The notes under the pieces: model-generated
The model's database searches: none
What the model was told of the DNA's origin: nothing
The model's input: only the letters and a program-made list of their open reading frames with translations
Virus record (IMG/VR): IMGVR_UViG_3300021255_002539
Location: 1 to 64,000 of that record
Length of the DNA stretch: 64,000 bases
Reading direction: 5' to 3' (one strand)
Source of the DNA: a virus
Lineage: Duplodnaviria; Caudoviricetes
Made by a program: the position numbers and the translations under genes
Shown here: positions 1 to 64,000 of the stretch, in pieces
Position numbering within the stretch: position 1 is the stretch's first letter
Layout: each line of letters begins with the position of its first letter

Positions 1-427
1 TCCCAGTATGAACATCGTCCAAATACCTGTCGTATCTGAGTTCCCAACTCTCCAATGGCTCGTCCTTGTGCCTCCTGTAGAACTCCATCATCCAATCCTT
101 GGTGAGGTATATCCTGTCGAATTCCCTCCAATCAGCGCCGAAATACTGCGTAGGGGTGAAGTAGAATCCCTTTTTCTCGATGTAGTCCAGTTTGTCCTCA
201 AGTTCCCGACAATCCTTCCAAAACTCCATTGTCTTTACGATTTCGGGTCCTTGTGTGTATCCGGGTTGTCCCCATCCACCAATGTCTCCATATTGTCCAC
301 CGTGCAGAACATAGTATCGGTCAACCCGAATGTCATCGAACACTTCGCCAGCAATCCCAGCAAATGGGACGATTGCCGTGGTGGCGACTGCGCCAAATAT
401 GAATTCCCGTCTTGTCATGCCGTCCAT
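1..427 (-). CDS. Hypothetical protein with twin-arginine-like N-terminus (3' end runs off window)
   Basis: Manually translated open frame MDGMTRREFIFGAVATTAIVPFAGIA...RIYLTKDWMMEFYRR; AGGAG SD and a sigma70-type promoter upstream; absent from ORF track because no stop within window. Confidence 0.75.
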   Translation of the reverse strand, partial: MDGMTRREFIFGAVATTAIVPFAGIAGEVFDDIRVDRYYVLHGGQYGDIGGWGQPGYTQGPEIVKTMEFWKDCRELEDKLDYIEKKGFYFTPTQYFGADWREFDRIYLTKDWMMEFYRRHKDEPLESWELRYDRYLDDVHTG

Positions 428-453
428 TTGTAGTTCTCCTGTTCTTGTATCCA

Positions 454-483
454 ATTATACTACTTGATATCAGAAATTGTAAA
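454..483 (-). promoter_or_regulatory. sigma70-type early promoter (TTTACA-18-TATAAT)
   Basis: attata 454-459 and tgtaaa 478-483 on + strand; same spacing as other copies. Confidence 0.6.
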
Positions 484-485
484 TA
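478..485 (+). promoter_or_regulatory. Late-type promoter motif TGTAAATA
   Basis: Matches GTAAATA motif found before structural genes; 33 nt upstream of ATG 518. Confidence 0.55.
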
Positions 486-517
486 GACATATACAACGCA
501 AATTGGGGAACCAAAAC

Positions 518-1906
518 ATGAAGAAACTGGGAATAACGAAGGAGCAATTCGAGGAATCTGCCGAACTGAAGAAACAATATGGCAATCTGGCGTATGTAAA
601 CGAATCGGGAAGCCTCTACAAGACAGACAAGGGGAAGATTCTGAAGTTCGTCAAGGAAGCCAGGGAATATGTGAACGACGACAGCATCGAGTCTGACACC
701 GCAGACGAATTCATCATATTCGACGATCCAGACATCTTCAAGAAGATTGCCAATGTGCAGAAGAAGGAAGGCGAGAAGATTCAGGATGAGGTCAAGGACG
801 GAGATGTAAAGCCAAAGGAAGTCGCCAAGGCAGCATCCGCGGCCGCAGCAACTGCCGGAGCCATAGGCCAAATCGGGTCGGCTGCCATAAACACGGCCGG
901 CAACATAGCCACATCGAAGACAGGGCTGGGAATCGCAGCGGCGATTGGATACAAGAAGGTTCTGGACAAGGCTGGCGAGATTGGGGCCAAGATAGGCGAC
1001 CAGGTTGGACAAAACATCTCTGATTTGCTGTATGGAGACGAGATGGCAGAGCTCGACAAGAAGGGTGAGGAGATAAGGCAGCAGTCGAACGCAATAGACG
1101 ACGACTACAACGCCTACGCCAAGAAGACCAATCTGGCGTTGAAGGGGCAACCAGGGTCTGGAAAGGACATCTTCAAGGACAAGCGGGCGTGGAACTACGC
1201 AACTGCACTTCAGAGCGGCAGAAAGGTAGACGATGGAAGGGGCAACGCGATATCCCCAGAGAAGATGAAGGGGTGGCTCAAGGACAACGGCTACCAGATC
1301 AGGGACGATGGAATTGTGCAGAAGATAGACGCCAAGGGAGCAACGACTGCGGCTGCCGGGGCAGCTGGCGCCGCAGCAACCGCCGGCTCAACCACAGGGG
1401 CAAGTGGTGCTGCAGCAGGTGGGTGGTCCTTGTTCGGAATGTCGGCAGCCACAGTTGGATGGATTCTGGCTGGGGTTGCGGCCGCAGCAATCATCACCCC
1501 ATACATCTACGACAAGGTGAGGGCATGTACGAAGACCTGGATGGCTGACATCATCGCAGAGGTGAAGTTCAAGGCAGATGGCAAGAACTACCGTTGCTTC
1601 TACGACCTCAAGAAGAACAAGTGGGTTTTGACCTACGCTGATGTGAAGTGGTCGTCGTACCTGGACAACAAGCTGGACAAGGAAACAATAGACGAGTTCT
1701 TCGCGTCCAAGTTCTTCAAGCAGTTCTTGGACAAGTGCAAAAAGACATTCGCATTCCTGTTCTCCACTGGCAGAAACGAAGTCGTGTTCAAGGCCCTGCC
1801 CGAAATCAAGGACGCACCAAAGGAACTGAAGTCCATCTTGGAGAAGATCTACGACAACAAGGGCGCAATCTCCAAGAACATGTTCTCTGGCAACTACGAG
1901 GATTGA
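518..1906 (+). CDS. Ala/Gly-rich putative virion internal (ejection-type) protein with one TM helix
   Basis: 462-aa frame from MKKLGITK; repeated xxES motifs near N-terminus, AG-rich runs, hydrophobic WILAGVAAAAIITPYIY; late motif upstream. Confidence 0.55.
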   Translation: MKKLGITKEQFEESAELKKQYGNLAYVNESGSLYKTDKGKILKFVKEAREYVNDDSIESDTADEFIIFDDPDIFKKIANVQKKEGEKIQDEVKDGDVKPKEVAKAASAAAATAGAIGQIGSAAINTAGNIATSKTGLGIAAAIGYKKVLDKAGEIGAKIGDQVGQNISDLLYGDEMAELDKKGEEIRQQSNAIDDDYNAYAKKTNLALKGQPGSGKDIFKDKRAWNYATALQSGRKVDDGRGNAISPEKMKGWLKDNGYQIRDDGIVQKIDAKGATTAAAGAAGAAATAGSTTGASGAAAGGWSLFGMSAATVGWILAGVAAAAIITPYIYDKVRACTKTWMADIIAEVKFKADGKNYRCFYDLKKNKWVLTYADVKWSSYLDNKLDKETIDEFFASKFFKQFLDKCKKTFAFLFSTGRNEVVFKALPEIKDAPKELKSILEKIYDNKGAISKNMFSGNYED

Positions 1907-2184
1907 AGATTGGTGTAGAGGCGGTGGAACTCAAGCAACCACTCCTTTGTCAGGTATATCCTGCCAACTCGCCTCCATCTCAATCCATCGTTCCTCAATT
2001 CCTCCAGATACTGACCACTTGATCCCAACCAAGATGTGCGTTCGTCCAACACGCCATCCTGATCGTACTTGTCCAGCATGTCAATTAGCTCATCCTTGAC
2101 TGTGGAAGCTGCCAATGGCAATGGAATATGATTGGGGCTGTTGCTCTTCAGGACATAGAAACTGTCGTATCTCAGAAAACTCAT
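1894..2184 (-). CDS. Hypothetical protein, paralog of the gene at 1-427; ends at TAG
   Basis: MSFLRYDSFYVL...RIYLTKEWLLEFHR shares the motif of the 1-427 product; GGAGG SD upstream. Confidence 0.65.
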   Translation of the reverse strand: MSFLRYDSFYVLKSNSPNHIPLPLAASTVKDELIDMLDKYDQDGVLDERTSWLGSSGQYLEELRNDGLRWRRVGRIYLTKEWLLEFHRLYTNLQSS

Positions 2185-2189
2185 GTCAA

Positions 2190-3029
2190 TCAACCCTCCA
2201 ACCAATCGTTCTCGATTGCGTAGAACCCGAATAGGGAGATAAGCGAGAACACAGACCACAGAATCCAGAATATCAGAACAGCATGGCTGGTCGTCAAGTA
2301 CTTCCTGTATTCCTCCACTGGCATTGACACAAGCAATATGCCTTGACCAACCAGGTCGTTGGACTTCGCCTCCCCGAACAATGTGGCGTTGAAGGTCTTG
2401 GGAACCACGGTGACGACATCCCTCTTGTGATAGCCAGTTGAGTGCTTGCTTGTCTCCTTTGGCATTCCACCATAGTCGAACTTGCCATAGTCGAACTGAA
2501 CGCCACAATATGTCACGGTGGGGGAATGTTCACTTGACCGCCCGACCGTGTCCCAACTCCAATATGTCTCTGTGCGATACCTTCTGTGGGAGCGACCCTT
2601 GCTGTCGGTCACGGTATATGCCACTCGCCTGGTGTGCATTTGGTACTTCTGATGGGCAACCCCCACATACAACCACTCGCCATCCAGATGTTCGTTCTTC
2701 ACTGGCTTGTCTGCAACCAATGTGCCATGTGCGAACACATTCCCAACATCAGTGGAGATGGCATGCTTGAACTCGTCGTCAGAATTCAGAGCCACCGCTT
2801 GGTTGTATTTGAGTTTGGAGTCGTTGACATTCTGCTCTATGGAGCCAGACGCAAAGAAGCCAATGGTGAACAGACCACCGAGTATGAGAATGGAGAAGAT
2901 GAGTTCCCTGAGAGTCAAATCCCAACCATTGCCATCAATCAGAACGATTGGGGATTTGGCATCTTTGGGCAGAGGTCTATATCCCCAACCCTTCCTCTCC
3001 CATTTCTTGTCCCATATTCGGCGCCTCAT
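2190..3029 (-). CDS. Membrane protein (two TM segments flanking a soluble domain), LemA partner
   Basis: 279 aa with N- and C-terminal hydrophobic helices; GGAGG SD; directly downstream of LemA. Confidence 0.7.
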   Translation of the reverse strand: MRRRIWDKKWERKGWGYRPLPKDAKSPIVLIDGNGWDLTLRELIFSILILGGLFTIGFFASGSIEQNVNDSKLKYNQAVALNSDDEFKHAISTDVGNVFAHGTLVADKPVKNEHLDGEWLYVGVAHQKYQMHTRRVAYTVTDSKGRSHRRYRTETYWSWDTVGRSSEHSPTVTYCGVQFDYGKFDYGGMPKETSKHSTGYHKRDVVTVVPKTFNATLFGEAKSNDLVGQGILLVSMPVEEYRKYLTTSHAVLIFWILWSVFSLISLFGFYAIENDWLEG

Positions 3030-3056
3030 TACATTGGCCTCCCAATTATGCGTGGA

Positions 3057-3599
3057 TCAAAACAGATCGAGGGGCTTCGTGTCCTTGACATGCTCCTCAG
3101 CCTCGTAGTACTTGAAGTCCTTGGGTAAGTAGCCGGTGATTGAGAGGAACATCGAGGTCGGGAACTTCCTGCAGTGGTAGGAGTAGTTGCGCACAGTCTC
3201 GTTGTACGCCACCTTGTACTGAGCCAGATGGTTCTCAGTTATTGCGATCTCGGTCATGAGCTGTTTGTAGTTCTCCTGGGACTTGAGGTCAGGATACCGC
3301 TCCTCGACCCTGGAGAACGCGGCGATGCACTGCTTCGCCTCTGTCCCGCTCATGTTCTTGCCCCTTGCCTCAATCACCTTGACGAGGGTCTGATACTCAT
3401 GCTCGTCGTACTTCTTGACGCAAGCCGCCAATTCATGGAGCTTGTTGAACCGATTGGAGAGCTGAACGTCAATGCCAGACTTGGCCGTATTGACCTGCTC
3501 CTCCAGGTTGATTGCCCCATTTCGAGACGACATGACCATGCACAGAGCGATAAGCCCCACTCCAACGATGGCCGCGAATGTGATTAATGTTGCTTTCAT
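3057..3599 (-). CDS. lemA: LemA family protein
   Basis: N-terminal TM; motifs EEQV...IDVQL..R, YDEHE, ERYPDLKSQENYKQLM.EI..TEN.LA, YN..VR.Y...FP. Confidence 0.9.
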   Translation of the reverse strand: MKATLITFAAIVGVGLIALCMVMSSRNGAINLEEQVNTAKSGIDVQLSNRFNKLHELAACVKKYDEHEYQTLVKVIEARGKNMSGTEAKQCIAAFSRVEERYPDLKSQENYKQLMTEIAITENHLAQYKVAYNETVRNYSYHCRKFPTSMFLSITGYLPKDFKYYEAEEHVKDTKPLDLF

Positions 3600-3637
3600 G
3601 TGTATTGTTCCTTTGTTGTTATCTTTGTTGTTATATG

Positions 3638-4066
3638 TCAAATCATGTTGCCGAACATCTGCACCATCAATTCCATGTGGCAGACAACCGTGAACAAGTC
3701 TGCCTTCAGGTCTGTGATGCCCTTCTTCTCAATCAAGTCAGAGATGTCTCCCCGCATGTGGTTGTAGAAGTCCAGAACCATCTTTGACTCCTCCCTCGTG
3801 ATTTCCAGTGTCTTGAACCTGGAGAGGAACAATGTCCAGAACAACCTCTGCTTCGAAAGGGGCGTGTCGTTCAATGCATCTGGATATTCGTGGAACGCGG
3901 CATATATCCGATTGATGGTTTCGTGTATCCTGTCCACATCCCATACACTCGGTTCCTCAATCCCAAGCATGTTGGTGGATGCCCAGAGAAGAACAATCCA
4001 TTCCTGCATTCGCTTGAATTGGAAGTACATTATTGGGTGGAGCGCGATAGCCAACAGACGTTTCAT
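3638..4066 (-). CDS. Hypothetical protein
   Basis: ORF with GGGGAG SD, co-oriented in cluster. Confidence 0.6.
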   Translation of the reverse strand: MKRLLAIALHPIMYFQFKRMQEWIVLLWASTNMLGIEEPSVWDVDRIHETINRIYAAFHEYPDALNDTPLSKQRLFWTLFLSRFKTLEITREESKMVLDFYNHMRGDISDLIEKKGITDLKADLFTVVCHMELMVQMFGNMI

Positions 4067-4067
4067 T

Positions 4068-4256
4068 TCAATTCTCCCCCTTCTTGTATTCCCTGATGAT
4101 GTTGCCAATTTCGAACAGACGCTCAAGACTTTCCTTCCCACCTGGGTAGATTATGTTCGTTGACCGCCCATCCATTTGGAAATACGAACCATCAGAAATG
4201 GTTACATCCCTTGACAGAACCTTCGCTATCTTGTCTATGCACTCTTCTGCTGTCAT
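4068..4256 (-). CDS. Small hypothetical protein
   Basis: 62-aa ORF abutting next gene. Confidence 0.5.
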   Translation of the reverse strand: MTAEECIDKIAKVLSRDVTISDGSYFQMDGRSTNIIYPGGKESLERLFEIGNIIREYKKGEN

Positions 4257-4440
4257 GTTCGATTCTCTTTCTTTGTTGTCACAAATACACTTGTCTCCTC
4301 ATTTCAACCTTCTGTCAGGGCGTCGAGAACACCAGCTTCTCGCAGACATAGATGTTGGAGCCGTAGATGTCTCGCATCCTCTCCAGAAGTGCGATACACT
4401 CGTCGATTGTCATTCTCGTAGGCATTGTAGTTTTCCTCCT

Positions 4441-5715
4441 TTACTTTGCGTTGTTCTCCAGAATCTTGAAGCAGGGGCAGTTGTTCGCCGTGTCCATCTT
4501 CCTGAATGGGGCGCAATCCTCAAGCCAAAACTTGTGAAAGTCGAAGTCGGGCGCCAGGAAGTTGAACCTCTTGAAGCCAGGCATATGTTCACAGAAGGAA
4601 CAGAGGCAAGCCTCGCCAAATGTGTTGATATACAGCGAGATACGTCCACCTTCGCAGGGCTCCATGTACTTCACCAGGTCGTTCCGACCCCTGGCCTTGT
4701 AGTATTCTGAGACCAATCCACACGAGCAGGAGTCGAAGCCAAAACCAATCCCAATCTTCTCGCACTTGGTGATAACCTTGTCAAGGGTCTCTATGGACAA
4801 TGTGCAGGGGAGCTTGCTTGCCCTACCAACGGGCTTGCACCGAAGGAACACGATGTTGCGCAGACCCGGAACCTTGCCAGACTCAATGTCCCCAAGCACC
4901 TCCTCCACGAAGGGCAGGTTGGAGTCCGAGAGGATGATGTGCATGTTGCAGAAGTCCTTGGACCGCTCGTTGAACCTCTTGATGGTATTGTAGCAGAGGT
5001 TCTTGTCCGTCTCGTAGACAGAGACAGCGATTCGACCACAATACTTGAGCGTAGCCTCAAAGATTTCGTCGTTGAGGTCGGCCCCAGAAAGGGTGTAGTT
5101 GGGGACGATGCCCATGTCCTCACGAAGCCAACGAAGCATCTCCACGAAGTCGGGGTTGGTCTGGACGCCTGTGATTCCAAGCGCAATCTGAGAGAGGTTT
5201 CTGGGGAACTTGCCAACCACCTTCTTGAAGGTCTCAAGGCTCATGTTGGTTGCGGGCTTGTCCGTGTTGTTCTTGTAGCAGAACTTGCAGGACGCACCAC
5301 CCACCTTGGGGCAGCCATTTATGCTCACCTCAAGATCAAGTATCTCATTTCCGAGTGGACACCAACTGGGGTCGTCCTCTACTGTCCTTCCCATCCTGGC
5401 GTTGAACCCTGTGGTCTTGTTGAAGATTTGGGTATACGAGCCATCACGGTTGATGACGAACTTGTGGGTTGTCGTATCGACAACCAGCCAATTCTGCGTC
5501 ACGCCATCGACCTCAATGGCATATTCGTACTTCTTCGCGCCATCCTTGAAGGCTGTCTTGTTGAGTCCCATGAACGCCTTGGGGTCGGGGGCACATCCCC
5601 CCTTGATGCACTGGGAGACATAGATGCCAAGCGCGACCTCGGCAATCTCCTTTGGCTCGGAGACAAGACGAAGGTTCACTGTCTTGACCATTGGTTTCTG
5701 AGCTTCTGTATCCAT
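4441..5715 (-). CDS. Radical SAM protein (CX7CX2C variant, Cys-rich C-terminus)
   Basis: LEVSINGCPKVGGASCKFCYK, NMSLETFKK, PNYT, AVS, FLRCKPVGRA, GFDSC, EPCEG..SLYIN..G...CSFCE. Confidence 0.85.
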   Translation of the reverse strand: MDTEAQKPMVKTVNLRLVSEPKEIAEVALGIYVSQCIKGGCAPDPKAFMGLNKTAFKDGAKKYEYAIEVDGVTQNWLVVDTTTHKFVINRDGSYTQIFNKTTGFNARMGRTVEDDPSWCPLGNEILDLEVSINGCPKVGGASCKFCYKNNTDKPATNMSLETFKKVVGKFPRNLSQIALGITGVQTNPDFVEMLRWLREDMGIVPNYTLSGADLNDEIFEATLKYCGRIAVSVYETDKNLCYNTIKRFNERSKDFCNMHIILSDSNLPFVEEVLGDIESGKVPGLRNIVFLRCKPVGRASKLPCTLSIETLDKVITKCEKIGIGFGFDSCSCGLVSEYYKARGRNDLVKYMEPCEGGRISLYINTFGEACLCSFCEHMPGFKRFNFLAPDFDFHKFWLEDCAPFRKMDTANNCPCFKILENNAK

Positions 5716-5716
5716 T

Positions 5717-6043
5717 TCAATTTCCCTTCTTTTCTGCTTCCACGAGCTCCATCCACGCGTTGGCAGTGGCGTAGCAGTGTTCAAGCTTCTTCACAGTGTC
5801 CACGAAGTCCTTCATCGCGTTCTTGAACACCTTGTCGCCACTACCATATCCAGATCTGAGGACGCCGAGGATGTTCGCAGTGTGCTGGTCAAGTTCCTTC
5901 TCGTATTCCTTGTACGCCTTCTGGATGACCTTGGTCGTGGACTTCCGCGCCTTGGGATTTGCGTCCCAGACCTTGCGGGCAATAACCCGAGACCGCTTCA
6001 TGTACTTCGGCTCAACCTTGGTTGTGTTGTTCGTGCCCTTCAT
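5717..6043 (-). CDS. Hypothetical basic protein
   Basis: AAAGGAG SD; first gene after promoter 6071-6100. Confidence 0.65.
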   Translation of the reverse strand: MKGTNNTTKVEPKYMKRSRVIARKVWDANPKARKSTTKVIQKAYKEYEKELDQHTANILGVLRSGYGSGDKVFKNAMKDFVDTVKKLEHCYATANAWMELVEAEKKGN

Positions 6044-6070
6044 TTCAGTTCTCCTTTGGATTTCGCCTAT

Positions 6071-6100
6071 ATTATAGCATATTTGACTGCTGTTTGTCAA
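6071..6100 (-). promoter_or_regulatory. sigma70-type early promoter TTGACA-18-TGCTATAAT
   Basis: Consensus -35 and extended -10; near-identical core ATGCTATAATATAGGC recurs at 13047, 16707, 25607. Confidence 0.85.
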
Positions 6101-6115
6101 TGGGGTTGCGAAGCA

Positions 6116-6178
6116 AAACCATTGTTGTTATCAATGGGGTTCTGCTACGCAGAAACCATTGTTGTTATCAATGGGGTT
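6116..6178. repeat. Two 26-bp direct repeats (AAACCATTGTTGTTATCAATGGGGTT), each an imperfect palindrome
   Basis: Copies at 6116-6141 and 6153-6178, plus a half copy CAATGGGGTT overlapping the -35 box. Confidence 0.9.
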
Positions 6179-6515
6179 TGCTTGTCTTTTCTGCTATCTT
6201 GACAACCTCCTGTATCACAGATGCGTCTATGTTGGTTTTTCGCCTTTCGGACAGCCCAAGCCACATTTCTATGGTATAGTCGTAGTCGTAGATGAGGGAC
6301 TCAACAAACCTGACATAGTATCCAGCAATGGACAAGTCGAACAAGATCGAAGCAAAGTCCTCCGGGGAATATCTATAGCTAGGATAATACCCACAAAGCG
6401 AGTCATCTTCTCCATATTCTCCACGCGCCCAGATGGAGAATTGCAGATTCGTCAATGGGGGTTGATTGTACATCTTCTCCCGAAGATTGTTTACGATTGT
6501 CCTTGCTTGCTTCAT
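6168..6515 (-). CDS. Paralog family A member
   Basis: DFASILFDLSIAG and TNIDASVIQEVVK motifs. Confidence 0.7.
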   Translation of the reverse strand: MKQARTIVNNLREKMYNQPPLTNLQFSIWARGEYGEDDSLCGYYPSYRYSPEDFASILFDLSIAGYYVRFVESLIYDYDYTIEMWLGLSERRKTNIDASVIQEVVKIAEKTSKPH

Positions 6516-6535
6516 TCTGTCTCCCAACACCACAT

Positions 6536-6565
6536 ATTATATCATATTATGGGTAGTTCTGTCAA
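6536..6565 (-). promoter_or_regulatory. sigma70-type early promoter
   Basis: TTGACA-18-TATAAT. Confidence 0.75.
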
Positions 6566-6936
6566 TGTGGGTTGTTGAAGCATCTTGCGAAACTGTCGAG
6601 AACATCCTCGTCTATGTTGGTGTGCCCCTCTCCACCCTGGACAAGCACTATGGTGATGTCTATGATGTTTATGCTGGACATTGGACTCCATTTCTCGTCA
6701 ATTGCGGCAATGCACTTGGACTTGAGGGACTCGTCAAACAGAATCCCGAGAAGGGTGTCCCCGTCCATGATGTTATAGGCAATGTCAGCCTCGTCAACCA
6801 TCATCGACCCGGAATTGAGCCTGCTCCCAATCTCACGTTCAATTATGTTGAACCTAACTGGAATATCATATTCCCGAACCCTTTCGGGAAGGGACTTGAG
6901 ATACCAATACCAACCTTTGCTTCCATCCAATATCAT
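6562..6936 (-). CDS. Paralog family A member
   Basis: DTLLGILFDESL and TNIDEDVLDSFAR motifs; ATGA overlap with upstream gene. Confidence 0.7.
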   Translation of the reverse strand: MILDGSKGWYWYLKSLPERVREYDIPVRFNIIEREIGSRLNSGSMMVDEADIAYNIMDGDTLLGILFDESLKSKCIAAIDEKWSPMSSINIIDITIVLVQGGEGHTNIDEDVLDSFARCFNNPH

Positions 6937-7232
6937 AACATCCTCGTCATGTGTATAGTGACAACCCTGAAGATGCTTTCACTTCCGATGCTGGAGTTCT
7001 GTGCCTCTTCGGTGATTCCCTCAGAAATCTCCCAACCCGAAATGTCCAGGTCGAACATCTTGACGCACAAATCTTCGTACTTCCACGCAATCTCAGTTTC
7101 GCACACCACGAATGTTGAGCCATCATATCTTGCGGGAACCTTGACAATCTTGTACAGGGTTGGGATCTCAGAATCCCAATACCTCTCCTTGATCATGTCA
7201 AGAAACTCTGCCATTGATGGTGGGAAATTCAT
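6933..7232 (-). CDS. Paralog family A member (short form)
   Basis: YEDLCVKMFDLDISGWEI. Confidence 0.7.
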   Translation of the reverse strand: MNFPPSMAEFLDMIKERYWDSEIPTLYKIVKVPARYDGSTFVVCETEIAWKYEDLCVKMFDLDISGWEISEGITEEAQNSSIGSESIFRVVTIHMTRML

Positions 7233-7254
7233 CGCCTGGGTCTCCTTCGTCTCG

Positions 7255-7554
7255 TTATGGTTTTCTGAACAGGGTTATCGTAACCAGAATGAATGCCTTC
7301 GTCTCGTTTAGCGCGACATCAAGGCACTCCATTGAATCTTCAATGTTCGTGACTTCCCAACCAGACACATCAAGGTCAAACAACCTCACGCAGAGGTCTT
7401 CGTATTCCGTCACAAGTTCCTGTTTATCGAAAAGGAAGTTGAATCCCTTGTCTCCAGACTGAAGCACCAACCTGTACATGCTGATTGGCTTGTCAGGGTC
7501 GTCCTCGTACTTCGCCTTGATTCCATCAAGCAGCTCTGGAACAATGTACTTCAT
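7255..7554 (-). CDS. Paralog family A member (short form)
   Basis: YEDLCVRLFDLDVSGWEV; start at MKYIVPE. Confidence 0.7.
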   Translation of the reverse strand: MKYIVPELLDGIKAKYEDDPDKPISMYRLVLQSGDKGFNFLFDKQELVTEYEDLCVRLFDLDVSGWEVTNIEDSMECLDVALNETKAFILVTITLFRKP

Positions 7555-7555
7555 C

Positions 7556-7873
7556 TTACCTCTTCGGCCTCCTTTCCTTCGCCATCTTGGAACTGCCCTT
7601 GAAGTCTGGATGCTTCTTCTTCCACTCCACATACTTGTGGAACTTGGGGTCAGCAAGCAGAAGCTCCTTCGTGTTCAACCTGTCCTTCAGCTCCTGGTTG
7701 GAGTACAAGGCGTGGATTTGCGAATGGCACTCCTCGCATATCCACAGGAAATTGCCCTCGTCGGTCTTGAGGTACTTGTTCTTGTGCCTGGAAACCTGCT
7801 GCGGCACAAGGTGGTGCAGAGTTTGATTACACTCGCAACCACATATCTCGCATATGCCAGTTCTATCGCCCAT
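7556..7873 (-). CDS. HNH endonuclease
   Basis: CEICG...TLHHLVP...NFLWICEECHSQIH. Confidence 0.85.
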   Translation of the reverse strand: MGDRTGICEICGCECNQTLHHLVPQQVSRHKNKYLKTDEGNFLWICEECHSQIHALYSNQELKDRLNTKELLLADPKFHKYVEWKKKHPDFKGSSKMAKERRPKR

Positions 7874-7874
7874 G

Positions 7875-8063
7875 TCACTCCTCCAACTTCATCACCGACT
7901 GGGACATCACGCCCCAATTGTGTCCGGTCACTTTCATGATGCGTCCCTTGATTTCCTTGATGGTGCCTTTCGCCAACATCACCTTGCTTCCATAGCCCGC
8001 GACCTTCTTGATGTAGACCACCTTGTCGCCGACCTTGACTTCCTTGTTGAATGCGTCAGTCAT
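7875..8063 (-). CDS. Small KOW/SH3-like phage protein
   Basis: D.FNKEVKVGDKVVY...GTIKEI pattern. Confidence 0.55.
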   Translation of the reverse strand: MTDAFNKEVKVGDKVVYIKKVAGYGSKVMLAKGTIKEIKGRIMKVTGHNWGVMSQSVMKLEE

Positions 8064-8386
8064 TTACCTTGTCCTCCAATTTCCACTGCACATATGTTCA
8101 ATTTCGCCAGTTCCTCCATGAACTCCACATCTATGTTGGTCTGACCGTCAATTGAGGGCTGAAGGTAGATCGTCAAGTAGGGTGGTTCCCCAAAGGGGTA
8201 ATATGCCACCATGTCACAAACAACATATGCCAGGGACATTTCGTGCATCTTCGCCATGAGGGAGTCGACATTGGTTGTTCTGAAGCCAATCTTGGCGTCC
8301 CAACACAACTCCACCCGGTGGAAGTCTTTGAAGGATATGTACTTGCCCAGCAACTCGATGATTTCCTCAGATGTCTTCATCGACAA
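8060..8386 (-). CDS. Paralog family A member
   Basis: DSLMAKMHEMSL and TNIDVEFMEELAK. Confidence 0.7.
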   Translation of the reverse strand: MSMKTSEEIIELLGKYISFKDFHRVELCWDAKIGFRTTNVDSLMAKMHEMSLAYVVCDMVAYYPFGEPPYLTIYLQPSIDGQTNIDVEFMEELAKLNICAVEIGGQGK

Positions 8387-8738
8387 ACCTCACTTTCCAA
8401 AGCAGTTCCAACATCTCCGAATCCAGGTTCGTGTATTCCATGAACTGCTCGTCAGAACCAAGCAAGTATATATGCACCTCCGCCCCCGGAGTGGAATGGG
8501 CTTTGCCGAACCAACCACGCATGTTCAATATCCTATGGGTCAAGGACTTGTCCATCAGAAACGCAAGCAAGTCGCCCTTCGCAGAACCCCCTCGGAATAC
8601 CTTTCTCAAGGCAGAATACCTCTCAAGGGGGTTCGTCTGAGAATAGACATCCACCTCGAAGACTGGAATCACCTTGCTTGACGACACCAGGTCGTTCAAG
8701 CTGGCGATTATCTTCTTTCTAGTTGGCAGTTTCTTCAT
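8367..8738 (-). CDS. Paralog family A member
   Basis: DLLAFLMDKSL and TNLDSEMLELLWK. Confidence 0.7.
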   Translation of the reverse strand: MKKLPTRKKIIASLNDLVSSSKVIPVFEVDVYSQTNPLERYSALRKVFRGGSAKGDLLAFLMDKSLTHRILNMRGWFGKAHSTPGAEVHIYLLGSDEQFMEYTNLDSEMLELLWKVRFVDEDI

Positions 8739-8749
8739 GAGACAACTAT

Positions 8750-8779
8750 ATTATAGCACAGAATCGTTTTGGTTGTCAA
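8750..8779 (-). promoter_or_regulatory. sigma70-type early promoter
   Basis: TTGACA-18-TGCTATAAT. Confidence 0.8.
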
Positions 8780-9101
8780 GTGGGTCCTGGAATCTGAGTT
8801 TGGACACGATGTCGATGAAGTCCCCATCTATGTTGGTGGAATGGTCTTCAGTTGGAACGAAGTGCATATACAGCACTGAAAGGTAGTCGAATCCAACATT
8901 CAAGTAGTAGTCAGCGTGGGTGAAGTTGTACGACTTCAACGACAAGTCCATCAGCCCAGTGAGCATTTCGTCTACCGAGGTGATTGCCGAAGAGTGATGC
9001 CATGTGGTCATATCCACCCCAGGGTACGCCACCTTGAGGTACACTGCGTCAAACTCTATATTGGAGTCCACTATTTCACGAAGTTTGACGAATTTACCCA
9101 T
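8751..9101 (-). CDS. Paralog family A member
   Basis: DEMLTGLMDLSLKS and TNIDGDFIDIVSK. Confidence 0.7.
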   Translation of the reverse strand: MGKFVKLREIVDSNIEFDAVYLKVAYPGVDMTTWHHSSAITSVDEMLTGLMDLSLKSYNFTHADYYLNVGFDYLSVLYMHFVPTEDHSTNIDGDFIDIVSKLRFQDPLDNQNDSVL

Positions 9102-9108
9102 GTGTTGA

Positions 9109-9507
9109 TCATCCCTTGAAGGGTAGTTTTGAGATTGCGTCCATCACATCTACGTCTATGTTCGTGACTGAACCATTGGTCTCCACAAGTGTGATGATCA
9201 GAATCTGATCCTCCAGTATGGAGTCGACATCCGCGATTGAGCATGTCAAGGATAAGCCCATCAACTTGCACAAAAGGTCGTCAGTGTTGCTGAAGCCGTC
9301 GGTGAACTTCAATGTAAAACCATTGGAGGACATCACACTGGTACACGCCATCACAAACCCCCTCTTGGTGCAGCTCAGGCAGGATTCGATGTCAGATAGA
9401 ATCGCACCCTTCTCCATTGGGGTATATAGTTTGGCCTTCACATCGTCCATCGCAAAGCCCACCATGATGCGCAGCCCCTTATTCACTTCCTCTTTATGTA
9501 TTCCCAC
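9109..9507 (-). CDS. Paralog family A member
   Basis: DDLLCKLMGLSL and TNIDVDVMDAISK. Confidence 0.7.
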   Translation of the reverse strand: MGIHKEEVNKGLRIMVGFAMDDVKAKLYTPMEKGAILSDIESCLSCTKRGFVMACTSVMSSNGFTLKFTDGFSNTDDLLCKLMGLSLTCSIADVDSILEDQILIITLVETNGSVTNIDVDVMDAISKLPFKG

Positions 9508-9965
9508 CTATACGCAATCCAGCACATGCCAGGCAATACGAAGAGGAGCAATGCCATTATAGTGCCTACACAGCAGCCAGCCACCCCACATTGGAACAAC
9601 ATGACTATGCCAAACCCAAACAAGCCAAAAAACAATGTCATCCCAAGTATCATCAAAAATGAATACACGGTCGCCAATACGAGGTATAAGAATTTGCCAC
9701 TATTGGATTTTTCAGAAAGCGCATCCTTGAAGTACGATATTCCAATGGCAAACCCAATGTCGCAGAAAATCCTGTTCCAGAATCCCCTTTTCGCCACATC
9801 CTCCTTGTGGAGTTTTTCGTCAAGTTCAAAGTCGTAGCTGGAATATGTCTCGTATCCGTGATCCACAAGCCAGGACTCGTGTCTGTCCATTTCGTCATTG
9901 TATTCACGCATTCTCTTGGCGGCAATCCAAGCCGAGATTGCTGGTGCAATGGATGGAACTATCAT
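9483..9965 (-). CDS. Membrane protein
   Basis: Long hydrophobic C-terminal segments. Confidence 0.6.
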   Translation of the reverse strand: MIVPSIAPAISAWIAAKRMREYNDEMDRHESWLVDHGYETYSSYDFELDEKLHKEDVAKRGFWNRIFCDIGFAIGISYFKDALSEKSNSGKFLYLVLATVYSFLMILGMTLFFGLFGFGIVMLFQCGVAGCCVGTIMALLLFVLPGMCWIAYRWEYIKRK

Positions 9966-9977
9966 ATGTCTACCCCC

Positions 9978-10853
9978 TTACTTGCCAAGCAAATACTTCT
10001 TGATGAAGCTCTTCTTGGTCTCCTCGTCGAACTGCGTCAGCTTGTCGAAGTACGCCATGAACAGTTCCTCCTTGGAGTCGAACCCGGTCTTCTCGAAGAA
10101 GTAGTCTAGACCCTCCTGGTTGAACAGCCTTTCCACGAACAGGGCAAGGCGAGCATTGAACTTCGCGGAGTTGCCAACCACCTTGTTGATCTCTGCGAAG
10201 ATCTGCTTGTGGCTCTTCTGAGTCTCGAACCATCGGCGTACGCGCATCTTGTCCTTCTCGGTGGCATTGTCGCACCACTTGAGAATCCAATCCTTGAACT
10301 CCTCTGCCTTGTCGTCGGCAAGAACTTCGTCAGTGTGGTCGTTGTCGAAGTCAGCATTCTCCATCTTGGAGTAGTCAAGGAGCTTGTTGCCAGGGATCTT
10401 CAGGTCCGCGATTGAGATGAGCATACCCGTGATCTTGGGGTACTTCTTCATCACAGAAGCCAGAACGCCCTTGTACTTGTTGTACCAGGAATCAGGAATC
10501 CCCTCGTCAACAAACTCTATGAAGCAAGCAATCTCAGTCCAGAGCCACACCGATGTGAACTCGTAGGCCTTGTAGAGGTTGGCGCGAGTGGGAGCCATTC
10601 CATTGAAGCAATCGAACTCCACATTCTCCTTCTTCAATGCGTCCCGAACATACCAAAGCATCCTCAACTTCGCCATGGCAATTGTACGCACATCGTAATT
10701 CAGGTTGGTGGTTTCCTCCCGAACATAGTCCCGATCGTTGTTCACAACCTCAGCGAACACAGACCTGTTGAAGTCCTTGCCATAGTAGCCGGTGAATATA
10801 TCACGAATCTTCGTCCCCTTGGGGAGCTGCCTGACCTTTAGTTCCTTGCACAT
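9978..10853 (-). CDS. Hypothetical protein
   Basis: AAAGGAG SD before MCKELKV; strong phage codon bias. Confidence 0.7.
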   Translation of the reverse strand: MCKELKVRQLPKGTKIRDIFTGYYGKDFNRSVFAEVVNNDRDYVREETTNLNYDVRTIAMAKLRMLWYVRDALKKENVEFDCFNGMAPTRANLYKAYEFTSVWLWTEIACFIEFVDEGIPDSWYNKYKGVLASVMKKYPKITGMLISIADLKIPGNKLLDYSKMENADFDNDHTDEVLADDKAEEFKDWILKWCDNATEKDKMRVRRWFETQKSHKQIFAEINKVVGNSAKFNARLALFVERLFNQEGLDYFFEKTGFDSKEELFMAYFDKLTQFDEETKKSFIKKYLLGK

Positions 10854-10882
10854 TGTAGTTTCTCCTTTCGTTGTGGTAAATC

Positions 10883-11527
10883 TCAAATCCAAGTAAACAG
10901 GAACACATAGTCCTTGTTCTCGGGGTTGGTCATCTCGTTCTTGACAGCCGTAAGGGCTTCAATGATGTATGACGCACCAGGACGCCAACCCTTGTTGTGC
11001 CAGGGGAATCCATAGTGGTATGCGCGGCCGCCATACACCTTCTCCACCTCCTTGTAGATGTCAACATTCTCCTTGCAGGAGGAGACATAGACCTTCTCCC
11101 ACGGATCATCCGGATCCTTTGGCTTGTCCTCCACATACTTCCATGTGCCAGGCTTAAGATACTGCTTGTAAATCTCCTCAGCTTCAGATTTCTTGTCGCA
11201 CGGCATGGACGCAACCTTCTTGTCCAGATTGACGAGAACTTCAATCGCCCTATTGACGCTCTCAGGGGTCACGACCATCGCCTGCTCGTCGTCGGAATAG
11301 GCGTTCTTGATGTAGTTGGCAAGCTCGGCGTCCTTGCCATCAATCTCCCCATCATTGGGCTTGACTAGCCTGTAGAGATAGTCTTCGCGGTCAAGGTCTC
11401 CAACGATGTCAATGTAGTCGGGGTTGTAGTCTTCAATCCAGAGACCATCCGAATCCCTTATAAACCGGGACTTGCCAGAGAGGAACACCTCCCGGCGAAC
11501 CTTGCAGAATCCATATGAATTACCCAT
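10883..11527 (-). CDS. Hypothetical protein
   Basis: AAAGGAG SD; first gene after promoter 11566-11595. Confidence 0.7.
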   Translation of the reverse strand: MGNSYGFCKVRREVFLSGKSRFIRDSDGLWIEDYNPDYIDIVGDLDREDYLYRLVKPNDGEIDGKDAELANYIKNAYSDDEQAMVVTPESVNRAIEVLVNLDKKVASMPCDKKSEAEEIYKQYLKPGTWKYVEDKPKDPDDPWEKVYVSSCKENVDIYKEVEKVYGGRAYHYGFPWHNKGWRPGASYIIEALTAVKNEMTNPENKDYVFLFTWI

Positions 11528-11565
11528 TGTCGTTTCTCCTTTGTTTGGTTTCCAACAACGCCTAT

Positions 11566-11595
11566 ATTATATCATATTTGGTGGTCAGATGTCAA
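11566..11595 (-). promoter_or_regulatory. sigma70-type early promoter
   Basis: TTGACA-18-TGATATAAT. Confidence 0.8.
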
Positions 11596-11621
11596 TAGAC
11601 CTTTGGCATTCAAGCACAGAA

Positions 11622-11637
11622 TGTTCCATGTGGAACA
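11622..11637. promoter_or_regulatory. parS-like 16-bp palindrome TGTTCCATGTGGAACA (copy 1)
   Basis: Close to parS consensus TGTTNCACGTGAAACA; identical copy at 11831. Confidence 0.5.
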
Positions 11638-12813
11638 TCATAACCCCAATGCATCTGACAACTTGCCAAGCCCCATCTGGTCAATGTAGTCCTTCACCGA
11701 GAGGATGGGGTGCTCCTTCTTCACACAACCATACTTGCAGTCGAAGTACGCGAACGCGAACCCGGAATAGGGCTTCCTTGATTCAGACGCAAACACCCAC
11801 TTGGCGAAGTCCTTCTTCGTCATGCCAGAATGTTCCATGTGGAACAACATGTCTATCTCGTCCTTGGTGATCTCAAGTGAGGACACATAGGCATCGTACT
11901 TGCCCTTCACGAAGTCGAACGCTGCCTTGAACTTGGGGAAGTACGCAATGTACTCGGAAACCTCGCCAGCAAGGAGAATCTCAAGGACGCGCCTCCCCGA
12001 CCAGTTCTGATTGTTAGCCATGTAGTGAAGCTGAACATATCGCGGAGACTTCACCTTGATTCGGTTGAAGTCCTTGTCGCAAACCACATAGCCCTCCTCG
12101 TCCTCAGGAAGTTCAGACGCGGCAGCAACGCACTGGTCTATGCTCGTTATTGGATACACCTTCGGCGTGTCGAACACCTTGGACAACTCGTGGTCGCCAT
12201 AGAAGGTCTCCTGGAAGGTCAAGTTGTCCCGGACGCCCAAGAACCAAACCTTCGTCTCCTGCCACTGAACAACAACCTGATTATAGGGAGAGGTGAGCTC
12301 GAACATGTAGGTAAATCCAGGCTTGAACAACCTCGGAAAGTCCTCCTTGCCCAGTCCATAGAACTTCATGCCCTCCATGAACAGCTCCCCAAACGAATTG
12401 AATGGGCAATTGGATCCAACACTCTCAGGAAGATGGCACTTGCGGGCGTCAATCACTCCATTCGTGGATATCAGGAAATTGCCATCCAGGTTCACCACCT
12501 TCATAATCGAGCCATCGACCTTCTGCTCAACATATGCCGAAGACCAATCTATGTCCGCAGCATGGGGTTCGCCATAGTTGAAGAACTTGGTGAAGGGAAA
12601 GCACACGACCTCAAAGGTCTCGGCGTCCAATATCAGACCCCGACACTCCTTCACGATGTCAAGCGAGAAGTCAGCGTTGGTCTGGTCGTACTTGAACAGA
12701 ACCAACTTGCGCCCGAACACCTCGTCGTGCGATATGGACAAGTTGAATGGCTCGGACGAAAGCAGACACTCCCAATCCGAGTTTTCCCGAATGAACTCCT
12801 GAACCTTCAACAT
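11638..12813 (-). CDS. T4 Rnl1-like RNA ligase
   Basis: ECRGLIL, FPFTKFFNYGE, motif I KVDGS, FELTSPYN, EGYVV, RIKVKS..Y..LH. Confidence 0.9.
   Translation of the reverse strand: MLKVQEFIRENSDWECLLSSEPFNLSISHDEVFGRKLVLFKYDQTNADFSLDIVKECRGLILDAETFEVVCFPFTKFFNYGEPHAADIDWSSAYVEQKVDGSIMKVVNLDGNFLISTNGVIDARKCHLPESVGSNCPFNSFGELFMEGMKFYGLGKEDFPRLFKPGFTYMFELTSPYNQVVVQWQETKVWFLGVRDNLTFQETFYGDHELSKVFDTPKVYPITSIDQCVAAASELPEDEEGYVVCDKDFNRIKVKSPRYVQLHYMANNQNWSGRRVLEILLAGEVSEYIAYFPKFKAAFDFVKGKYDAYVSSLEITKDEIDMLFHMEHSGMTKKDFAKWVFASESRKPYSGFAFAYFDCKYGCVKKEHPILSVKDYIDQMGLGKLSDALGL
11831..11846. promoter_or_regulatory. parS-like 16-bp palindrome (copy 2, inside RNA ligase CDS)
   Basis: Identical to 11622-11637; shared 21-bp CAGAATGTTCCATGTGGAACA. 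Confidence 0.5.
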
Positions 12814-12833
12814 TTCGATTCCCCTTGTGTACC

Positions 12834-13010
12834 TCAATACTTGCTGGGACGGCAAATCCAAGAGACGATGGCAATAGCAACAAGAACCATCACCCCAATG
12901 ATGATGTAGTCTGCCGTAGTTGCGTGGTGGACGACTTCCGTGGTGGAAGTGCCATCGGCATTCTCATTTGTCCAAAAAGCGAGCAGATACGGCCAAACGA
13001 CTTGATTCAT
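12834..13010 (-). CDS. Small membrane protein
   Basis: AAAGGAG SD; hydrophobic C-terminus. Confidence 0.6.
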   Translation of the reverse strand: MNQVVWPYLLAFWTNENADGTSTTEVVHHATTADYIIIGVMVLVAIAIVSWICRPSKY

Positions 13011-13046
13011 GGTTTTACTCCTTTCATTTCTTTTCTTGATGCCTAT

Positions 13047-13076
13047 ATTATAGCATATTCGGAGTAGAAATGTCAA
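13047..13076 (-). promoter_or_regulatory. sigma70-type early promoter
   Basis: TTGACA-18-TGCTATAAT. Confidence 0.85.
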
Positions 13077-13174
13077 TACCCCTTGGGTATTCTTGTCGAC
13101 TATGTTGACACTCAATACCCCTTTCTTGGAGAATTGTGACCAAATTCCGTTGATTGTTCGCCATATTTGACGAA

Positions 13175-13432
13175 TCATTTCACCTTGCCGCACCTACCAA
13201 TCGTATCCACAATCTCGCGCATGTCAGCCCATATACCCTGGAACATCTTGAGCAATTTGGTTTTGGTGGCTCTGCTCAGATTAGAATATCCAACGGCATC
13301 CTGTGCGTCGAAAATGGCATCCTCGCACTTGTCGAAATTAGTTGCCACGACATAGTGCAGGTCGTTCAACTCCTTGTAGTATTTCGCCTTGTCAATCTTG
13401 GTACCGTTAGTCTGTTTCCTAGTTTTCGCCAT
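13175..13432 (-). CDS. Hypothetical protein
   Basis: AAGGAG SD. Confidence 0.65.
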   Translation of the reverse strand: MAKTRKQTNGTKIDKAKYYKELNDLHYVVATNFDKCEDAIFDAQDAVGYSNLSRATKTKLLKMFQGIWADMREIVDTIGRCGKVK

Positions 13433-13484
13433 AGTAGTTTGTCTCCTTCCTTTGATGTGACATATTATACAACAAATCTTTGTA

Positions 13485-14940
13485 TAATTAAATTAAATTG
13501 AATAAACTTCGTAAGGAAATAGAGGCAAACAAGGAGTGAGAATGTGCTAAAATGAAGACGATAAAATGCAAAATAACTAATGACATAGATGTTTCTGAAT
13601 ATCTTAGGAAATATAATAGTGTTTTGCATATTGCATACAATCGTCTAAAAGATTCATATACACAATCAGATATAAAGAAATACATCAATCCAAGATTTGA
13701 AGGATTGAATTCGTTTATCATCCAAAACGCAATTGTATAGGCGTAGTCCCTATTTGATTCCAACAAAGCGAGAAAAATGGAATTTGAGAGGAACAATCCA
13801 AGCAAGAAATACAAAGAAATTGTTTTTGGTGGAAGACACAACTTGAAAAACTACATGAAGGGCCTCATTTCAAAAGAAGAATATCGAAGAAACAAATTGA
13901 TACCGATGATGATTTCTGGCGAGACAAGACATAAAGGAAATAGACTTTTTGATTTGTAGGTTCAGAACAACAAAATTATATTTAAGCCAAAGAAAGGCAT
14001 AAAAATTCTAATCGAGTTCATGTGCTCAAATAAGCAAAACGATGAACTAATGAGAATATAGGAATTATGCCTATAGAAAAAGTATTCAGTTGCGATTGGA
14101 TTGAACAATGAATATGTGATGTTTTGCTTCGATGAAGTTAAATTGAATGGAAACAAATTCGCATATTCTGAATTAAAAGACAATAGAGTATTGGGAATTG
14201 ATCAAAATCCAAATTATTTGGGTGTATCCATATTGGAATTTAATAAGAAGGATAAATTCAATGTAATTCACAAAGAGGTATTTGACTTATCCAATTTAAC
14301 CAAGAAATCAAACTTGGCTGCCTCCCACAGGAAATCGAAATACTTGACTAATAAGAGAAAATTTGAAGTCATAAACTTGGCATATGAAATAGACAAATTA
14401 GTGAATGTGTGGAAAGTTGGAAAGGTTGTTGTAGAGGATTTGAATTTCAAATCAACATCAAATATGAAATCTCATTCTTTGAATAGATTGTGTAGGAATG
14501 TTTGGAATAGATGTTTGTTTGAAAACAAATTGAAGATGGTGTCAAAACTTCATGGATATGAGGTTGTTGAGATAAATCCTTGTTATACTTCGTAGATTGG
14601 TAATATTGTATATGGAAATGATACCACACCAGATATGGTGGCGTCTTCAATTGAAATTGGAAGACGAGGATATAGAAAATTTCAAAAGAATTGGTTCTAT
14701 CCGAAATTCGATGGGAGTTTGAATCAAATAAACGAGCAATGGAAGCAAACGATATTTGATAATTCCATTAAAGATTGGGGGGAATTATTCAACCTAATAA
14801 AAAATTCTAAACTTAAATATAGAGTTTCTTTGGATTGTTGTAGAAACAATTTCAAAGTTTTTAGTCTAAATCATTCAAAGTCTCGTATAATTAGAATGTA
14901 GTTTAATGATTTTTAATGATTTAGATATTTAATTAAAGTA
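13485..14940 (+). mobile_element. Non-autonomous IS200/IS605- or IS607-like tnpB element (ends approximate)
   Basis: Sharply AT-rich block, opposite orientation to flanking genes, single RuvC gene, no tnpA. Confidence 0.7.
13552..14916 (+). CDS. tnpB: TnpB-like RuvC nuclease, 454 aa when TAG=Gln (7 in-frame TAG)
   Basis: Four track fragments lie in one frame broken only by TAG; RuvC-I VLGIDQN, RuvC-II VVVEDL, INPCYTS*(Q), RuvC-III PDMVASSIEIGRRG; ends at TAA 14914-16. Confidence 0.85.
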
Positions 14941-14970
14941 GGTCAACCACCCAAATAGGAGGACATAGAC

Positions 14971-15189
14971 ATGGACACGACTTCTGAGATTATGATGAGG
15001 CTTCTTGAAGACCTCTATTCCGACGACGAACACACCACATTGACAGCACCATATTCGAAATACTACGACTCGTTGGACGCAGAACAGTCCAAGATCGTCG
15101 TGTCGGGGGCAATCAAGCGGCTGTTGAACGAGAACAAGAACGCAAAGTGTCAGTTTGGGGAAGAAGATTTCACCTTGTCGGTAGAATGA
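14971..15189 (+). CDS. Small acidic hypothetical protein
   Basis: AGGAGG SD. Confidence 0.6.
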   Translation: MDTTSEIMMRLLEDLYSDDEHTTLTAPYSKYYDSLDAEQSKIVVSGAIKRLLNENKNAKCQFGEEDFTLSVE

Positions 15190-15198
15190 GCTAATTGG

Positions 15199-15540
15199 TC
15201 AGAAATCAATTGATAATACTGGGATTTCCACCTTCCAATCATGTGGGTTGTTCTCCACCCTATCGGGGAAGTACTTCTCGTCTGTTGTTGGAAACAATAC
15301 ATGATCACGATACCACTTGACCTTCTCAGGATGCTCCCACAGGTCTTGAATCCAATGGACGAGCTTTGAATCTGAGTTCCTGATTGGATCGGACATTTGT
15401 TGCTCCAGTTCTTGCTTTGCATCTTCAGGCAATTCATTGTCCCCATACCTCTATTTCAGATACCTGTTGTAGGCATCTGGGGTCAGGAGAACCTGCATGG
15501 CTTCGTCTTCTGTATATTGCTTGTCCTATTGTTGATCCAT
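15199..15540 (-). CDS. Hypothetical late protein, 113 aa with 2 TAG=Gln
   Basis: ATG 15540 is in frame with track ORF 15199-15432 through two TAGs; TGTAAATA motif at 15547-54. Confidence 0.65.
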
Positions 15541-15555
15541 GACAAGTATTTACAA

Positions 15556-15670
15556 TGGAGCGGGAGGTTTTCGGGCTTCTACCGCACACCCCGATTTGCG
15601 ACTTCCACCTTTCAGTGAAATGAACCAAGCTTACCGCTCCCGCATCGGTATGTGCTTTCTCGTTGCAACG
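15556..15670 (-). ncRNA. Candidate structured RNA of unknown class
   Basis: Intergenic and GC-rich; GCACATACCGAT/ATCGGGGTGTGC stem, GAAA-tetraloop hairpin, alternative GCGGGAG/CTCCCGC stem ending in TCCA. Confidence 0.45.
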
Positions 15671-15679
15671 ATAAATCAA

Positions 15680-16006
15680 TCAAATGTACTTGTTGTAAAT
15701 TGCATCAACAAGTTCCTTGATGGTGATTTTATCTGAGGCGTAGATTGGCTCTCCATACTCATCTTCATCTTTTTCATATGAATATGACAAAACAATGTCA
15801 GCAACATCACCATCTTCAGGCGTTGGAATGTTCATGGAGTTCAAGTGTTCCCATGCCATTCTATAATATGTCCCATCGTCAAGCAGTTTTATTGAGTCAA
15901 AATCGCTTTTGATGTCGCCCCTTATCAGCTCAACAAGCCTGTCAAACTCGTCCTCAGTAAGATTCACGCCGTTTTCATAACTCTCACAAATTTTCTTCCA
16001 CATCAT
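15680..16006 (-). CDS. Acidic hypothetical protein, possible internal head protein
   Basis: AGTAAATA motif at 16052-59; N-terminal ICES. Confidence 0.6.
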   Translation of the reverse strand: MMWKKICESYENGVNLTEDEFDRLVELIRGDIKSDFDSIKLLDDGTYYRMAWEHLNSMNIPTPEDGDVADIVLSYSYEKDEDEYGEPIYASDKITIKELVDAIYNKYI

Positions 16007-16070
16007 CTTCTATACCTCATTGTAGAAGTCATTGCTGTGACTCCATAAAAGTATTTACTATAATTATACA

Positions 16071-16106
16071 AAAAATCCCGTCATAGGCCGACACCTATGA
16101 CGGGAA
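16071..16106 (-). terminator. Rho-independent terminator after tRNA
   Basis: 12-bp perfect stem TCCCGTCATAGG/CCTATGACGGGA followed by T-run on minus strand. Confidence 0.85.
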
Positions 16107-16107
16107 A

Positions 16108-16184
16108 TGGTACGCCCAGGGGGACTCAAACCCCCAACCTCATGGGTAGAAACCACGCTCTCTGTTCAATTGAGATATGGGCGC
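16108..16184 (-). tRNA. tRNA-Arg (anticodon TCT), 77 nt with encoded CCA
   Basis: Cloverleaf: GCGCCCA/TGGGCGT, TCTC/GAGA, CGTGG-TTTCTAC-CCATG, GGGGG-TTTGAGT-CCCCC, ACCA. Confidence 0.9.
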
Positions 16185-16360
16185 ATTGTCAAATCGTATC
16201 TCACGCTCTAGACCCATGGTTCGGCGTCCCCATGGGAAGACTCGCGGCTTCGGTTGCTTTTCTCCATCCCATCTCGACTACTTCTTCCTCAACAACATCG
16301 CAACCAGTCTTTCGTCCCAGCACTTCATCCTTCATCGACCAACAACAATTATACGAAAAC

Positions 16361-16672
16361 TCACGAACACAATGCACATCTTCCAAACGTCAATCCCTCC
16401 ACCAACACATCGGCAATCTCGTTGTATTCGTCGACTGTTATGCCATACTTGTCCAATACCTTTTGGGTTGCCGACTTTGCCACAAACACCCTGTTCCCAC
16501 AACCATACTTGGGCTTGTTGGCGAAATCAATGTCGTCCCCCTCGCCAAAGTCGTATTGGTCTGCCTTCTGACCCTTGATGGTGAACACTGGGCAATAGCA
16601 ATTCCACTTCGACACCTTGATGTCGTAGAGTCCATCCTTGCTTCTTTCCAGTCTATATTCTCCAATGTCCAT
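16361..16672 (-). CDS. Hypothetical protein
   Basis: First ORF after promoter 16707; C-terminal FGRCALCS. Confidence 0.65.
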   Translation of the reverse strand: MDIGEYRLERSKDGLYDIKVSKWNCYCPVFTIKGQKADQYDFGEGDDIDFANKPKYGCGNRVFVAKSATQKVLDKYGITVDEYNEIADVLVEGLTFGRCALCS

Positions 16673-16706
16673 ATAGTAGCCTTTGCTTGCTTCTCAATTC
16701 GCCTAT

Positions 16707-16736
16707 ATTATAGCATATTCAGGCATCGAATGTCAA
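16707..16736 (-). promoter_or_regulatory. sigma70-type early promoter
   Basis: TTGACA-18-TGCTATAAT. Confidence 0.85.
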
Positions 16737-16761
16737 TAGACCTTATCATCTTTGTTGATAC

Positions 16762-17121
16762 TCAATGCCCCCTGTGCATATACAACCACTCGCCACCCTT
16801 GAACAAATAGCCATCAAAGTCCTTCTCGTCGCACATCTGTGGTTGAACATCCTCCCAATCCTCACCCCTGTCCCGATGATATGCAACAGTTATTCCGGAA
16901 GCAGGATGTTCCCAAGAATGTTCAACCCCCTCTGGAATGTCAACCTCCCTGTCAACACTTGAACAATCTCCAAGGGCGATCAACTTCTCGACCTTTTCTG
17001 GATCATAATAGTTCTCCTTGAGCATTTCCCACATGTATTCAGGATATGCGTCGAAATGCACATAGATGCACTCTACCTTGCCATTTCCTCTGCTTATGCC
17101 AATATGTCCTGATGTAGCCAT
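16762..17121 (-). CDS. Conserved phage hypothetical protein (MAT..I...Y.H.D.YP type)
   Basis: MATSGHIGI...IYVHFDAYPE...LKENY.DPEKVEKLIALGDCS...AYHRDRGE; GAGGAG SD. Confidence 0.75.
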   Translation of the reverse strand: MATSGHIGISRGNGKVECIYVHFDAYPEYMWEMLKENYYDPEKVEKLIALGDCSSVDREVDIPEGVEHSWEHPASGITVAYHRDRGEDWEDVQPQMCDEKDFDGYLFKGGEWLYMHRGH

Positions 17122-17135
17122 TGTTGTTCTCCTCT

Positions 17136-17378
17136 TTAGTCTGTGCAATCTCCTGGTTCAAAACTTCTTGGGTCGTGGGCTTCACCACCACAAAAAACCA
17201 TTGCCTCCCCATTCAGCAACTCGCCCATCTGAATTGCGATTCCAAATGGCGAGACCTTCCCATCTGGATGGGACAAGAATACGGGTATGTTCCCATGCAG
17301 TTTGAGGAGCTTTTTGCAGCCCCTTACGAAGTCCTTTAGTCCAGTGTAACGTGGCATTACTCCAGTATAACGTGGCAT
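17136..17378 (-). CDS. Small hypothetical protein with duplicated N-terminus
   Basis: MPRYTGV-MPRYTGL from a 21-bp tandem duplication; TTTACT-18-TATAAT promoter at 17402-31. Confidence 0.6.
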   Translation of the reverse strand: MPRYTGVMPRYTGLKDFVRGCKKLLKLHGNIPVFLSHPDGKVSPFGIAIQMGELLNGEAMVFCGGEAHDPRSFEPGDCTD

Positions 17379-17431
17379 TTGTTGTAGTTCCTTTCAACTA
17401 TATTATACCACTTTGGATACATTGAAGTAAA

Positions 17432-19006
17432 TCACTTTCTCAACACTTGTGGCACTGGCGCAATCTCCCATGCCTTTGTCAGTTGAATTCGCTCGAACAT
17501 GTTGGGTGAGCTGTCCTTTGTGGTGCCATTGATGGAGATGGTGTGGGTGGTCTTGAAGCTAATCCAACTGCCAAAAAACTGATTATCGCCGAATTGGTTG
17601 GATTCTGTCTTCGCCTCTATCTCAGACTTGTTGTTCGAGTCCACTGGCTCGTCTGGCTTCAATTTGTCGGTGTCAAGCACTTGCTTCTCCTTCATTTCGT
17701 CCTTCCTGCGTATGAGGTAGAAGCACTGATATGGCTGATGGCAGACCTTGTTGCCCCTCGTCAGGATGAAGCTGTCCCTGTTGGCGATGCCCTGTATGCA
17801 GTCGTTGTAGAGGTGGCGTTGGTTGTTCCACTTCGCCTCGTCTATCAGATACCTCGTCTTGTCCTCGTGTAGGAAATCCTGTAGATCGGGCACCGATTCC
17901 TCCGAGGTTATGTCCGGGTTGGGGTAGAATGTGGCGTCCCTCTTTGGGCAGGCATTTGGGGACTTGAAGGTGTTCTGAATCTTCTCGTTCATTATGATTC
18001 TACGAACGAACTTCTCCTTCGTTATGTCCAAGTCCCAATAGTGGCGCGTGTAGTAGTCCTTGATGAACCTGGTGTAGGACATCTTGGACAGGGAGGTGAC
18101 CTAGGGTCTTTGTACCTTCGCCTCGCCAGCACCGGGCATATATGGGTTCACCTCGGTCTCTGTTATCTCGTAGAACCTGCTCAACTGGATGAAGTTGTGC
18201 TTCGTCCTCAACATGGTGGTCTCGTCGTTGAGCTTCGCCATCCTGTACTTCCTCTCCTTCTCGTCCCAGAGGATTATACGGGGGTGGTTGTCCACATCGA
18301 AGGAAGATGGTTCCATGTACATTCTGTTGAGCAGGTAGTTGATGGCAGTGAAGTAGTTGTCCTTCTGTGTGGTGGTGTAGTAGATGCAGATGTCTGTCTT
18401 GCAGGGATCCTCCAGAAAGGTCTGTGTCGCAACATTGTCCAGTCCAACGGCGTCAACGAGCAGCTTGGCTATTATGGTGGTTATTGGCTCTGGCTCCTTT
18501 TGGTTGTAGTTGGAGTACTGGCATACGGCAGAAAGCTTGTACCAGGACGCAGACACCAGTTCCAGGCGGTATGTCGTGACATCCGTATGCGTGTCGTGGG
18601 ATATTATCTCCATCTTGTTGACCAGGAAGGTGTGGTTGAAGTAGTCCTCCTTCTTGATTGGCTTCTCCACCCAATAGTCCGACGCTGGCTCCCCATCTTC
18701 CCGGACTGCTGACTTCTTCTCGGCCAGGTTCTCTGCCCACTCCACCTTGACGAGCAGATGTGGGATTCTAAACATCTTGCCCAAGTTGCGCTCTGTGTCC
18801 TTGTACACCAACTGCCCAGTGAGTATGAGAGCATTCCATTGGTTGGTGTACTCGAACAAGGATATGTTGGCGGGGTTCAAGATGATGTTCTTCATCTATA
18901 TGTTGGTGGTGTCGTAGACAGTCGCCTGGAAGCTCCATCCAGTTCCATCTATGACCCAATGCCCCTGAATCAACTCGGGATTCGGCGTTGTACTATAAGT
19001 AGCCAT
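17432..19006 (-). CDS. Putative baseplate hub-like structural protein, 524 aa with 2 TAG=Gln
   Basis: Joins 18101-18895 and 17432-18082 via TAG; ATG 19006 just after gp4 stop; ILTGQLVYKD reminiscent of gp27-type hubs (weak). Confidence 0.5.
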
Positions 19007-19013
19007 TATGCCA

Positions 19014-19511
19014 TTATACCTTTCTTATCAGTTCCTTTTCTGTTATCACCCTGAACAACTTGCCCTTCGCCTGGCAAATCTTCGCAGCCATCTTCCACTT
19101 CGCCAGGTTGGTGGCGTATGTCCTCACGCTCTCGTTGTACGCAATCGTGTTTCGGCCTCTCTTGGGTGGTTGTGTCTCTCCACTGGACTTGATCTCCACC
19201 CAGACCTCCTGTGTAGTTGGACCAGACCTCACCCACATCACGAAGTCCACTATGTAGTGCCTTTGCCTCTATTGTACTGGGTCGAAGTAGGGTATCGTGT
19301 TCATGGGGTTCTCGTAGTCCCACTTGAGGACATCTGGGTTGTTGTCCAGATACCTGATGAACATCGCCTCCAATTTCGACTTGAAGAGGATGTACTTGGA
19401 GTTGCGCAGGTTCTTCTCGGGGTGCGAGAGATAGTATTTGCCCCGAAGGGCTGTCTTGTACTTGCCCCTTGTCGCTTGCCCCTAGTAGAACCTTCTGTTG
19501 CGCATTGCCAT
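19014..19511 (-). CDS. Head completion nuclease (T4 gp4 / TnsA-like), 165 aa with 2 TAG=Gln
   Basis: GKY...HPEK...I.FKSKLE..F..YLD.NPDVLKW.YE...IPYFDPV..RQRHYIVDF...VEIKS..ETQPP...N.AKW.MA...C...G..FRVITEKEL. Confidence 0.85.
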
Positions 19512-19517
19512 GTTGTG

Positions 19518-22500
19518 TCAGACCCCCACCTTTGTGTTTTTCTTTAGAATCTCGTCTTGGAACTGGTTGTAGATGCCAACCATGAGCCTCTTCACGGCCT
19601 CCTCGTCCAGTCCAATGTTCTACTTGAACTCCCTCACCTTCTGGTCGTATGATTCTTGGGCAGAATCAACATCCTTTCTGAGCTTCTCCAGTGCAGTGAA
19701 GTCAGACAGGTGCTTGTTCTTCGCCTTCTTCGCCAAAGACCCCAGTTCCATTATCTTCTGCTCGTTCGCCACCTTGTCCAGGAGCATCTTGGTGCGAATT
19801 TGCCTGTCTATCCCCTTTGGCTTTGGCCCTTGCTTCATGCAGAAGTCCCTGATTCTGGCGTTTTCTTTCTTGAGTTCGCCTATCTTGTTCTCGATCTTCG
19901 CAACATTGTCGAGAATGCCTTGTATGGACTGCCGATGCTTCTGCATCCTGCCAATTGTGGAATCCAGAGAAGACTTCTATACCTCCAGTTCGGCAAGTCC
20001 CCTCTTCACGGCCTCTGAATTACGGTTCTGCTAAACGACATTCCTCAACGCAAGTCCCTCTATGTCCTGCTCGGACTTCACCAACCCCAAGTCACGCAGG
20101 TACTTCACTGTGCGCTCAACCAACTTGGCAGAGTCAATCTGCTCCATCCTGCGCGCCAGTTCCTCGGTCTCAAGTTCTTGCTGGGCGGAAACGACCTTGC
20201 CTATCTGCTTTACATGCGAATTGGACTTGTTCGATGATGCTGTCAAATGGGTTCTTGGTTGCTCAATCTGGATGTCCTGTTCGGTTTCCACTATATTGTG
20301 TATCCTATTGTCCTTTTGTTGTGTCTTCTTCACCTATGCGACCTTTGGTTGCTCCTGTATCACTGCGTCTGCAATGGCAATCAAGTGGATCTTCGCCTGC
20401 TTCGACACCTGTATGTCGTCTATGCTCCACACCTCGTCGTCGACCTTTCGACCTTCCTCCCCGTACTTGTCGTCCCAATGGAGGGTGTCCTTGTTCGCCA
20501 ATATGTCGCCCAGCTCCTGGATTCTGCGTTCTGTCCTGTCAATCTTCACCGCCAGCAATTGGGCGTACTGGTTCTTGCGCAAATTGTAGGATACCTTGTT
20601 GCATCTTCTTCTGAACGCCATGAACTCGTCTTCGGTCTTGAACACTAGTTGTCCTTGCGCGTCCTTGATGTCCTCGTAGGTCTTGTCCAGGGCGTTCGCT
20701 GCCCAGAAGTCGTGCAGAAGGATGACATCCTATATAGCGGCAACGGATATGTCCTTGAAGTTGAAGTCTGGCTTGAGGTTGTAGTTCTCGTCCCACACAT
20801 CGTTCCTGGTTCTCTCCATCCTCTCCTCGAAGTTGTGCACCAGCCGGCGCACCTTGATGGTGGCATCCTCGCACTTGACCAACATATCCTTCATGCTCTT
20901 CAGTTCCCAGCCAATGGAGAAGGTGTAGTTGCGCCAGCGTTCGCTTTGGTGTATGTACTTCCTCAATGTGTCCAGGTCCAGTGCAGTCAACGCTGGTGGA
21001 GCATATGGGTCTGGTTCAGTATCGCCATCGTCAGAATCCTATATGCCACTGTCTGAAGAATCTGCCATCAATTCTTCCAGTTGTACAACGCCATCCAACA
21101 AGGCCGATTCTGACGATTCTATCTGGTACTTCTGCTTCAACTATTGGGCCAGGTGGGTTATTTGCTCCCGAAGAACCTCAATGTTCTGGTCAGACAGCTC
21201 GTCCTCAATCTTGGCAGCATCGTCCTTTGGCACCTCGTACTTCTTGTGGGATTCGGCTATCATGAAGCGGATGCGCTCGTTGACCAGGTTCATCTCCCGG
21301 ACAATCTCAATCTTCCTGTCCCGAATCTTCGTCAACTTCTCCACAATCCCCTTGTCCAGTTCAAGGCGGACAGACGATATCTTCTGACCCAGGGCCAGCT
21401 TCTTGTCCAGTTCTGAATTCGTCAACGCCCAGTAGTCAGATTGCAGATGCTCCAGTTCAGCCACCTTCTCGTCCCGCATGGACTCAATCTGCGCCATGCT
21501 CATCGTCAATCCATCCCACTCGTTCTGCAAGTCGTAGAACCTCCCAACCAACTCCAATATCTCGCCATTCTTCGTGAACTCGTTCATCACCCTGGACAGA
21601 ACCATGGTCTGCTTCATGAAGCACTCGGACACCCTCACTTCCTTGTGGTGGACATCGCGCTTCAATTGCTGGAGGCAAAGCTACATGCCAGAAAGCCTGT
21701 TCTTGAACTGCAGGTAGTGGCGGACCTGCTTGAGGTCGTAGTTGGGTATCCTCTGCCTGAACACAGAATAGTGGGAGGAAGTCGTTGAATGTACCATCGG
21801 AATCTCGCCCTACTGCACTAGGCTGGCTTTTTCACCAACGTGCTCGTCACCCCTTTTGCAGAAGTCCCTCTCGCACACGCTCAATATCTCGTTCTTGGTG
21901 GAATTCCACTTGCGTATGCCAAAGTCCTTGTCGAACCTGCCATCCTTGTCCATCTTCACGACAACATAGGAATAGTGGTCGTCGAACTGCCTCTGCACCT
22001 TCACCAGGAACCATCCAGTGTGGTTCTTGTCCTTGCTTGGATCAACCAACGCGAATGTGGCTATGTTGGAGATGTTGAAGGACTCCATCAACGCCCGATA
22101 GTCCAGATACTGCTTGTCGTAGTATGCCCGAGTGAATATCTCCCTGAAGTTGGTGTGCGTATTGGGGACAAGCGATATCTCGGCAGAGAAGTCGTTGGCG
22201 TTCAGAACTGGGGAATAGACATCCTCGCCATCACCACCAAGCAAATTGGAGAAGAAGCTCAGCAAGGTAGACGACATCTTGATTCCCTGGTACATGTAGT
22301 CTATTGTGCGTCTGGTGTCCGATGTACCCGACTCGGTGTAGGTGATGTCACTGAAGTCAGGAGCGAGGTTCACGAGGTTGATTCTGTAATTTCTGTGCAT
22401 TAGCCAACGCTCGTACTCCATTGGCGACCACCACCTATGCTCATTCGCCAAGTAGATGTAGTCGTTGGATACAGAATCGTCGTCAACCAGCTTCACCAAG

Positions 22501-22715
22501 TCCAGGGCAACTGCATCCCTGAATGTCGGGTGGTTGAAGTCAATGCCATATTGGGCGAGATAATCCTTTGGCTCTTTTCCATTGTAGTTCATCCTCCAAG
22601 CCTTGTCCCCTGAGAACAAGTCCTGGAATTTACTAGTCAATTCACCAGGAAGGGTCTTGTTCAGATCCTCGTAGTGGCATATGTAGCCAATCTTGTCAGA
22701 AGCATCTTTCATCAT
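19518..22715 (-). CDS. Large coiled-coil late protein, 1065 aa with 9 TAG=Gln
   Basis: Six track fragments in one frame with only TAG between them; TGA at 19518; start overlaps the upstream gene's stop. Confidence 0.75.
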
Positions 22716-24127
22716 TCGTCCTTCAGTATGCTCTACAGTATCATGTCGTCAATCCTGGACAAAACGACAGACTCTTGTATTTGTTGCCCGTCGTCGTTCT
22801 CCTGCCCCATGTCAGTATTGCCATCCCCCTCTGGTTCCTTCAACTCTACATTCTGCCCCTTTTCATCGACAATCTTCCATTCACCATCGTTTTGATCAGC
22901 CATCTGGAAGCAAACCGAAATCACATTGTTGGATTGCCCACCTGAGAAGATCATCTGCTTCAACCTGCCCAATATGCCACGGTTGTCCAAGGCCTTCTTC
23001 GCCATCTCCTGACCAAAACCCTCGTCTGGCTTCAACTCCAGTTGGGTTGGAACATTGCCCGAGGGCGTCTACTTCAATTCCTTCTTCCTGGACCACCCCA
23101 GCAACATGGATATGTAGTCCTTCGCAACCTGGTTGGTCATCTTCCACTGGAGGGAATCCAATTTGCGCTTGTCTTGTGGAAGCATCTCGTCGGCAGTGTA
23201 CTTGTGCCCAGCCATGTCACCCTCCTTCCCTGTCTTGTGCGCCCGTGACATCGCGTCTGTCTTGATGGCGAATATCATCTTGTTGAGGAAGCCACTCTTG
23301 AACTTGCGCTTGAACCAAGTCTCGTTGAAGTCAGTGTGGATGTCTATGCGCATAGAAGTCTCTGGACACCAACTGTCACCTTGCAGGTTGCTATTACCAC
23401 CCAAGTGCTCCGAAGTCTTGCCCTGACCATTGAGATCAGACTTGTCCGTCTTTCCCGACCACACATCCCATGCAGAAGTCAACTGGTCAAAAAACTTCTT
23501 GTATTCTGAATTATTGTTGTATGCGGTCTTCCACTAATCCTTGCCCAATATACCCTTCAAGCTTTCCCAGTTGTTCTTCGCGTTTTTGTTTGGAACATCG
23601 TTTTCCTCAATACCCTCAAGCAAATCCCTCACTTTCTTATCAGCAACACTCCTCTGCTCAAATCCATACTTCTTCTTCCAATCCATGTCCTTGTCCTTGT
23701 CGGCCAGGAAATTCCAAAACTTGCCTCTGGCAGTCGAGAAGTCCTCCCACTTTTTGTTCCGAGCCTCCTTCTTCACATGCGTCAGATCAACAAAAGGTCT
23801 CACATTGCACTATATCAACCCACCAGATGTCGGAGTAGAACTTGTCTTGTCGTCAGCTTGACTCCTCAACTGGGAGGAAATTCCATATATCTCAGCACCG
23901 TACTTCTAAACCATCTGCGCCTCAACCCACTTGCGCTTCTCGTTCAATTCGTTCTGATTCCAAAAAAAGGTTCTGCCCAAGTTGGTCAACCCACCAATCG
24001 TCTTGAACACCTTAACCGCCTCAGGCTTCTTGTCGTCCTCCACGACAACTTCCTGGTCAATGCCCTCTGATATGATGTTCCTGAGAACCTCGTCTTCACT
24101 GCTTTCAAATGTAATCTTGTTGCTCAT
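22712..24127 (-). CDS. Late protein, 471 aa with 5 TAG=Gln, possible internal head protein
   Basis: Four fragments in frame; terminal TGA overlaps next ATG (ATGA); GGTAAATA at 24167-74; N-terminal ITFES. Confidence 0.75.
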
Positions 24128-24166
24128 GGTATATATAACCCGACCCTTCCTTGAATTTGACATTGG

Positions 24167-24177
24167 TATTTACCATT
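24167..24177 (-). promoter_or_regulatory. Late-type promoter AATGGTAAATA
   Basis: Recurring motif heading the 24127-to-17432 structural operon. Confidence 0.7.
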
Positions 24178-24258
24178 TATGGAGCAAAAGAAAGGTTCGA
24201 ACCGAAGTCCGAACCTAAATATCTTAAACGACTCGAATGTTTTTATTCGTCAATTGAC

Positions 24259-24510
24259 TTAATCGCAAAGATTCGCTTCCTCGATATAATACTTCCCACC
24301 AAGGTCAGATTCATAGAATCCCTGGTCGTTCAAGGCAAAATAAACTTCGTCTCCCCAATCAGGGTCGTCAAAGGAGTCAAACCCCTGCTCATTGTACGCT
24401 TCCTCAACACAATATGCAATCGCGTCCTCTCTGTCCAAGAAGGAAACAGTGGACAAATCTCCGGACTTGTTTATCAATACGGCCGTATAAATAGTTTTCA
24501 TGGTTTTCAT
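24259..24510 (-). CDS. Small acidic hypothetical protein
   Basis: ORF starting within 9-bp tandem repeats (CATGGTTTT). Confidence 0.6.
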   Translation of the reverse strand: MKTMKTIYTAVLINKSGDLSTVSFLDREDAIAYCVEEAYNEQGFDSFDDPDWGDEVYFALNDQGFYESDLGGKYYIEEANLCD

Positions 24511-24522
24511 GGTTTTAATGGT

Positions 24523-24786
24523 TTAATCGTTGTTGTTGTCTTTATTTACAATTTTCGAGAGCAATTCGATTATCTTCTGGTTCTGCTTCATCTTGAATTC
24601 CTGAACATCCAATATGCACATCACCATCGTCAGAAGGAACGCACCTGACACAGCGAACACCAAGGTGAACACCCAAGATGGCAGTCCGAACACCACCATG
24701 AGAAGCCCAATCGTCAGACTCCACAGGGAAATCTTGAAGTTCCTGGTTGCAGCACTGGTTGGAATTGGTACATCAACCTTCATCGT
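24523..24786 (-). CDS. Small membrane protein
   Basis: Two hydrophobic helices; start approximate. Confidence 0.55.
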   Translation of the reverse strand, partial: TMKVDVPIPTSAATRNFKISLWSLTIGLLMVVFGLPSWVFTLVFAVSGAFLLTMVMCILDVQEFKMKQNQKIIELLSKIVNKDNNND

Positions 24787-25351
24787 TGTCTTCCTCAGAA
24801 TCGGTCTCGGGTCCAACTTCCTCGCCAGACTGACCTTTCTTGTCGCATTCCTTGCAGATGTAGGTAATCCAACCCTGGGTCTCTACCTTGTTCTTCTCGT
24901 CAAGGGGAACTCCACACCGAGCACAAGTGTTGAAGGTCAAGTCCTCTGCCTCGTCAATGTACTTGTCAGCCAGCATTTCGAGGTAGTCAATTGCGATTCT
25001 GCGCCGATTCTCCTCGTCAGCAATCCGAGTATCCGAACACACATCGACAACCACACCATCCTTGTCAACATCCCTGATGGTGTAGTAGAAACGGAGTGTC
25101 CCGAACTTCTCCTTCACCTGGTCAGCGACAATGGCAATGCCATACTTGTCCTTGAACTCCATGTTGTGGAACTCAAGCACAGTGCAAAGCTGCTCTAGAA
25201 TATGATACCAGCCGAGTGGGGCTTCGATTCCCCAACACATACAAGTCTCCTGCATGGACTTGTTTCTGTTCTGAAACAGAATTGGGAATCGGGACATGAA
25301 ATCCTCGCCATATTTCGCGTCCTTTGGCACTCCATAGTATTTGTGGAACAT
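24773..25351 (-). CDS. Conserved phage protein (GW..I / QVKEKFGTLRFY / C-terminal CxxC..CxxC)
   Basis: Motifs as named; AAGGAG SD. Confidence 0.75.
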   Translation of the reverse strand: MFHKYYGVPKDAKYGEDFMSRFPILFQNRNKSMQETCMCWGIEAPLGWYHILEQLCTVLEFHNMEFKDKYGIAIVADQVKEKFGTLRFYYTIRDVDKDGVVVDVCSDTRIADEENRRRIAIDYLEMLADKYIDEAEDLTFNTCARCGVPLDEKNKVETQGWITYICKECDKKGQSGEEVGPETDSEEDNDEG

Positions 25352-25390
25352 ATTTGTATCTCCTTGGTTAAACTTCTCTTCTTCAACCAA

Positions 25391-25582
25391 TTATACACAA
25401 ACGATTGGGTTTTGTAAAGTGTGGTTTTGAACAACCTCAACCAACACAATTTCGATGTCCTCGTTGAAGATACCCTGTGTGATGAACACAGCGGATTCTG
25501 AGTTGATGGTGTTGACCACATGGGTTCTGGAAACTCCACCCATGACAAAACTGACCAGAAACTGATACACCTTGTTGTTCAT
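25391..25582 (-). CDS. Small hypothetical protein
   Basis: AAGGAGG SD, after promoter 25607. Confidence 0.6.
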   Translation of the reverse strand: MNNKVYQFLVSFVMGGVSRTHVVNTINSESAVFITQGIFNEDIEIVLVEVVQNHTLQNPIVCV

Positions 25583-25606
25583 GGCACACCTCCTTCTTAC
25601 GCCTAT

Positions 25607-25636
25607 ATTATAGCATATCAGGAGGTTGTCTGTCAA
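25607..25636 (-). promoter_or_regulatory. sigma70-type early promoter
   Basis: TTGACA-18-TGCTATAAT. Confidence 0.85.
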
Positions 25637-25657
25637 GAGGGTTGGATTTGCACAGAA

Positions 25658-28600
25658 TCAGTTGGATGGGCGCAGTTTGAACTTGTACTTGTTCCCACCC
25701 ATCTTCAGGTAGGAATCGCCAACATCTATGCTTCCCCTCCAATATTGCCCCTTGCTGTCCAGATCTGTTCCAAATCCCAATGTGTGGGTTGGAAGTTTGC
25801 CTGTGTTGGTTTCAGTCAAGTCCAATACCCAAATCTAATCTTCTGGCTTCTTGGCATAGAACTTCGTGAAGGTGCCGTCATTTACAACCTTTACCATGTA
25901 CTGGGTGTTGGTTTCTGGGGTTATCTGATCTCCATGCAAATCCCAATGCAAGTCCTCGAACTCCCACGAGAAGTGGTTGTCGCAAGTTCCTGCCTCCAGG
26001 CTTCTTTGCCAGGCAGATGCTGCGATGATTTCCTGTTCGCCACCCGAGATGTCGTTTCCTGTGGTCGCTTTCGCAACAATCTCGAATGGCGTGTTGAAGT
26101 TGATTTCCTTCACGGTTTCCAGGTAGTTGTCCTGGCTGAAGTTGCTCCACGAACCATCCATCGTCTGTCTGGGTTCTCCATGTGCGATGTAGTGGATGTA
26201 CATGTTCCAATGGGCGTAGTAGGTTGTGTTCTCTGTTACTGGCGTGTTGTAGAATGCCTGCTTCCCCTGTCCATCCTCCGTGCTGGTGAACCACCCAACC
26301 AGTTCCACCTCGTCTGCCAAATTGGTCTGGTCCTGCCTGGTTGCGATTGGCAAGTCCCCAAGCAACTGACCTTCCTTGTATATCCTGGTGATTACATCCT
26401 TGTCGGTTCCTGGGAACTACCCACCATTTACTGCGAACTTGACGACATATTCCCTGGTTGGTTCTGGTTCTGGCTCCTCTTCCTCGGTCTCGTCGACTGG
26501 AAGCTCCATTGCCCTGTTGATGAGGGTCTTGCCCTGGATGTGGATTGACTGGGAATCTGTTCCATAGCACTCGAACTCCAGCATCACCTTGTTGATGTCC
26601 TTGCTGGGCTAGTCGATCTGAACCACCTCGCCATTCCACCTGCTTTCAAGCGCGATGGAGTCGTACAGACCGTTGTTGGGGGTGTCTCTGTAGATTTGGG
26701 TGGGTATCGAGTTGCCACATATCTCCACCAATTCCACTGTCCCGACCGATATGTACTTCTTGTCGATGTACACCCTCAAACGTGTAGTGGACTCGTCCAG
26801 GTTGTTCGGCATCATCTCGCCTTGGAAGTTCAACCTGGTCCTGGTGTCGTCGTCCTGCACCAGACTCGTCCCATTCTCCCTCAATGTCCCAGCAATCCTG
26901 TTGAGGTACTTCGTCCTCGTGGTTGGCACGTTGATGTAGAGGTCGTAGGTGTTGTTGGTGTTGATTCTGTAGATGAATGGAATCGCGTACAAGTCCATCA
27001 AGGTGTTGCCATCTTGGTCGTAGATGAAGTCGTAGAACTCGCTTCCCTCTATGGATGGGTTGCGTTGGGACTTGATGAACACGGTCTGGTCGTCGTATAT
27101 CGTGGCTGGGTTGGAGACTGCGCATGTCACGATGCCTGGGTTGGAGTCGGACTGCGCCACCATTCCACCTGTCTGGAGGATGTCTGTGGATGCCAGTACG
27201 GACACAACCCTGTGATCCTCTATGTCGTCAGTGTCGTCAATCTTGCCACCAGGTATGACGCCAACATCTTGCGTCTCTGGGAACTCTGTTGGGATGAGGC
27301 TGAATGTCTCGAACCCCTCTGCGTACTGGTTCACCTTCCTCGCCAGTATGTCGAAGTAGGAGGACTGCTCCTTGTGATGCATCTCGTCCAAGTGCTTCTT
27401 CAGAACTGTGTCATGGAATGTGTCGTGTAGTCTGTCCTTGAACTCCACCAGACTGTCTATGGAGAGCTGTTGGTATGCGTTCTTGTAGCCAATTCTGTGG
27501 AAGCCAGCATTGGAGAGGACGAAGAAGCCAGAATTCTGCGTCTTCGTGATGAAGTCCTGCATTATCAACCCTGTGATCCTCAATTCGCCAATGCCATCTA
27601 GTTGCTTGTTGTCCTCATATATCTTCTGGATGTCAATCTCCCTCTCTGGGTATATGCTGGCGTCTGGAACCGACAACTCGCGGAGGACAATCCTGCCATC
27701 TTCATCTTTCTGCACCACATACAGAGAGTAGAGGGAGTCGGCAGTGGTGTACATCTGTGGATGCACAATGTTCCACGGAAGCCTCTGCACCACGCCATTC
27801 TCCTCAGATGGGCACTTGAACACAGTATACACCTCATCTTCCTTGGTGTCGTCCTTGAACAGACCATAGTAGTTCTTGTCCACCTCGTTCACATCGAGGA
27901 TGTCGTACATGTCCTTCGTCTTGGATATGTTGTGGAACCTCAACTATGCAGCGTCGAAGAGCGAATCACCGAACAGAATTGTGTTGTATTGCGAGAACGA
28001 CATGTTGCCACCCGGGGAACCCAACCACTTCTCCACATTGAACATGTATGGTTCTTCGCGCTTTCCGTAGATGGAGATTGTCCAATCGTTGGGTTCAGAA
28101 TAGTCCAGGAACACCTTGTCGTTGTCCAATGGAGTTGGGGAAATGGCGATTGAGTTGAATGTCCTTATGCACTGATTCTCGTTTCCCTTCACCAAAACAA
28201 CAATGTTGTCGAAGTTCACCTTGTCCTGGATGTCGTCGTATGCGTAGATGTCGTTGCTGTCGGTGAATAGGACGAACAACCTGTTGCTGTTCTGCTCGTA
28301 TGCCATGTCCTTGATGCCATAGTCCCCATTGCTTGGTCCTCTTATTCCACACCCGAGCAGTGGGACATACCATATGTCGTCTGCGCAATGGATGGCGAAT
28401 GCGTCTGTTATCCTCGATGAGGTGGACAGATCCCGATTGAGCATTCTGAATGTCCAACCATCCTTTTCCTGAATGGTGAATGTCCCAGTGGTGTTCAACT
28501 TGGGTTCATATTGGTATTCGCCCGTATTGCTGCCCAACTTGCTCTGAACCATGGCATCCATCGTACCCTTGTCTGATTGAAACGAATACCATTGGATTGC

Positions 28601-31600
28601 CGTTCCAGATTCAGAATTGCCGACAGTGAACATGTTGCACATCCCATCTGCCACGAACAACGAATTCAACCCACACTTCAATGTCGTGGGGATGTCGTTC
28701 ATGTACCTCACCTTGTCGGCATATGTGAAGTCGTATTTCCCAGAAGTGCTGTTCAACTGAGCGAATATCTCGTCTATCAGGTCAAAGTCCTTTGGTACTT
28801 CCGCGTACTGCCTTCTTGGGGTGTCAAGCATATTGTACAGGTCAAGCAAGGTTTTGTCCCTGAACAACACCACTGGGTTCTTGTCGTCCTTGTAGTCAGA
28901 ATAATCTTCCTCCTCCAACTTCTTCAATATGTTGTAGTAGCCCCTCTCCTGATATGTCTCCTCGTCTATATCCACAACCAACCTGCGGTAGTCGCCCGAG
29001 AACTCGTTATGAAGGTACTGGTTGAAGTTGAGGATGGAGTTTTTGTACAGATCACCGGCGCGGTTGTACCCAAACAGTCCAAATTCCCCATCCCAATCGT
29101 CCTTGTTGCTTGAATGGTTGTTGAATGTTGGAGTTGCGTCATAGAAGATTTCGCATATTTCCACAATAGCGTCCTTCATGCTTTTAATTTTCATCTCAGA
29201 TTCAATCTTTGCCAGGAAATCGTGCAATTTGAGAAGCACATCTTCGAAGTAATCTTTTTCCAATTTCTCGTTCTGACGCACCAGTTCAACCACCTTGTCT
29301 CTGGTCGAGGATGGTATTTCGTTGTCTATGTATTGCCCATTGTAAATCAACTCCTGCCACTTGTGGTTGGTTTCGATTGCCCGAACGGACTTCTGGATGG
29401 ATGTGGCGTCTGGCCAGGTCTTCGCCCTGCTCCAATTGTCTGGCTTGCATATCTCGGCCAGAATATCGGTTTGGACTTCGTAGTGCCTGTTCAAGATGTC
29501 GCCATACACGGTGGCACCAACTTCTGGATCAACAACCCTGAGTTTTACGGGTGCCTTTACTGCTAGTCCATTGAACACAACCGAGCCAGAAGCAACCCTT
29601 ATTGGGATATATACTGCCTCACTCAACTGGTGGTTGTCGAAAACGCAACTCATGTTGGTTCCAATGTCTGTTGGAATTCTGGCGACGGCATAGTTCAACG
29701 CTGGCGTCGAGACGTTGTTGTTCAAGTCGCCCAACCCAACAACAAAGTCGACTGAATTGTTGTTCGTCTTGTCGACCAAATAGTTCCCGTTGATGTACGA
29801 ATACCCATTCAAGTCTCCCAATATCAACTTCCTTTGGAGTACCTTGGCCTTTACGGTGAATTTGAAGACAGTGTATTTCGAACCTTCCTCCTCCCCATCA
29901 AACACATCATAGTCGACTTGTATGTTGCTCTCCCTTTGTGGTTCGTACACTTGGACATTCGATGCGTACAAGCCCCGTCTTCCATCAGGAATGTCCTCCA
30001 ATTGGTAGCATGACCTTGTATCTGTCGTATTGGCCGTCACAGTAACCTGACCATTTGTTCTGTTCACCATGAACTTGATGTGGAACTTCCCGACTGTTCC
30101 AAACCAATCCTCGTTCGTCGACTCCTCGTATCCAGAGAAATAGACATCCACCTCGCGGCTGTCCCCGAAATCTGCGCTTCCAACATCCCCATCGACTTGA
30201 ACATTGAATTCTGAACCCTCCATCAGATTGTATCCCATGTCGATGGTAGTGTCCTCGGTTTCATGCTCGTTCAGAACCAGGAAATCCATATAGGCTTCGT
30301 TTTCGGTAGCATACTCGAACCACCCATCTCCCTGACTGTTCACCGTCTCTTGGTAGTTTGACAGTCCATATGTTCCGTTTGGATTGTCCTCTGTTGGTTG
30401 CCACCTGGGGATGGAAACCGTCGAAACTGATGGTTTCGTTATCTTCCCGGACTTCACCTTCAGAAACACCTGGTTTCTTCCATCGGTGGTGATGTTGTTG
30501 AGCGTACCAAACTCGAAGTTGTTCTGCAGATAGTCCCGTTCAACCACCACATTGGAATATGTGGCGAAGTGTCCACCCATCGTTTTTGGTTGCGTTCCAG
30601 AGAACCGATGTGGCTTCAAGACATAGTATTTCCTGTCGGCCTCGCCTATTGTACTGACGAGGAAGTTCTGAGCCTCAATCTCCTGGTCAAATGCGGAGTT
30701 CTTTGGATCAGGCGTGTACTTGACTTCAGAAGAAGAAGACGACCCCTTGTCCAGGTAAAGCACATTGGAAATGGACGAGCCATCGTTGTTTCCAGTGTAT
30801 TCTATGACATACTTGTTGTTCTGGTCGAACACAGAATGATCCAATATGTTGATGGTTTCTGTCCCATACCTCTTCTTCAAATATGGTTTTTTCGTGGACG
30901 AGCCATATTGTACATCATATACATTTCCATCCAAGAGGACATTGCCATAGTCCTTGAACATCAACTTGCTGCCAGATGGGAGTGGTTTCGACGGCTCCAT
31001 CTGGTCAAGTGGCCATATACCCCCATTCTCCTGCGTGTTGACCTTGATCACATAGTCTACGACTTCGCTTGGAGGTCGTGGTAGGCCGTTGTTGATGCCC
31101 TTGAACATGTTGTCGACAACCTCAGAACCAAGCAACTCACCAAGCTTGTCCAAGACAATCTCGGTCTTCAATTTCGCCAGGGGTTCCCCATCTTGACCAA
31201 TGGATATGTCGTAGTCTATGGTATATGTGGAGTACTTGGTTTCTGGAAGGGAGACGACCTTCACCTTCCCATTGTAGGCATACACAATCTTGTTGTATTC
31301 AACATTGTATGTACCCTTGACAACAGTATATGTCACATCATACGCCAATTCGACATTGGAATCGGATGTGAAATGTGGTATTGCCTTGACCTCGCACCTC
31401 ACATCTCTGACCACAGCGTTCGCCAGTAGGTACTTCTGCTCGTAGTCGGATGTCGGTGTACCATCGTACAGGGATTCAATCAAGTCCTTGTTTTGGTTGA
31501 GGTAGATGTCGAACAGGACTTCGTAGGTGAATTCGTCCCTGTTGGAAACCCTGTTGACCTGTATCGACGGTCCATCGACCAAGGAAATTGAATTGGCATC

Positions 31601-34600
31601 CCCAAATACGCCCTCCATCTTGTCCGAGAACTTCTTGTAGACGAATCCATGTTCGATTTGTCCATTGTCGCCAATATCGAAAGTGTGGTTCTTGAACACC
31701 TGCTGGAACTTACCTTGTGCATCCTGGTCTGGACTGGGGTATCCAGAGACGATGTAGTTGTCCAAGGTAGTCTGGTCAGAGAACATGTCCAAATGCAAAC
31801 CAGAGGCGAGTTCAATTGGAGATGGCGAGTTTTTGGAATTCACCAACATCGCATATACAACCTGGTTCAGGGCATATTGGAGATAGTTTGAAATCAAGTC
31901 GTTCCTGAGCTTATCCACTTGGTATATGGTTGAGAATTGGACATTCACCGCGTGTATCTCGTTGAACTTGAATCTGGAGATGGTCATTGCTTCGAAGTCG
32001 ACGACATATCTCTCGTATCTGGACTTGATGCTCCTGCCCCTGGCCACGAAATGCAAATACTTCTTGTTGTTGTATTCGCTTATGACATATTCCCCCTCGA
32101 TGTCGTCGCTGTTGGCCTTTACACTGTAGGCATATACCTGTCCAGAATCGTCAGAGATTGGGGTCATCTTCAACATCCCAGGAAGGTCGAGTTCTGTGCT
32201 GTTCACCCATGTTCCACTTATCACCACACCTGGTTGTATGGTTGATGTGTTGATGTTGCCTACATCCTGCTGATATGTGATGTTCGATTTCCAGTTTTCG
32301 ATTGGCATCCAAACCGCGTTCAGGTAGTTTTTGGGGCCATCAATGTCCTTGAGCAATATTGCAGTTGATGGATTCAGCAACCTCTCGACGATAATTCCAT
32401 CCCTTATCTCGCCCTCAATATACCTGTCAGAAATTGGATTCAACCCAAGCAAATCGCCTTGTTGGACAATATCGCTTCTGAATACTGGTCCAAGATCTGT
32501 CGTCGTGGTATACCCACTTGAATCCTTTGTCTTCAACCTCAAATTGCTGGTGACTACACCATCCACGCCAATGCTGTACAACTCGACATCGCATTCAGAC
32601 TCCAACTTGCCACTGTACAGAACACCATTCCCCAAAGCTTGAATGCAACCCAACAAGTGGGGGTATTTGCCCTTGAATCCATCTATGAACCTGGCAATGT
32701 ACCAATCCCAGGTTTTGTTGGCGTCGAACTATATGTCGAAATTGTCGTACTCGCACCACTCCGTGGCAACCTTGTCCACTACCTCGGACTGGACGCGCCT
32801 TATCACAGACACCGTGTTTCTTGCATCGTTGGAGAACTTGAACCTCAACCCAGAGTCTGTCCATTGAGACTGTCCATCTTGCGTGAAGTATTGAACCTTC
32901 AACTGGTTGTCGTCCACCTTGGCATACTGGATTTCTGTTCCCCCGTCGTCCAACACGCACCACAGACCATCCAATACGAACATGTTGTCCCTGATGTCGC
33001 AGATGTACTTGTCGTCGAATGTGATGTCACTGGATATCCACAGAACCATGCCATTCTGAATCTTGTATGTGGAGCCATTCAATGTGAATTCGTTGTTCTC
33101 GTCTACCTGTACCTGTCCATCAGCATGGAACAGAACATCGTTGAATTGGTTGTAGTATACGCTCGTTACCCTATATGGAATGTCGTCTGAATACACCACA
33201 TAGTACTCCACATCCCCATACACGAACTTGCCATTCTGAATCTGAATTGGCTCATACTGCATCTGATACTCGAATGTGTTGGTTTTCTCGAAGTATTCTA
33301 TGGCATCATCCAATATCTGGTATTCCCCATACCGATCACCCAACCCAGAGGCAGTCTTGTCGACGACACCCCAATTTCCATCAACGAACACCAACTGGTG
33401 CTGTTCACCATCGTGGTTGGTGTAGAACTTGTCTGTTGTGCAATAATAGGCAGCAGACTTGGTCGTGAAGTTCTTGAAGTCGTTGGGGTCGAAGAACATC
33501 GGACGGTAGAACTGCGACCTTATGAAGTTCTTCAATACTGTTGCATCCTCTGCCCATTTGCCAAACAATTCCCCCTTAGCAGAAGTCCAATCAATGCCTA
33601 TGACCCTGTTTGTGTTCAAGTACTTGGACAATGCTGCGAATTCTGCATTGTACCCAACCTGGAACAAGGTCAAGTCGTTCTGGTGATCCTTCAGGTCGTC
33701 ATATGTGGCATAGTCCTTGAAGAATGGGGATGATTTCACCGAAGCGACCATTTCTTGCTTGGCATTGTTCGCAGACATTATCACATTCACATCGTCCCTG
33801 GACAATGTAATCAAATTCTGCTGCAAATAGGCGTCTATTCCAGGATATACACCTTCACTGTAGCCACCGAGCACCAATGCCGTTTGCACATTCTCGGTTA
33901 TGTAGCTACGTATGGCATCTATGGCGTTCGCTATTGAATCCTCGTATCCATTCAAGGCAAGGGAATTCCACTTACCAGCAGAATAGTCGTTTTCCAAATG
34001 CTCAATGAGGTAGTCCCTGAAATACCTCAACAAGGGGAATCCACCAATCAATCCATCCACCAGTTCAGTGATATAGCCAGTCTTGTAGTTGGACTCGTAT
34101 TGCCCAGATCCACCAAAGTCTGTGGCAAGGGCTGCCTTCAGTGCAGATGCCCCACCCTTAATCAACCACTCAACATCACTTGTGGAGGAGGATGAGGAAG
34201 AAGGCTACTGCGAGAAGGCGTATAATGCTTCACAATAACCCTGAAGCGTGTTCGAACTTGGGTTTTCTTCCCGTATGAACTGAACCATGGACTGGAACCT
34301 GTCGTGCACCAGATCCTGGTTCATTCCCTGGAATTGGATGTTGGGGAATGTGTGACTCAATCTATTGTTCTGGCCAAGCCACCAAATGAACCCATTTCCA
34401 TCCTGGTTGACATGGTTGTTGTAGAGGTAGTATTCGCCGAATGCTGGGAGGTTGTGATCCCCCGAATACACCACTTGCCTATATAGCCAATCAACCAACA
34501 ACCTGACCAATTCGGGGTTGGCGAACAAGAGGCTCTTGAATTGAATCAAGTCCATGCTCACCAGGACATCTATGTATGTGTCGTCAACGCCAGCATATAC

Positions 34601-36010
34601 GCCGAAGTTCTGAGTTCCTCCCCGGAAGTCCAATCTTTTGCCAGTACCTCCAATGATGTAGTCCCAGTACTTGACGCCATCACTGTTCTTCAACGATGTC
34701 CAATATCCAGTCAAATCGCTCTCAGTGTATGTCCACAAGTCGTCGTACTCGATGAACTTGCCTCCCCCGCTACTGCCCAATCCGATGTCGGGTCTTGTCA
34801 ACTTGGACTCGTCCTCGAAAAACGACTGGAACTGCTCTACCTCCTTTTTCCCACTGTAGGAATATGTGATGTCGTTGGTGGCGTTCACCTCTATGTCCCA
34901 AAAGCCATAGTCTGTCATGGCAATCGACACACTGTCCAATTCACGCATCTACTCAACCTTGTCGAATGCCTTGTCTACAGCTATTGTCAATCCATCTACC
35001 ACCACTTGGTCTATCTCAGAAAAACCATATTTGGGGTCGAATGAACTCTCGTTGAGGAAGAAGTACCTGTACTTTGGCTTGTCCGAATTGGACTTCTCCA
35101 CCGCAACGAACAGGAATGTCGTCTCGTCTGCTATGGCATGGAAACTGCAGGTCTTGAACTCCATTTCAGATATGAAGTTTGGGGATTCTGCGCCAATGTC
35201 GTACAAGACCAGGCCAGCCAATTTGCCATTCTCCTGGTATGTGCCAAAACCCAACAGACCACTGTACTCGGAGTCTGGCAAGGTGCAGCACAAGATGTAC
35301 TTGCAGTTGCATATGTGCATGCCCTGGAACGCGGAATTGTCGTAGAATGCGTTCTCGACTATGCTGTTCACCTTGAGTTTGCTTGACTTGAACCACTCGT
35401 TTGCCGAGGCAGCAAGTGGGTTTGGATCCCTCTGACCAGCATCGTCTACAGGGTAGAGTGGAACATCCGAGAATGGGTTTCTGACATCAGAACTGTCGTA
35501 GAACCTGTTCATCGAATCCACAATCTCCATGTTGCTGTACACGACATCCCCATCGTCGTCCCTGATGTTCTGAACTCCATACCACACCGAATTCAGATTC
35601 ACAAACTCGTCAATCCCCTCTGGCAAGTCGAGCTTCTCGATGTCCAGGACAAGATCCCTGGTCTTGAATGTGCCATTGTCCCCATCTATGTCCAACAGCA
35701 ATTTGGTGGAGTTTGGCAGAATTGTGTTCTCGTCCAAACCCTCGACAATCTTGAAGTAGGAATCAGCCAGGACAGTGTATTCGTGGTTGTTGATGCAGTC
35801 AACAACATACGCGATGTCAACAATGTAGTTCGACAATATTGCGTTCAATGTACTTGAACTCGATATCTGATAGTCGTGCAGAATCAAGTCGTCCAAAGTG
35901 GGCTTGAACCCGCCATTCTTGCGTCTATTGGAATCCAATATCACTGACTTGAGAATGTTGCTCTCAACCAACGCCCTCTGCCTTATGTCGTTTGAATCGT
36001 ATCTGGTCAT
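25658..36010 (-). CDS. Giant virion protein (tail fibre/adhesin-like), 3450 aa with 7 TAG=Gln
   Basis: Six track ORFs share one frame with only TAG between them; TGA at 25658; C-terminal InlB-B/Listeria-Bacteroides repeat (YVVKF..NGG...LGDLP...VGWFT...VTENTTYYAHW) and a LamG/ConA-like beta domain; late motif at 36052-59. Confidence 0.8.
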
Positions 36011-36051
36011 GTTCGTCTATCCCGATTTCCTTCAGTAAACCTCGTTGTTGG

Positions 36052-36083
36052 TATTTACCATTCTTGGCCCGAAATGGTAAATA
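36052..36083. promoter_or_regulatory. Back-to-back divergent late promoters
   Basis: TATTTACCATT-cttggcccga-AATGGTAAATA inverted pair between divergent genes. Confidence 0.75.
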
Positions 36084-36091
36084 ACGATGTC

Positions 36092-36520
36092 ATGGCAGAA
36101 GAAAAAGCAGAACAACAAAAGACCAGAAGTGGCGGTGGATGCTCAGGTGGTTCAGGTGGAGCTGGAGTTGGGGAATACTCGGCGTCAGATGGTCAGTGCC
36201 ACGAAAACCCAAAGACCCCACTGTTCAAGTTGGAGATTGAGGAGAACAACCTCCCAGAGAACTGGTGGGACAAGCTCCCTGACTTCGATCCAAGAATTTA
36301 CGACGCAATAGCAATGGAACAGGCTGCCGCCTGCGTGACGTACATATTCGACGGCCTCCCAGACATCCACGAACTGGAGAACATGATTGAGTCCAGGAAG
36401 AACCCAAAGACCTGCCCCAGGTTAAAGACCCAAATTCCCAGAACCCAGGTCATAATTCCAAAAGAAGTGAAATGTGAGGTCAAGATTGATTCCTTCATCA
36501 AGAAAGATCAGACCTATTAA
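36092..36520 (+). CDS. Hypothetical late protein
   Basis: MAEEKAEQQ start just after GGTAAATA; Gly-rich N-terminus. Confidence 0.65.
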   Translation: MAEEKAEQQKTRSGGGCSGGSGGAGVGEYSASDGQCHENPKTPLFKLEIEENNLPENWWDKLPDFDPRIYDAIAMEQAAACVTYIFDGLPDIHELENMIESRKNPKTCPRLKTQIPRTQVIIPKEVKCEVKIDSFIKKDQTY

Positions 36521-38181
36521 CCGCATTGGAAGTTCATCTGCGCTTGGTTTGGAACCTTCGTCTGAACATCCTTGAACTCGTCCATCGTCACCTTCTGAAT
36601 CAACCCATCGCGTATCCTCTTCACAGCAAACGACCTGTCGTTGAATGTGACGTGTCTGGGCAAGGCCGAGAAGTCTGGAACCCTGTCTGTGAATATGCTC
36701 TGATGGTCAAACCTCTTGGTTGGGTTCTTCAAGTTGAGCCAATTGAACCAAAGCGACATTATGATTACATTCTTGCGGTGCATGTAGTCAATCTCGTTGC
36801 ACATCTTGAGGAACAACTTCTTGTTGATGGGGGCGAAGATGTGTGGCTCGTAGAAGTAAATGTGCTCTCGGTTCCCAACAAACCTGTCAAGCGTTTGAAC
36901 CAAAAGACTGTCCCATGAATTGTTTCGGCAATCCCGCTTCATTCCATCCATGAATGCCTAAGTCTGCTTGTACTCGAACACATACCTCGGGGCGAAATCC
37001 TCCCAATCGGTCCTCTTCGTCACCATTATGTCGTCAGAACAAAAAAGGAAATTGCTGGACAACTTGGGTATCTTCTCTATAGCAGTCCTTATCTTGTGTA
37101 TGATGTTCGCATCCTTGTTCGACTTCGTGATGTCAGGGGCGTAGATGTGGTGTACCCTCGGGTTCCTTATCAAGGGGTTCTCGCCAACGACATAGATGTT
37201 GTCCACCCAATGGTCGCAGAACTTCAATATTGATGTTATGGATATCTTAATCTCAAGGTTCTTGTACTTGCTCCCCTTGCCCAGAACATACACGACATCG
37301 TGGCGAATTGGCTTCTTGAGGTTGTACTGGAACAACCTCTCTGTGTCGGGGTCTATCTTTGGCCGAGATTCCCATGTCAATTGATCCAATCTGACGAACT
37401 TGGAACGGGATTTCGGAATCTGAACCACCCTCTTTTCAACACCGCCATCAACTGGCTCTTCTCTGAACAACCCAAAGCACTGTCCAATTGACTTGCCACC
37501 AGACAGATTCTTGACTATCCCAGCAACAGCATTGTCGTACCTCGGGCCAATCTCGTACTTGTAGTCGCCATGTGGCATGGTCTCAAGTGGAACGACAGAA
37601 TTGACGCGCTTCCCAACGCAATACTTCGTGCAGGGAACCAACTGGTAGCCATTGAGGTGGCAAAGATAGAGATATGTCCTGTCGTCGTTGCATGTGTCAA
37701 GGACTGGCTTCTGAACGAACTTCTCCCAATTGTCAAGCATCTTCTTCGTGAACAGCGAATAGCAGGACATAACATAGTTGTCCATGTTGATGGTTCTGGA
37801 TTGGTTCGATGTGATTGGATGCTCCCTGTTGTTGTCGTTGAAGTCCTTCATCCTCGCCTCTATGAAGTCCTTTGGGAGAAGGGCGTCGTCGTCAATGTCT
37901 ATGATGATGTCGTCGTCCTCCAAGTATGGCAGAACAGGAAACACCTTCTTCATGGACTTCGTGTTCTCCTCCACCCAATTGAGTATTACCCGATTGGATG
38001 TCATTATCAACTAATACAAGTCCTTCGGCAAATCAGCCTCCCAATTGGGGAATTCCTGATGGGACAATGTGAGGTAGATTCGGTCAGGAAGGACCGAATT
38101 ATCAAGTACAGAATTTATGACCTTGACGCAGTTCGTTATGCGCCTTGGAAACGATGTCATGCAAATGTTTATAGTGGACAT
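36517..38181 (-). CDS. GT-A fold glycosyltransferase + Stealth-like phosphotransferase fusion, 554 aa with 2 TAG=Gln
   Basis: MTSFPRRI...PDRIYL...KKVFP...IDIDDD...CNDD; then DVVYVLG..S.Y.N.EIK.SI.SI.KF...IYVVGE...NFLFCSDD; GGTAAATA at 38201. Confidence 0.7.
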
Positions 38182-38218
38182 ACATATGATCCTTTGGGAG
38201 TATTTACCATTCACTTTC

Positions 38219-38977
38219 TCATTTGTCCTTGCCACGGAACTCGATGTTGAGTTTCTTCAATGGGTCGATGAGCCTGCCAAGGGGCGTGTACCTGAACTTG
38301 CGCTCCATCGCGTTCACGTCCTTCGGGAAGCACTTGCCACCATATCCCAACTTGCCATCTGGACCAGGGACTTGGGTATGGACGTCGTTGATGTATGTGG
38401 ATGCGAGGATTCCGGAGCGAACGCGCTCGTAGTCCATTCCCATCTTCTGGCAGAGGTCGTAGATGCAGTTGAAGTAAGTCACCTTCAACGCGCCAAACAC
38501 GTTGTGGGCGTACTTCACCATCTCAGCTTCCTCTGAGGTCATCTCCACGTACTTCTTGCCCACGAAAATCCTCTTGAGAATCTCGCGATGCTCTGGGGCG
38601 CCAGCGAACACCATAGGCTGCCACTTGAAGTCCTCGATGTATGTGCGCTCGGTCAAGAACTCCGGCATGTGGTAGACAATCCTGCCAGTGAGATCCGACA
38701 ACTTCTTGGATGTCCCGGGGAGAATCGTGGTTCTTATCCATATTGGACGACCCTTTGGCAAGCCATTTATGATGTCAATCAATGGCGTCAAGTCCTGTGT
38801 CCCATTGTCCTCTGTCGGGACATGTATTTGGATGAAATATGCATCGCAGTCAGACACATCGTCGTGGAAGCCCTTGTATGGGTCGGAGATGCGCAGTTCG
38901 CAGTCTGGATTGTTATTTTCCAGCCAGTTCTTCAATGCTCCACCAACGAAGCCACAGCCTATTATTCCTATTTTCAT
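38219..38977 (-). CDS. ugd: UDP-glucose/GDP-mannose 6-dehydrogenase (short phage-type form)
   Basis: IGIIGCGFVG, VPT, PEFLTER, AEMVKY..N.F.ALKVTYFN, GYGGKCFPKD. Confidence 0.92.
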   Translation of the reverse strand: MKIGIIGCGFVGGALKNWLENNNPDCELRISDPYKGFHDDVSDCDAYFIQIHVPTEDNGTQDLTPLIDIINGLPKGRPIWIRTTILPGTSKKLSDLTGRIVYHMPEFLTERTYIEDFKWQPMVFAGAPEHREILKRIFVGKKYVEMTSEEAEMVKYAHNVFGALKVTYFNCIYDLCQKMGMDYERVRSGILASTYINDVHTQVPGPDGKLGYGGKCFPKDVNAMERKFRYTPLGRLIDPLKKLNIEFRGKDK

Positions 38978-39705
38978 AGTAAGTGCTCCTTATTATTTTC
39001 CTTAAATTCTCTTAATCTATTATTATAGTCTTCAATGCTTTTATTCTATCCTCTACTCTCAGAACCATACCAAAAATGAGATATGCACTTCCAAATATCC
39101 ACATCCTTGTATTTCACACCATTTGCTGTAATCCACAAATGAAAATACCATCCAGGGTCAGCGAAATAAGTATTTTCAAACTATTTGTTGATATTTAATG
39201 ATTGGATATTTATGCCAACACTAACATCTGATTTATGGTAGGATATTTCCCTACCATTAAATGAATCCAAGTTAAAATACATAAGCATCGGCTATATTCT
39301 CCCGCCAAACAAACAAGCATCCTTTGTAAGTAATGTCCAAGACTGGTTTACATAATTTCCAACGACTTGAAAATTAGTATCGCATATTTCAGACAAATCA
39401 CATTTTACAATGGTATCGTTTTCAACAATCAATAATTCTTCATACTCCAAATGATTTTTTATAATGTCAAGTATTTTTTGAATTGCCGGAGCATGAGACG
39501 ATATATTATATGATTTCTTGAAGTTCAATATTGTAATGTTGTCATAATTGAATTTACTATCCAGGGTAAAATCTTTGTCAGATGTTGAAACTATCCACAA
39601 GTCAAATTTATCTTGACTGTTGTATTTATACAAGCTTTGAATAAAACACTCGTTGGTTATTCTATCAGCATTAAAGGTTATTGTTGCTATTAGTCGTTTC
39701 TTCAT
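38974..39705 (-). CDS. Putative glycosyltransferase, 243 aa with 3 TAG=Gln
   Basis: Read-through ends at TGA overlapping the ugd ATG (ATGA); H..AI..I, LLIVENDTIV, RI*PML.Y.N, DPG. Confidence 0.6.
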
Positions 39706-39720
39706 AAAATTCACTCTGGT

Positions 39721-40473
39721 TTATACACATACATTCTATGCTTTGCACTTTGTGTCGTCATTGTAGTTCCACGAAAAATCATTGAAGTGCATGAAATACA
39801 TTGATTCATCCATATTGGGAAAACATGTATTCTATATGTCTTGGTGCGTTATGGTTGCATCTCTAAACTTCTTTTTCAATGTCTCAAACTGAGATTTGAC
39901 AACATCATTGTCAAAATGCCTATCATAGATTGAAAATATGAATTTCCTCTTTGACGTCCAGTAGATGTTTGACCACGCCTCCTGGCACTGCAACTTGCAT
40001 AGACTGTCAAATGAAAACATGTTCGTGTCAAAACCAATGGCGCACTTGTCTGACGATTTATTGTCCATGTGCATTATGCCAATCATGTCATTGTCCAGTA
40101 TCTCATCGGAAAACGACTTTATTGGATATGTGTCGCAGTCAATGTAGATTCCACCAACCATTGAAACCAGATACACCTTGAATCTCTCCAGGATTTCCAT
40201 AATGTTCTTTACGGTTTTCCCTTGAACACCCTTGTATATCTTATCGTTAGAATTCACCTTATAATGGTGTATTGCATGCCACAATGCCTTGTCCTATGGG
40301 TTTTCCACATTTTCAAGTTCTTCTCTGGAAAGGGATTCAATCTTATCCTTTGTGTACAGAACCCTGTTTATTTCATAAGAAGGATTCATTTCCCCATATG
40401 CAGTGAGGACATGTTCGTAATAATCAGGAACATTGTCCCCAAGCCATATAAAATGCAGACTTTTGTCAATCAT
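39721..40473 (-). CDS. GT32-like DXD glycosyltransferase, 250 aa with 3 TAG=Gln
   Basis: MIDKSLHFIWLG...NPSYE...GGIYIDCD...H....SW; AAGGAGG SD. Confidence 0.8.
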
Positions 40474-40495
40474 GTGAAACTTACCTCCTTCATTT

Positions 40496-42634
40496 TCATT
40501 TTTCTATTTTTGATTTCAGCATTGCCTTCAAATCATCCAATACTGGGCTGTCTTTGCATTTGGAAATCACCCCAAGAAACAGTTCAAAGGACTTTTCCCT
40601 CTTCTTGTTGTCCGTGGTAGTCATTATGGAGTTTGAATGCACAGTCCTCATATAGCATTGTTCCTGAATCTACATGCACCTTTTGGCGCAGTTGAACACC
40701 ATTGGGGTGAACACAACATCCTCGTGGATTGCATTTTCAACGAAGGAAATGCAGTTCTCTCTCAGCATGTGCCTTTTCATCACAGAACAACAAGCAGATT
40801 CAATATATGACTTGTTCTTCTTCAGTTTGAAGTACAATGTATTGCCATCCAGAACCTTATCAACATATTGATTTATGTCCCCCTTCAATGAATAATACCG
40901 CTCATATCCCTTGGCAGTAGTATCATCCTCCTACTGATTTACCACTTTGAAGGTGAAACGAAGAAAATCCAGGTCGTTCTTCTAGCAAAGAGACATCCAC
41001 TTGTGTACCACAAACTTGTTTGCAAGGTAATCGTCAACATCAAGGAATTGCACATAATCCCCGGTGGCGTTCTTCAAACCAATGTTTCTTGGATTTGAGC
41101 AACATCCGCTGTTTTTGGCAGTCTTGAACACTTTTATGTTGGAATACCTCTCTGAATATTCCTTCAGAATTTTATTCGAGTTGTCCGTGGAGCAGTCGTC
41201 AACGCATATGATTTCAATGTTGTCGTAAATCTAATTGAGCACTGAACCAAGGCATCTGTCAATGTACTTCTCAGCATTATACACAGGTATGATGATTGAT
41301 AGCTTCAAACTTCTATTCGCCTATGTCGAATTGGAATATGTTGCCACCATATCGTGCAATACTCGCACTATGACATGCTTGGGCTAATTGGAGAATTTGT
41401 ATGTGTTCTTTTGTATCTATTCATAAAACCCATTGTAGTCAATAAGTCCCTTCATCAACTCATTTGCGTTCTCTTTCTTGTTCTTGACAAGATGCAAATT
41501 GCATAATACCTTGAACATTGGATTTGAAAAGTCGAGCCAAGCGAGAAGTCCGTTTTCGTCGTCGTAAATGTACTTGTTCATCCACGGATAGAACACAGAA
41601 ACCATAAAGTCCCTTTGACCATATGATCTATTTGCCATATCTCCATGGAAAAAATGGCATACATCAACATAGTTTGCTCCCATTAGGCTCTTGTTGGAAC
41701 TTTTGCTCAATCTTCTCATTACATAGTGAACATATTTGCGTTTACATAGTTTAGGCAACCATATGGCCGTGTTCTCAATGTCAGTAAGTTCAGTCCAAAA
41801 TAGGATATCACCTCCACCAAGTGGAAGGAAATTGAAATAATCTATGTACTAAAGAGTATTTTTCTCTATGCAAAACACACCACCTGGAGCGCATGTGTTC
41901 AATATTCGATCAATACTACAATTGGACAATTGGGACGAAAATGATTTTTTGTGGCGTTTTGTCTCCTTGTCGTTTTCATCCAAATACACTATGTCGTTAA
42001 ACCCCTGTGTGAACAAACACTTGTCCAAGGCATCGTAGACTTGCTTGAACCAGTCCTTATCCTCCAATGGGGAAATGTCGGAGTCCACGAACATCAATTT
42101 CTCGTACCTGGCACGTTTAGCTGCTATATTCCACAAATGCTCCTTTTGGAACAAGTACTTGTGGGAGTCATTGCCATCTATCCTTATATATTGAATCTAC
42201 TTTGGAAAGTCCTCCTTGGAAAATGTGAATACCCCATTGAATCCAAGCTCAATGAACATCATTTCCTTTGGTAGATGCGATTGCTTCATCCAGCAATTCA
42301 CTGCCTTTTTAGTGGCGACTTTCCTCAACTCATTTATGCCAGCATCGTAGAATACAGAAACCATCGTCATGTCCAGATAATCGTGTTGCTTGGGGTCAAA
42401 ATCAACCAAGTCAAACTCTCTGTTCCATGTCATCTTGACTTGTGGCTTGGACATCACAAATTGGATAAAGGATTCGGGCAAATCAATCATTCTATTGGGA
42501 AACAATGCTGTGGGCATCTTAACATACACCAACTCAGGCTTGTTGGTGTTGGTCATCAACTCGTCTATATCCTTTATCAAAGAATCAACATCCTATTTGT
42601 ACTCCAACTGGACAACATTCTTTCTACCATCCAT
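40496..42634 (-). CDS. Two-domain glycosyltransferase (GT-A-like + GT2), 712 aa with 10 TAG=Gln
   Basis: FQKEHLWNI...FVDSD...GGGD; then KLSIIIPVYNAEKYIDRCLGSVLN*IYDNIEIICVDDCSTDNS...RNIGL..ATGDYVQFLDVDD...HED; GGTAAATA at 42663. Confidence 0.85.
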
Positions 42635-42702
42635 TTATGATAAATCTCCTTCATTCAAAGGGTATTTACCATTTCCAATCCAATTGCAATTGCACACCAA
42701 AA

Positions 42703-43593
42703 TTACTTACGGGAACTTATTTCCATCAACATCTTGGAATACTCCACTACACCATAATCATTCAAATGCCTGCAATCGCACATCCATTCTGCCGGTGGAA
42801 CAAACGATTTTATTTCATTGTGTTTCTGAGACAATTCCCTGCAAGTCTTAGTCAAAACACTATCTACAACCAAGAACTTGAAATTTGGTTTTGCCAAGAT
42901 ATCCTTTACAGCATCATATTCCCCATAATGAACATGCTCCAAATCCATGGTAACTATCGTCTTGTCCTCGTTTTGCTACGAGGAAAGTTCTCGCATCATT
43001 GGAAGATGGTGATATGAATGATGACCGCTTACTCCAAGCGTGGCAACATTGACACCGTACTGCCGATACATGTATTGGGAAAGTCCCATATGGTTTACAT
43101 TATTGCAGGTTTGGGCGACACTTGAACCGAGTATGACAATTGATGGTGGCACATAGTCGTACTATATCGGTTGATCAGATTCAATTTCCATCTTCTTGAC
43201 AAGTCCATCTGGAGGAAGACATATTTGAAACTTATCGTACTTGTTTAAGTTCCATATCTTCGCCTAAATCCATGTCTTGTCAGATTGGCAATCAAGAGGG
43301 GAATAACCGTTGAGTTCGCTCAACAAATCCCACCTATTGTCCTGACTGGAATATCCCAGGACGGTGCATTCCACCTTCTGACGCTTGGATATTCGATAGA
43401 AGTCATCTGAAAAATGACAAGTATACCTTAAACTCCATGACTTTGATTTAGTGCGAATGACTATAAACAAACCACATCCATATCTAAGAATCTTGTCTAT
43501 ATGCGTGTTTCCACTATTGCCATCATATCTATAGAAATTGCTTGATTGTTTCAACCTTCCCCAAAGGAATTTCACATCCACATTTGTTTTCAT
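42703..43593 (-). CDS. Hypothetical protein of the glycan island, 296 aa with 3 TAG=Gln
   Basis: Joins 43264-43629 and 42703-42948 in frame; ends at TAA. Confidence 0.6.
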
Positions 43594-43609
43594 ATTTACC
43601 CCCACATAG

Positions 43610-45460
43610 TCATCCATGCATAAATTCATTGTAATTCAACGGTCTTTGACTATAAGTCATATAATCATTGTGTATTGTGCCTTTGTTTGCAAACATCCAC
43701 TCCACCAATCTCTTGGTGTTGTTTGTATCCACATATGTAAACAACTTGTGCGAAAAATCGAATTTCCCGGTTGATGCATCCAACAACTCCTAAATCTTGG
43801 ACAATGCTTGTTCCTATGTCTTGCAATAGGACATGTGAACATAATCCAAATGTTCAAGATGATAGTGGTTTAACGAGGCATTCAAATCATTGATCCCAGG
43901 TATATATATGACAGATGGTTTGTCCATATATGCCATCTCAAATGAATTGGATGAGAAATCAGTTACAATCACATCACTTTCCACCAATATATCCTGAAAT
44001 GTATCGGTTTTTGGAATCTTCACCCAAGATGGTATCTTGAACCTGGATAGTTTATTGAGTAATTTGGCATGGGGAAGAAACACAATTGACACCCCAGAAT
44101 CATGCAATTGTTTCAACTTCTCACTGGCCAGGAAATTGTTGATGTCATTGAAGTATTTGGATGTTCCACCACCTCTTCGCCAATGAAATGATATAAAAAC
44201 CTGCTTTTTGCGCTCTACAGATGAACGCAAGGTGTTTTTCTCCAATAATGTGTCATGCCTGGGAAATCCAAGAAGAAGGGGTGTCAATTTTCCTTTAGAA
44301 TATCTTGTCAACACCTTGTATTCCCCCCTTGAAGTAGCCAACATATATTTCGCTTCACTTGATATTGTTCCTGAAATATAGAACGAATCGTCATATATCG
44401 TAGATGTGACTCCATGTCCCATGAATATGGTTTTATACCTGTTGCTCATCAAGGTTGTTTTGATGTCTGTGTTTGGAACATCCTTTGAAAACAGAACAAA
44501 AGTGGCGTTTTTTATGATAAACCCAATATGTTTCCCCTCAAATGGATATAGATTAAATCCTTCTGACTTCAGCCTTGTCCAATCCTTGCTTTTGTTGGAT
44601 AAAATGAATGTTGCCTTTATGTTTGGATAATCATGGGAAATGCGTTTATACAAGAACTCTCCGTTGTCTCCGGCCTTGTCGAATGAATCAAATATAACCA
44701 CATTGAACAACGAGTCTTCAAATGACTGTGGCATCACCTAATTGTATCTCAGTTCAATCTTGGGAAATGCATCTTTGTTTGATAAATATTGATGTGTCTT
44801 TCCCATTGGAAATACACTTCCCCTCTACATCATATTCCTTTTGGCATACCCATTGTGTGCGGATATCTTCTTGGATGGCAACACCCAATACCCATTTGAA
44901 ATCATCAACATTGTATATAGAAAATCGTCGTTGTATGTGTGAATAATTTCATCACATAGAATCTTGTCGTAGTTCGCAAGCATCTTTTTCTGGAAGATGG
45001 ACATTGCCGTTACATTGTTATATACAACACCGTTATACAATGGCAAATTCAAATGCCACTTTGGATTGGAACCGCCAGATATTGGAAATCTGAAATCTTC
45101 TTCTGCAAATTCGTTCAACCGAATTTCAATATAGTCGTTTGGTATCACAAAATCATCATCGACATTTAATATAATGTCCTCGTCGTCAATCAATGGCAGA
45201 ACTGGGAACACCTTCTTCATAGTCTTTGTGTTTGGACCTTCCACCCAATTTATCTTGAATGTTGGTTCAATTTTCGACAACTATACCAAATCAGAGGGTA
45301 AATCAACCTCCTTGTTCGGAAACTCAACCACTGCCAAGTTCAAGTATATGATGTCTGGCTTAACTGTGTTGTTCAATATAGACTTTACGACCTAATAGCA
45401 ATTTCCAATCCTCTTTGTCCAAGAGGTCATCGTCACCACAACCTTGTGCCCGTTAAACAT
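43610..45460 (-). CDS. GT-A glycosyltransferase + TagF-like CDP-glycerol/ribitol phosphotransferase fusion, 616 aa with 6 TAG=Gln
   Basis: VVVTMTSWTKRI...NVDDD; then KAGDNGEFLY, FMGHG, GFPRHD, F.PH, QDILVESDVIVTDFSSNSFEMAYMDKP; GGTAAATA at 45496. Confidence 0.85.
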
Positions 45461-45579
45461 GTCCTATAGTTTCCTTTGGTCTACCCAATTGTTGGTATTT
45501 ACCATTTCACATTAAAATTCAAGATTGACCAATTTCTAGATCAACCTTGGATTCTTCCAACAAAACTTGGCTTATGCCA

Positions 45580-46287
45580 TCACTTCACTGGCTTCTGCTT
45601 GACATATATCTTGCAGATGCAGGGTTCGCCAATCTTCTTGTTCTTGATGTAGTCATCGCAATGGCACTTGGTTCCCTCTCCAGCTGGTTGGCAAGGACAA
45701 TGACCATCGTTCTTGTCGATTGCGTCCAGAATCTTGTTGACCTGCTTGGTGGTCAAGGATTCGTTCAACCGAGTGACATATGCATCCTCTGGTTCAGGTG
45801 TTGGCTCTGGGGTTGGCTCTGGATCAACAGCTGGCTTCTTGGCGAACACAGTATCTATTGTGGTAATCATGTTCTTCGCCCCAGCGGCACCAGTCTTCTT
45901 GTCTCTGAGGTCGTTTCCTGTGATTGCCTTGTCAACCACAATCTTGCCCTTTGCGTCGTAGAGGGTGATTCTGAACCCAGGATACTGCTTGAGACCACCC
46001 TTCTTGAAGATCCAGTCATGGAGTGCCACCCCCTTGTCCTTGTCTCCACTGTACTGGAACACAAAGTAGACGTCCTGCTTCGCCATCCAGTTCTTGAATG
46101 TGGCAGTCATCATGCACTTCTCTGCCTGAACGCAATAGCTGCATGCATCGCCATTCGACCATACCGTGACGATGAACTTGCCTTCCTGCTTGGCCTTCTC
46201 AAGTGCCTTGTCGTAGTTCTTGTTCCACTCGCCGACCTTTGGTGTCTTTGTTGAGCGGAGTTTCACGAAATCTGACGTTGTTCCCAT
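45580..46287 (-). CDS. Thioredoxin-fold + ferredoxin:thioredoxin reductase catalytic-subunit fusion
   Basis: W..NYDKAL.KAK.EGK...WSNGDACSYC; (PEPT)n linker; GHCPC...KCHC...PCICKIY; AAGGAG SD. Confidence 0.75.
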   Translation of the reverse strand: MGTTSDFVKLRSTKTPKVGEWNKNYDKALEKAKQEGKFIVTVWSNGDACSYCVQAEKCMMTATFKNWMAKQDVYFVFQYSGDKDKGVALHDWIFKKGGLKQYPGFRITLYDAKGKIVVDKAITGNDLRDKKTGAAGAKNMITTIDTVFAKKPAVDPEPTPEPTPEPEDAYVTRLNESLTTKQVNKILDAIDKNDGHCPCQPAGEGTKCHCDDYIKNKKIGEPCICKIYVKQKPVK

Positions 46288-46318
46288 TGTTTTCTCTCCT
46301 TGTATGTATATGTGTATA

Positions 46319-46642
46319 TCAAGCTTCGTCGGGGCAACTATCGCAACCAGCTGCTTCGTCAGCAACCTCGTCTGGATCAGAATATGCCCTGAACTTCACG
46401 CCGTTTAGGCTTTCCTTGGAGTCCTCCAGAACCTTGCTGACGAAATCAATGTGGTCTTTGGCTGTGCGGACCAAAGCATTCTTAGAAGTACTCGTCAGTC
46501 CGATTGAGTAGAGGACATCCTTGAGCATGTCCTTGGTGTCCTTGACTATGTACGCCAAATGACTGATATCGTATAACGCATAACTGCGCTCGGGCGCTGG
46601 AAGTGGATTTGCGTCTTTGTCTTTGTTGTCTTTTTCTTCCAT
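46319..46642 (-). CDS. Hypothetical protein
   Basis: Co-oriented ORF with TATAAT upstream. Confidence 0.55.
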   Translation of the reverse strand: MEEKDNKDKDANPLPAPERSYALYDISHLAYIVKDTKDMLKDVLYSIGLTSTSKNALVRTAKDHIDFVSKVLEDSKESLNGVKFRAYSDPDEVADEAAGCDSCPDEA

Positions 46643-46689
46643 TGTGGTATTTGTTGTCTTTTCCATATACCACAATTATACGACAGCAG

Positions 46690-46890
46690 TCATGTCAAGA
46701 CAATGGAATTCACGTCACGATTCCACTTTTTCGCATACTCGAACTGGCCACCACCAAACCCATTGCTGAATGTACCTATGCTGACATCCTCCACCTCGCC
46801 GAAGTCCTCGTAGTCCCTACTGTTGTTGATTACCACCTTGAGGTCATCTGGGTATGAATCCAATATCGCCTTTAGTTCGCGTACAGTCAT
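46690..46890 (-). CDS. Small phage protein (MTVRELK..L..YP.D..V type)
   Basis: Recognisable N-terminal pattern; AAGGA SD. Confidence 0.6.
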   Translation of the reverse strand: MTVRELKAILDSYPDDLKVVINNSRDYEDFGEVEDVSIGTFSNGFGGGQFEYAKKWNRDVNSIVLT

Positions 46891-46925
46891 CACTTGATCC
46901 TTCCGAGTTGTTGTATCTCTCTCCA

Positions 46926-47381
46926 TCACATGTCCATAGGCGGAATGCTATTGGCGACTTCCTCCGGGATGGCAATCGTCCCCACGGAAGTCACATGCGT
47001 TGGAAGGGAAATCTTGACCATCTTGCCTTTGTGACCACTCTTCCTACAGAACTTCGAATGCTTAAGGTTGTACAGAACATTGTCAATCGCGTCTATTGAC
47101 TCACCGTCCACAAGGTACTCGAAATCCCAGAGTCTGAACAGAATAGATGTATCCCAATCTGGGATTGACCTTGTTTCTGTCCGTATTGAACCATCGCTTT
47201 CGACAATCTTCACAGGAATTGTCTCGTAAAGCTCATGGTTGCCATCTGCTTTCTCTGCCAGTTTCAACCCTCTTTTGGCAAGTGTCTTGAGCCTCTTCAA
47301 CAAGGGCTTCATCTGGGCGTAGATGTCGTTTCCCTCCTTCTGAAGGGCATCGTACTTTTCCTTGAATTGCTCAACTGTCAT
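46926..47381 (-). CDS. Hypothetical protein
   Basis: GAGGAG SD. Confidence 0.6.
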   Translation of the reverse strand: MTVEQFKEKYDALQKEGNDIYAQMKPLLKRLKTLAKRGLKLAEKADGNHELYETIPVKIVESDGSIRTETRSIPDWDTSILFRLWDFEYLVDGESIDAIDNVLYNLKHSKFCRKSGHKGKMVKISLPTHVTSVGTIAIPEEVANSIPPMDM

Positions 47382-47401
47382 ATTTGTTTTCTCCTCTTTG
47401 A

Positions 47402-47605
47402 TCAATCGTCTCGACAGAGCACATCGTATACATTCTGCATCTGGGGACTGTTGAACTGGCCATCGAATGTGCCGAAGTAGTATCTCATTCTGTCCTTGGC
47501 TTCCTGGATTGTCGCCTTGAGCTTGTTGATTTCGTCAAGCAACCTTTTGTGTTCGCAAATCTCATTTCCCCGACAATCGCAATCTCTGCATTCACATTCC
47601 ATCAC
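47402..47605 (-). CDS. Small Cys-rich hypothetical protein
   Basis: CECRDCDC...C; overlaps neighbours by 4 nt. Confidence 0.55.
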   Translation of the reverse strand: MMECECRDCDCRGNEICEHKRLLDEINKLKATIQEAKDRMRYYFGTFDGQFNSPQMQNVYDVLCRDD

Positions 47606-47946
47606 TTCAGTCCCTTCAATTCCTCGTGGATTCTGTTCCTCAAATTCTCGTCGGGTATCTCCTTCAACATCATGGCAATCCTGGCTGCAGCGGACAGATG
47701 TTGGGTAAGCCTATTGGAATAGTCCTTCAGCTTCTCGCTCAACGCCATTCTCACTTCGTCGGCAGATGTGACCAAATCAACAGATGGGTATATGATGAAC
47801 TGACCCATCGTCCAATCAAATCCCACATCCAGCCTTTCAACTGGGACGGTGGTGTTGCAGGACAATTGCCACTTGTCGTGCTTCCTGACCACAAGTTCGC
47901 AATCCTCGTGCCCCTTCGCCCTCTCTATGAACTCGCCTACTGTCAT
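47602..47946 (-). CDS. Hypothetical protein
   Basis: GGGAG SD; ATGA overlap. Confidence 0.55.
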   Translation of the reverse strand: MTVGEFIERAKGHEDCELVVRKHDKWQLSCNTTVPVERLDVGFDWTMGQFIIYPSVDLVTSADEVRMALSEKLKDYSNRLTQHLSAAARIAMMLKEIPDENLRNRIHEELKGLK

Positions 47947-48149
47947 GACAACTCCCTTCCATCGAATGTGACATACTTCATCTGAGTCCATCTCTGCGCA
48001 TATTTCTTGTCACACTCGACAAAGTGCTTGTTCATGTACTTCTCCACATCGTCGTATGTGTAGCCCAGAAACCCAATGTTGAGTCCCAGGCTTCTGTCTT
48101 CGTTCATGAGAAGCACTTGGCAATACGGAACTCCCTTGTATGTCTCCAC
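47943..48149 (-). CDS. Small hypothetical protein
   Basis: GAGGGGG SD before GTG. Confidence 0.45.
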   Translation of the reverse strand: METYKGVPYCQVLLMNEDRSLGLNIGFLGYTYDDVEKYMNKHFVECDKKYAQRWTQMKYVTFDGRELS

Positions 48150-48160
48150 AATAGACCCCC

Positions 48161-48451
48161 TCAAATCCGGTTGAACGCCCGAATCACAATCCTCTGCTTG
48201 TACTTGTCCAGCCATTCCTTGCCCTGTTCTGGGATATCGTTGTAGATGTTCTCCGCAAGCACATCAATCAAGGTGTCAGGGTCGAAATTGCCCTTGAGGG
48301 TCAGGATTCTACTGCCCTCGATGCTGCAATCTGGCAAGTCGGCACCGAAATTCACGAACCAATTGCCGGTGAGGTTGATGCTGTTGCTGGTCTGATGTTC
48401 TGAGCCAGCAAGGTAGATTCCATTCGGTTTGCTGTTTTCTGTTTCTTCCAT
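48161..48451 (-). CDS. Hypothetical protein
   Basis: AAAGGAG SD. Confidence 0.6.
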   Translation of the reverse strand: MEETENSKPNGIYLAGSEHQTSNSINLTGNWFVNFGADLPDCSIEGSRILTLKGNFDPDTLIDVLAENIYNDIPEQGKEWLDKYKQRIVIRAFNRI

Positions 48452-48468
48452 GTTGTATGTCTCCTTTG

Positions 48469-48711
48469 TCACATGTATTGTTCCAAGAGACGCTTGACCT
48501 TCGCCATCATTTCCCTGCCCTTGGTCTCCGCTTGCCACCGTTCCTTGCATTTGCCACGAATTACAAACGACATGTCCTTGAATATCAGTCCCGAGGTGAA
48601 GATGTCAATGGACAGATTGTTAAAACTGCAGAATGCCCGAAGATTGGATTCGATTGAACCCATGATCCAAAAGGGCGCGGAAACCATGTTTGTTATCTTG
48701 TATGTGTACAT
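48469..48711 (-). CDS. Hypothetical protein
   Basis: GAGGA SD; TTTACT-17-TATAAT at 48729-57. Confidence 0.6.
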   Translation of the reverse strand: MYTYKITNMVSAPFWIMGSIESNLRAFCSFNNLSIDIFTSGLIFKDMSFVIRGKCKERWQAETKGREMMAKVKRLLEQYM

Positions 48712-48749
48712 TGGCGTGTCTCCTCTATATTATACCACTTTGATTTGTG

Positions 48750-49040
48750 TCAGTAAACCCCATCCAATATCATCTCGAATGCAGTCTTGGGGTAGTGGAA
48801 CCAGAACTTCTCGAAGTCGTCATCCTCAAGCATAACGGCAACCATGTCAGACTTCGGTCGAATCCTCAGCTTGCTCCCATCGCACCAACCAATGCAGCGC
48901 TTCTTGATTTCCCTCGCCATCACCTTGTTGTCTATACTGCTTCGGAAGTCAAGGTCAAGCCGACCACCATAGTCGTACTCGTACCTCTCCCAGGTAAAGT
49001 CGATTGGAGACAACTCCTCTATGTCAAGTTTCTTTTCCAT
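48750..49040 (-). CDS. Hypothetical protein
   Basis: AGGAGGT SD. Confidence 0.65.
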   Translation of the reverse strand: MEKKLDIEELSPIDFTWERYEYDYGGRLDLDFRSSIDNKVMAREIKKRCIGWCDGSKLRIRPKSDMVAVMLEDDDFEKFWFHYPKTAFEMILDGVY

Positions 49041-49041
49041 T

Positions 49042-49263
49042 TCACCTCCTGAGGCGGTCGTATTCAATTGCGTACTGCATGTACTTGTTGATTGCGTTGT
49101 CAAGCTCTTCCCACCACTTGTCTTCAAGCTCAGGCTCTGTCTCATTCCTGATCTTGATAACTGCCCTATCAATGTCATTCTTAAGCTTGCCACCAGGAGC
49201 AAGCAGTTCCTCAAGTTCCTCTTCCCGAGTCTTGAATCCATCTACTATTGTTTCCATGCCCAT
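49042..49263 (-). CDS. Hypothetical protein
   Basis: After TTGACT-17-TGCTATAAT promoter at 49304-32. Confidence 0.6.
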   Translation of the reverse strand: MGMETIVDGFKTREEELEELLAPGGKLKNDIDRAVIKIRNETEPELEDKWWEELDNAINKYMQYAIEYDRLRR

Positions 49264-49409
49264 GTCGGTTCCCCTTTGGTTGGTTTCCCCCCACAACACC
49301 TATATTATAGCATATCCTGCGTCAGAAGTCAATACTCCCCTTTAGACAAAGAATTGACCCGGAACCATATGATTCCGAGCCGCATTATCCCCATGATTAA
49401 TGGGCAATA

Positions 49410-50552
49410 TCAATCAATTGGTGTTGTTTTCTCGCAACTCCAATCTGTTGTGTCGCAAGCATCCCCAAATGCAGGATGTGGCTCAAATTCGCTCTCTGTA
49501 CCCTCGATGGGCGAAATCAACGCTATGCCTTGCGAGGCCAACCGGTCAATGAAATCGTCCACCAACTTGATGTCCTCGTCTGTGAGATTGTCAGGTACAT
49601 CTCCATACATTATGTAGGTAGTTGCCCAATTGGGGATCTTTTCGACAACATCATCTTCGCCCTGTCCTGGGTTTCCACCCCTCTGCTCCCAGAACTCGTC
49701 CTCGTTCACAATCACGAAGTCATCTGTTCCAAAGTCCAGGTCAGGATACTCCTTGCCAATCATCCTGCACACTTCGTCCACCAACCGATCATGGGTATCT
49801 GCCCTGTCATAATCGATGAGATATGTAGAACCATCGCCCTTGAAGATGCCAAAGTCCTCGTATTCGTCAGTATCCCACATTATCTCGACCTCGCCCTCAG
49901 AATCTGACAAATCGCGTGGATTGTCATCCATACTCTCGTCGTATACCATATCATCCAGGTCTGCCCTGTACTGCTCTATGGCAGCTTGGTCATAGTCCTT
50001 GTTCCCAATTCTGATGTGGTCAATCTCGGGCAAATCCCCCTCTGGCTCACTGTCCTGCATTCCATCCAGGACATATAGTGCCTCAATGAGACTGTGAACT
50101 TGGCTTATTACATGGGGCTGGATGCGACTATCCTTCCAATAGACAATTGCAGAATCAATCTGGTTGCCCTCAGTGAAGTTGCCCCTGATAGGTCTGCATG
50201 TCTGGGTCTTGTATACCTCGTCGTCCTCGCCCTTGGTTTGAAGTCCATTCCACTTCACTGCGAATTCCTTGAACTCGTCACCATGTGCGTCCAAAAACAC
50301 CTCGTTGATGAGGTCTGGGTTTTTCAAGACTTCCCATATATCCAAATCATTCTCATGCAACAGTTTGTCGGTTGCATATCTGGCAAGTTTGGGTTCATAA
50401 TAGTAGATTTCTCCATTGGCATCGTCAACAATGCACTCCATATGGAAAACTTCGTCACTGCCAGGGAACTTGATTTCAGTTCTATCACAGCTAACTACAA
50501 CATCCCCTATGTAGTCGGGACCTAATGTGGATTCTGAAACTACGACTTTCAT
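49410..50552 (-). CDS. Acidic multidomain late protein, possible internal head protein
   Basis: TGTAAATA at 50585-92; N-terminal VVSES; C-terminal IP.WA..Y..GD..L.DED...F..HPAFG module. Confidence 0.6.
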   Translation of the reverse strand: MKVVVSESTLGPDYIGDVVVSCDRTEIKFPGSDEVFHMECIVDDANGEIYYYEPKLARYATDKLLHENDLDIWEVLKNPDLINEVFLDAHGDEFKEFAVKWNGLQTKGEDDEVYKTQTCRPIRGNFTEGNQIDSAIVYWKDSRIQPHVISQVHSLIEALYVLDGMQDSEPEGDLPEIDHIRIGNKDYDQAAIEQYRADLDDMVYDESMDDNPRDLSDSEGEVEIMWDTDEYEDFGIFKGDGSTYLIDYDRADTHDRLVDEVCRMIGKEYPDLDFGTDDFVIVNEDEFWEQRGGNPGQGEDDVVEKIPNWATTYIMYGDVPDNLTDEDIKLVDDFIDRLASQGIALISPIEGTESEFEPHPAFGDACDTTDWSCEKTTPID

Positions 50553-50600
50553 GTTAACACACCTATATTGGATTTCAATATAGGTATTTACAATCTAAAG

Positions 50601-51426
50601 TCAGAAATTCGGAATATCCACATTCATCTGAGCCAATGCCTCCTGCCGCTTCCTCCAATCCACTAGAATCTTGTCCTTGAAGGGAAGGAACTTGTTGTCG
50701 ATTTCGTGGAACTTGCAGCCAGTCTCTGCGTGGAAGTGGCAAATGAACTTGCGGAACTTGGCGTCTGGCTCCACATACCCACCTTCCTTGAGGATATGCT
50801 CGTACATCGTGAGCTGAAGTCCATACAGGTTCAACTCGCAATCTTCAAGGTCGTCAATTGGGGACAGGAAGGTGTCGCCCCACTCGTTGTCAGTGCGAAT
50901 CTTCTTGTTGGTCTTCCAATCGACCAGGATGTACTCGTTGGGGTGGTCTTTGCTTCGTCCAATGAGGTCAATCGTGCCAGCGACATTGATGACAGGGTCG
51001 AACACAATCTTCTCAGACTCGTAGTCGTAGGGGCGTTCCTTGAGCTTGTTGCAGACAGTGGAGATCTGCTTGAACACGACCTGTTGTTCTGGGGAGAAAG
51101 TCGAATCGTCCACGAACTCGCCATTGAAGATGCGCTCTGCGACACTGTGCATCTTCGTTCCATGCTTGCAGGCGGTCTTGTTGATCTTCGCCCACCTGTC
51201 CTTGATTTCCTGCTGAGTGACGCCCTCCTTCTTGGCACAGAGCGCAGACATGCCCTCCAAGTCAAAGGGCTTCTGGTACTTGTGGATGAGGGTGGTCACG
51301 CTGATTGGCTTGTACTTGAGCTGTTGATCCTTGTCGAACACCCTGTACACATGTCCCTTGTTCTCGAAGCAAACCTCCAGTCCATTATGCTTCACGATTG
51401 ACTTCTTTTCGCTGCTTACTGCCATA
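50601..51426 (-). CDS. Cas4-like / PD-(D/E)XK exonuclease
   Basis: H.Y, SVTTLI, GT.MH..AE, E..V, AGTIDL, VDWKTNK, Y.LQL..Y. Confidence 0.85.
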
Positions 51427-51485
51427 TACGACAACCTTCTTTCTTGATTTGGTTTGATACATCATATTATACATGTTTGTGGTTG

Positions 51486-52973
51486 TCATGTAAACACACC
51501 AATCCCCTTGAGGAATTCAAGTGCTGCATTCTTGCCCTCGATTTCCTTCCTTTGGGTCTCGTCCAATTCTGCAAGTCGTTCCTTGTGGTATTCGATGCCA
51601 TTCTGCCTATTCCCAATTAGCCTGTCGTGGCAGCCAAGTTCGTTCAGGAAATTGACGACATCTTCCATCAACTTGAAGACTGAGCAGGAGGTCTTGAAGT
51701 CCCGTATTCTATCCTTGAAGATATACGCAGTGGCAAGGTGATCCCCAATTCCACCACACCACTCGGATCCAATGAACCCCCTTAAGCCAGATAGCCATGT
51801 GAATTCCTCCCCAGGTGGAGTATGTGTCGATATCCTCTCGGTGTCGTAATCCCCCTTGAAATACAACCTGCCACCAATCTCCACCAACTTGAATTCCAGC
51901 AGCCTGCCGTCCTTGATGTATCTATGGGCATTGGACATGAAGCCACGCAGCCACTTTGGGTCAAGCGGCTGGGCAAACCCCTGGTCAGTATACTCGCATA
52001 CCTCGAACATGAATATGCCCTTCCTGGACTTGTACACATTGATGACGAACCTGGTGGAGCAACCCTTGATTTCCCATCCAAGCGACGAGGTGAAGAAGCT
52101 GCTGGACGAAAACCCCCTCAACTTGGGTCTGGACACTTCATATGCCCTGGAAAAGTGTTCGTTTGACTCTTGCTTCTCTGCATCCAACTCAATCCCATAT
52201 TGCTCAGAAAGCTTGTTCATGGCGTCTGCTGCCTTTTGGGAGGTCTCAGCGAACTGGTTCTCGAGATCCTGAATCATCGCAATGTCGGTTTCAATTCCCT
52301 TTTTGTACTGTTGCCTTTGATTATCGTAGTAGTTGGAATCCTCGTGCAGAACCACAGAGTGGTATTCGTCCAGTTTCTCCAACGCCTGGGTGGTGGTGTC
52401 GAGGTCAGGCAACTGCTTCGGGTACATGGACATCAACCCCAGTTCCCTGGCGAAATTGTACATGATGGCGTGGATTGGCGAAAAGCACGACATCGAGATC
52501 GCATCCATTCCACCGAAATAGTTATCGACATGCACATTCAGAACTGGCAGACCATCGTACATTCCAATGTCCATGGACAACACCTTGGCGTTGTTGCAAC
52601 ACTTGTTGTTCGGCCGAACAACAACATTGTTGTTATCCACCAACATCTTCTGAAGAACTTCCGCAAGTATGAACTGTTGATCCAGTTTCTCTGGAGCATT
52701 GTCGTAGAAGGGGGTTTCATGTTCGTGATAACACTCGTACACCCCATACTTGATAACGAACTTGTAGACGACATCGTGTTGGTTGTTCTTGCACTCGTCG
52801 TATGTTGGCGAATACGACGCCACCAAGTACAGTATCTCCTTTGTGACATGCTTGCCATCCACCAGAAGATAGGGGAACAGTACTGACCTTTCGGTTATCC
52901 AACAACGCCTCGTGTATCCAGGTATTGTTGGCACACCTGGCATCTTGTCCTTCGCAATCACATTCCAGCGCAT
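51486..52973 (-). CDS. Paralog family B member (two tandem units)
   Basis: TIPGYTRR, LMSMYPKQL, ADAMNKLSEQYGIE; second unit ends in a coiled coil. Confidence 0.65.
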   Translation of the reverse strand: MRWNVIAKDKMPGVPTIPGYTRRCWITERSVLFPYLLVDGKHVTKEILYLVASYSPTYDECKNNQHDVVYKFVIKYGVYECYHEHETPFYDNAPEKLDQQFILAEVLQKMLVDNNNVVVRPNNKCCNNAKVLSMDIGMYDGLPVLNVHVDNYFGGMDAISMSCFSPIHAIMYNFARELGLMSMYPKQLPDLDTTTQALEKLDEYHSVVLHEDSNYYDNQRQQYKKGIETDIAMIQDLENQFAETSQKAADAMNKLSEQYGIELDAEKQESNEHFSRAYEVSRPKLRGFSSSSFFTSSLGWEIKGCSTRFVINVYKSRKGIFMFEVCEYTDQGFAQPLDPKWLRGFMSNAHRYIKDGRLLEFKLVEIGGRLYFKGDYDTERISTHTPPGEEFTWLSGLRGFIGSEWCGGIGDHLATAYIFKDRIRDFKTSCSVFKLMEDVVNFLNELGCHDRLIGNRQNGIEYHKERLAELDETQRKEIEGKNAALEFLKGIGVFT

Positions 52974-52974
52974 G

Positions 52975-53724
52975 TCACCAGACCCTCCCGCCAACAATGT
53001 TCTTGAAGTTCTCCACTGTCATCCCATATTGGTCGATAACATCGGTGAACTTCTGCATTTCCTCGGCCCTCTTCGCCAACTTCCCCTCGTATTCGCCTAT
53101 AGTGGTCAAATGGAAGTTTCGGTTGCGGGTGAGTCTTTTGATGGTGGCTGTGGCAGACTCCCACAAAAAGGTATTCGGCTGGGTGTTGATTTCGTTCATG
53201 AAGGCCTCCACCTTGAGCATCAATCCAAGTACCTCCTTGGCGGAGCCCATTGTGTCCACTTTACCAAGTCCAATCTGCTTGCTGACCAGGAGAACAGCCA
53301 GTTCGTCGCCATGGTGGTCGAGGAACCTGCCAACCGTGGAACGGCATATGTGGAACGGCAAAGGGGCATTGTAATAGGGAATTCCATATGGATATCCAAC
53401 GAAATAGGGTCTTCCACCAATATTGGCGATGTATTTGGCATAATCTGTCTCGCCAACAGCCTTCGTCAGAATCTGGGAGTCGATGCATTCAAGGGACTTC
53501 AACTCGCCATCTGAACCAATATTGGCTATCCTCAACTCGAACCTGGGTGTATCCCCAAAGGGGTGTCGGTACATCACAATCCCAAACTTGACCTTGAACG
53601 CCACATTGCCAACCTCCACGCCATATTCCTTGTCGTGGTAGAATGCGTGGCGACGGTATCCTGGGAAATGGATACCATCAACCACCTTGCTCAATTTCAC
53701 GCTCTTAATATCCTTCTCGTCCAT
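52975..53724 (-). CDS. Paralog family B member
   Basis: HFPGYRRH; C-terminal coiled coil ending IDQYG; GGAGGAG SD. Confidence 0.65.
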   Translation of the reverse strand: MDEKDIKSVKLSKVVDGIHFPGYRRHAFYHDKEYGVEVGNVAFKVKFGIVMYRHPFGDTPRFELRIANIGSDGELKSLECIDSQILTKAVGETDYAKYIANIGGRPYFVGYPYGIPYYNAPLPFHICRSTVGRFLDHHGDELAVLLVSKQIGLGKVDTMGSAKEVLGLMLKVEAFMNEINTQPNTFLWESATATIKRLTRNRNFHLTTIGEYEGKLAKRAEEMQKFTDVIDQYGMTVENFKNIVGGRVW

Positions 53725-53741
53725 CTTGCTTCTCTCCTCCA

Positions 53742-54467
53742 CTACAGAGCAATCTCGATTCCAAACCTCTCGGAAAGCTCGTTCATCGCCTCTGCGGCGG
53801 ATTCTGAAATCTCCTGCTCCTTCTTCGTGTACTTCTCAATTTCCTTGGACTCTGCGTCCATCTGACTCCTGAGCCATGTGATCTTGCTTTTGAGGTATTC
53901 CTCTGATCCATCATGCTCCATGTAGTTCAGTTTTGCAAATGCGTTCCATGCCTGCTCGGCGTCGACGAATGTCCTCAACTTCTCAGGATATTGCGCCATT
54001 GCCACCATCGCCAACCCACAATGCATGGCAATCAGCCCTGCAGGAGTCCTTGGCATCGAACTCAGAACTGGAAGCACACTATATATAGTAAGCTTTTTCA
54101 TCCAATCGTGGGTGTCCATCGTCAGTAACGCCCTACCCTCAACCTCCTCTATGTTGAACTGGACGGGGCACATCGAGAGGAAGTCATCTGGGTTGGCCTC
54201 AACGCACATCTTGACCAGATTTGGTGGAATCGGTTCCCATTTCCCAGTAATGGAGTTGGGGTAGATTATCTCCTGCATGACCTGGCCTTTTCCATTATGG
54301 TAGTAGGTGTTCACGAAAAAGGCAATCTTCACGGATGTAGGGGAGTTGGAATTGGTATATGCCTTGAATGTGCGCACCTTGTACCCAGGGATGGTCAATG
54401 GGTTCATGGGTTCCGACACGAACTTCCAATAGTACCAGGATTCTGATGTTGGCAGTGAATGGTGCAT
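53742..54467 (-). CDS. Paralog family B member; ends at TAG
   Basis: TIPGYKVR, MAQYPEKL, AEAMNELSERFGIE. Confidence 0.65.
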   Translation of the reverse strand: MHHSLPTSESWYYWKFVSEPMNPLTIPGYKVRTFKAYTNSNSPTSVKIAFFVNTYYHNGKGQVMQEIIYPNSITGKWEPIPPNLVKMCVEANPDDFLSMCPVQFNIEEVEGRALLTMDTHDWMKKLTIYSVLPVLSSMPRTPAGLIAMHCGLAMVAMAQYPEKLRTFVDAEQAWNAFAKLNYMEHDGSEEYLKSKITWLRSQMDAESKEIEKYTKKEQEISESAAEAMNELSERFGIEIAL

Positions 54468-54503
54468 ATGTATATACTTCTTCTTATCCTTCTCGACATG
54501 TAT

Positions 54504-54533
54504 ATTATAGCACATTCCCATGCCATCTGTCAA
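54504..54533 (-). promoter_or_regulatory. sigma70-type early promoter
   Basis: TTGACA-18-TGCTATAAT; CTGTCAAGGGGGT duplicated about 36 bp upstream. Confidence 0.8.
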
Positions 54534-54606
54534 GGGGGTTGGCAAAGCCAACAACCTTGTTGTCTGTCAAGGGGGTATCCTCAAACAAGTCCAATGGCCT
54601 CAACAA

Positions 54607-55146
54607 TCAATACCATGGATAGTAGAACACAACGTGATCGTCGTCCCAATGCTTCAGGGCATCCTCAAACTCGTCTCCCCAACCGTCGGCGACAATCTTC
54701 TCCAGGTCGCCCTTGGTCAGGAAGACGTCCACCAGGTTGTCGTTGTCCTTGTCGTGCCAGAAGTTGTCTATGATATATTGATGCAGATCCCAATTCTTTC
54801 GCCAATATCCAATTTCCTCCACTCTGTCGTCCTGGTGGTTCAAGCCAAATTCCTCAATGTCGAAGATTGGTCGGCAATCTCGGTCAAGCACAAGTCCATG
54901 CTTCTTGGCAACCCTATGTGCAGCACGGCGAAGATTCCGAACCCCAACCTTCTGCTCGTCAGTGTATGTCCTCCAATCGTAGTATCCAAATTCGTCCTTG
55001 GGAAGGGAATCCAACAGATTCTTCCACCTTGGTTTCTTCATCAGGAGGTCGATGTCCTCAGAATATGCCCTTCGGATTTCATGAAACTTCTTCGTAGCAT
55101 CGACCCTGCGCTTGGAAGTCCTGTATAGATAGCCGTCGAGACCCAT
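54607..55146 (-). CDS. Conserved phage protein (MGLD.YL...YWRK type)
   Basis: MGLDGYLY...EIGYWRKNWDLH...YYPWY; TTTACA-18-TGCTATAAT at 55182-211. Confidence 0.75.
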   Translation of the reverse strand: MGLDGYLYRTSKRRVDATKKFHEIRRAYSEDIDLLMKKPRWKNLLDSLPKDEFGYYDWRTYTDEQKVGVRNLRRAAHRVAKKHGLVLDRDCRPIFDIEEFGLNHQDDRVEEIGYWRKNWDLHQYIIDNFWHDKDNDNLVDVFLTKGDLEKIVADGWGDEFEDALKHWDDDHVVFYYPWY

Positions 55147-55182
55147 TTCTGACAATCCTTTCCATAGATTTCTTTTCCAATA

Positions 55183-56733
55183 TTATAGCACATCTGACGG
55201 GGAACTGTAAAGGGGGTTATCCCAAAGGACAGAATGGGCGTGAATGAGGTCAAAGTCATGACCATCGCATTTCACCCCAAGCTCAAGCAGGAGGATGTTG
55301 TCTATCGTCCTTTGGTACTCTTCCGGGAACTTGACGCTCTCCATCATCTTGCCCGAGTTCTTCTTGCGCACTATGTTCTGCCTCTCAATGCTCTGCATCT
55401 TTTGGGCAATGCCAATCAAGGTGGTTCTGGCGTCAGAAGTCAGTTTGCCAATGAAGGTTGGCATTTCGTCGAGCATTCCCTGTTGGTATGTTATCTCACC
55501 ATCATACAAACGCCAATGCCAATAGCAGAAACTGGAATTGAGCCAGCAATAGGCAAGGTCTCTCGTTTCCTCGTCCTTGAAGCCCAATTTGCGCTTGCCA
55601 GAGCGAAATAGGTCAGAGACATATGCCACTGTATTGTACCTGCAAGTCGTTACGAAATTCAAGTAATGTTCTCCATCTGGGCAAACATAGTCGCCAAACC
55701 TCTCGCCGATTGACTTTGTTCTCCACGCAAACATCAAAGGCTCCAGTTGGGGGAAGCACTTTGCATATCTGCTCCCATTTGATGACCTTTGAGGGGTGTT
55801 ACCAACGAACTGGGACAGAAATTCTGGCGTCAGAACCTGGTCCCTCTCGCCATTTCGAAAGCGAACCATGCCAGCGACATTGAGTCCAATACCCAATTTG
55901 CGGTTGTCAGTCACCAATATCGCAGGTCTCACCTGGTTCTGCTGGTTGGTGTTGAACACGCCATGCTTCTTGCCGTTGAACAACTGACCTGGGGTGTTGT
56001 CGAAGGGGATGACGAAGCCAGAATACCCAGAACCCAGCTTCTCGCGCAGGGACTTGAACTTCCCACGACCCAAGTAGTTTTGTGGCGTGAGAAGCACTGT
56101 CCCTTGGCATCCTCCTTCGCACAACACCTTCTCCATCACTGCAGCATACAGTTCGTGGGTATCGTGGACTATCGTGGTCTGAGTCCAATTCTCGGGTATC
56201 TCGTCGACCTTTGCGTAGGGTGGATTGGAAACGACCTTGCAGTTATCTGGCAGACACACCTTGTCGTCCAGGAAGTCCCCAGGTCTCGAATGGATGTACC
56301 CAACAACATCGTCGCCATATATGAAGCCTATGGTATTGACGCAGATGTAGAGGGCAAGCTCGTCCTTGTCGTAGAGCCAGAGATTTCCTGACTTGATTAG
56401 GTTTCTCGCACGTTCCTTCCCAATGTACTTGAGATATGCCAGAATCAGATTGCCAACCCCACAACAGACATCACAGACATTCTCGCCAGGAAGATAATCG
56501 AACCACTTCGCCATCAAGGTTGCGACATCCTCTGGCGTGAAGTACTTGCCAAGCGACTTCTTGCTCTGCTTGTTCACATGCGCCAGTCCAATTTCGTATA
56601 GTTCCCCGAAGTTGGATATGGACAACACGCCATCAACATGGTCTGGATTGCCCTTGAACCTCCCCAATATGTCCATCCAGGTGTCGTTCAAGCCAATATT
56701 GTCAAGCGATGTCAGATATTCCTCAATTTTCAT
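55183..56733 (-). CDS. N6-adenine DNA methyltransferase (orphan within this window)
   Basis: GKYFTPEDVA, DVCCGVGNL, GDFL, SNPPY. Confidence 0.88.
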   Translation of the reverse strand: MKIEEYLTSLDNIGLNDTWMDILGRFKGNPDHVDGVLSISNFGELYEIGLAHVNKQSKKSLGKYFTPEDVATLMAKWFDYLPGENVCDVCCGVGNLILAYLKYIGKERARNLIKSGNLWLYDKDELALYICVNTIGFIYGDDVVGYIHSRPGDFLDDKVCLPDNCKVVSNPPYAKVDEIPENWTQTTIVHDTHELYAAVMEKVLCEGGCQGTVLLTPQNYLGRGKFKSLREKLGSGYSGFVIPFDNTPGQLFNGKKHGVFNTNQQNQVRPAILVTDNRKLGIGLNVAGMVRFRNGERDQVLTPEFLSQFVGNTPQRSSNGSRYAKCFPQLEPLMFAWRTKSIGERFGDYVCPDGEHYLNFVTTCRYNTVAYVSDLFRSGKRKLGFKDEETRDLAYCWLNSSFCYWHWRLYDGEITYQQGMLDEMPTFIGKLTSDARTTLIGIAQKMQSIERQNIVRKKNSGKMMESVKFPEEYQRTIDNILLLELGVKCDGHDFDLIHAHSVLWDNPLYSSPSDVL

Positions 56734-56792
56734 ACCTCAATTATACCACATCGTATAATTGTCATCAAGGGCATGCATAGAGAAGCCAGCAA

Positions 56793-57032
56793 ATGACAAC
56801 ACTTACGATTTACAGCTCGAAATACGACTCGAAGGAGAATGTAGTAAACAATGGAATGTCGGGAAAGGCCTTCCTGGACAGGGACAACAAGCTTGGAACG
56901 CCATTTGATTGCTTGGACGACGCACTACAATATGCTGTGGACAATAGACTGGCCATCAACAGGATAGAGTTCGACTATATAGACCAGGACGGCTGCCAAT
57001 CGTTCAAGAAGTTCGATGTATTCGATGCCTGA
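56793..57032 (+). CDS. Small hypothetical protein
   Basis: Divergent from the MTase; TATAAT at 56754. Confidence 0.55.
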   Translation: MTTLTIYSSKYDSKENVVNNGMSGKAFLDRDNKLGTPFDCLDDALQYAVDNRLAINRIEFDYIDQDGCQSFKKFDVFDA

Positions 57033-57053
57033 CAATGGTAAATAGGAATTGCC

Positions 57054-58097
57054 ATGAAGATATTGAACAGAACATATAGGGATGTAATTGGGACAGAACC
57101 CAGTTTCCAGAAGACCACGATAACCGACCTCCCCGAGACGCAGGAACTGCTGGAGGGGTCGTTGATGCATGTCGCAGTGAAGGTTGATGACGAGAACAAC
57201 AACTACGAGTCCATGAGGATATCCACCGACAACTTCAAGCAGAAGATATACGAGTCAATATTGAATACCCTCAGGACGAAGTACTGGGACTCACACGAGT
57301 ACAACAAGCAGAAACGGGAGCCCAGCAAGAAGCACGATGTCGTGGAGGGACCCGACAGCAGACCGGCTGGCACATCGTTCAAGGATTTGCTCGACTACCT
57401 CGAACAGATGGACAAGGACAAGCCATCATCCGACAAAAACGTGTATGCTCCAGAGGAAGTTCCTGAACAAGACCCCAATGGCTTCGTGGATCACCTCTAC
57501 TACGACTTCGACTTGCTCAAGCGGTACATGGTGGCGAAGGACAACGAGATTGAGGGCACCATAACTGGATCTCTGTCGATGTCAAAGGACTTGGATTGCT
57601 ATTTCACAGAGCGCATGATGTTGTACTCCACAGACGAGGACAACAACTTGGAGGTTGTGGATTCGGTCAACGCAACAGATGGCGACTTGACAGAGAACGA
57701 CACCTATTGCCAAATGAAGATAGAGCCAGGCAACAAGATATCGAACGAATGGCAATGCCCCAAGACTGGCAATTTGGTCGTATATGGGTGGTTGGATTCC
57801 AGCAAGTGCCTCAACAACAAGGCGACCCCATCTGCGTTTTGCGTATTGGAGGGCATGATAGAGGACAAATGGAGGGTGATATCTGTCCAGCCAGTTAACC
57901 CAGCCAAGAACATATGCTATGTTGGCTTCAATCTCCTGGTGAAGGAAGGCTTGACTATACGGGCCAGGACAGGATTCGACGTTGGTGCCAAGTCAGGGCA
58001 GTACTCCAATGAGCAGGATGGCTTAGACACACTCTCCAACACCACGCCAAACGGCTTCAAGTGCATTATATACGCAAGAAAGGAACTGGAACAATGA
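57054..58097 (+). CDS. Late (probably structural) protein
   Basis: AATGGTAAATA at 57034-44; beta-rich C-terminal domain. Confidence 0.6.
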   Translation: MKILNRTYRDVIGTEPSFQKTTITDLPETQELLEGSLMHVAVKVDDENNNYESMRISTDNFKQKIYESILNTLRTKYWDSHEYNKQKREPSKKHDVVEGPDSRPAGTSFKDLLDYLEQMDKDKPSSDKNVYAPEEVPEQDPNGFVDHLYYDFDLLKRYMVAKDNEIEGTITGSLSMSKDLDCYFTERMMLYSTDEDNNLEVVDSVNATDGDLTENDTYCQMKIEPGNKISNEWQCPKTGNLVVYGWLDSSKCLNNKATPSAFCVLEGMIEDKWRVISVQPVNPAKNICYVGFNLLVKEGLTIRARTGFDVGAKSGQYSNEQDGLDTLSNTTPNGFKCIIYARKELEQ

Positions 58098-58558
58098 CCA
58101 TATTGGACAAGGCAAGAGGTGGTAGTGGAAAAAAGCCAATAGGCGAATCCACGACCAAGAAGGAACAACACGAAGTTGAAAGCAACAAAAAGAAGGAACA
58201 GCCAAAAGAGGTTGCCTCCGACGAGTCCAGTGCAATAGACCAGAATGCCCAATTGCTCACGGCAGTTGAGAGTCAGTTCAAGAACATAATGGCGGAGTTC
58301 CAGGCGAACACTGGATTCAGCGTAAACACAGGTGAGCAACCAGTAGACGCCATGATTGAGGTTCTGTCCAGCAAGGGGGTCGTCGTCTCAATCGCTGTCC
58401 TGTTGTCCTACATCCGCCACTGCATCAACCACGGCATCAAGAAGGAACTCAAGGTGAAGATTGGCTACAACAAGCCTGCTGGCGTCCCAATGAACTTCGC
58501 CGTGAACGAGGAGCTGCTTGAGGACATCTACCCAGGGGATGTAATCGAAATCAACTGA
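58094..58558 (+). CDS. Hypothetical late protein
   Basis: ATGA overlap with the upstream gene. Confidence 0.65.
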   Translation: MTILDKARGGSGKKPIGESTTKKEQHEVESNKKKEQPKEVASDESSAIDQNAQLLTAVESQFKNIMAEFQANTGFSVNTGEQPVDAMIEVLSSKGVVVSIAVLLSYIRHCINHGIKKELKVKIGYNKPAGVPMNFAVNEELLEDIYPGDVIEIN

Positions 58559-61500
58559 CCACATCCACTATGTCCGTCTTGATTTCTGCATTTGCAGAAC
58601 CATCCTTCTTCCCAATCTCGTCTGTGGCGGCCTGATGCATCTTGTTCATCTCCTCAATCACCATGGCTTCCTTCGCCACTCTGACCTAGTTGGTGAAGTC
58701 AGAAAGCAAGTTGGACAATTCGGAACTTGAACTGTCGGCGTTCTCCAACTTCAACTCGATTATCCTCTCCTTCAACTAGCACACACTGGAGTCGCTGTTG
58801 ATCTTCTGATATGCAGCCCTGGTCAACCCTTCCTCGCTTCCCCACTTCCTCGCCACTATGTCGTTTCTGACGCTCCTCAACTTCTCCACCTGCATCTCGG
58901 ACTCCCTGTCCTGAACAATCTCCTTCTTCTCCTTCTCGTCGGCCACATCTTCGGCAACAACCACATCATCTGGAACCACCATGTTCACCTTCAACTGCGC
59001 CATGAACAATTGGTATAGGGTGTTGCCTTCGAGCATCTGGTCTATCTTGGTGTAGTCCTTGGCGTCCTGTTCTGTTATCTGGAACAAGTTGGTTCTGTTG
59101 ATGTCGAACTTGGCGTCTTTTCTGATTGCGTCCACATCCAACTGGAGCATCCTCAACTTCCTGGTGATTCTGTATATGGTGTCGAACTCGTCCCATGCGC
59201 AATTCTTGAACCAAAGGATCAACCTCCTCATCTCGGCAACTATGAAGTCCAGCACAACGACCCTGAAAAACCAATCCTGGTGGGTCAATATGCCATATGT
59301 GTCGAATTTCTGAAGTTCCCTCACCTTGTCCTTGAAGTACCTTGCCTTCTCGTCGGATGTGAGGTACTGAAGTTGCTCCCTCTCGTAGGGGTTCACAATG
59401 CGCTCGTTCCAATATTGCTTGAATACCCTGAAGTTCAGTTCCCTCCGCTTCACAGACACCACATCGTCGTGTTCGTCGAATGCGATTTGAATCATGTCAG
59501 TGTCAATTTGAACCAATTCGTCAGCAACTTGTTCTCTGTTCTGGCCTATTTCAGACACAGTCTTCATCAACTGCACACGTTTCCTGAGCAATTCGTCTCT
59601 GGATTCAAGGTCAGTGGTCTTCTGCAACCTGTCGTCTATTTCCCTGACATCAGATTGAACTTGCCTCAATTGGGCGTCAACCCTCCTGAGTTCCTGAATC
59701 CTATTCTTGTACCTCTACTGAAGCTGTTTCCTGTAGTCTGGCTTGAATGTCGTTTGCAGTTCCTCGTTGGGGTCTGGTCTGTACCACAAGGCGCTGTCTG
59801 ACGAATTGTACAGCTTGTCGAGGAACCTCTGGGAGTCGCCTATGGTCGCCTGGGACTGCTTGACTATCTCCACCACGCCTTGGGATGTAGTGGACTGCTC
59901 CCCTTGGTTTGTGTTCAACTTGCCAATTGTCTTGTTGTAGGTGGATTCCTCGAATGTCTCGATGAACCTGTCCAACTCGTCAGAATCGACTATTTCTGAC
60001 TATGATCCACGAGTAACCCCATTTGTGGTTTCTTGTTGTTGGTTGTTGGTGGTTTTAACTGGCGGGTCCTCCGTTAAGACTTCGCCGGCCTTGAACTTCT
60101 GCTGCACCTCCCCAGTCAAGATGGCATCGGTTGATATCGCACCATCCTCCTGCAAACCTGGCTTCACGCCATCACTGTATCCAACCATCTTCACATAGTA
60201 CTGAAAGACAGCCGTGTTCATGTTGTTTGGCAGACAACTCTTGAATGTGATTGAGAGCTTGTATGCGTCTGGAAGCACCTCAATTCCCTCCTGGTGGGGG
60301 TTCTTAATCGGCGCGACTGTCTCGTTGGAAGTGCCTATCTCGAACTTCGCCCCAGAGACACCACCACCCTTGAAGAAGTTGGTTGGAGTGCGTCTGTTGA
60401 GTCCCAGTGGATAGAGCTTGAAGTCGCCGGTGCACATCAAGTGGCGCTGACCAGTTGGCAGCCAAATCTCGTACAACGCGCCAGGGAACGCCAGAATGGC
60501 CTTTTGGATTGACCTGTTGTTGTGGATGATGGTGTTCACGCACATGTAGTTGTTGCGGGACTTCACGATGTTGTCGTTTATCAGGATCAAATCGAACTGG
60601 AACGAAACACCCTCTCCCTTTGGACCACCCCAAGTTGGTGCAGGGAACAAGTCGGCACCCCTTGCAGTCGATCCAATGGCACCAGCAGCCAAGCCGGCAG
60701 CCATTCCAGCAATGTTGCTCAAAACCGTCTTCAAACCCTCGATGAGTCCACCTTGTCCCCTTTCCCACTCGGCACTGTTGCTGGCCTCGTTAATCACAGT
60801 CGAGCTGTTTGCTATGTAGGGGAAGATGTAGGTGTTGCCATATTGCCTTTGGCGAAGTCCAGCATACAGGACATATGGAATGTCTATTACGGTCTTCTGG
60901 GCCAACTTCACATCTGCCATCTGGAAGATTTCCTTGATCTTGTTGAGCATGGAGTTTCCCTCCTGCTTCGCGTCGGCAGAACCCTGGGTGCTCTTTTCGT
61001 TCACATTGGCGTCTCCACCACCATTATCGTCTGGTTTTGCTGGCTGCCAAGCGGTTTTCACAGAATCAGCTATCTTCTTGATGAAATCAACCATCGTGGC
61101 AGCAGTGTTCTTGAAGAAGTACTCCTTCACCACTATGTATGGAACCAGGTTGAGCATGTCGTCCATGGACTTTATCGCCTCAAACGAAGCTGGCGTTATG
61201 GCTATTTGGGGCCAGGACTCCCTGGCGTCCTCTGGCCTAAACGAGTACATCGTCCAGTTTCCAGTAACGTGTCCATATGGGTTGAACCACTGTTGGTCGC
61301 CATCGTGCATCATGAACTCCATGCCAGTGACCAATTCGTTCTTCACATTGTTCCATCCAATCTTGCGTTGTCCACCTCCATTTGTGGTTTCAATCGAGTC
61401 GTCTTGTTGTGGTTGGTTCGCAGTCGGGTATGTCGTGGAATTTGGATTGGAGTCCTGGTCCTGGTTATCCTTGTTTTCCTGCTGCCTCTGCTCTTGATCT

Positions 61501-63005
61501 TGTTGTTCTTGGGTCTTTTCCTCTGGTGGGAAATCATCTCCTTTGTCCTGCCATGTACCCTCTTGCCTCCATTGATCCTCCCAATTCCTGTTGTTCATCT
61601 CTCCAGCCATTTGCTCAGACGCCTCTTCCATGGCCTTTGCCCTTTCGTCGTTGGCGTAGTCCTCTGCTGCCTGCTCCTGGGAGTTCTGCATCTCTTGCGC
61701 GTCCTTCTGGGCGTCGTCCACGGTTTCCTCCGCCTCCTTGTCTGTAAAACCAAGCATGTCGCCAATTGAGGAGAACAGACCCTTTGCCATGTCTGAACCT
61801 GCATCCCACAACGACCCAGCGAAATCCACCAACCCCTTCGCGGCGTCTCCACCAGTTGAAATCAACGACTTGGCAATGTCACCGACACCCCCAACGAGGC
61901 TCTTGCCTATGCCACCAGCGCAATCAATCAAACTCCCAGCGACATTCTTGGCAGTGTCCATTATGGTGTTTTGTTGTTGGTTGGATGCGCCGAATATGTT
62001 GCCGAGGACATTGGATGCGCAATTGGTTATGTTCTTGACTACATTTCCTGTGGTTCCAAGCAGGGTGCTTGTGGTGTTCCCCAGTCCATTCGCCAATGTC
62101 CCAACCAAGTTTCCAGCAGATTGCAGGGCAGTAGGCCCAGTTGAGTCGCCAATGTCGTCTGCCGTCTTGCCGAACTCGCCACCCTGGTTGTCATCTTCCC
62201 TGACTGATGCCAAAAGCACCTTGCGCATCATTGGCTTCCTCTATTGGGATTGCTCGACATCCTCTACCCCAAACACCTTGATGGCGAGTTCCCTGCCCTC
62301 TTCCTCGCCCACCATGACGATGGCATATGAAACCACTGTGTCGATCAGATTGTACTTCGCCGACACGACACTGTCCTTCAATTCATCCACCCCAACTCCC
62401 ATGACCTGAGATATGTCGGGCGGAACGACATCCTTTACTTCTGCTACCTAGTTCGACACATAATCCTCCATCTCGGACACAAATGGACCTATGTACCCAT
62501 CCAGTGTGTCAAGTGGCATGAATTCCCCAAACTGGTCCCTGGCCATCTGCCGTATGGTCGTCGCCACTTGGGTCGAGTGGTGGAGCATGGATCTGCGCGC
62601 CCGTTCCGAAAACAGATTCATCTCGTCATATGACTTGTAGTACAACTCAACCAGCCCATCTATCAGGTAGCCACATTCCTCAGTGAATCCATCCACCAAG
62701 TTCTTGGCGAGGTTCAGAACCCTGAGCGTCATCGGTCTCCTGGCCTCGTCTATTGTGCTTCGACCATCGAGGTATGTCCTGCCCAGTAGACCAACCATCT
62801 GACCAAATCCCATGTCCCCATCTGAACTCTGCGTTATCGTCTGTCTTCTGTACTCGCTGTCGAAATCCTCAGTCAATTCTGAACTGGTAGAGTCGTATGC
62901 CTCAACCGAAAGCTCAAGCAGCTCCTGCAGTTCAAGCACCCTGTCCACATGTTGCTTCAGGGTATTGACAACATCATCAACCTGTTTCTCAATTTCGTTT
63001 GTCAT
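58551..63005 (-). CDS. Large structural protein, 1484 aa with 6 TAG=Gln; central region resembles tail-tube cap/initiator (gp48/gp54-like) domains
   Basis: Four track ORFs in one frame joined only by TAG; TGA at 58551; SFQFDLILIND...PGALYEI..P...PDAYKLSITFKS; directly downstream of gp25. Confidence 0.65.
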
Positions 63006-63007
63006 GT

Positions 63008-63487
63008 TCACCTTCCTGAAATCGTAGTCTGTTCCTCAAACCTGGCTGCATCTGCGCCAGTGCCACCAACGACGCTGTACACCACCCTCACATGCAGGGC
63101 GTTCGACTCCTCAGAATCGTTGTCGTCCTCCCTCTTGACAGCAACAGTCTCCACCTTCGCCCTAGGTTCGTTTTCCTCAATCGCCCTCTTGATCTCCTCG
63201 CATATCTGGTCCTGGTTGAATTGGTTCATCTGAGAGTACATCGACAACTTCAACTTGTGCCCGAACTCTGGCCTCAATATGCTCTCTCCAACCCTCCACA
63301 TCAATATGTTTCTCACGGAAACCCTCACAGCATCCACATCCACCACCATTGGCACCTCAAGCAAATCGACGCCAGTCCTCCCAACGACTGGTCCCTTGTA
63401 CTCAAGCATGTCGATGTCCGAGTAGTGCCACCTTCTCTTCAACCTATCCTGCGTAGGCGCGTCGAGTTTTACAATCATGCTTCCCAT
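63008..63487 (-). CDS. Baseplate wedge protein, gp25/GPW-like
   Basis: D.DAVR.SVRNIL....GE....PEFG..L........EEIKRAIEENEPRAKV..V.V. Confidence 0.85.
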   Translation of the reverse strand: MGSMIVKLDAPTQDRLKRRWHYSDIDMLEYKGPVVGRTGVDLLEVPMVVDVDAVRVSVRNILMWRVGESILRPEFGHKLKLSMYSQMNQFNQDQICEEIKRAIEENEPRAKVETVAVKREDDNDSEESNALHVRVVYSVVGGTGADAARFEEQTTISGR

Positions 63488-63490
63488 GTG

Positions 63491-64000
63491 TCAAGCAACC
63501 TCCGTTCCTTGTTCTGCCCTGCCCATCCCTGTCGCATCGTGCTTTGTCACCATGCTCACATAGCTCTCCACGGGGGTTGGCTTCGCCGACGGGGAGTTCG
63601 TCATCCTCTGTATCAGACCACCCAGTTCCCCAATTCCACTTCCAGTGAGACCGAGTACCTTGGACGCCAGTTCGCCAACACCACCCATCGAGGACGATAT
63701 CGTGTTGGACGCGCCAGCAAGGGCAGACGCCATGGTTAATGTGTTCTGCACCTCGTTCTTCGCCTACGTTGTCTGAGCCATCTGTTGTTGTATCTGTTGT
63801 TGTGTTGGTTGCCCACCATCGAACCTGCCCAGAATGCCACCCATGATGTTCCCAGCCTGTCCAACTACATCACCAACCTTCGTGAATGCCGAAGACAGGG
63901 TCTTGTCGAATATGCCACCCAATGCAGTGGAGTTTCCAGTAGCACCACCACCCTGTGGGGACAATGCGTTTGTCACAGTTCCAAATGCCGTCTATACCCC
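63491..64000 (-). CDS. 3' part of a Gly/Ser/Gln-rich late protein (starts beyond window), 2 TAG=Gln
   Basis: 63764-63976 and 63491-63751 are in frame via TAG; frame stays open to the window edge. Confidence 0.65.

What the first reader, a model, noticed from the sequence alone, without database searches (positions are those of the whole stretch)
1894..54467. Two codes in one genome: TAG-Gln only in late-promoter genes, apparent TAG stops in early genes
Seen: apart from tnpB and the 58551-64000 structural block (whose promoter lies outside the window), every TAG-containing gene lies downstream of a GTAAATA motif. None of the several dozen genes behind sigma70-type promoters is split by TAG. 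Two early genes end in TAG where read-through looks implausible. At 1894 it would run about 270 nt antisense into the 518-1906 gene; at 53742 the TAG is immediately followed by the next gene's GGAGGAG SD. Inference: the host uses the standard code and the phage switches TAG meaning late, gating structural and glycan genes.
Basis: partly seen in the sequence, partly recalled or inferred. Interest (0 to 1): 0.75.

Follow-up and report, generated by a model that had tools for sequence, protein, structure and literature searches.

The report
TAG: late glutamine, early stop
This 414-kb phage reads the stop codon TAG as glutamine almost only in genes behind its late promoter, while about a dozen early genes still end on TAG; this is a clear, well-quantified example of an already published "two codes in one phage" idea, not a new mechanism.

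Summary
In the window, 41 genes behind sigma70-type promoters have no internal TAG, while 12 of 18 genes behind the AAT[G/T]GTAAATA motif do (Fisher p 1.7e-8). Genome-wide, TAG/(TAG+Gln) is 0.6% in 200 early genes and 9.9% in 116 late genes. The gap persists in the four GC strata with enough early Gln codons (odds ratio about 14 after GC3), so AT content does not explain it. Both named genes end on TAG. Four homologues of the 1894 gene and seven of the 53742 gene stop at or one residue before it. I could not fetch their DNA, so their stop codons are unknown. About ten more early or middle genes look TAG-terminated (8 TAGs in the last 20 codons of early genes, 0.7 expected), mostly with a backup stop close behind. 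TAG aligns with conserved Gln in the portal protein. An odd tRNA(CUA) sits behind a middle-type promoter. The gp55-like late sigma gene carries two early TAGs. "Only late" is overstated. Timing is inferred, not shown. The model is published (Borges, Yutin, Mgcod). This scan had already noted it in other windows of this genome and on other phage DNA.

The parts
1894..2184 (-). Gene A: 96-aa conserved early-operon gene ending on TAG (1896-1894). It is the last gene of the operon behind the promoter at about 6071-6100 and overlaps gene 518-1906 convergently by 13 nt.
   Evidence: Sequence read. Four non-self homologues at 77-80% identity end at the same residue or one earlier. Weakly positive coding score in this frame only.
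1210..1893 (-). Frame that TAG read-through of gene A would enter: 228 codons antisense to gene 518-1906, with six further TAGs before the first TAA/TGA.
   Evidence: ORF list with TAG=Q; sequence.
518..1906 (+). Late gene (462 aa, no TAG) behind GTAAATA at 479. It carries the N-terminal leader shared with other late proteins.
6071..6100 (-). Early promoter (perfect TTGACA, 18-nt spacer, TGCTATAATATAGGCG) heading the operon that ends with gene A.
13552..14916 (+).
17432..24127 (-). Late operon of four genes (471, 1065, 165 and 524 aa) with 18 in-frame TAGs, behind GTAAATA at 24173.
   Evidence: Fragmented homologues of the 1065-aa protein.
25658..36010 (-). 3450-aa late ORF with 7 in-frame TAGs, behind GTAAATA at 36058.
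36517..45460 (-). Late glycan-type genes. Stealth-like, DXD-type glycosyltransferase, GT2 and TagF-like Pfam matches fall on four of the TAG-bearing genes. Six of the seven genes carry 27 TAGs in all, and much of the block is AT-rich. They lie behind GTAAATA at 38207, 42669 and 45502. The UDP-glucose dehydrogenase-like gene 38219-38977 inside the block has no TAG.
53742..54467 (-). Gene B: 241-aa early gene ending on TAG (53744-53742). The TAG is followed at once by SD GGAGGAG (53740-53734) and the ATG (53724) of gene 52975-53724.
   Evidence: Seven non-self homologues at 67-74% identity all end exactly at the TAG position. The 14-codon tail has a negative coding score.
54504..54533 (-). Early promoter of gene B (perfect TTGACA, 18-nt spacer, TGCTATAAT).
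58551..64000 (-). Tail/baseplate block: tape-measure-like 1484-aa gene with 6 TAGs, gp25-like gene without TAG, and the start of a 745-aa gene with 7 TAGs. Its late promoter lies beyond the window at about 65.8 kb.

Best explanation
The window belongs to a complete 414-kb T4-like jumbo phage that uses TAG in two ways, sorted by transcription class. Genes behind strong sigma70-type promoters (early) are written to be read by an unmodified standard-code host. They avoid internal TAG almost completely, and about a dozen, including the two named genes, still use TAG as their real terminator. Genes behind the gp55-type late motif AAT[G/T]GTAAATA (virion, tail, glycan and giant proteins) use TAG as a glutamine codon. 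The TAG is read by a phage tRNA(CUA) that stands behind a third, middle-type promoter (TTTCGTATAATTG, no -35). The late sigma factor gene is also middle-class and has two TAGs near its start. So late transcription itself probably waits for the suppressor. Shown here: the codon and promoter statistics, the conserved C-termini at the two TAGs, the tRNA, the sigma gene, and TAG aligned to conserved Gln in the portal protein. Inferred: the order in time, the standard code of the host, and competition between host RF1 and the suppressor.
For: Genome-wide cross-tabulation: early class 200 genes, 37,039 codons, 6 internal TAGs, 985 Gln codons; late class 116 genes, 56,844 codons, 239 TAGs in 63 genes, 2,180 Gln codons. 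The difference is significant in four of the five GC strata (p from 0.008 to 6e-11). The lowest-GC stratum holds only four early Gln codons and is not significant. The logistic odds ratio for late is 13.7 after GC3. Off-frame TAG differs only 1.25-fold. By genes: 63 of 116 against 4 of 200, p 6e-29. Terminal TAGs: 8 in the last 20 codons of early genes against 0.73 expected (p 1e-6), with no excess in late genes (5 against 10 expected). Homologues of genes A and B end at the TAG. Other TAG-terminated genes have Pfam matches that run to the C-terminus: SbcC-like to residue 627 of 633, and an EcoRI-type methylase to model position 343 of 345. Portal protein: TAG codon 161 aligns with Q in 20 of 22 close and 55 of 72 distant homologues, and codon 49 with Q in 8 of 8. 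A tRNA(CUA) lies at 297,903-297,981 with a 7-bp acceptor stem, U1-A72, G73 and an encoded CCA, about 35 nt behind TTTCGTATAATTG. The gp55-like sigma matches PHROG_234 at E 3e-17 and has TAGs at codons 24 and 26. Late-class genes include portal, sheath, gp15-like, gp25-like and tail-fibre proteins. No RF-1 domain gene was found.
Against: There are no expression data, so 'early' and 'late' rest on promoter resemblance and gene function. Operon assignment used the nearest upstream motif and ignored terminators. The stop codons of the homologues are unknown, so a conserved TAG followed by a conserved short extension cannot be strictly excluded for gene B. Nine middle-class genes and up to four early-class genes carry internal TAG. 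In the 1065-aa late protein, Gln is not enriched at TAG-aligned columns (4% against 30% at true Gln codons), and one TAG sits on an invariant Glu. The tRNA is not recognised by ARAGORN or the Rfam tRNA model. Its fold z-score is only -1.6.
Confidence: 0.72

Rival explanations
1. Composition artefact: in-frame TAG simply follows local AT content and the Gln content of the proteins, with no link to transcription class.
For: TAG share is highest in AT-rich late genes: 28% of TAG+Gln codons below 42% GC, against 7-8% above 47%. Late proteins are richer in Gln (3.8% against 2.7%).
Against: Within four of the five GC strata, late genes have significantly more TAG per Gln codon (p 0.008 to 6e-11); early genes have 0-4 TAGs per stratum, and the lowest-GC stratum holds too few early codons to test. 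The odds ratio is 13.7 after GC3. Off-frame TAG trinucleotides differ only 1.25-fold.
Confidence: 0.03
2. One code throughout: TAG is always Gln. The 'TAG-terminated' early genes are then really read through to the next TAA/TGA and make short C-terminal extensions.
For: Most tails are short (median 6 codons), so the extensions would be harmless. The homologous proteins come from standard-code gene calls, which would be cut at a TAG anyway.
Against: All homologues end at or one residue before the TAG, and the C-terminal sequence and length vary in the gene A family. Gene A's extension is 228 antisense codons with six more TAGs. Gene B's tail overlaps the next gene's SD and start and scores as non-coding. 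Terminal TAGs are about 11-fold enriched in early genes but not in late genes. Pfam domains end at the TAG in the SbcC-like and methylase genes.
Confidence: 0.1
3. No timed switch: suppression is constant but weak, and TAG is a translation-level attenuator. Highly expressed and early genes avoid it only for efficiency.
For: The major capsid gene has no TAG. 53 of 116 late genes have none. TAGs sit mostly at variable alignment columns.
Against: The suppressor tRNA and the TAG-bearing late sigma gene both stand behind a promoter class distinct from early and late. The almost complete absence of TAG from 200 early genes of all lengths is stronger than an efficiency bias would predict.
Confidence: 0.12

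Closest known systems
Alternatively coded (code 15, TAG to Gln) gut phages and the code-switch model of Borges et al. (bioRxiv 10.1101/2021.08.26.457843); crAss-like phages of Yutin et al. (PMC7886860); proteomic proof in Peters et al. (PMC9523058)
   Same: In-frame TAG is concentrated in structural and late genes. Replication and early genes are compatible with the standard code. The phage encodes a suppressor tRNA. The host is presumed to use the standard code. The proposed switch happens during infection.
   Different: This is a 414-kb T4-like phage at 48% GC with three recognisable promoter classes, so the bias can be tied to promoters and not only to gene function. The suppressor tRNA is atypical and missed by the finders. 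No release-factor gene is present.
Phage genomes with blocks of different genetic codes, Mgcod (Pfennig, Lomsadze and Borodovsky, bioRxiv 10.1101/2022.06.29.495998)
   Same: One gene set needs code 15. The other is enriched in early functions and reads almost the same under either code.
   Different: Here the classes are interleaved operon by operon, not two large blocks. The early set is not fully 'dual-coded': about 12-13 early or middle genes terminate on TAG and would be extended under code 15.
Phage T4 late transcription: gp55 sigma factor and the TATAAATA late promoter (from established knowledge)
   Same: A gp55-like protein (PHROG_234) and an AT-rich -10-type motif, GTAAATA, 35-45 nt upstream of virion gene starts.
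   Different: The motif differs (AAT[G/T]GTAAATA). The sigma gene carries two in-frame TAGs. gp33 and gp45 partners were not examined.

Membership tests
Code-15 (TAG to Gln) alternatively coded phages | In-frame TAG codons inside conserved genes, whose read-through restores full-length proteins | tested here: met
   Read through, the portal gene matches Pfam Portal_T4 over residues 104-549, which spans TAG codon 161 of its four TAGs (the other three lie upstream). GT2 and TagF-like domains also match in read-through ORFs.
Code-15 (TAG to Gln) alternatively coded phages | TAG positions align with glutamine in homologues | tested here: met
   Portal codon 161: Q in 20 of 22 close and 55 of 72 distant homologues. 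Codon 49: Q in 8 of 8. The 1065-aa protein was inconclusive, and one of its TAGs lies on an invariant Glu.
Code-15 (TAG to Gln) alternatively coded phages | Phage-encoded suppressor tRNA with anticodon CUA | tested here: met
   A cloverleaf with a CTCTAAC anticodon loop, U1-A72, G73 and encoded CCA lies at 297,903-297,981. It is not recognised by ARAGORN or Rfam. Aminoacylation is untested.
Code-15 (TAG to Gln) alternatively coded phages | Recoding biased to late, structural or lysis genes, with early genes compatible with the standard code | tested here: met
Code-15 (TAG to Gln) alternatively coded phages | Host uses the standard code and the meaning of TAG changes during infection | not testable with these tools
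   The host is unknown and there are no expression data. Indirect support only: conserved TAG terminators in early genes.
Mgcod-type genome with several codes and a dual-coded early set | Early genes give almost the same proteins under code 11 and code 15 | tested here: inconclusive
   True for about 95% of early and middle genes. About 12-13 end on TAG. Most would gain only 1-17 residues, but gene A and the genes ending at 70276 and 104020 would not.
T4-type late transcription | gp55-family sigma factor plus an AT-rich -10-type late promoter upstream of virion genes | tested here: met
   PHROG_234 at E 3e-17. 96 of 118 GTAAATA sites lie within 120 nt upstream of a same-strand start. Co-activator and clamp were not tested.

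The most novel reading that the evidence does not exclude
The TAG terminators kept in early genes are not mere leftovers but a second output of the code switch. Once the suppressor tRNA is made, these early proteins (methylases, an SbcC-like nuclease subunit, a GT8 transferase, genes A and B) would be made with short C-terminal extensions, or run into antisense sequence, which would change or shut off their activity late in infection. The unusually close backup stops (median 6 codons against 18) would then be selected to set the length of the extension.
Probability: 0.1. Interest if true: 0.6.

Novelty: new member of a known kind. Interest (0 to 1): 0.33.

Why it matters
The genome gives an unusually clean, promoter-resolved view of a published hypothesis: that recoded phages start infection in the host's standard code and switch to TAG=Gln later. 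Conserved TAG terminators in early genes are the mirror image of sense TAGs in late genes. They are indirect evidence that the host still terminates at TAG. In practice, neither code 11 nor code 15 alone annotates such a genome correctly. About a dozen early genes would be wrongly extended or lost under code 15, and about a hundred late genes are shattered under code 11.

Tried and rejected
tblastn against the phage collection found nothing. The genome search does not draw relatives for a virus record. So the stop codons used by the homologues remain unknown.

(2) ARAGORN at default, with introns, and at lowered thresholds (ps90 and ps80) gave no credible tRNA(CTA): none at ps90, and at ps80 (286 mostly spurious calls) one 'tRNA-Pyl (cta)' at about 344.9 kb that I did not examine. 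The Rfam tRNA model did not hit the suppressor locus either. I accepted the tRNA after reading the sequence by eye, with an MFE fold that gives the same cloverleaf.

(3) The odd 'tRNA-???' at 367,853-367,926 has no CTA anticodon and is not the suppressor.

(4) Inferring the amino acid from the 1065-aa late protein was inconclusive: A, Q, E, S and K were about equally likely. In-genome paralogues were also uninformative.

(5) ORF 8-433 (+), which ends on TAG, is antisense to a minus-strand gene that crosses the 107-bp terminal repeat. It is not a gene.

(6) Most other short gap ORFs ending on TAG have negative coding scores and were discarded.

(7) The GTAAATA at 43599 lacks the AAT context and lies inside coding sequence. 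It is probably a chance site.
Full report
WHAT THE WINDOW IS. The window is the first 64 kb of a complete IMG/VR virus record of 414,060 bp. The record has a 107-bp terminal repeat and 48% GC. It carries a 9-kb tRNA array plus a tmRNA at 362-371 kb. It also carries T4-like virion genes: a gp23-type major capsid gene, a gp20-type portal, a tail sheath and a gp15-like gene, and a gp25-like gene. I called genes with a home-made 3-periodic Markov model on TAA/TGA-delimited frames. This gave 444 genes and 91% coverage. I added gene A by hand.

THE OBSERVATION. Under the standard code many long minus-strand frames are shattered. With TAG read through they become single ORFs of 471, 1065, 3450, 712, 616 and 1484 codons.

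The intergenic regions show three promoter types:
- Late type, AAT[G/T]GTAAATA. There are 118 GTAAATA sites in the genome. 93 of them lie in the roughly 9% that is intergenic. 96 lie within 120 nt upstream of a same-strand start, most often 35-45 nt upstream.
- Early type, a near-consensus sigma70 promoter: TTGACA, 17-18 nt spacer, TGcTATAATATAGGCG.
- Middle type, TTTCGTATAATTG without a -35 box.

In the window, 41 early-class genes have no internal TAG. 12 of 18 late-class genes carry 58 TAGs (Fisher p 1.7e-8). The only TAG-bearing gene without a late motif is the 30%-GC transposase-like ORF 13552-14916.

Genome-wide figures:

| Class | Genes | Codons | Internal TAG | Gln codons | TAG/(TAG+Gln) |
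|---|---|---|---|---|---|
| Early | 200 | 37,039 | 6 | 985 | 0.6% |
| Late | 116 | 56,844 | 239 (in 63 genes) | 2,180 | 9.9% |
| Middle | 88 | 19,007 | 20 | 541 | 3.6% |

The early-late contrast is significant in four of the five GC strata (p from 0.008 to 6e-11). The lowest-GC stratum holds only four early Gln codons and is not significant. A logistic fit gives an odds ratio of 13.7 for 'late' after GC3. Off-frame TAG trinucleotides differ only 1.25-fold. AT content raises TAG use within late genes but does not explain the class difference.

THE TWO TAG-TERMINATED GENES. Gene A runs from ATG 2184 to TAG 1896-1894 (96 aa) and is the last gene of an early operon. It has four non-self homologues at 77-80% identity. 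They end at the same residue or one residue earlier, and their C-terminal sequences vary. Read-through would run 228 codons antisense to gene 518-1906, through six more TAGs.

Gene B runs from ATG 54467 to TAG 53744-53742 (241 aa). It starts 36 nt after the -10 box of a perfect early promoter. Seven non-self homologues at 67-74% identity all end exactly at the TAG position. The TAG is followed at once by GGAGGAG and the next gene's ATG. The 14-codon tail has a negative coding score.

One caveat applies to both genes. The homologues are database proteins that were presumably called with the standard code. Their DNA could not be fetched, so I do not know which stop codon they use.

GENERALISATION. 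TAGs that occur in early-class genes lie overwhelmingly at the 3' end. There are 8 in the last 20 codons against 0.73 expected from the internal rate (p 1e-6). Late genes show no such excess (5 against 10 expected). Counting genes A and B and two gap ORFs with positive coding scores (ending at 70276 and 104020), about 12-13 early or middle genes terminate on TAG. They include:
- an SbcC/Rad50-like gene whose SMC_N match ends 6 residues before the TAG;
- two adjacent EcoRI-type adenine methylases, one matched to model position 343 of 345;
- a GT8 glycosyltransferase.

Several show classic operon junctions, with the TAG lying between the SD and the ATG of the next gene. The next in-frame TAA/TGA follows after a median of 6 codons, against 18 for early genes that end on TAA/TGA (one-sided p 0.014). 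This hints at selection for backup stops, but the evidence is weak.

WHAT TAG ENCODES, AND THE SWITCH MACHINERY. In the portal protein, TAG codon 161 aligns with Gln in 20 of 22 close and 55 of 72 distant homologues. Codon 49 aligns with Gln in 8 of 8. In the 1065-aa late protein the TAG columns are mostly variable and Gln is not enriched. One TAG (codon 345, window 21683-21681) lies on a Glu that is conserved in 32 of 34 homologues. This remains unexplained.

ARAGORN and Rfam find no credible tRNA(CUA). Following a lead from earlier notes, I read a 79-nt cloverleaf at 297,903-297,981 on the minus strand. It has the anticodon loop CTCTAAC, U1-A72, G73, an encoded CCA and an 8-nt T-loop. It stands about 35 nt behind a middle-type promoter.

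The gp55-like late sigma gene (79,305-79,961; PHROG_234, E 3e-17) also stands behind a middle-type promoter. It has TAGs at codons 24 and 26 and no usable downstream start. No release-factor gene is present. The major capsid gene has no TAG.

MECHANISM, AND WHAT IS SHOWN OR INFERRED. The sequence shows a consistent wiring. Early genes are readable, and in about a dozen cases terminated, by a standard-code cell. The suppressor tRNA and the TAG-locked late sigma gene are middle-class. Late genes use TAG as Gln. The likely sequence of events follows from this. The host terminates at TAG at first. The tRNA then accumulates and competes with host RF1. The sigma factor is completed. Late promoters fire, and their TAG-bearing messages are translated. 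The order in time, the host's code and the efficiency of suppression are inferred, not shown.

COMPARISON WITH THE LITERATURE. This is the model of Borges et al. (10.1101/2021.08.26.457843). It also matches Yutin et al.'s finding that reassignment is confined to late genes (PMC7886860), the code blocks of Mgcod (10.1101/2022.06.29.495998), and the proteomics of Peters et al. (PMC9523058). Mgcod describes the early block as 'dual-coded'. Here it is so only for about 95% of genes. In the papers I read, I found no explicit count of TAG terminators retained in the early genes of a TAG-recoded phage, but the idea is implicit in all of them.

The scan's earlier notes had already reported the TAG/late-promoter link, the odd tRNA and the TAG-locked sigma gene for other windows of this genome. 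They also reported similar patterns on other phage DNA. Other first-stage notes flagged the terminal TAGs I recovered independently at 70276 and 289479.

VERDICT. The interpretation matches a published model. Novelty: a new member of a known kind, with a modest refinement, namely quantified and conserved TAG terminators in early genes with close backup stops.

Noticed in passing
genome 297,903-297,981 (-), outside the window; locus L001:204-282: An amber-suppressor tRNA(CUA) with an 8-nt T-loop and an unusual D-loop. ARAGORN (even at lowered thresholds) and the Rfam tRNA model miss it. It stands about 35 nt behind a TTTCGTATAATTG promoter.
   Followed up: partly
window 21681-21683 (TAG codon 345 of gene 19518-22715, minus strand): This TAG lies on a column that is Glu in 32 of 34 homologues, including one at 78% identity. 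Across this protein Gln is not enriched at TAG-aligned columns, unlike in the portal protein. Either Gln is tolerated at a conserved Glu, or decoding is not purely Gln.
   Followed up: partly
window 13552-14916 (+): A transposase-like ORF (PHROG_12300) at 30% GC with seven in-frame TAGs, on the opposite strand to its early-gene neighbours and without a late motif. It may be a mobile element that itself depends on the recoded TAG.
   Followed up: partly
genome 385,246-387,213 (-): Two adjacent EcoRI-type adenine methyltransferase genes of low GC (38-43%). Each stands behind its own early promoter and each ends on TAG, with a backup stop 1 or 7 codons later. They may be recent imports from standard-code bacteria.
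   Followed up: partly
genome-wide; in the window e.g. the -10 boxes at 16353 and 46680 (-): A third promoter class, TTTCGTATAATTG, without a -35 box. In several places it overlaps a late motif as TCGTATAATTGTAAATA (for example 206,294, 230,301 and 387,434).
   Followed up: partly
genome 204,870-206,054 (+): The gp23-type major capsid gene has no TAG at all, and 53 of 116 late-class genes have none. So TAG cannot gate every virion gene individually.
   Followed up: partly
genome 367,853-367,926 (-): A tRNA-like gene (Rfam tRNA, 43 bits) with a 6-nt, or alternatively 8-nt, anticodon loop (CGTCATAG). ARAGORN cannot assign it an anticodon.
   Followed up: no
window 38219-38977 (-): A UDP-glucose/GDP-mannose dehydrogenase-like gene of only 252 aa. 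It appears to lack the first ~70 positions of the N-terminal NAD-binding domain and the whole C-terminal domain (the central domain and part of the N-terminal domain are matched). It sits between AT-rich glycan genes.
   Followed up: no
window 1-454 (-) joined to genome 412,708-413,953: A minus-strand gene runs across the 107-bp terminal repeat. The record's start point therefore cuts a gene, and the '+ ORF 8-433 ending in TAG' is only its antisense strand.
   Followed up: yes

Follow-up and report, generated by a model that had tools for sequence, protein, structure and literature searches.

The stretch between positions 13485 and 14940 raises the question whether a gene that falls to pieces in the standard genetic code can nonetheless be an intact component of a mobile element. 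It lies in a window of 64,000 nucleotides, the whole stretch of DNA analysed here (positions 1 to 64,000 of virus record IMGVR_UViG_3300021255_002539), which is part of a 414,060-bp gut phage record with direct terminal repeats. A preliminary description, made from the letters alone, had proposed that seven TAG codons mask a 454-aa gene that only looks dead in the standard code. This is confirmed: once TAG is treated as a sense codon, positions 13552–14916 of the plus strand form a single open reading frame of 454 codons with exactly seven in-frame TAGs, at codons 63, 65, 136, 170, 175, 348 and 450, and a scan of this frame for TAA, TGA and frameshifts returned none in 454 codons. The standard code splits the same stretch into reading frames of at most 164 aa. 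The gene and its TAG codons are as follows.

13552..14916, plus strand: tnpB, 454 codons with TAG read as Gln; catalytic residues D217, E295 and D361
13738, 13744, 13957, 14059, 14074, 14593 and 14899, plus strand: first bases of the TAG codons of tnpB

TAG serves at 7 of the 16 Gln positions of tnpB, next to eight CAA codons and one CAG. The strongest site for the assignment of TAG to Gln is codon 170, where 140 of 142 homologues carry Gln. Gln is likewise the commonest residue in the homologue columns of codons 65 and 175, and it is found in the closest clade at codons 63 and 348, the latter being the Q of YTSQ; codons 136 and 450 fall in variable alignment columns. Non-Gln residues at the TAG sites of homologues had been named in advance as the mark of a true pseudogene. 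Instead, the TAGs sit on Gln columns, Q170 included. Further copies of the gene carry in-frame TAGs too (five in L011/L044, three in L045, eight in L046, seven in L031, five within 266 aa in L047, and ten in Lak-C1), and TAG is the only kind of interruption in these copies. The tnpA genes of L045 and L046, described below, are TAG-bearing as well. TAG sites 38, 47, 63 and 65 are common to copies that are ~65% identical. As the sites are shared with relatives at aligned codons, those of the present tnpB seem to be inherited from the element lineage rather than acquired in the present phage, and their distribution shows that TAGs are maintained as sense codons in that lineage. Most members of a clade at 45% identity end tnpB with TAG as a true stop, so those members live in standard-code phages. 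Full-length TnpB requires a setting that decodes TAG as Gln, such as the present phage. Many other long frames of the window need the same read-through, e.g. a 3450-aa open reading frame with seven TAGs.

An ordinary pseudogene, in which the TAGs are real stops, would account for the fragmentation of tnpB by standard-code gene callers, and no tRNA(CUA) is called in the genome by ARAGORN (at default and relaxed thresholds) or by Rfam. A regular expression for a canonical CUA anticodon arm followed by a T-arm-like stem-loop likewise found no standard suppressor tRNA. Yet the interruptions are exclusively TAG, fall on Gln columns of which one is invariant, and recur at sites shared with relatives, in a window that depends on TAG read-through elsewhere. 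A candidate suppressor tRNA(CUA) is also present: a tRNA-like sequence on the minus strand at ~297,887–297,970 of the genome (~297.9 kb), identified by eye, combines a 7-bp acceptor stem and GCCA with the anticodon loop CUCUAAC, albeit with an atypical T-loop. A pseudogene is so improbable on these grounds as to be almost negligible, and both the integrity of the gene and its code are taken as established.

With the reading frame secured, the identity of the protein could be addressed. D217, E295 and D361, the RuvC D/E/D triad, are invariant in 24 close homologues and kept in 135–136 of 136 diverse representatives. Essentially invariant in the same 136 sequences are D217, N219, P220, E295, D361, E368, R371/R372, P384, W409, K417, Y423 and R424, and the window TnpB keeps all 17 of 17 near-invariant family residues. 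An AlphaFold (AF2) model with a pLDDT of 76, of low confidence in the C-terminal 80 aa, gave AsCas12f (E 9e-11), Cas12k, Fanzor2 and the TnpB structures 8H1J (E 2.5e-7) and 8EXA as best Foldseek matches, and its RuvC core matches bacterial RuvC; TM-scores against TnpB/Cas12f structures reach only 0.3–0.44. The protein is predicted from this model to have the TnpB/Cas12f fold with its WED-REC-RuvC architecture. The early claim of a RuvC protein with its D/E/D motifs intact is borne out by the conservation and the fold model together, and a RuvC fold, whose absence from structure prediction was to count against the claim, was recovered by AF2 and Foldseek.

Sequence profiles place the protein less directly. 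With no curated TnpB model does it attain the cut-off: PF07282 gives 15.8 bits where 26.3 are required (E 0.016, covering just the first half of the model), and TIGR01766 gives 26.8 bits where 32 are required (E 5.6e-6). The match to phrog_12300 'transposase' (E 8e-8) is likewise a weak one, below the cut-off. A family profile run against all PDB sequences gave no match at E <= 10. The placement as TnpB is therefore based on fold, and nuclease activity is not transferable by close homology to a solved structure. Placement by HMM, one of the checks originally proposed, thus fell short of the TnpB models, and the TnpB/Cas12f assignment came from Foldseek. In predicted fold and domain order the protein matches ISDra2 TnpB (8EXA/8H1J), AsCas12f (8J12) and ISFba1 TnpB (8IAZ), with Foldseek E values of 9e-11 to 5e-6. 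It shares with characterised TnpB and Cas12f proteins the RuvC triad and a predicted guide scaffold that overlaps the 3' end of the gene; it differs from them in having no C4 zinc finger, in an extra conserved C-terminal domain and in the aforementioned lack of detectable sequence similarity to PDB chains.

The CxxC...CxxC zinc-finger motif is absent from the window TnpB, which has the segment YTSQ-IGNIVYGNDTTPDMVASSIEIGRRGY, as well as from ISCaje4 (see below) and from all diverse representatives (0 of 135). The preliminary description had singled out this copy as zinc-finger-less; the motif is indeed missing, but the loss is not special to the window copy, as more than 1400 representative clusters are without it, and the count of 0 in 135 makes it a family character and not a local oddity. 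The C-terminal extension of about 80 aa that had been noticed alongside is present too, with ~80 residues following the RuvC-III motif, and is conserved across the family. Both traits are family characters, the extension in the form of a conserved domain. Loss of the C4 zinc finger has been described for some large TnpB branches, among which RIIIr-4 is virus-enriched (Altae-Tran et al. 2023, PMC10691335).

Two assignments were considered and rejected. Membership in RIIIr-4 does not fit, as that clade is described with an Asp-to-His change in RuvC-III (PMC10691335) and the present family keeps the Asp in 135 of 136 representatives. A TldR, i.e. a nuclease-dead TnpB-like repressor, is ruled out by the intact RuvC catalytic triad.

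The family to which the protein belongs is large. Homologues of the window TnpB number over 1185 clusters at the 90% identity level, and clustering at 50% (E <= 1e-3) gives 1405. Jumbo-phage genomes can hold multiple copies with 72–86% nucleotide identity: one 215-kb phage has at least five family copies and three other phages have two each. Unannotated copies occur in Lak megaphages and other huge phages and go unmentioned in the Lak paper and in the recoding preprint (bioRxiv 10.1101/2021.08.26.457843). The copies of Prevotella Lak megaphages (e.g. MK250029) are multi-copy, zinc-finger-less and TAG-bearing; they belong to the family at ~30% identity and form a different subfamily from the window TnpB. 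The named member is ISCaje4 of Campylobacter phage CP220 (NC_027997, TnpB of 465 aa), annotated in GenBank as 'IS200/IS605 family insertion sequence element ISCaje4', whose TnpB is 34% identical to ours over 356 aa (E 1e-59). The two share the motifs GIDxNPNY, EDL, YSSxIGN, PDxxxxSIEIGRRGY and the C-terminal IKNSKxRYRVSLD, as well as the lack of a Cys motif and a large phage as carrier, and in both a resolvase-like remnant precedes tnpB. They differ in that ISCaje4 keeps an 80-aa resolvase fragment where the window copy has 15 tnpA codons, and in that the window copy, about one third identical, carries seven in-frame TAGs in a code-15 phage. The ISCaje4-like family is catalogued but uncharacterised, experimentally untouched, and lives in jumbo phages and megaphages. 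We regard the family assignment, like the fold at the level of a model, as established.

Intact members of the family reveal what kind of element is at hand. Directly upstream of tnpB, L004, L029, L045 and L046 encode a serine recombinase of 200–214 aa with an HTH and a Resolvase domain, and L027 and L031 have a tnpA-like coding sequence ahead of tnpB. The TnpA proteins of relatives match Resolvase with E values of 6e-14 to 7e-15, plus HTH_17/MerR. To judge by gene order and domains, this tnpA-tnpB order is the IS607 arrangement. The corresponding features of the window are listed here.

13489..14933, plus strand: insertion element assigned to the IS607 type (ISCaje4-like), tnpA deleted; 1445 bp, from the empty site, the X6 copy and the GC island
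13481..13488, plus strand: extended -10-like promoter box TGTATAAT, putative promoter, directly followed by the inserted element
13485..13492, no strand: left copy of the 8-bp TAATTAAA, putative recombination core or target, present once in the empty site
14930..14937, no strand: right copy of TAATTAAA; on this side the element terminates with ...ATATTTAAT at 14933
13495..13539, plus strand: 3'-end remnant of tnpA (serine recombinase), KLNKLRKEIEANKE plus stop; 45 nt, 15 codons
13175..13432, minus strand: phage 85-aa gene of the left flank, used to find empty sites
14971..15189, plus strand: phage 72-aa gene, served by the putative promoter before insertion (empty-site comparison)

The boundaries follow from empty sites in the related phages L049–L055, which were recovered by a protein search with the flanking gene and contig look-up. 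In these sites the 85-aa and 71/72-aa genes are divergent and 94 nt apart, and TGTATAAT precedes the 72-aa gene. The empty site reads ...TTTGTATAAT/TAAAGTAGGTTCAACC... (the slash marks the junction), the left junction of the window ...TTTGTATAAT/TAAATTAAATTG... and the right junction ...GATATTTAAT/TAAAGTAGGTCAACC.... As TAATTAAA stands at both junctions and once in the empty site, the inserted DNA amounts to 1445 bp; its exact limits could fall anywhere in the 8-bp repeat, and 13489–14933 was adopted. The element forms a sharp low-GC island, with a GC content of 0.30 versus 0.45–0.48 in the flanks. An independent copy from another gut metagenome, obtained in run X6, is ~95–97% identical over the aligned contigs, has different flanks and is homologous from exactly 13495 to exactly 14933. 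The X4 contig joins 13381 to 15199 with ~357 nt in between instead of 1817 nt, a spacing compatible with the presence of an empty allele in the same study. Three further searches were negative: blastn of 10500–18400 versus GenBank phages gave no match, a search of viral contigs with the two neighbouring small genes found no related locus, and the exact 17-mer of the empty-site junction retrieved from viral contigs 19 unrelated promoters (TTGACx-N17-TGTATAAT) and no syntenic site. The search for other copies and empty sites that had been suggested as a way of defining the ends was thus successful on both counts, and the limits of 13485 and 14940 originally drawn nearly equal the boundaries derived here. 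The boundaries are regarded as established.

The same comparison explains the fate of the transposase. The remnant at 13495–13539 matches residues 186–196 of the L046 tnpA product in 9 of 11 positions and is syntenic with it. Upstream of 13495, the X6 contig continues with TTTTCAATGAAAAGTTATTCCCATCGTAGA, which encodes FSMKSYSHRR; in relatives, this stretch of TnpA is followed by KLNKL. As X6 reads on into tnpA, positions 13495–13539 are identified as the last 15 codons of the gene; of all that lay upstream of 13495 in the element, only the first ~6 nt of the left end have escaped deletion. The loss of tnpA is accordingly an established feature of this copy. Neither nearby nor in the 414-kb genome was a resolvase or Y1 transposase gene detected (no PF00239 match), nor was a repeat (CRISPR) array found. 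The statement that the locus has no CRISPR array therefore stands, and that it has no tnpA holds for a functional gene, not for the 45-nt remnant or for the relatives, which carry the full serine recombinase.

The insertion point itself lies behind a likely promoter. The genome contains 41 copies of the box TGTATAAT where 15.5 would be expected, and TTTAC often stands ~17 nt upstream of it; because of this excess and the upstream TTTAC the box looks like the extended -10 element of the sigma-70-type promoters of the phage. The left flank of L046 is similar to that of the window (TGTTATAAT/TAAAT). At its right end the element has ...TATTTAAT, similar but not identical to the motif of the left flank (...TATAAT). 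The target-adjacent motif (TAM) would be TATAAT-like and the element would capture promoters, a suggestion that, like the recombination core, draws on a single mapped insertion and one or two left flanks of similar appearance. Compared to IS607 elements (CboIStron, PMC10690162; H. pylori IS607, PMC6188088), relatives of the window copy place tnpA(Ser) ahead of tnpB in the same way, and their TnpA combines a Resolvase domain with an HTH at the N-terminus. No terminal inverted repeats were found in the element, as in IS607, and in the one mapped insertion a short identical core is common to the ends and the target. An omega RNA at the 3' end, predicted in the window, is a further likeness. In CboIStron, the right end UCGG is a near-match of the TAM TGGG (PMC10690162), much like TTTAAT versus TATAAT in the window. 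Conversely, the core of the window is the A/T-only TAATTAAA and not GG/TGGG, as judged from one mapped insertion; its TnpB has no zinc finger, its RNA is not RAGATH-18 or another Rfam family, and a full tnpA is missing.

The preliminary description had expected an omega RNA at the 3' end of the gene with a guide taken from about 14940 onward. An alignment of the last 230 nt of the coding sequence plus 30 nt of flank from 29 copies revealed a consensus structure of 61 pairs in 8 stem segments, i.e. five helical elements. In this structure 86.5% of cells are paired, compared to 37–45% when the partners are slid by 1–3 columns; double-sided changes occur at 42 pairs versus 19–27 in the slid controls. 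The covariation score of 0.434 compares with at most 0.151 in controls and was reached by none of 500 shuffles, which establishes the covariation. It extends to choices between codon families, e.g. Ser TCG/TCT coupled to Arg CGN/AGA. The control, 290 nt of coding sequence immediately upstream in the same 29 sequences, gave 0 consensus pairs. G.U cells outnumber A.C cells by 240 to 65, and the structure is for this reason attributed to the sense-strand RNA. The window RNA keeps 51 of the 61 pairs and folds on its own into the same architecture (-54.9 kcal/mol, z = -3.55). In the last helix, a segment ~50 nt before the stop pairs with a conserved motif just past it. The predicted RNA features are:

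14688..14933, plus strand: predicted omega-RNA scaffold; five helices, codons ~380–454 plus 17 nt after the stop
14934..14953, plus strand: predicted guide portion TAAAGTAGGTCAACCACCCA, flank 3' of the right end, assigned by the TnpB paradigm

No more than 7 nt separate the end of the scaffold from the mapped right end. Past the right-end motif, each copy continues into a flank unrelated to those of the others, which is what a guide would look like. The predicted guide sequence occurs once in the window. The recovered empty sites differ from it by a 1-nt indel at position 11, so that these relatives are not perfect targets. These data support the assignment of the 3' structure as a putative omega RNA with a guide starting at 14934. 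An associated RNA, whose absence had been put forward as an argument against the TnpB assignment, is represented by this predicted covarying sense-strand structure, and the expected position agrees with the predicted RNA at 14688–14933 and the right end at 14933.

It could be argued that the structure serves to stabilise the mRNA or to terminate transcription, or that it is the right end bound by the recombinase, and that the protein acts unguided. The right-end DNA must indeed be recognised by TnpA as well, and Rfam searches (E <= 1) over 12500–16500 gave only a tRNA-Arg, with no match to RAGATH-18 or any known TnpB-associated RNA. On the other hand, five helices over ~245 nt with 42 covarying pairs go far beyond a terminator, the asymmetry of G.U over A.C on the sense strand speaks for RNA rather than a DNA duplex, the 3' limit of the structure falls exactly on the element boundary in the manner of omega RNAs, and the predicted whole-protein fold matches RNA-guided TnpB/Cas12f. 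A role other than guide RNA is considered highly improbable.

A predicted omega RNA next to an intact tnpB could still belong to a decaying relic, a stranded element whose gene and RNA are intact only through recent insertion and no longer function. The reduction of tnpA to 15 codons and the missing resolvase fit such a relic, as does the single copy: a second family copy was not found in the 414,060-bp genome. Clearly degraded copies do exist in other phages (L033, L034, L035 and L038), and a GC content that has not drifted towards the host value implies a recent arrival. However, retention of all 17 near-invariant residues, the lack of any TAA, TGA or frameshift in 454 codons and the 51 of 61 RNA pairs kept all argue against it. 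Moreover, the solo tnpB without tnpA is the commonest state in the family, and such copies are conserved. A relic is therefore unlikely, although this copy, which has lost tnpA and most of its left end but for a few nucleotides, may be heading for decay.

We consider it probable that the locus as a whole is a non-autonomous, ISCaje4-like element of the IS607 type with an intact tnpB and omega-RNA scaffold, engaged in homing. In the proposed course of events, the element would have entered the DNA between two phage genes, precisely after the TATAAT of an extended -10 promoter, and an internal deletion would later have removed the serine-recombinase gene, leaving 15 codons. The intact tnpB would yield a compact RuvC nuclease with a short loop and a conserved C-terminal domain instead of the C4 zinc finger. 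RNA from the last ~245 nt would be excised from the tnpB transcript as omega RNA, with the guide running on into the flank from 14934. We infer that the complex of TnpB and RNA could cut phage genomes with the uninterrupted site (...TATAAT plus TAAAGTAGG...), and that the cut site, repaired with an element-bearing genome as template, would acquire the element, resulting in homing and retention between co-infecting phages. There is mechanistic precedent for this: for IS607 TnpB, the TAM equals the TnpA target and homing occurs (PMC10690162), and homing and retention have been shown for IS605 and IS607 TnpBs.

Alternatively, the nuclease may have been domesticated by the phage as a weapon that cuts competing related phages in co-infection, with the TAGs delaying its production until a late suppressor is available. 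The predicted target is the uninterrupted allele of related phages from the same kind of samples, translation needs TAG decoding, and a similar delay has been proposed for a homing endonuclease that is itself recoded and sits within an early gene (bioRxiv 10.1101/2021.08.26.457843), which is a precedent for the timing idea and not evidence for it. Homing accounts for the same facts with no benefit to the phage needed. Furthermore, tnpB stands behind a sigma-70-like, early-type promoter among TAG-free small genes, and TAG sites common to copies in other phages point to baggage of the lineage and not to tuning. Such a weapon seems distinctly improbable, and the homing element is retained as the preferred reading.

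A more far-reaching form of the homing scenario concerns the lineage. A whole IS607-like lineage could be locked to TAG-to-Gln phages through TAGs in both tnpA and tnpB, with an A/T-only core and TAM equal to the TATAAT of the -10 box, capturing promoters for a zinc-finger-less TnpB and a new omega-RNA class, timed by the suppressor and homing among co-infecting megaphages. This full combination is put forward tentatively and, as a whole, remains doubtful.

The locus is not a new kind of system but a member of the catalogued ISCaje4-like family of phage transposons. TnpB, IS607, code 15 and the loss of the zinc finger in some branches are already known, and the advance is incremental; new here are the code-15 lineage, the A/T-only core and a predicted omega-RNA class that is undescribed. 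The analysis provides a fully mapped TnpB element in a stop-codon-recoded megaphage, with an empty site, both junctions, a deleted transposase, a nuclease and a predicted RNA scaffold. For genome editing, it points to a distinct compact pair of nuclease and RNA, possibly with an A/T-rich TAM. For the biology of the phages, a large zinc-finger-less TnpB family with its own conserved, predicted guide-RNA scaffold circulates in gut jumbo phages, Lak included, which raises the ideas that RNA-guided homing may take place between co-infecting phages and that selfish elements can grow dependent on the genetic code of their carrier.

A tRNA-like sequence in the phage genome (G000:C1) is put forward as a candidate for a TAG suppressor. 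Its acceptor stem is a perfect 7 bp (UGAUCCA/UGGAUCA) followed by G73-CCA, and its anticodon arm reads AGCGG-CUCUAAC-CCGCU, with the anticodon CUA. The T-loop comprises 8 nt, and the sequence received no call from either ARAGORN or Rfam. The combination of U1-A72, G2-C71 and G73 is compatible with Gln identity.

~297,887-297,970 of G000:C1 (locus L008, ~5887-5970), minus strand: tRNA-like sequence, outside the window
16108-16184 of the window, minus strand: tRNA-Arg(TCT)

About 27 tRNA genes are clustered with a tmRNA (tag GNDYRMAA) at 361,900-371,000 of G000:C1; one of these tRNAs, at 367853-367926, has an anticodon loop of 6 or 8 nt. In another phage, the TAG-bearing tnpB copy L031:3001-4302 carries TAGs at columns where its homologues have Glu nearly without exception (134/142 and 139/142). 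Either Gln is tolerated at these conserved Glu positions, or TAG is decoded differently by that phage.

A promoter-like motif, TTTAC(A/C)-N~15-TGTATAAT, is enriched in the phage, with 41 occurrences of TGTATAAT vs 15.5 expected over the whole genome. Examples in the window lie at:

13471, minus strand: promoter-like motif
13481, plus strand: promoter-like motif
16070, minus strand: promoter-like motif
25397, minus strand: promoter-like motif
41283, minus strand: promoter-like motif
51473, minus strand: promoter-like motif

At 13464-13488, between the divergent 85-aa and 72-aa phage genes, two facing -10 boxes form a 9-bp inverted repeat. Solo tnpB copies of the 45%-identity clade (L012, L016, L018, L020, L024, L025, L030 and L005) have their own TTGACA-N17-TATATT promoter ~40 nt upstream of tnpB. 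Only ~7 nt separate the end of this promoter from the downstream ATG; the mRNA would be leaderless or nearly so. The palindrome between the two hexamers covaries across these copies and may be an operator.

Another phage, 215 kb long and with at least five copies of the element, has two of them in tandem at a spacing of 2.2 kb (L013:3001-4296 and 5146-6469). The copies in L033, L034, L035 and L038, also from other phages, are degraded, with early TAA/TGA stops, and are real pseudogenes of the TnpB family.

The phage genome contains a further, TAG-free ORF:

158522-160204 of G000:C1 (locus L081:499-2181), plus strand: 560-aa ORF

Pfam returned no match for this ORF, and hhalign identified it as a distant relative of the window's TnpB family (probability 94.6%, E 6.7e-8), the match spanning the REC/WED region as far as a GEDQN RuvC-I-like motif. 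It may represent a second TnpB-like gene, highly diverged or domesticated.

Follow-up and report, generated by a model that had tools for sequence, protein, structure and literature searches.

The question raised by this locus, a block of glycan enzymes beside the gene for a 3450-aa protein (the giant gene) in a 414-kb phage genome of a type described as gut or rumen megaphage, is what these enzymes build and where the product goes. We analyzed a 64,000-nucleotide stretch of that genome (the window), in which the relevant genes emerge only after recoding. With translation table 11 the island stretch falls into short open reading frames (ORFs); with TAG as sense (code 15), seven ORFs, all on the minus strand, occupy 36517-45505, or 36517-45460 after correction of the first start, and thus the seven co-oriented genes proposed earlier from the letters alone (here, the sequence-only reading) are recovered (g1 to g7; Table 1). 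Their order and most of their domain calls stand as proposed; the calls for g5 and g6 do not. Pfam, NCBIfam, and PHROG matches extend across the in-frame TAG codons of the island genes, and TAG-468 of g3 aligns with a Gln found in all four of the aligned solved GT2 structures, a correspondence that supports the reading of TAG as glutamine in this phage. A terminator-like hairpin, lying between the stop of a thioredoxin-like gene (45580) and the late motif of g1, separates an upstream TAG-free gene block from the island.

Table 1. Features of the island and its flanks (positions in the window)
Feature	Position	Strand	Description
Terminator-like hairpin	45520..45549	-	11-bp stem, T-rich tail after stem
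Late-promoter-like motif before g1	45496..45505	-	ATGGTAAATA(CC), exact copy
g1, 616 aa	43610..45460	-	KfiA-like GT-A domain (DDD motif) + TagF-like phosphotransferase domain
g2, 296 aa	42703..43593	-	Beta-sandwich + probable SGNH/GDSL-like esterase or O-acyltransferase
Late-promoter-like motif before g3	42663..42672	-	Exact ATGGTAAATA, 28 nt upstream of g3 start
g3, 712 aa	40496..42634	-	KfiA-like N-terminal module remnant + GT-A (DSD motif; weakly supported) + GT2
g4, 250 aa	39721..40473	-	Probable GT32-like DXD glycosyltransferase
g5, 243-246 aa	38974..39714	-	GC 0.30; no family assigned
g6, 252 aa	38219..38977	-	Mini UDP-sugar-dehydrogenase-like; NAD-binding + catalytic central domains only
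Late-promoter-like motif before g7	38201..38210	-	Exact, 19 nt upstream of ATG 38181
g7, 554 aa	36517..38181	-	KfiA-like GT-A + Stealth-like hexose-1-phosphate-transferase domain; conserved core gene of locus
Small conserved gene, 148 aa	36074..36520	+	Probable start 36092; convergent with g7, divergent from giant gene
Late-promoter-like motif before giant gene	36052..36061	-	Exact, 41 nt upstream of ATG 36010
Giant gene, 3450-aa late protein	25658..36010	-	Fiber- or adhesin-like by composition

The motif ATGGTAAATA has seven exact copies in the window, where shuffled sequence would give 0.04, and TGGTAAATA has 46 copies genome-wide against ~4 expected (~12-fold enrichment). Across the genome the motif lies 10 to 55 nt ahead of the portal, baseplate wedge, sheath stabilizer, and endolysin genes, in keeping with its earlier designation as late type. 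Within the island region it precedes g1, g3, g7, and the giant gene, and the small conserved gene has its own late motif at 36074. The motifs previously placed at 45496, 42663, and 38201 mark the lower coordinates of exact minus-strand copies of ATGGTAAATA; the one said to overlap the 43593 start is present at the start of g2, but as the one-mismatch variant GGGTAAATATG. We infer the late timing of the island from this promoter-motif logic.

The proposed GT-A/TagF-like fusion in g1 was supported by profile matches of its family to Cps3D (3.5e-12), TarL (2e-11), TagF (1e-7), and KfiA (2e-3), and its TagF-like domain matches PF04464 (Glyphos_transf) in Pfam with 70.7 bits. In the family alignment the DDD and HG motifs are invariant and a second His is nearly so. 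We rejected the ATG at 45505 as the start, as it belongs to the late motif; the corrected start agrees with homolog N termini and leaves six in-frame TAG codons (seven in the ORF as first called) at a GC of 0.38. Bacterial relatives of the TagF-like domain come from Neisseria, Campylobacter, Ruminococcus, and actinobacteria, and each of those found matches only one of the two g1 domains. Among characterized systems, the closest are polymerases of Gram-negative pathogens, either GT-A/TagF-like group 2 capsule polymerases (CslB, Cps1B, Cps12B, Ccs2) or TagF-like/GT-B polymerases (Cps3D, Cps7D) (Litschko et al. 2018, PMC5974469). Like g1, the GT-A/TagF-like polymerases join an N-terminal Mg-type GT-A (DXD) to a TagF-like phosphotransferase domain; their product is poly(oligosaccharide phosphate), whose synthesis they are able to begin de novo (PMC5974469). 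Unlike them, g1 belongs to a megaphage of lytic type and follows a late promoter, the GT-A in it is KfiA-like rather than K4CP-like, and a TPR domain was not detected in it; nor does the island carry KpsMT/Ctr export genes or linker genes. The supposed need for CDP-glycerol or CDP-ribitol is not supported, as some of the GT-A/TagF-like polymerases in the literature transfer hexose phosphate (PMC5974469).

The KfiA-like GT-A module of g1 recurs in g7, where it is fused to a Stealth-like domain, and as a module on its own it lies downstream of tail-fiber-like genes in other jumbo-phage clades. Stealth hexose-1-phosphate transferases include meningococcal CsaB/CsxA, Mycobacterium tuberculosis CpsY (PDB 8j2n), and animal GNPTAB (PDB 7s6n). 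At the profile level the GT-A/Stealth-like call for g7 holds (family matches to GNPTAB, 8e-7; CpsY, 2e-5; KfiA, 1e-4): the C-terminal half matches the CR2 core of GNPTAB/CpsY, with the acidic pair aligned (S-D-D against N-D-D). In contrast to those enzymes, g7 joins this domain to a GT-A; Stealth_CR2 scores 32.5 bits in Pfam, under the cut-off of 39.4, and CR1, CR3, and CR4 were not detected there, which counts against the reading favored below. The start of g7 (38181, M19) corrects the ORF as first called, and its GC is 0.47. Fusions of this type form a 540-aa family common on very large metagenomic contigs.

For g2, previously listed as unknown, the start at 43593 (M13) corrects the first-called ORF, and only two homologs were found, with conserved Ser-Ser and D-x-R-H motifs. 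Its predicted structure (pLDDT 57.7) has an N-terminal beta domain followed by an alpha/beta domain, and Foldseek matches of the model to the GDSL lipase 4lhs (1e-9), SsfX3, and CE2 acetyl-xylan esterases make it a probable SGNH-like tailoring enzyme. The GT2 domain of g3, which carries 10 TAG codons, scores 122 bits (Glycos_transf_2 in Pfam, residues 446-626), with PDB matches to K4CP and 3bcv at 1e-22. Its N-terminal family has five database homologs, two copies in one related phage (L020), and two paralogs elsewhere in the genome, while its GT-A domain is weakly supported by a weak beta4GalT-type motif and a poor model that yields GT-A matches only. A D-C-D motif, a Gly_transf_sug score of 22.5 bits (cut-off, 23), and a TcdA_TcdB N-terminal motif at 19.7 bits mark g4 as a probable GT32-like transferase, of which no relatives were found in the related loci fetched. 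The g5 product, whose stop overlaps the g6 start (ATGA), gave no match in Pfam, NCBIfam, PHROGs, or the island profiles, and its former label of "GT-like" thus lacks a basis in these searches. Similarly, g6 had been taken as a Ugd supplying UDP-glucuronate, and this we cannot uphold. It matches the N-terminal and central UDPG_MGDP_dh domains (positions 71-279 of 413 in the NDP-sugar dehydrogenase model) and shares with Ugd/UGDH the NAD-binding fold with GxGxxG, the central domain, and the catalytic Cys-x-x-Lys-Asp (G-G-K-C-F-P-K-D in g6), but it lacks the entire C-terminal UDP-binding domain of those enzymes, and a whole-genome search for that domain (PF03720) found none. By its sequence matches g6 is one of many short (~250 aa) forms that make up a large family: 187 cluster representatives fall below 1e-30, those listed being mostly 245-280 aa, and the L020 ortholog (252 aa) is 67% identical. 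The g6 gene has a GC of 0.52 and no TAG codons.

We compared the locus with those of three related megaphages (L019, L020, and L021; genomes of 201, 434, and 418 kb), all of which share the late motif and TAG recoding. Each of them retains g7 (61-67% identity), the small conserved gene (74-81% identity over 115 aa, always adjoining g7), and a giant late gene as a group, so that the linkage of island and giant gene posited by the sequence-only reading is conserved. Upstream of g7, each relative has a different low-GC, TAG-rich transferase cassette. The giant-protein orthologs following g7 in L019 and L020 are 30-34% identical, and homology of the large neighbor in L021 to the giant protein was not detectable, an observation that speaks against placement of the glycan on the virion. 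Family searches with the small conserved gene gave no match.

The giant gene opens only with TAG as sense (seven TAG codons). Its product is rich in D, N, S, T, G, and Y, has no transmembrane (TM) helix, and gave no Pfam, PHROG, or PDB match above threshold; a Listeria-Bacteroides repeat in the C-terminal region is subthreshold (E = 0.004). What points to a virion protein is the late promoter, the neighbors (the gene is followed by a head-closure gene and late genes), and the composition, and its outright designation as one was an over-reading. Two further observations run against a virion placement: no recognizable virion domain is seen in this protein, and the island and giant gene are distinct transcription units with an opposite-strand gene between them.

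We tentatively favor, at somewhat less than even confidence, the view that the island is a cytoplasmic, late, lineage-variable phosphoglycan pathway whose product is placed on the virion. The island would build, wholly in the cytoplasm and from host nucleotide-sugar pools, a phosphodiester-linked glycan resembling capsule or teichoic acid. The conserved g7 would lay down a common sugar or sugar-phosphate unit, which the variable low-GC, TAG-rich cassette (here g1 to g5) would extend and tailor into a lineage-specific polymer, with g1 acting like the bacterial GT-A/TagF-like capsule polymerases by alternating glycosyl and hexose- or polyol-phosphate transfer. As noted in the sequence-only reading, the island has no flippase or exporter; it also encodes no membrane protein (none of the seven products has a predicted TM helix). 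Because nothing in it can export the product, in the cytoplasm the glycan would encounter its target as virions assemble, and it would exit at lysis. It would end on the phage particle, with the giant fiber-like protein as the first candidate acceptor or carrier. Its attachment there, favored in the earlier reading, is best kept conditional: the giant protein has two poly-Ser tracts that its orthologs lack, and no Ser/Thr-rich C-terminal tag occurs in the phage proteome. The O-glycosylated virions of mycobacteriophages Che8, Corndog, and Myrna (Freeman et al. 2023, as cited in PMC12619734) and the glycosylated fibrils of giant viruses similarly involve soluble viral transferases among late or structural genes and proposed particle decoration. 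In contrast to them, the island has predicted chemistry of the phosphodiester-polymer type and, as its candidate target, a giant fiber instead of a capsid or tail tube, and the search for C-terminal acceptor tags found none.

The main rival, unlikely but weightier than the others, is that the enzymes change a host polymer (capsule, teichoic acid, or O-antigen-like) or cause too much of it to be made, drawing on the host's own lipid primers and exporters, so that superinfection is blocked or progeny do not stick to the debris of lysed cells. Jumbo-phage polymorphic glycosyltransferase clusters and UGDH genes have been interpreted in this way in the literature (PMC7824862, PMC11662467), and that published view counts against a virion destination. 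Cassettes differing between close relatives would be expected if they tracked host surface types, and the bacterial provenance of the TagF-like relatives also fits. Nevertheless, the island has no membrane-anchored primer transferase, ABC exporter, or ligase; exclusion functions would be expected early, whereas these genes lie behind virion/lysis-type late promoters; and what stays with the locus across the relatives is a small late gene plus a giant late protein, rather than genes for the envelope. The "capsular polysaccharide modification" clusters (Iyer et al. 2021, PMC7824862), read as host-surface modification, likewise are variable multitransferase clusters differing between related phages, but the island lacks sugar kinases and nucleotidyltransferases, and its genes are predicted to be late, soluble, and tied to a giant late gene.

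Less probable still is that chains begin de novo in the cytoplasm and that lysis frees the resulting acidic phosphoglycan unattached, to serve perhaps as a matrix, decoy, or ligand bound noncovalently by lectin-like fiber domains of the phage. Initiation without acceptor by GT-A/TagF-like polymerases in vitro (PMC5974469), the empty acceptor tag searches, and the lack of a priming enzyme are consistent with it; however, a complex, tailored product of multiple transferases with conserved linkage to a giant structural-type gene exceeds the needs of a bulk polymer, and literature searches gave no precedent. Decoration of modified genome bases to evade restriction is very improbable, even though diverse DNA-hypermodifying phage glycosyltransferases are known (cited in PMC12619734): the 414-kb genome has no hydroxymethylase of the thymidylate synthase family (PF00303), in line with the earlier preference against DNA modification, the genes lie in a morphogenesis block and are driven by late promoters, domains of TagF-like, Stealth-like, and SGNH-like type build or tailor polymers, and DNA glycosylation is not known to need anything near seven genes and as many as eight transferase domains.

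We return, then, to a phosphoglycan that may be destined for the virion. Since related phages swap most island genes and yet keep the site beside the giant gene, a sugar-phosphate coat on this phage's own particles is the probable outcome.

The window comprises the first 64 kb of an IMG/VR virus record of 414,060 bp. This genome has direct terminal repeats, a GC content of 0.48, a tRNA array plus a tmRNA, and T4-like morphogenesis genes (portal, gp6-like baseplate wedge, sheath stabiliser, and head closure). Translated with table 11, the region from 36.5 to 45.5 kb yields only short ORFs; with TAG read as sense, it resolves into seven co-oriented, almost gapless ORFs on the minus strand (g1 to g7). 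The glycan-synthesis island proposed in a sequence-only reading is real and had been mostly well read. The TAG codons of the island genes are spanned by family matches. Residue 468 of g3 is encoded by TAG, and the aligned position is Gln in all four aligned GT2 structures (3bcv, K4CP, and GalT1), an alignment that directly supports decoding of TAG as Gln. ARAGORN recovered no tRNA with a CUA anticodon under default or relaxed settings and only noise at very low stringency; hence, this assignment rests on the GT2 alignment and code-15 precedent. None of the island proteins has a predicted membrane helix.

Coordinates and make-up of the island, its surroundings, and related loci (G000:C1, this genome; L019, L020, and L021, related IMG/VR megaphages; L024, a further phage)
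Feature	Source	Coordinates (strand)	Remarks
Transposase-like ORF	G000:C1	13552-14916	454 aa; GC 0.30; 7 TAG codons; transposase PHROG match
Giant gene	G000:C1	25658-36010 (-)	3450 aa
Small conserved gene	G000:C1	36074-36520 (+)	148 aa
g7	G000:C1	36517-38181 (-)	Start at 38181
g6	G000:C1	38219-38977 (-)	Mini-UGDH
g5	G000:C1	38974-39714 (-)	
g4	G000:C1	39721-40473 (-)	
g3	G000:C1	40496-42634 (-)	
g2	G000:C1	42703-43593 (-)	Start at 43593
g1	G000:C1	43610-45460 (-)	Start at 45460 matches homologue N termini; the ATG at 45505 is part of a promoter-like motif
TAG-free gene block	G000:C1	45580-53742 (-)	Abuts the island; ~12 genes, zero in-frame TAG; includes a thioredoxin-like protein with a Cys-rich tail and a DUF6926 protein
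285-aa ORF	G000:C1	53697-54554	One TAG
N6 DNA methylase	G000:C1	55183-56733	TAG-free; further upstream, beyond the 285-aa ORF
Proteins sharing their first 17 residues	G000:C1	89910-90461; 380449-381381; 409857-412686 (four genes)	Four of the six in tandem, just upstream of the portal gene
Paralogues of the second domain of the g3 N-terminal family	G000:C1	124636-125790; 128120-129709	Two more copies
Polyprotein ORF	G000:C1	162638-167437	1599 aa; CTP-transferase-like match inside it, not counted as a CDP-glycerol enzyme
Cassette upstream of g7	L019		GT-A + GT92 + pyruvyl-transferase fusion
YadA-head protein	L019	15458-16807 (-)	449 aa; YadA-head adhesin repeats; between the small conserved gene and the giant gene
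Cassette upstream of g7	L020		Two genes like the g3 N-terminal region, plus a mini-UGDH
Cassette upstream of g7	L021		GT2 + GT-A fusion
Glycan genes	L024	8027-14175	Next to the terminase gene; 1431-aa GT2 + DUF5672 + GT-A fusion, TupA-like ATP-grasp, and NAD-dependent epimerase

A late-promoter-like motif, with a core that resembles the T4 late promoter TATAAATA, precedes several genes of this genome. The form ATGGTAAATA occurs in 7 copies in the window against 0.04 expected, and TGGTAAATA occurs in 46 copies genome-wide against ~4 expected, the majority of the latter lying 10 to 55 nt upstream of a start on the same strand. The genes downstream of the motif include those for the portal, baseplate wedge, sheath stabiliser, and endolysin, as well as those for several giant proteins. 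Within the island, copies precede g1, g3, and g7, and one with a single mismatch lies at g2; outside it, the motif is also found before the 3450-aa gene and before the small gene that diverges from it. A terminator-like hairpin and a late motif lie between g1 and the upstream TAG-free block, and sigma-70-type promoters in the island are not above chance. On these sequence grounds, the predicted late expression of the island is well argued. The notion that TAG tracks late genes was dropped as evidence (4.4 TAG per 1000 codons in motif-proximal genes versus 4.0 in the rest, in a crude ORF set).

The g1 protein has 616 aa. Its N-terminal GT-A domain bears an invariant DDD motif and recovers KfiA (the GT45 heparosan GlcNAc transferase; PDB code 5z8b; E = 2e-3 to 1e-4), and residues 268 to 605 match Glyphos_transf (PF04464; 70.7 bits versus a cut-off of 22.1). 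These adjacent domains, the second above its curated threshold, bear out the GT-A plus TagF-like architecture first read from the sequence. The family profile of g1 further reaches Cps3D, TarL, and TagF. In a comparison based on the catalytic histidines of TagF (His444 and His584), the second His of g1 (H479 in the numbering of a 631-aa ORF) lines up with the His that TagF, TarL, and Cps3D conserve. Its invariant H-G (H364) may correspond to the first TagF-type His, but in the HMMER alignments with TagF and TarL the two are offset by a few residues. The bacterial relatives that we found cover just one of the two domains. The bifunctional layout of g1 is that of capsule polymerases of the GT-A/TagF-like plan, in which glycosyl transfer alternates with hexose- or polyol-phosphate transfer and a de novo start is possible (PMC5974469). 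Because either kind of phosphate transfer may alternate with the glycosyl step, the argument does not require CDP-glycerol. By analogy, the predicted product of g1-type enzymes is a phosphodiester-linked polymer made from nucleotide-activated donors. Such polymerases reside in capsule loci with ABC-transporter export genes, whereas the island has none of these and is instead flanked by phage late genes.

At the other end of the island, g7 (554 aa) combines a paralogue of the g1 GT-A module with a Stealth-like domain. Of the four Stealth models (PF17101, PF11380, PF17102, and PF17103, for CR1 to CR4), the CR2 model scored 32.5 bits, under its curated cut-off of 39.4, and CR1, CR3, and CR4 gave no Pfam match at E <= 0.01. 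A profile of 13 sequences of the g7 family recovered GNPTAB (8e-7) and CpsY (2e-5) over CR2. In both, the conserved acidic pair of CR2 (N-D-D) is matched by an S-D-D that is invariant in the g7 family. A conserved E-P-H-I-x-x-P-x-N-K block downstream of CR2 could be a divergent CR3. The GT-A modules of g1 and g7 have a TAG codon at the identical aligned position (D-L-x-Q-L), where orthologues and other homologues show H, K, R, E, D, or S; either gene conversion or coincidence may account for the shared codon.

The genes between these two are understood to differing degrees. The 712-aa g3 ends in a GT2 domain (PF00535; 122 bits); when it is aligned with K4CP, 3bcv, and GalT1, both the D-x-D-D motif and the conserved N-terminal Gln, encoded here by TAG, line up. 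The first 440 residues of g3 belong to a small family, and over its first 84 positions the profile of that family matches the beginning of the KfiA-like GT-A domains in g1 and g7 as well. Across the family, this stretch lacks a DXD and is placed ahead of a different transferase-like domain; g3 itself keeps it in shortened form only. It might be a docking piece rather than a catalytic domain. The region behind it in g3 has a beta4GalT-type motif and a DSD triplet; since the structure model of the N-terminal part is poor (pLDDT 50), the assignment of this middle region as GT-A stays weak. A GT32 DXD domain in g4 falls just short of threshold, and g5 matched none of the families or profiles searched. 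For g2, left as unknown in the sequence-only reading, Pfam gave no match; a Ser-Ser and a D-x-R-H motif are invariant in three sequences, and its model (pLDDT 57.7) shows a beta-sandwich and an alpha/beta domain. The features looked for were those of the SGNH/GDSL hydrolase-acyltransferase fold, namely a block I Ser nucleophile, a block V D-x-x-H, and a flavodoxin-like core. With this low-confidence model, Foldseek recovered a GDSL lipase, the acyltransferase SsfX3, and CE2 esterases (1e-9 to 1e-5; TM ~0.4), and we predict with moderate confidence that g2 is a glycan O-acyl esterase or transferase.

The product of g6, earlier taken for Ugd, retains the GxGxxG NAD motif and the catalytic Cys-x-x-Lys-Asp of that enzyme but is not a canonical member: it matches model positions 71 to 279 of 413 and ends 25 residues past the catalytic Cys. 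While Ugd comprises NAD-binding, central, and C-terminal UDP-binding domains, the third (PF03720) is absent from g6 and from the whole genome. Short forms of this type make up a separate family, with 187 cluster representatives at <1e-30 (mostly 245 to 280 aa among those listed), some of them on contigs of 85 to 281 kb. The catalytic residues and GxGxxG are conserved across 12 members, and the L020 orthologue (252 aa) is 67% identical to g6. Source databases label such ~250-aa proteins "UDP-glucose 6-dehydrogenase."

Among GenBank/INPHARED phages, neither DNA comparison nor tblastn with g1 or g7 returned a match; in IMG/VR, single-sequence scans were empty and alignment-based scans gave matches. 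Metagenomic homologues of g1 and g7 number >100, many on contigs of 136 to 380 kb, with the GT-A module partnered by Stealth, GT8, GT2, pyruvyl-transferase, GT92, or TOD1-like domains. Three IMG/VR megaphages, L019 (201 kb), L020 (434 kb), and L021 (418 kb), share the motif and TAG recoding. All three keep g7 (61 to 67% identity) and the small gene (74 to 81%), and in two an orthologue of the giant protein follows (30 to 34%). The genes directly upstream of g7 differ in each; accordingly, the locus combines g7, its conserved core, with a part that can be swapped. The relatives' cassettes are TAG-rich, as are g1 to g5 here, and have a GC content of 0.30 to 0.42, against 0.42 to 0.46 for the three loci and 0.48 for the present genome, a composition compatible with exchange between recoded phages. 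Other clades of jumbo phages carry the GT-A module as a stand-alone protein of 240 aa that comes after tail-fibre-like genes, once beside a full-length Ugd. The TAG-recoded, very AT-rich 121-kb phage L024 has another glycan island of a different make-up.

The giant protein showed no Pfam, PHROG, or PDB match; a sub-threshold Listeria-Bacteroides repeat, along with its composition and context, makes it a candidate fibre-like protein. The YadA-head protein of L019 is consistent with a fibre/adhesin neighbourhood. No acceptor emerged from the searches: orthologues of the giant protein lack its poly-Ser tracts, and an S/T-rich C terminus is found in 1 of 361 ORFs, that one being devoid of structural annotation. 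This differs from virion glycosylation of the mycobacteriophage type, which uses short C-terminal Ser/Thr acceptor tags on capsid or tail proteins. Six small proteins that otherwise differ from one another share their first 17 residues, M-K-I-R-T-D-Y-V-S-N-S-S-S-S-S-F-(I/V). This stretch could be a common N-terminal module or tag, and its poly-Ser might even serve as a phosphoglycosylation site.

Taken as a whole, the soluble enzymes without primer or export, the late promoters, the morphogenesis neighbourhood, and the conserved linkage to a giant late protein argue for a product that would be made in the cytoplasm and leave with the virion. Virion decoration is the best-supported, if unproven, function. 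The published default for variable GT clusters of jumbo phages is host-surface modification against superinfection (PMC7824862, PMC11662467). Glycosylation of DNA by the island transferases is unlikely, given that the genome encodes no thymidylate-synthase-family hydroxymethylase.

The locus presents capsule-polymerase enzymology in a recoded megaphage, organized as a conserved anchor and a variable cassette. A more speculative extension, which we regard as possible but doubtful, is that some megaphages are "encapsulated": capsule-polymerase-type enzymes would make a late, cytoplasmic, teichoic-acid- or capsule-like phosphoglycan that is borne on a giant fibre, low-GC, TAG-recoded cassettes exchanged between lineages would give related phages different glycan "serotypes," and a family of mini-UGDH enzymes would oxidize a substrate other than a free UDP-sugar. 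The locus offers g7 as a conserved anchor gene alongside swappable cassettes and brings to light a large family of short UGDH-like enzymes; the island enzymes are soluble and can be expressed and assayed without culture of this uncultured phage. Unless TAG is read as glutamine, whole biosynthetic islands of this kind stay hidden. Virion glycosylation is known experimentally from a few actinophages and from giant viruses, where it alters immune recognition; this locus would open a third case to testing, in which a phage coats its own particle with capsule-like polymers of the phosphodiester-linked kind.
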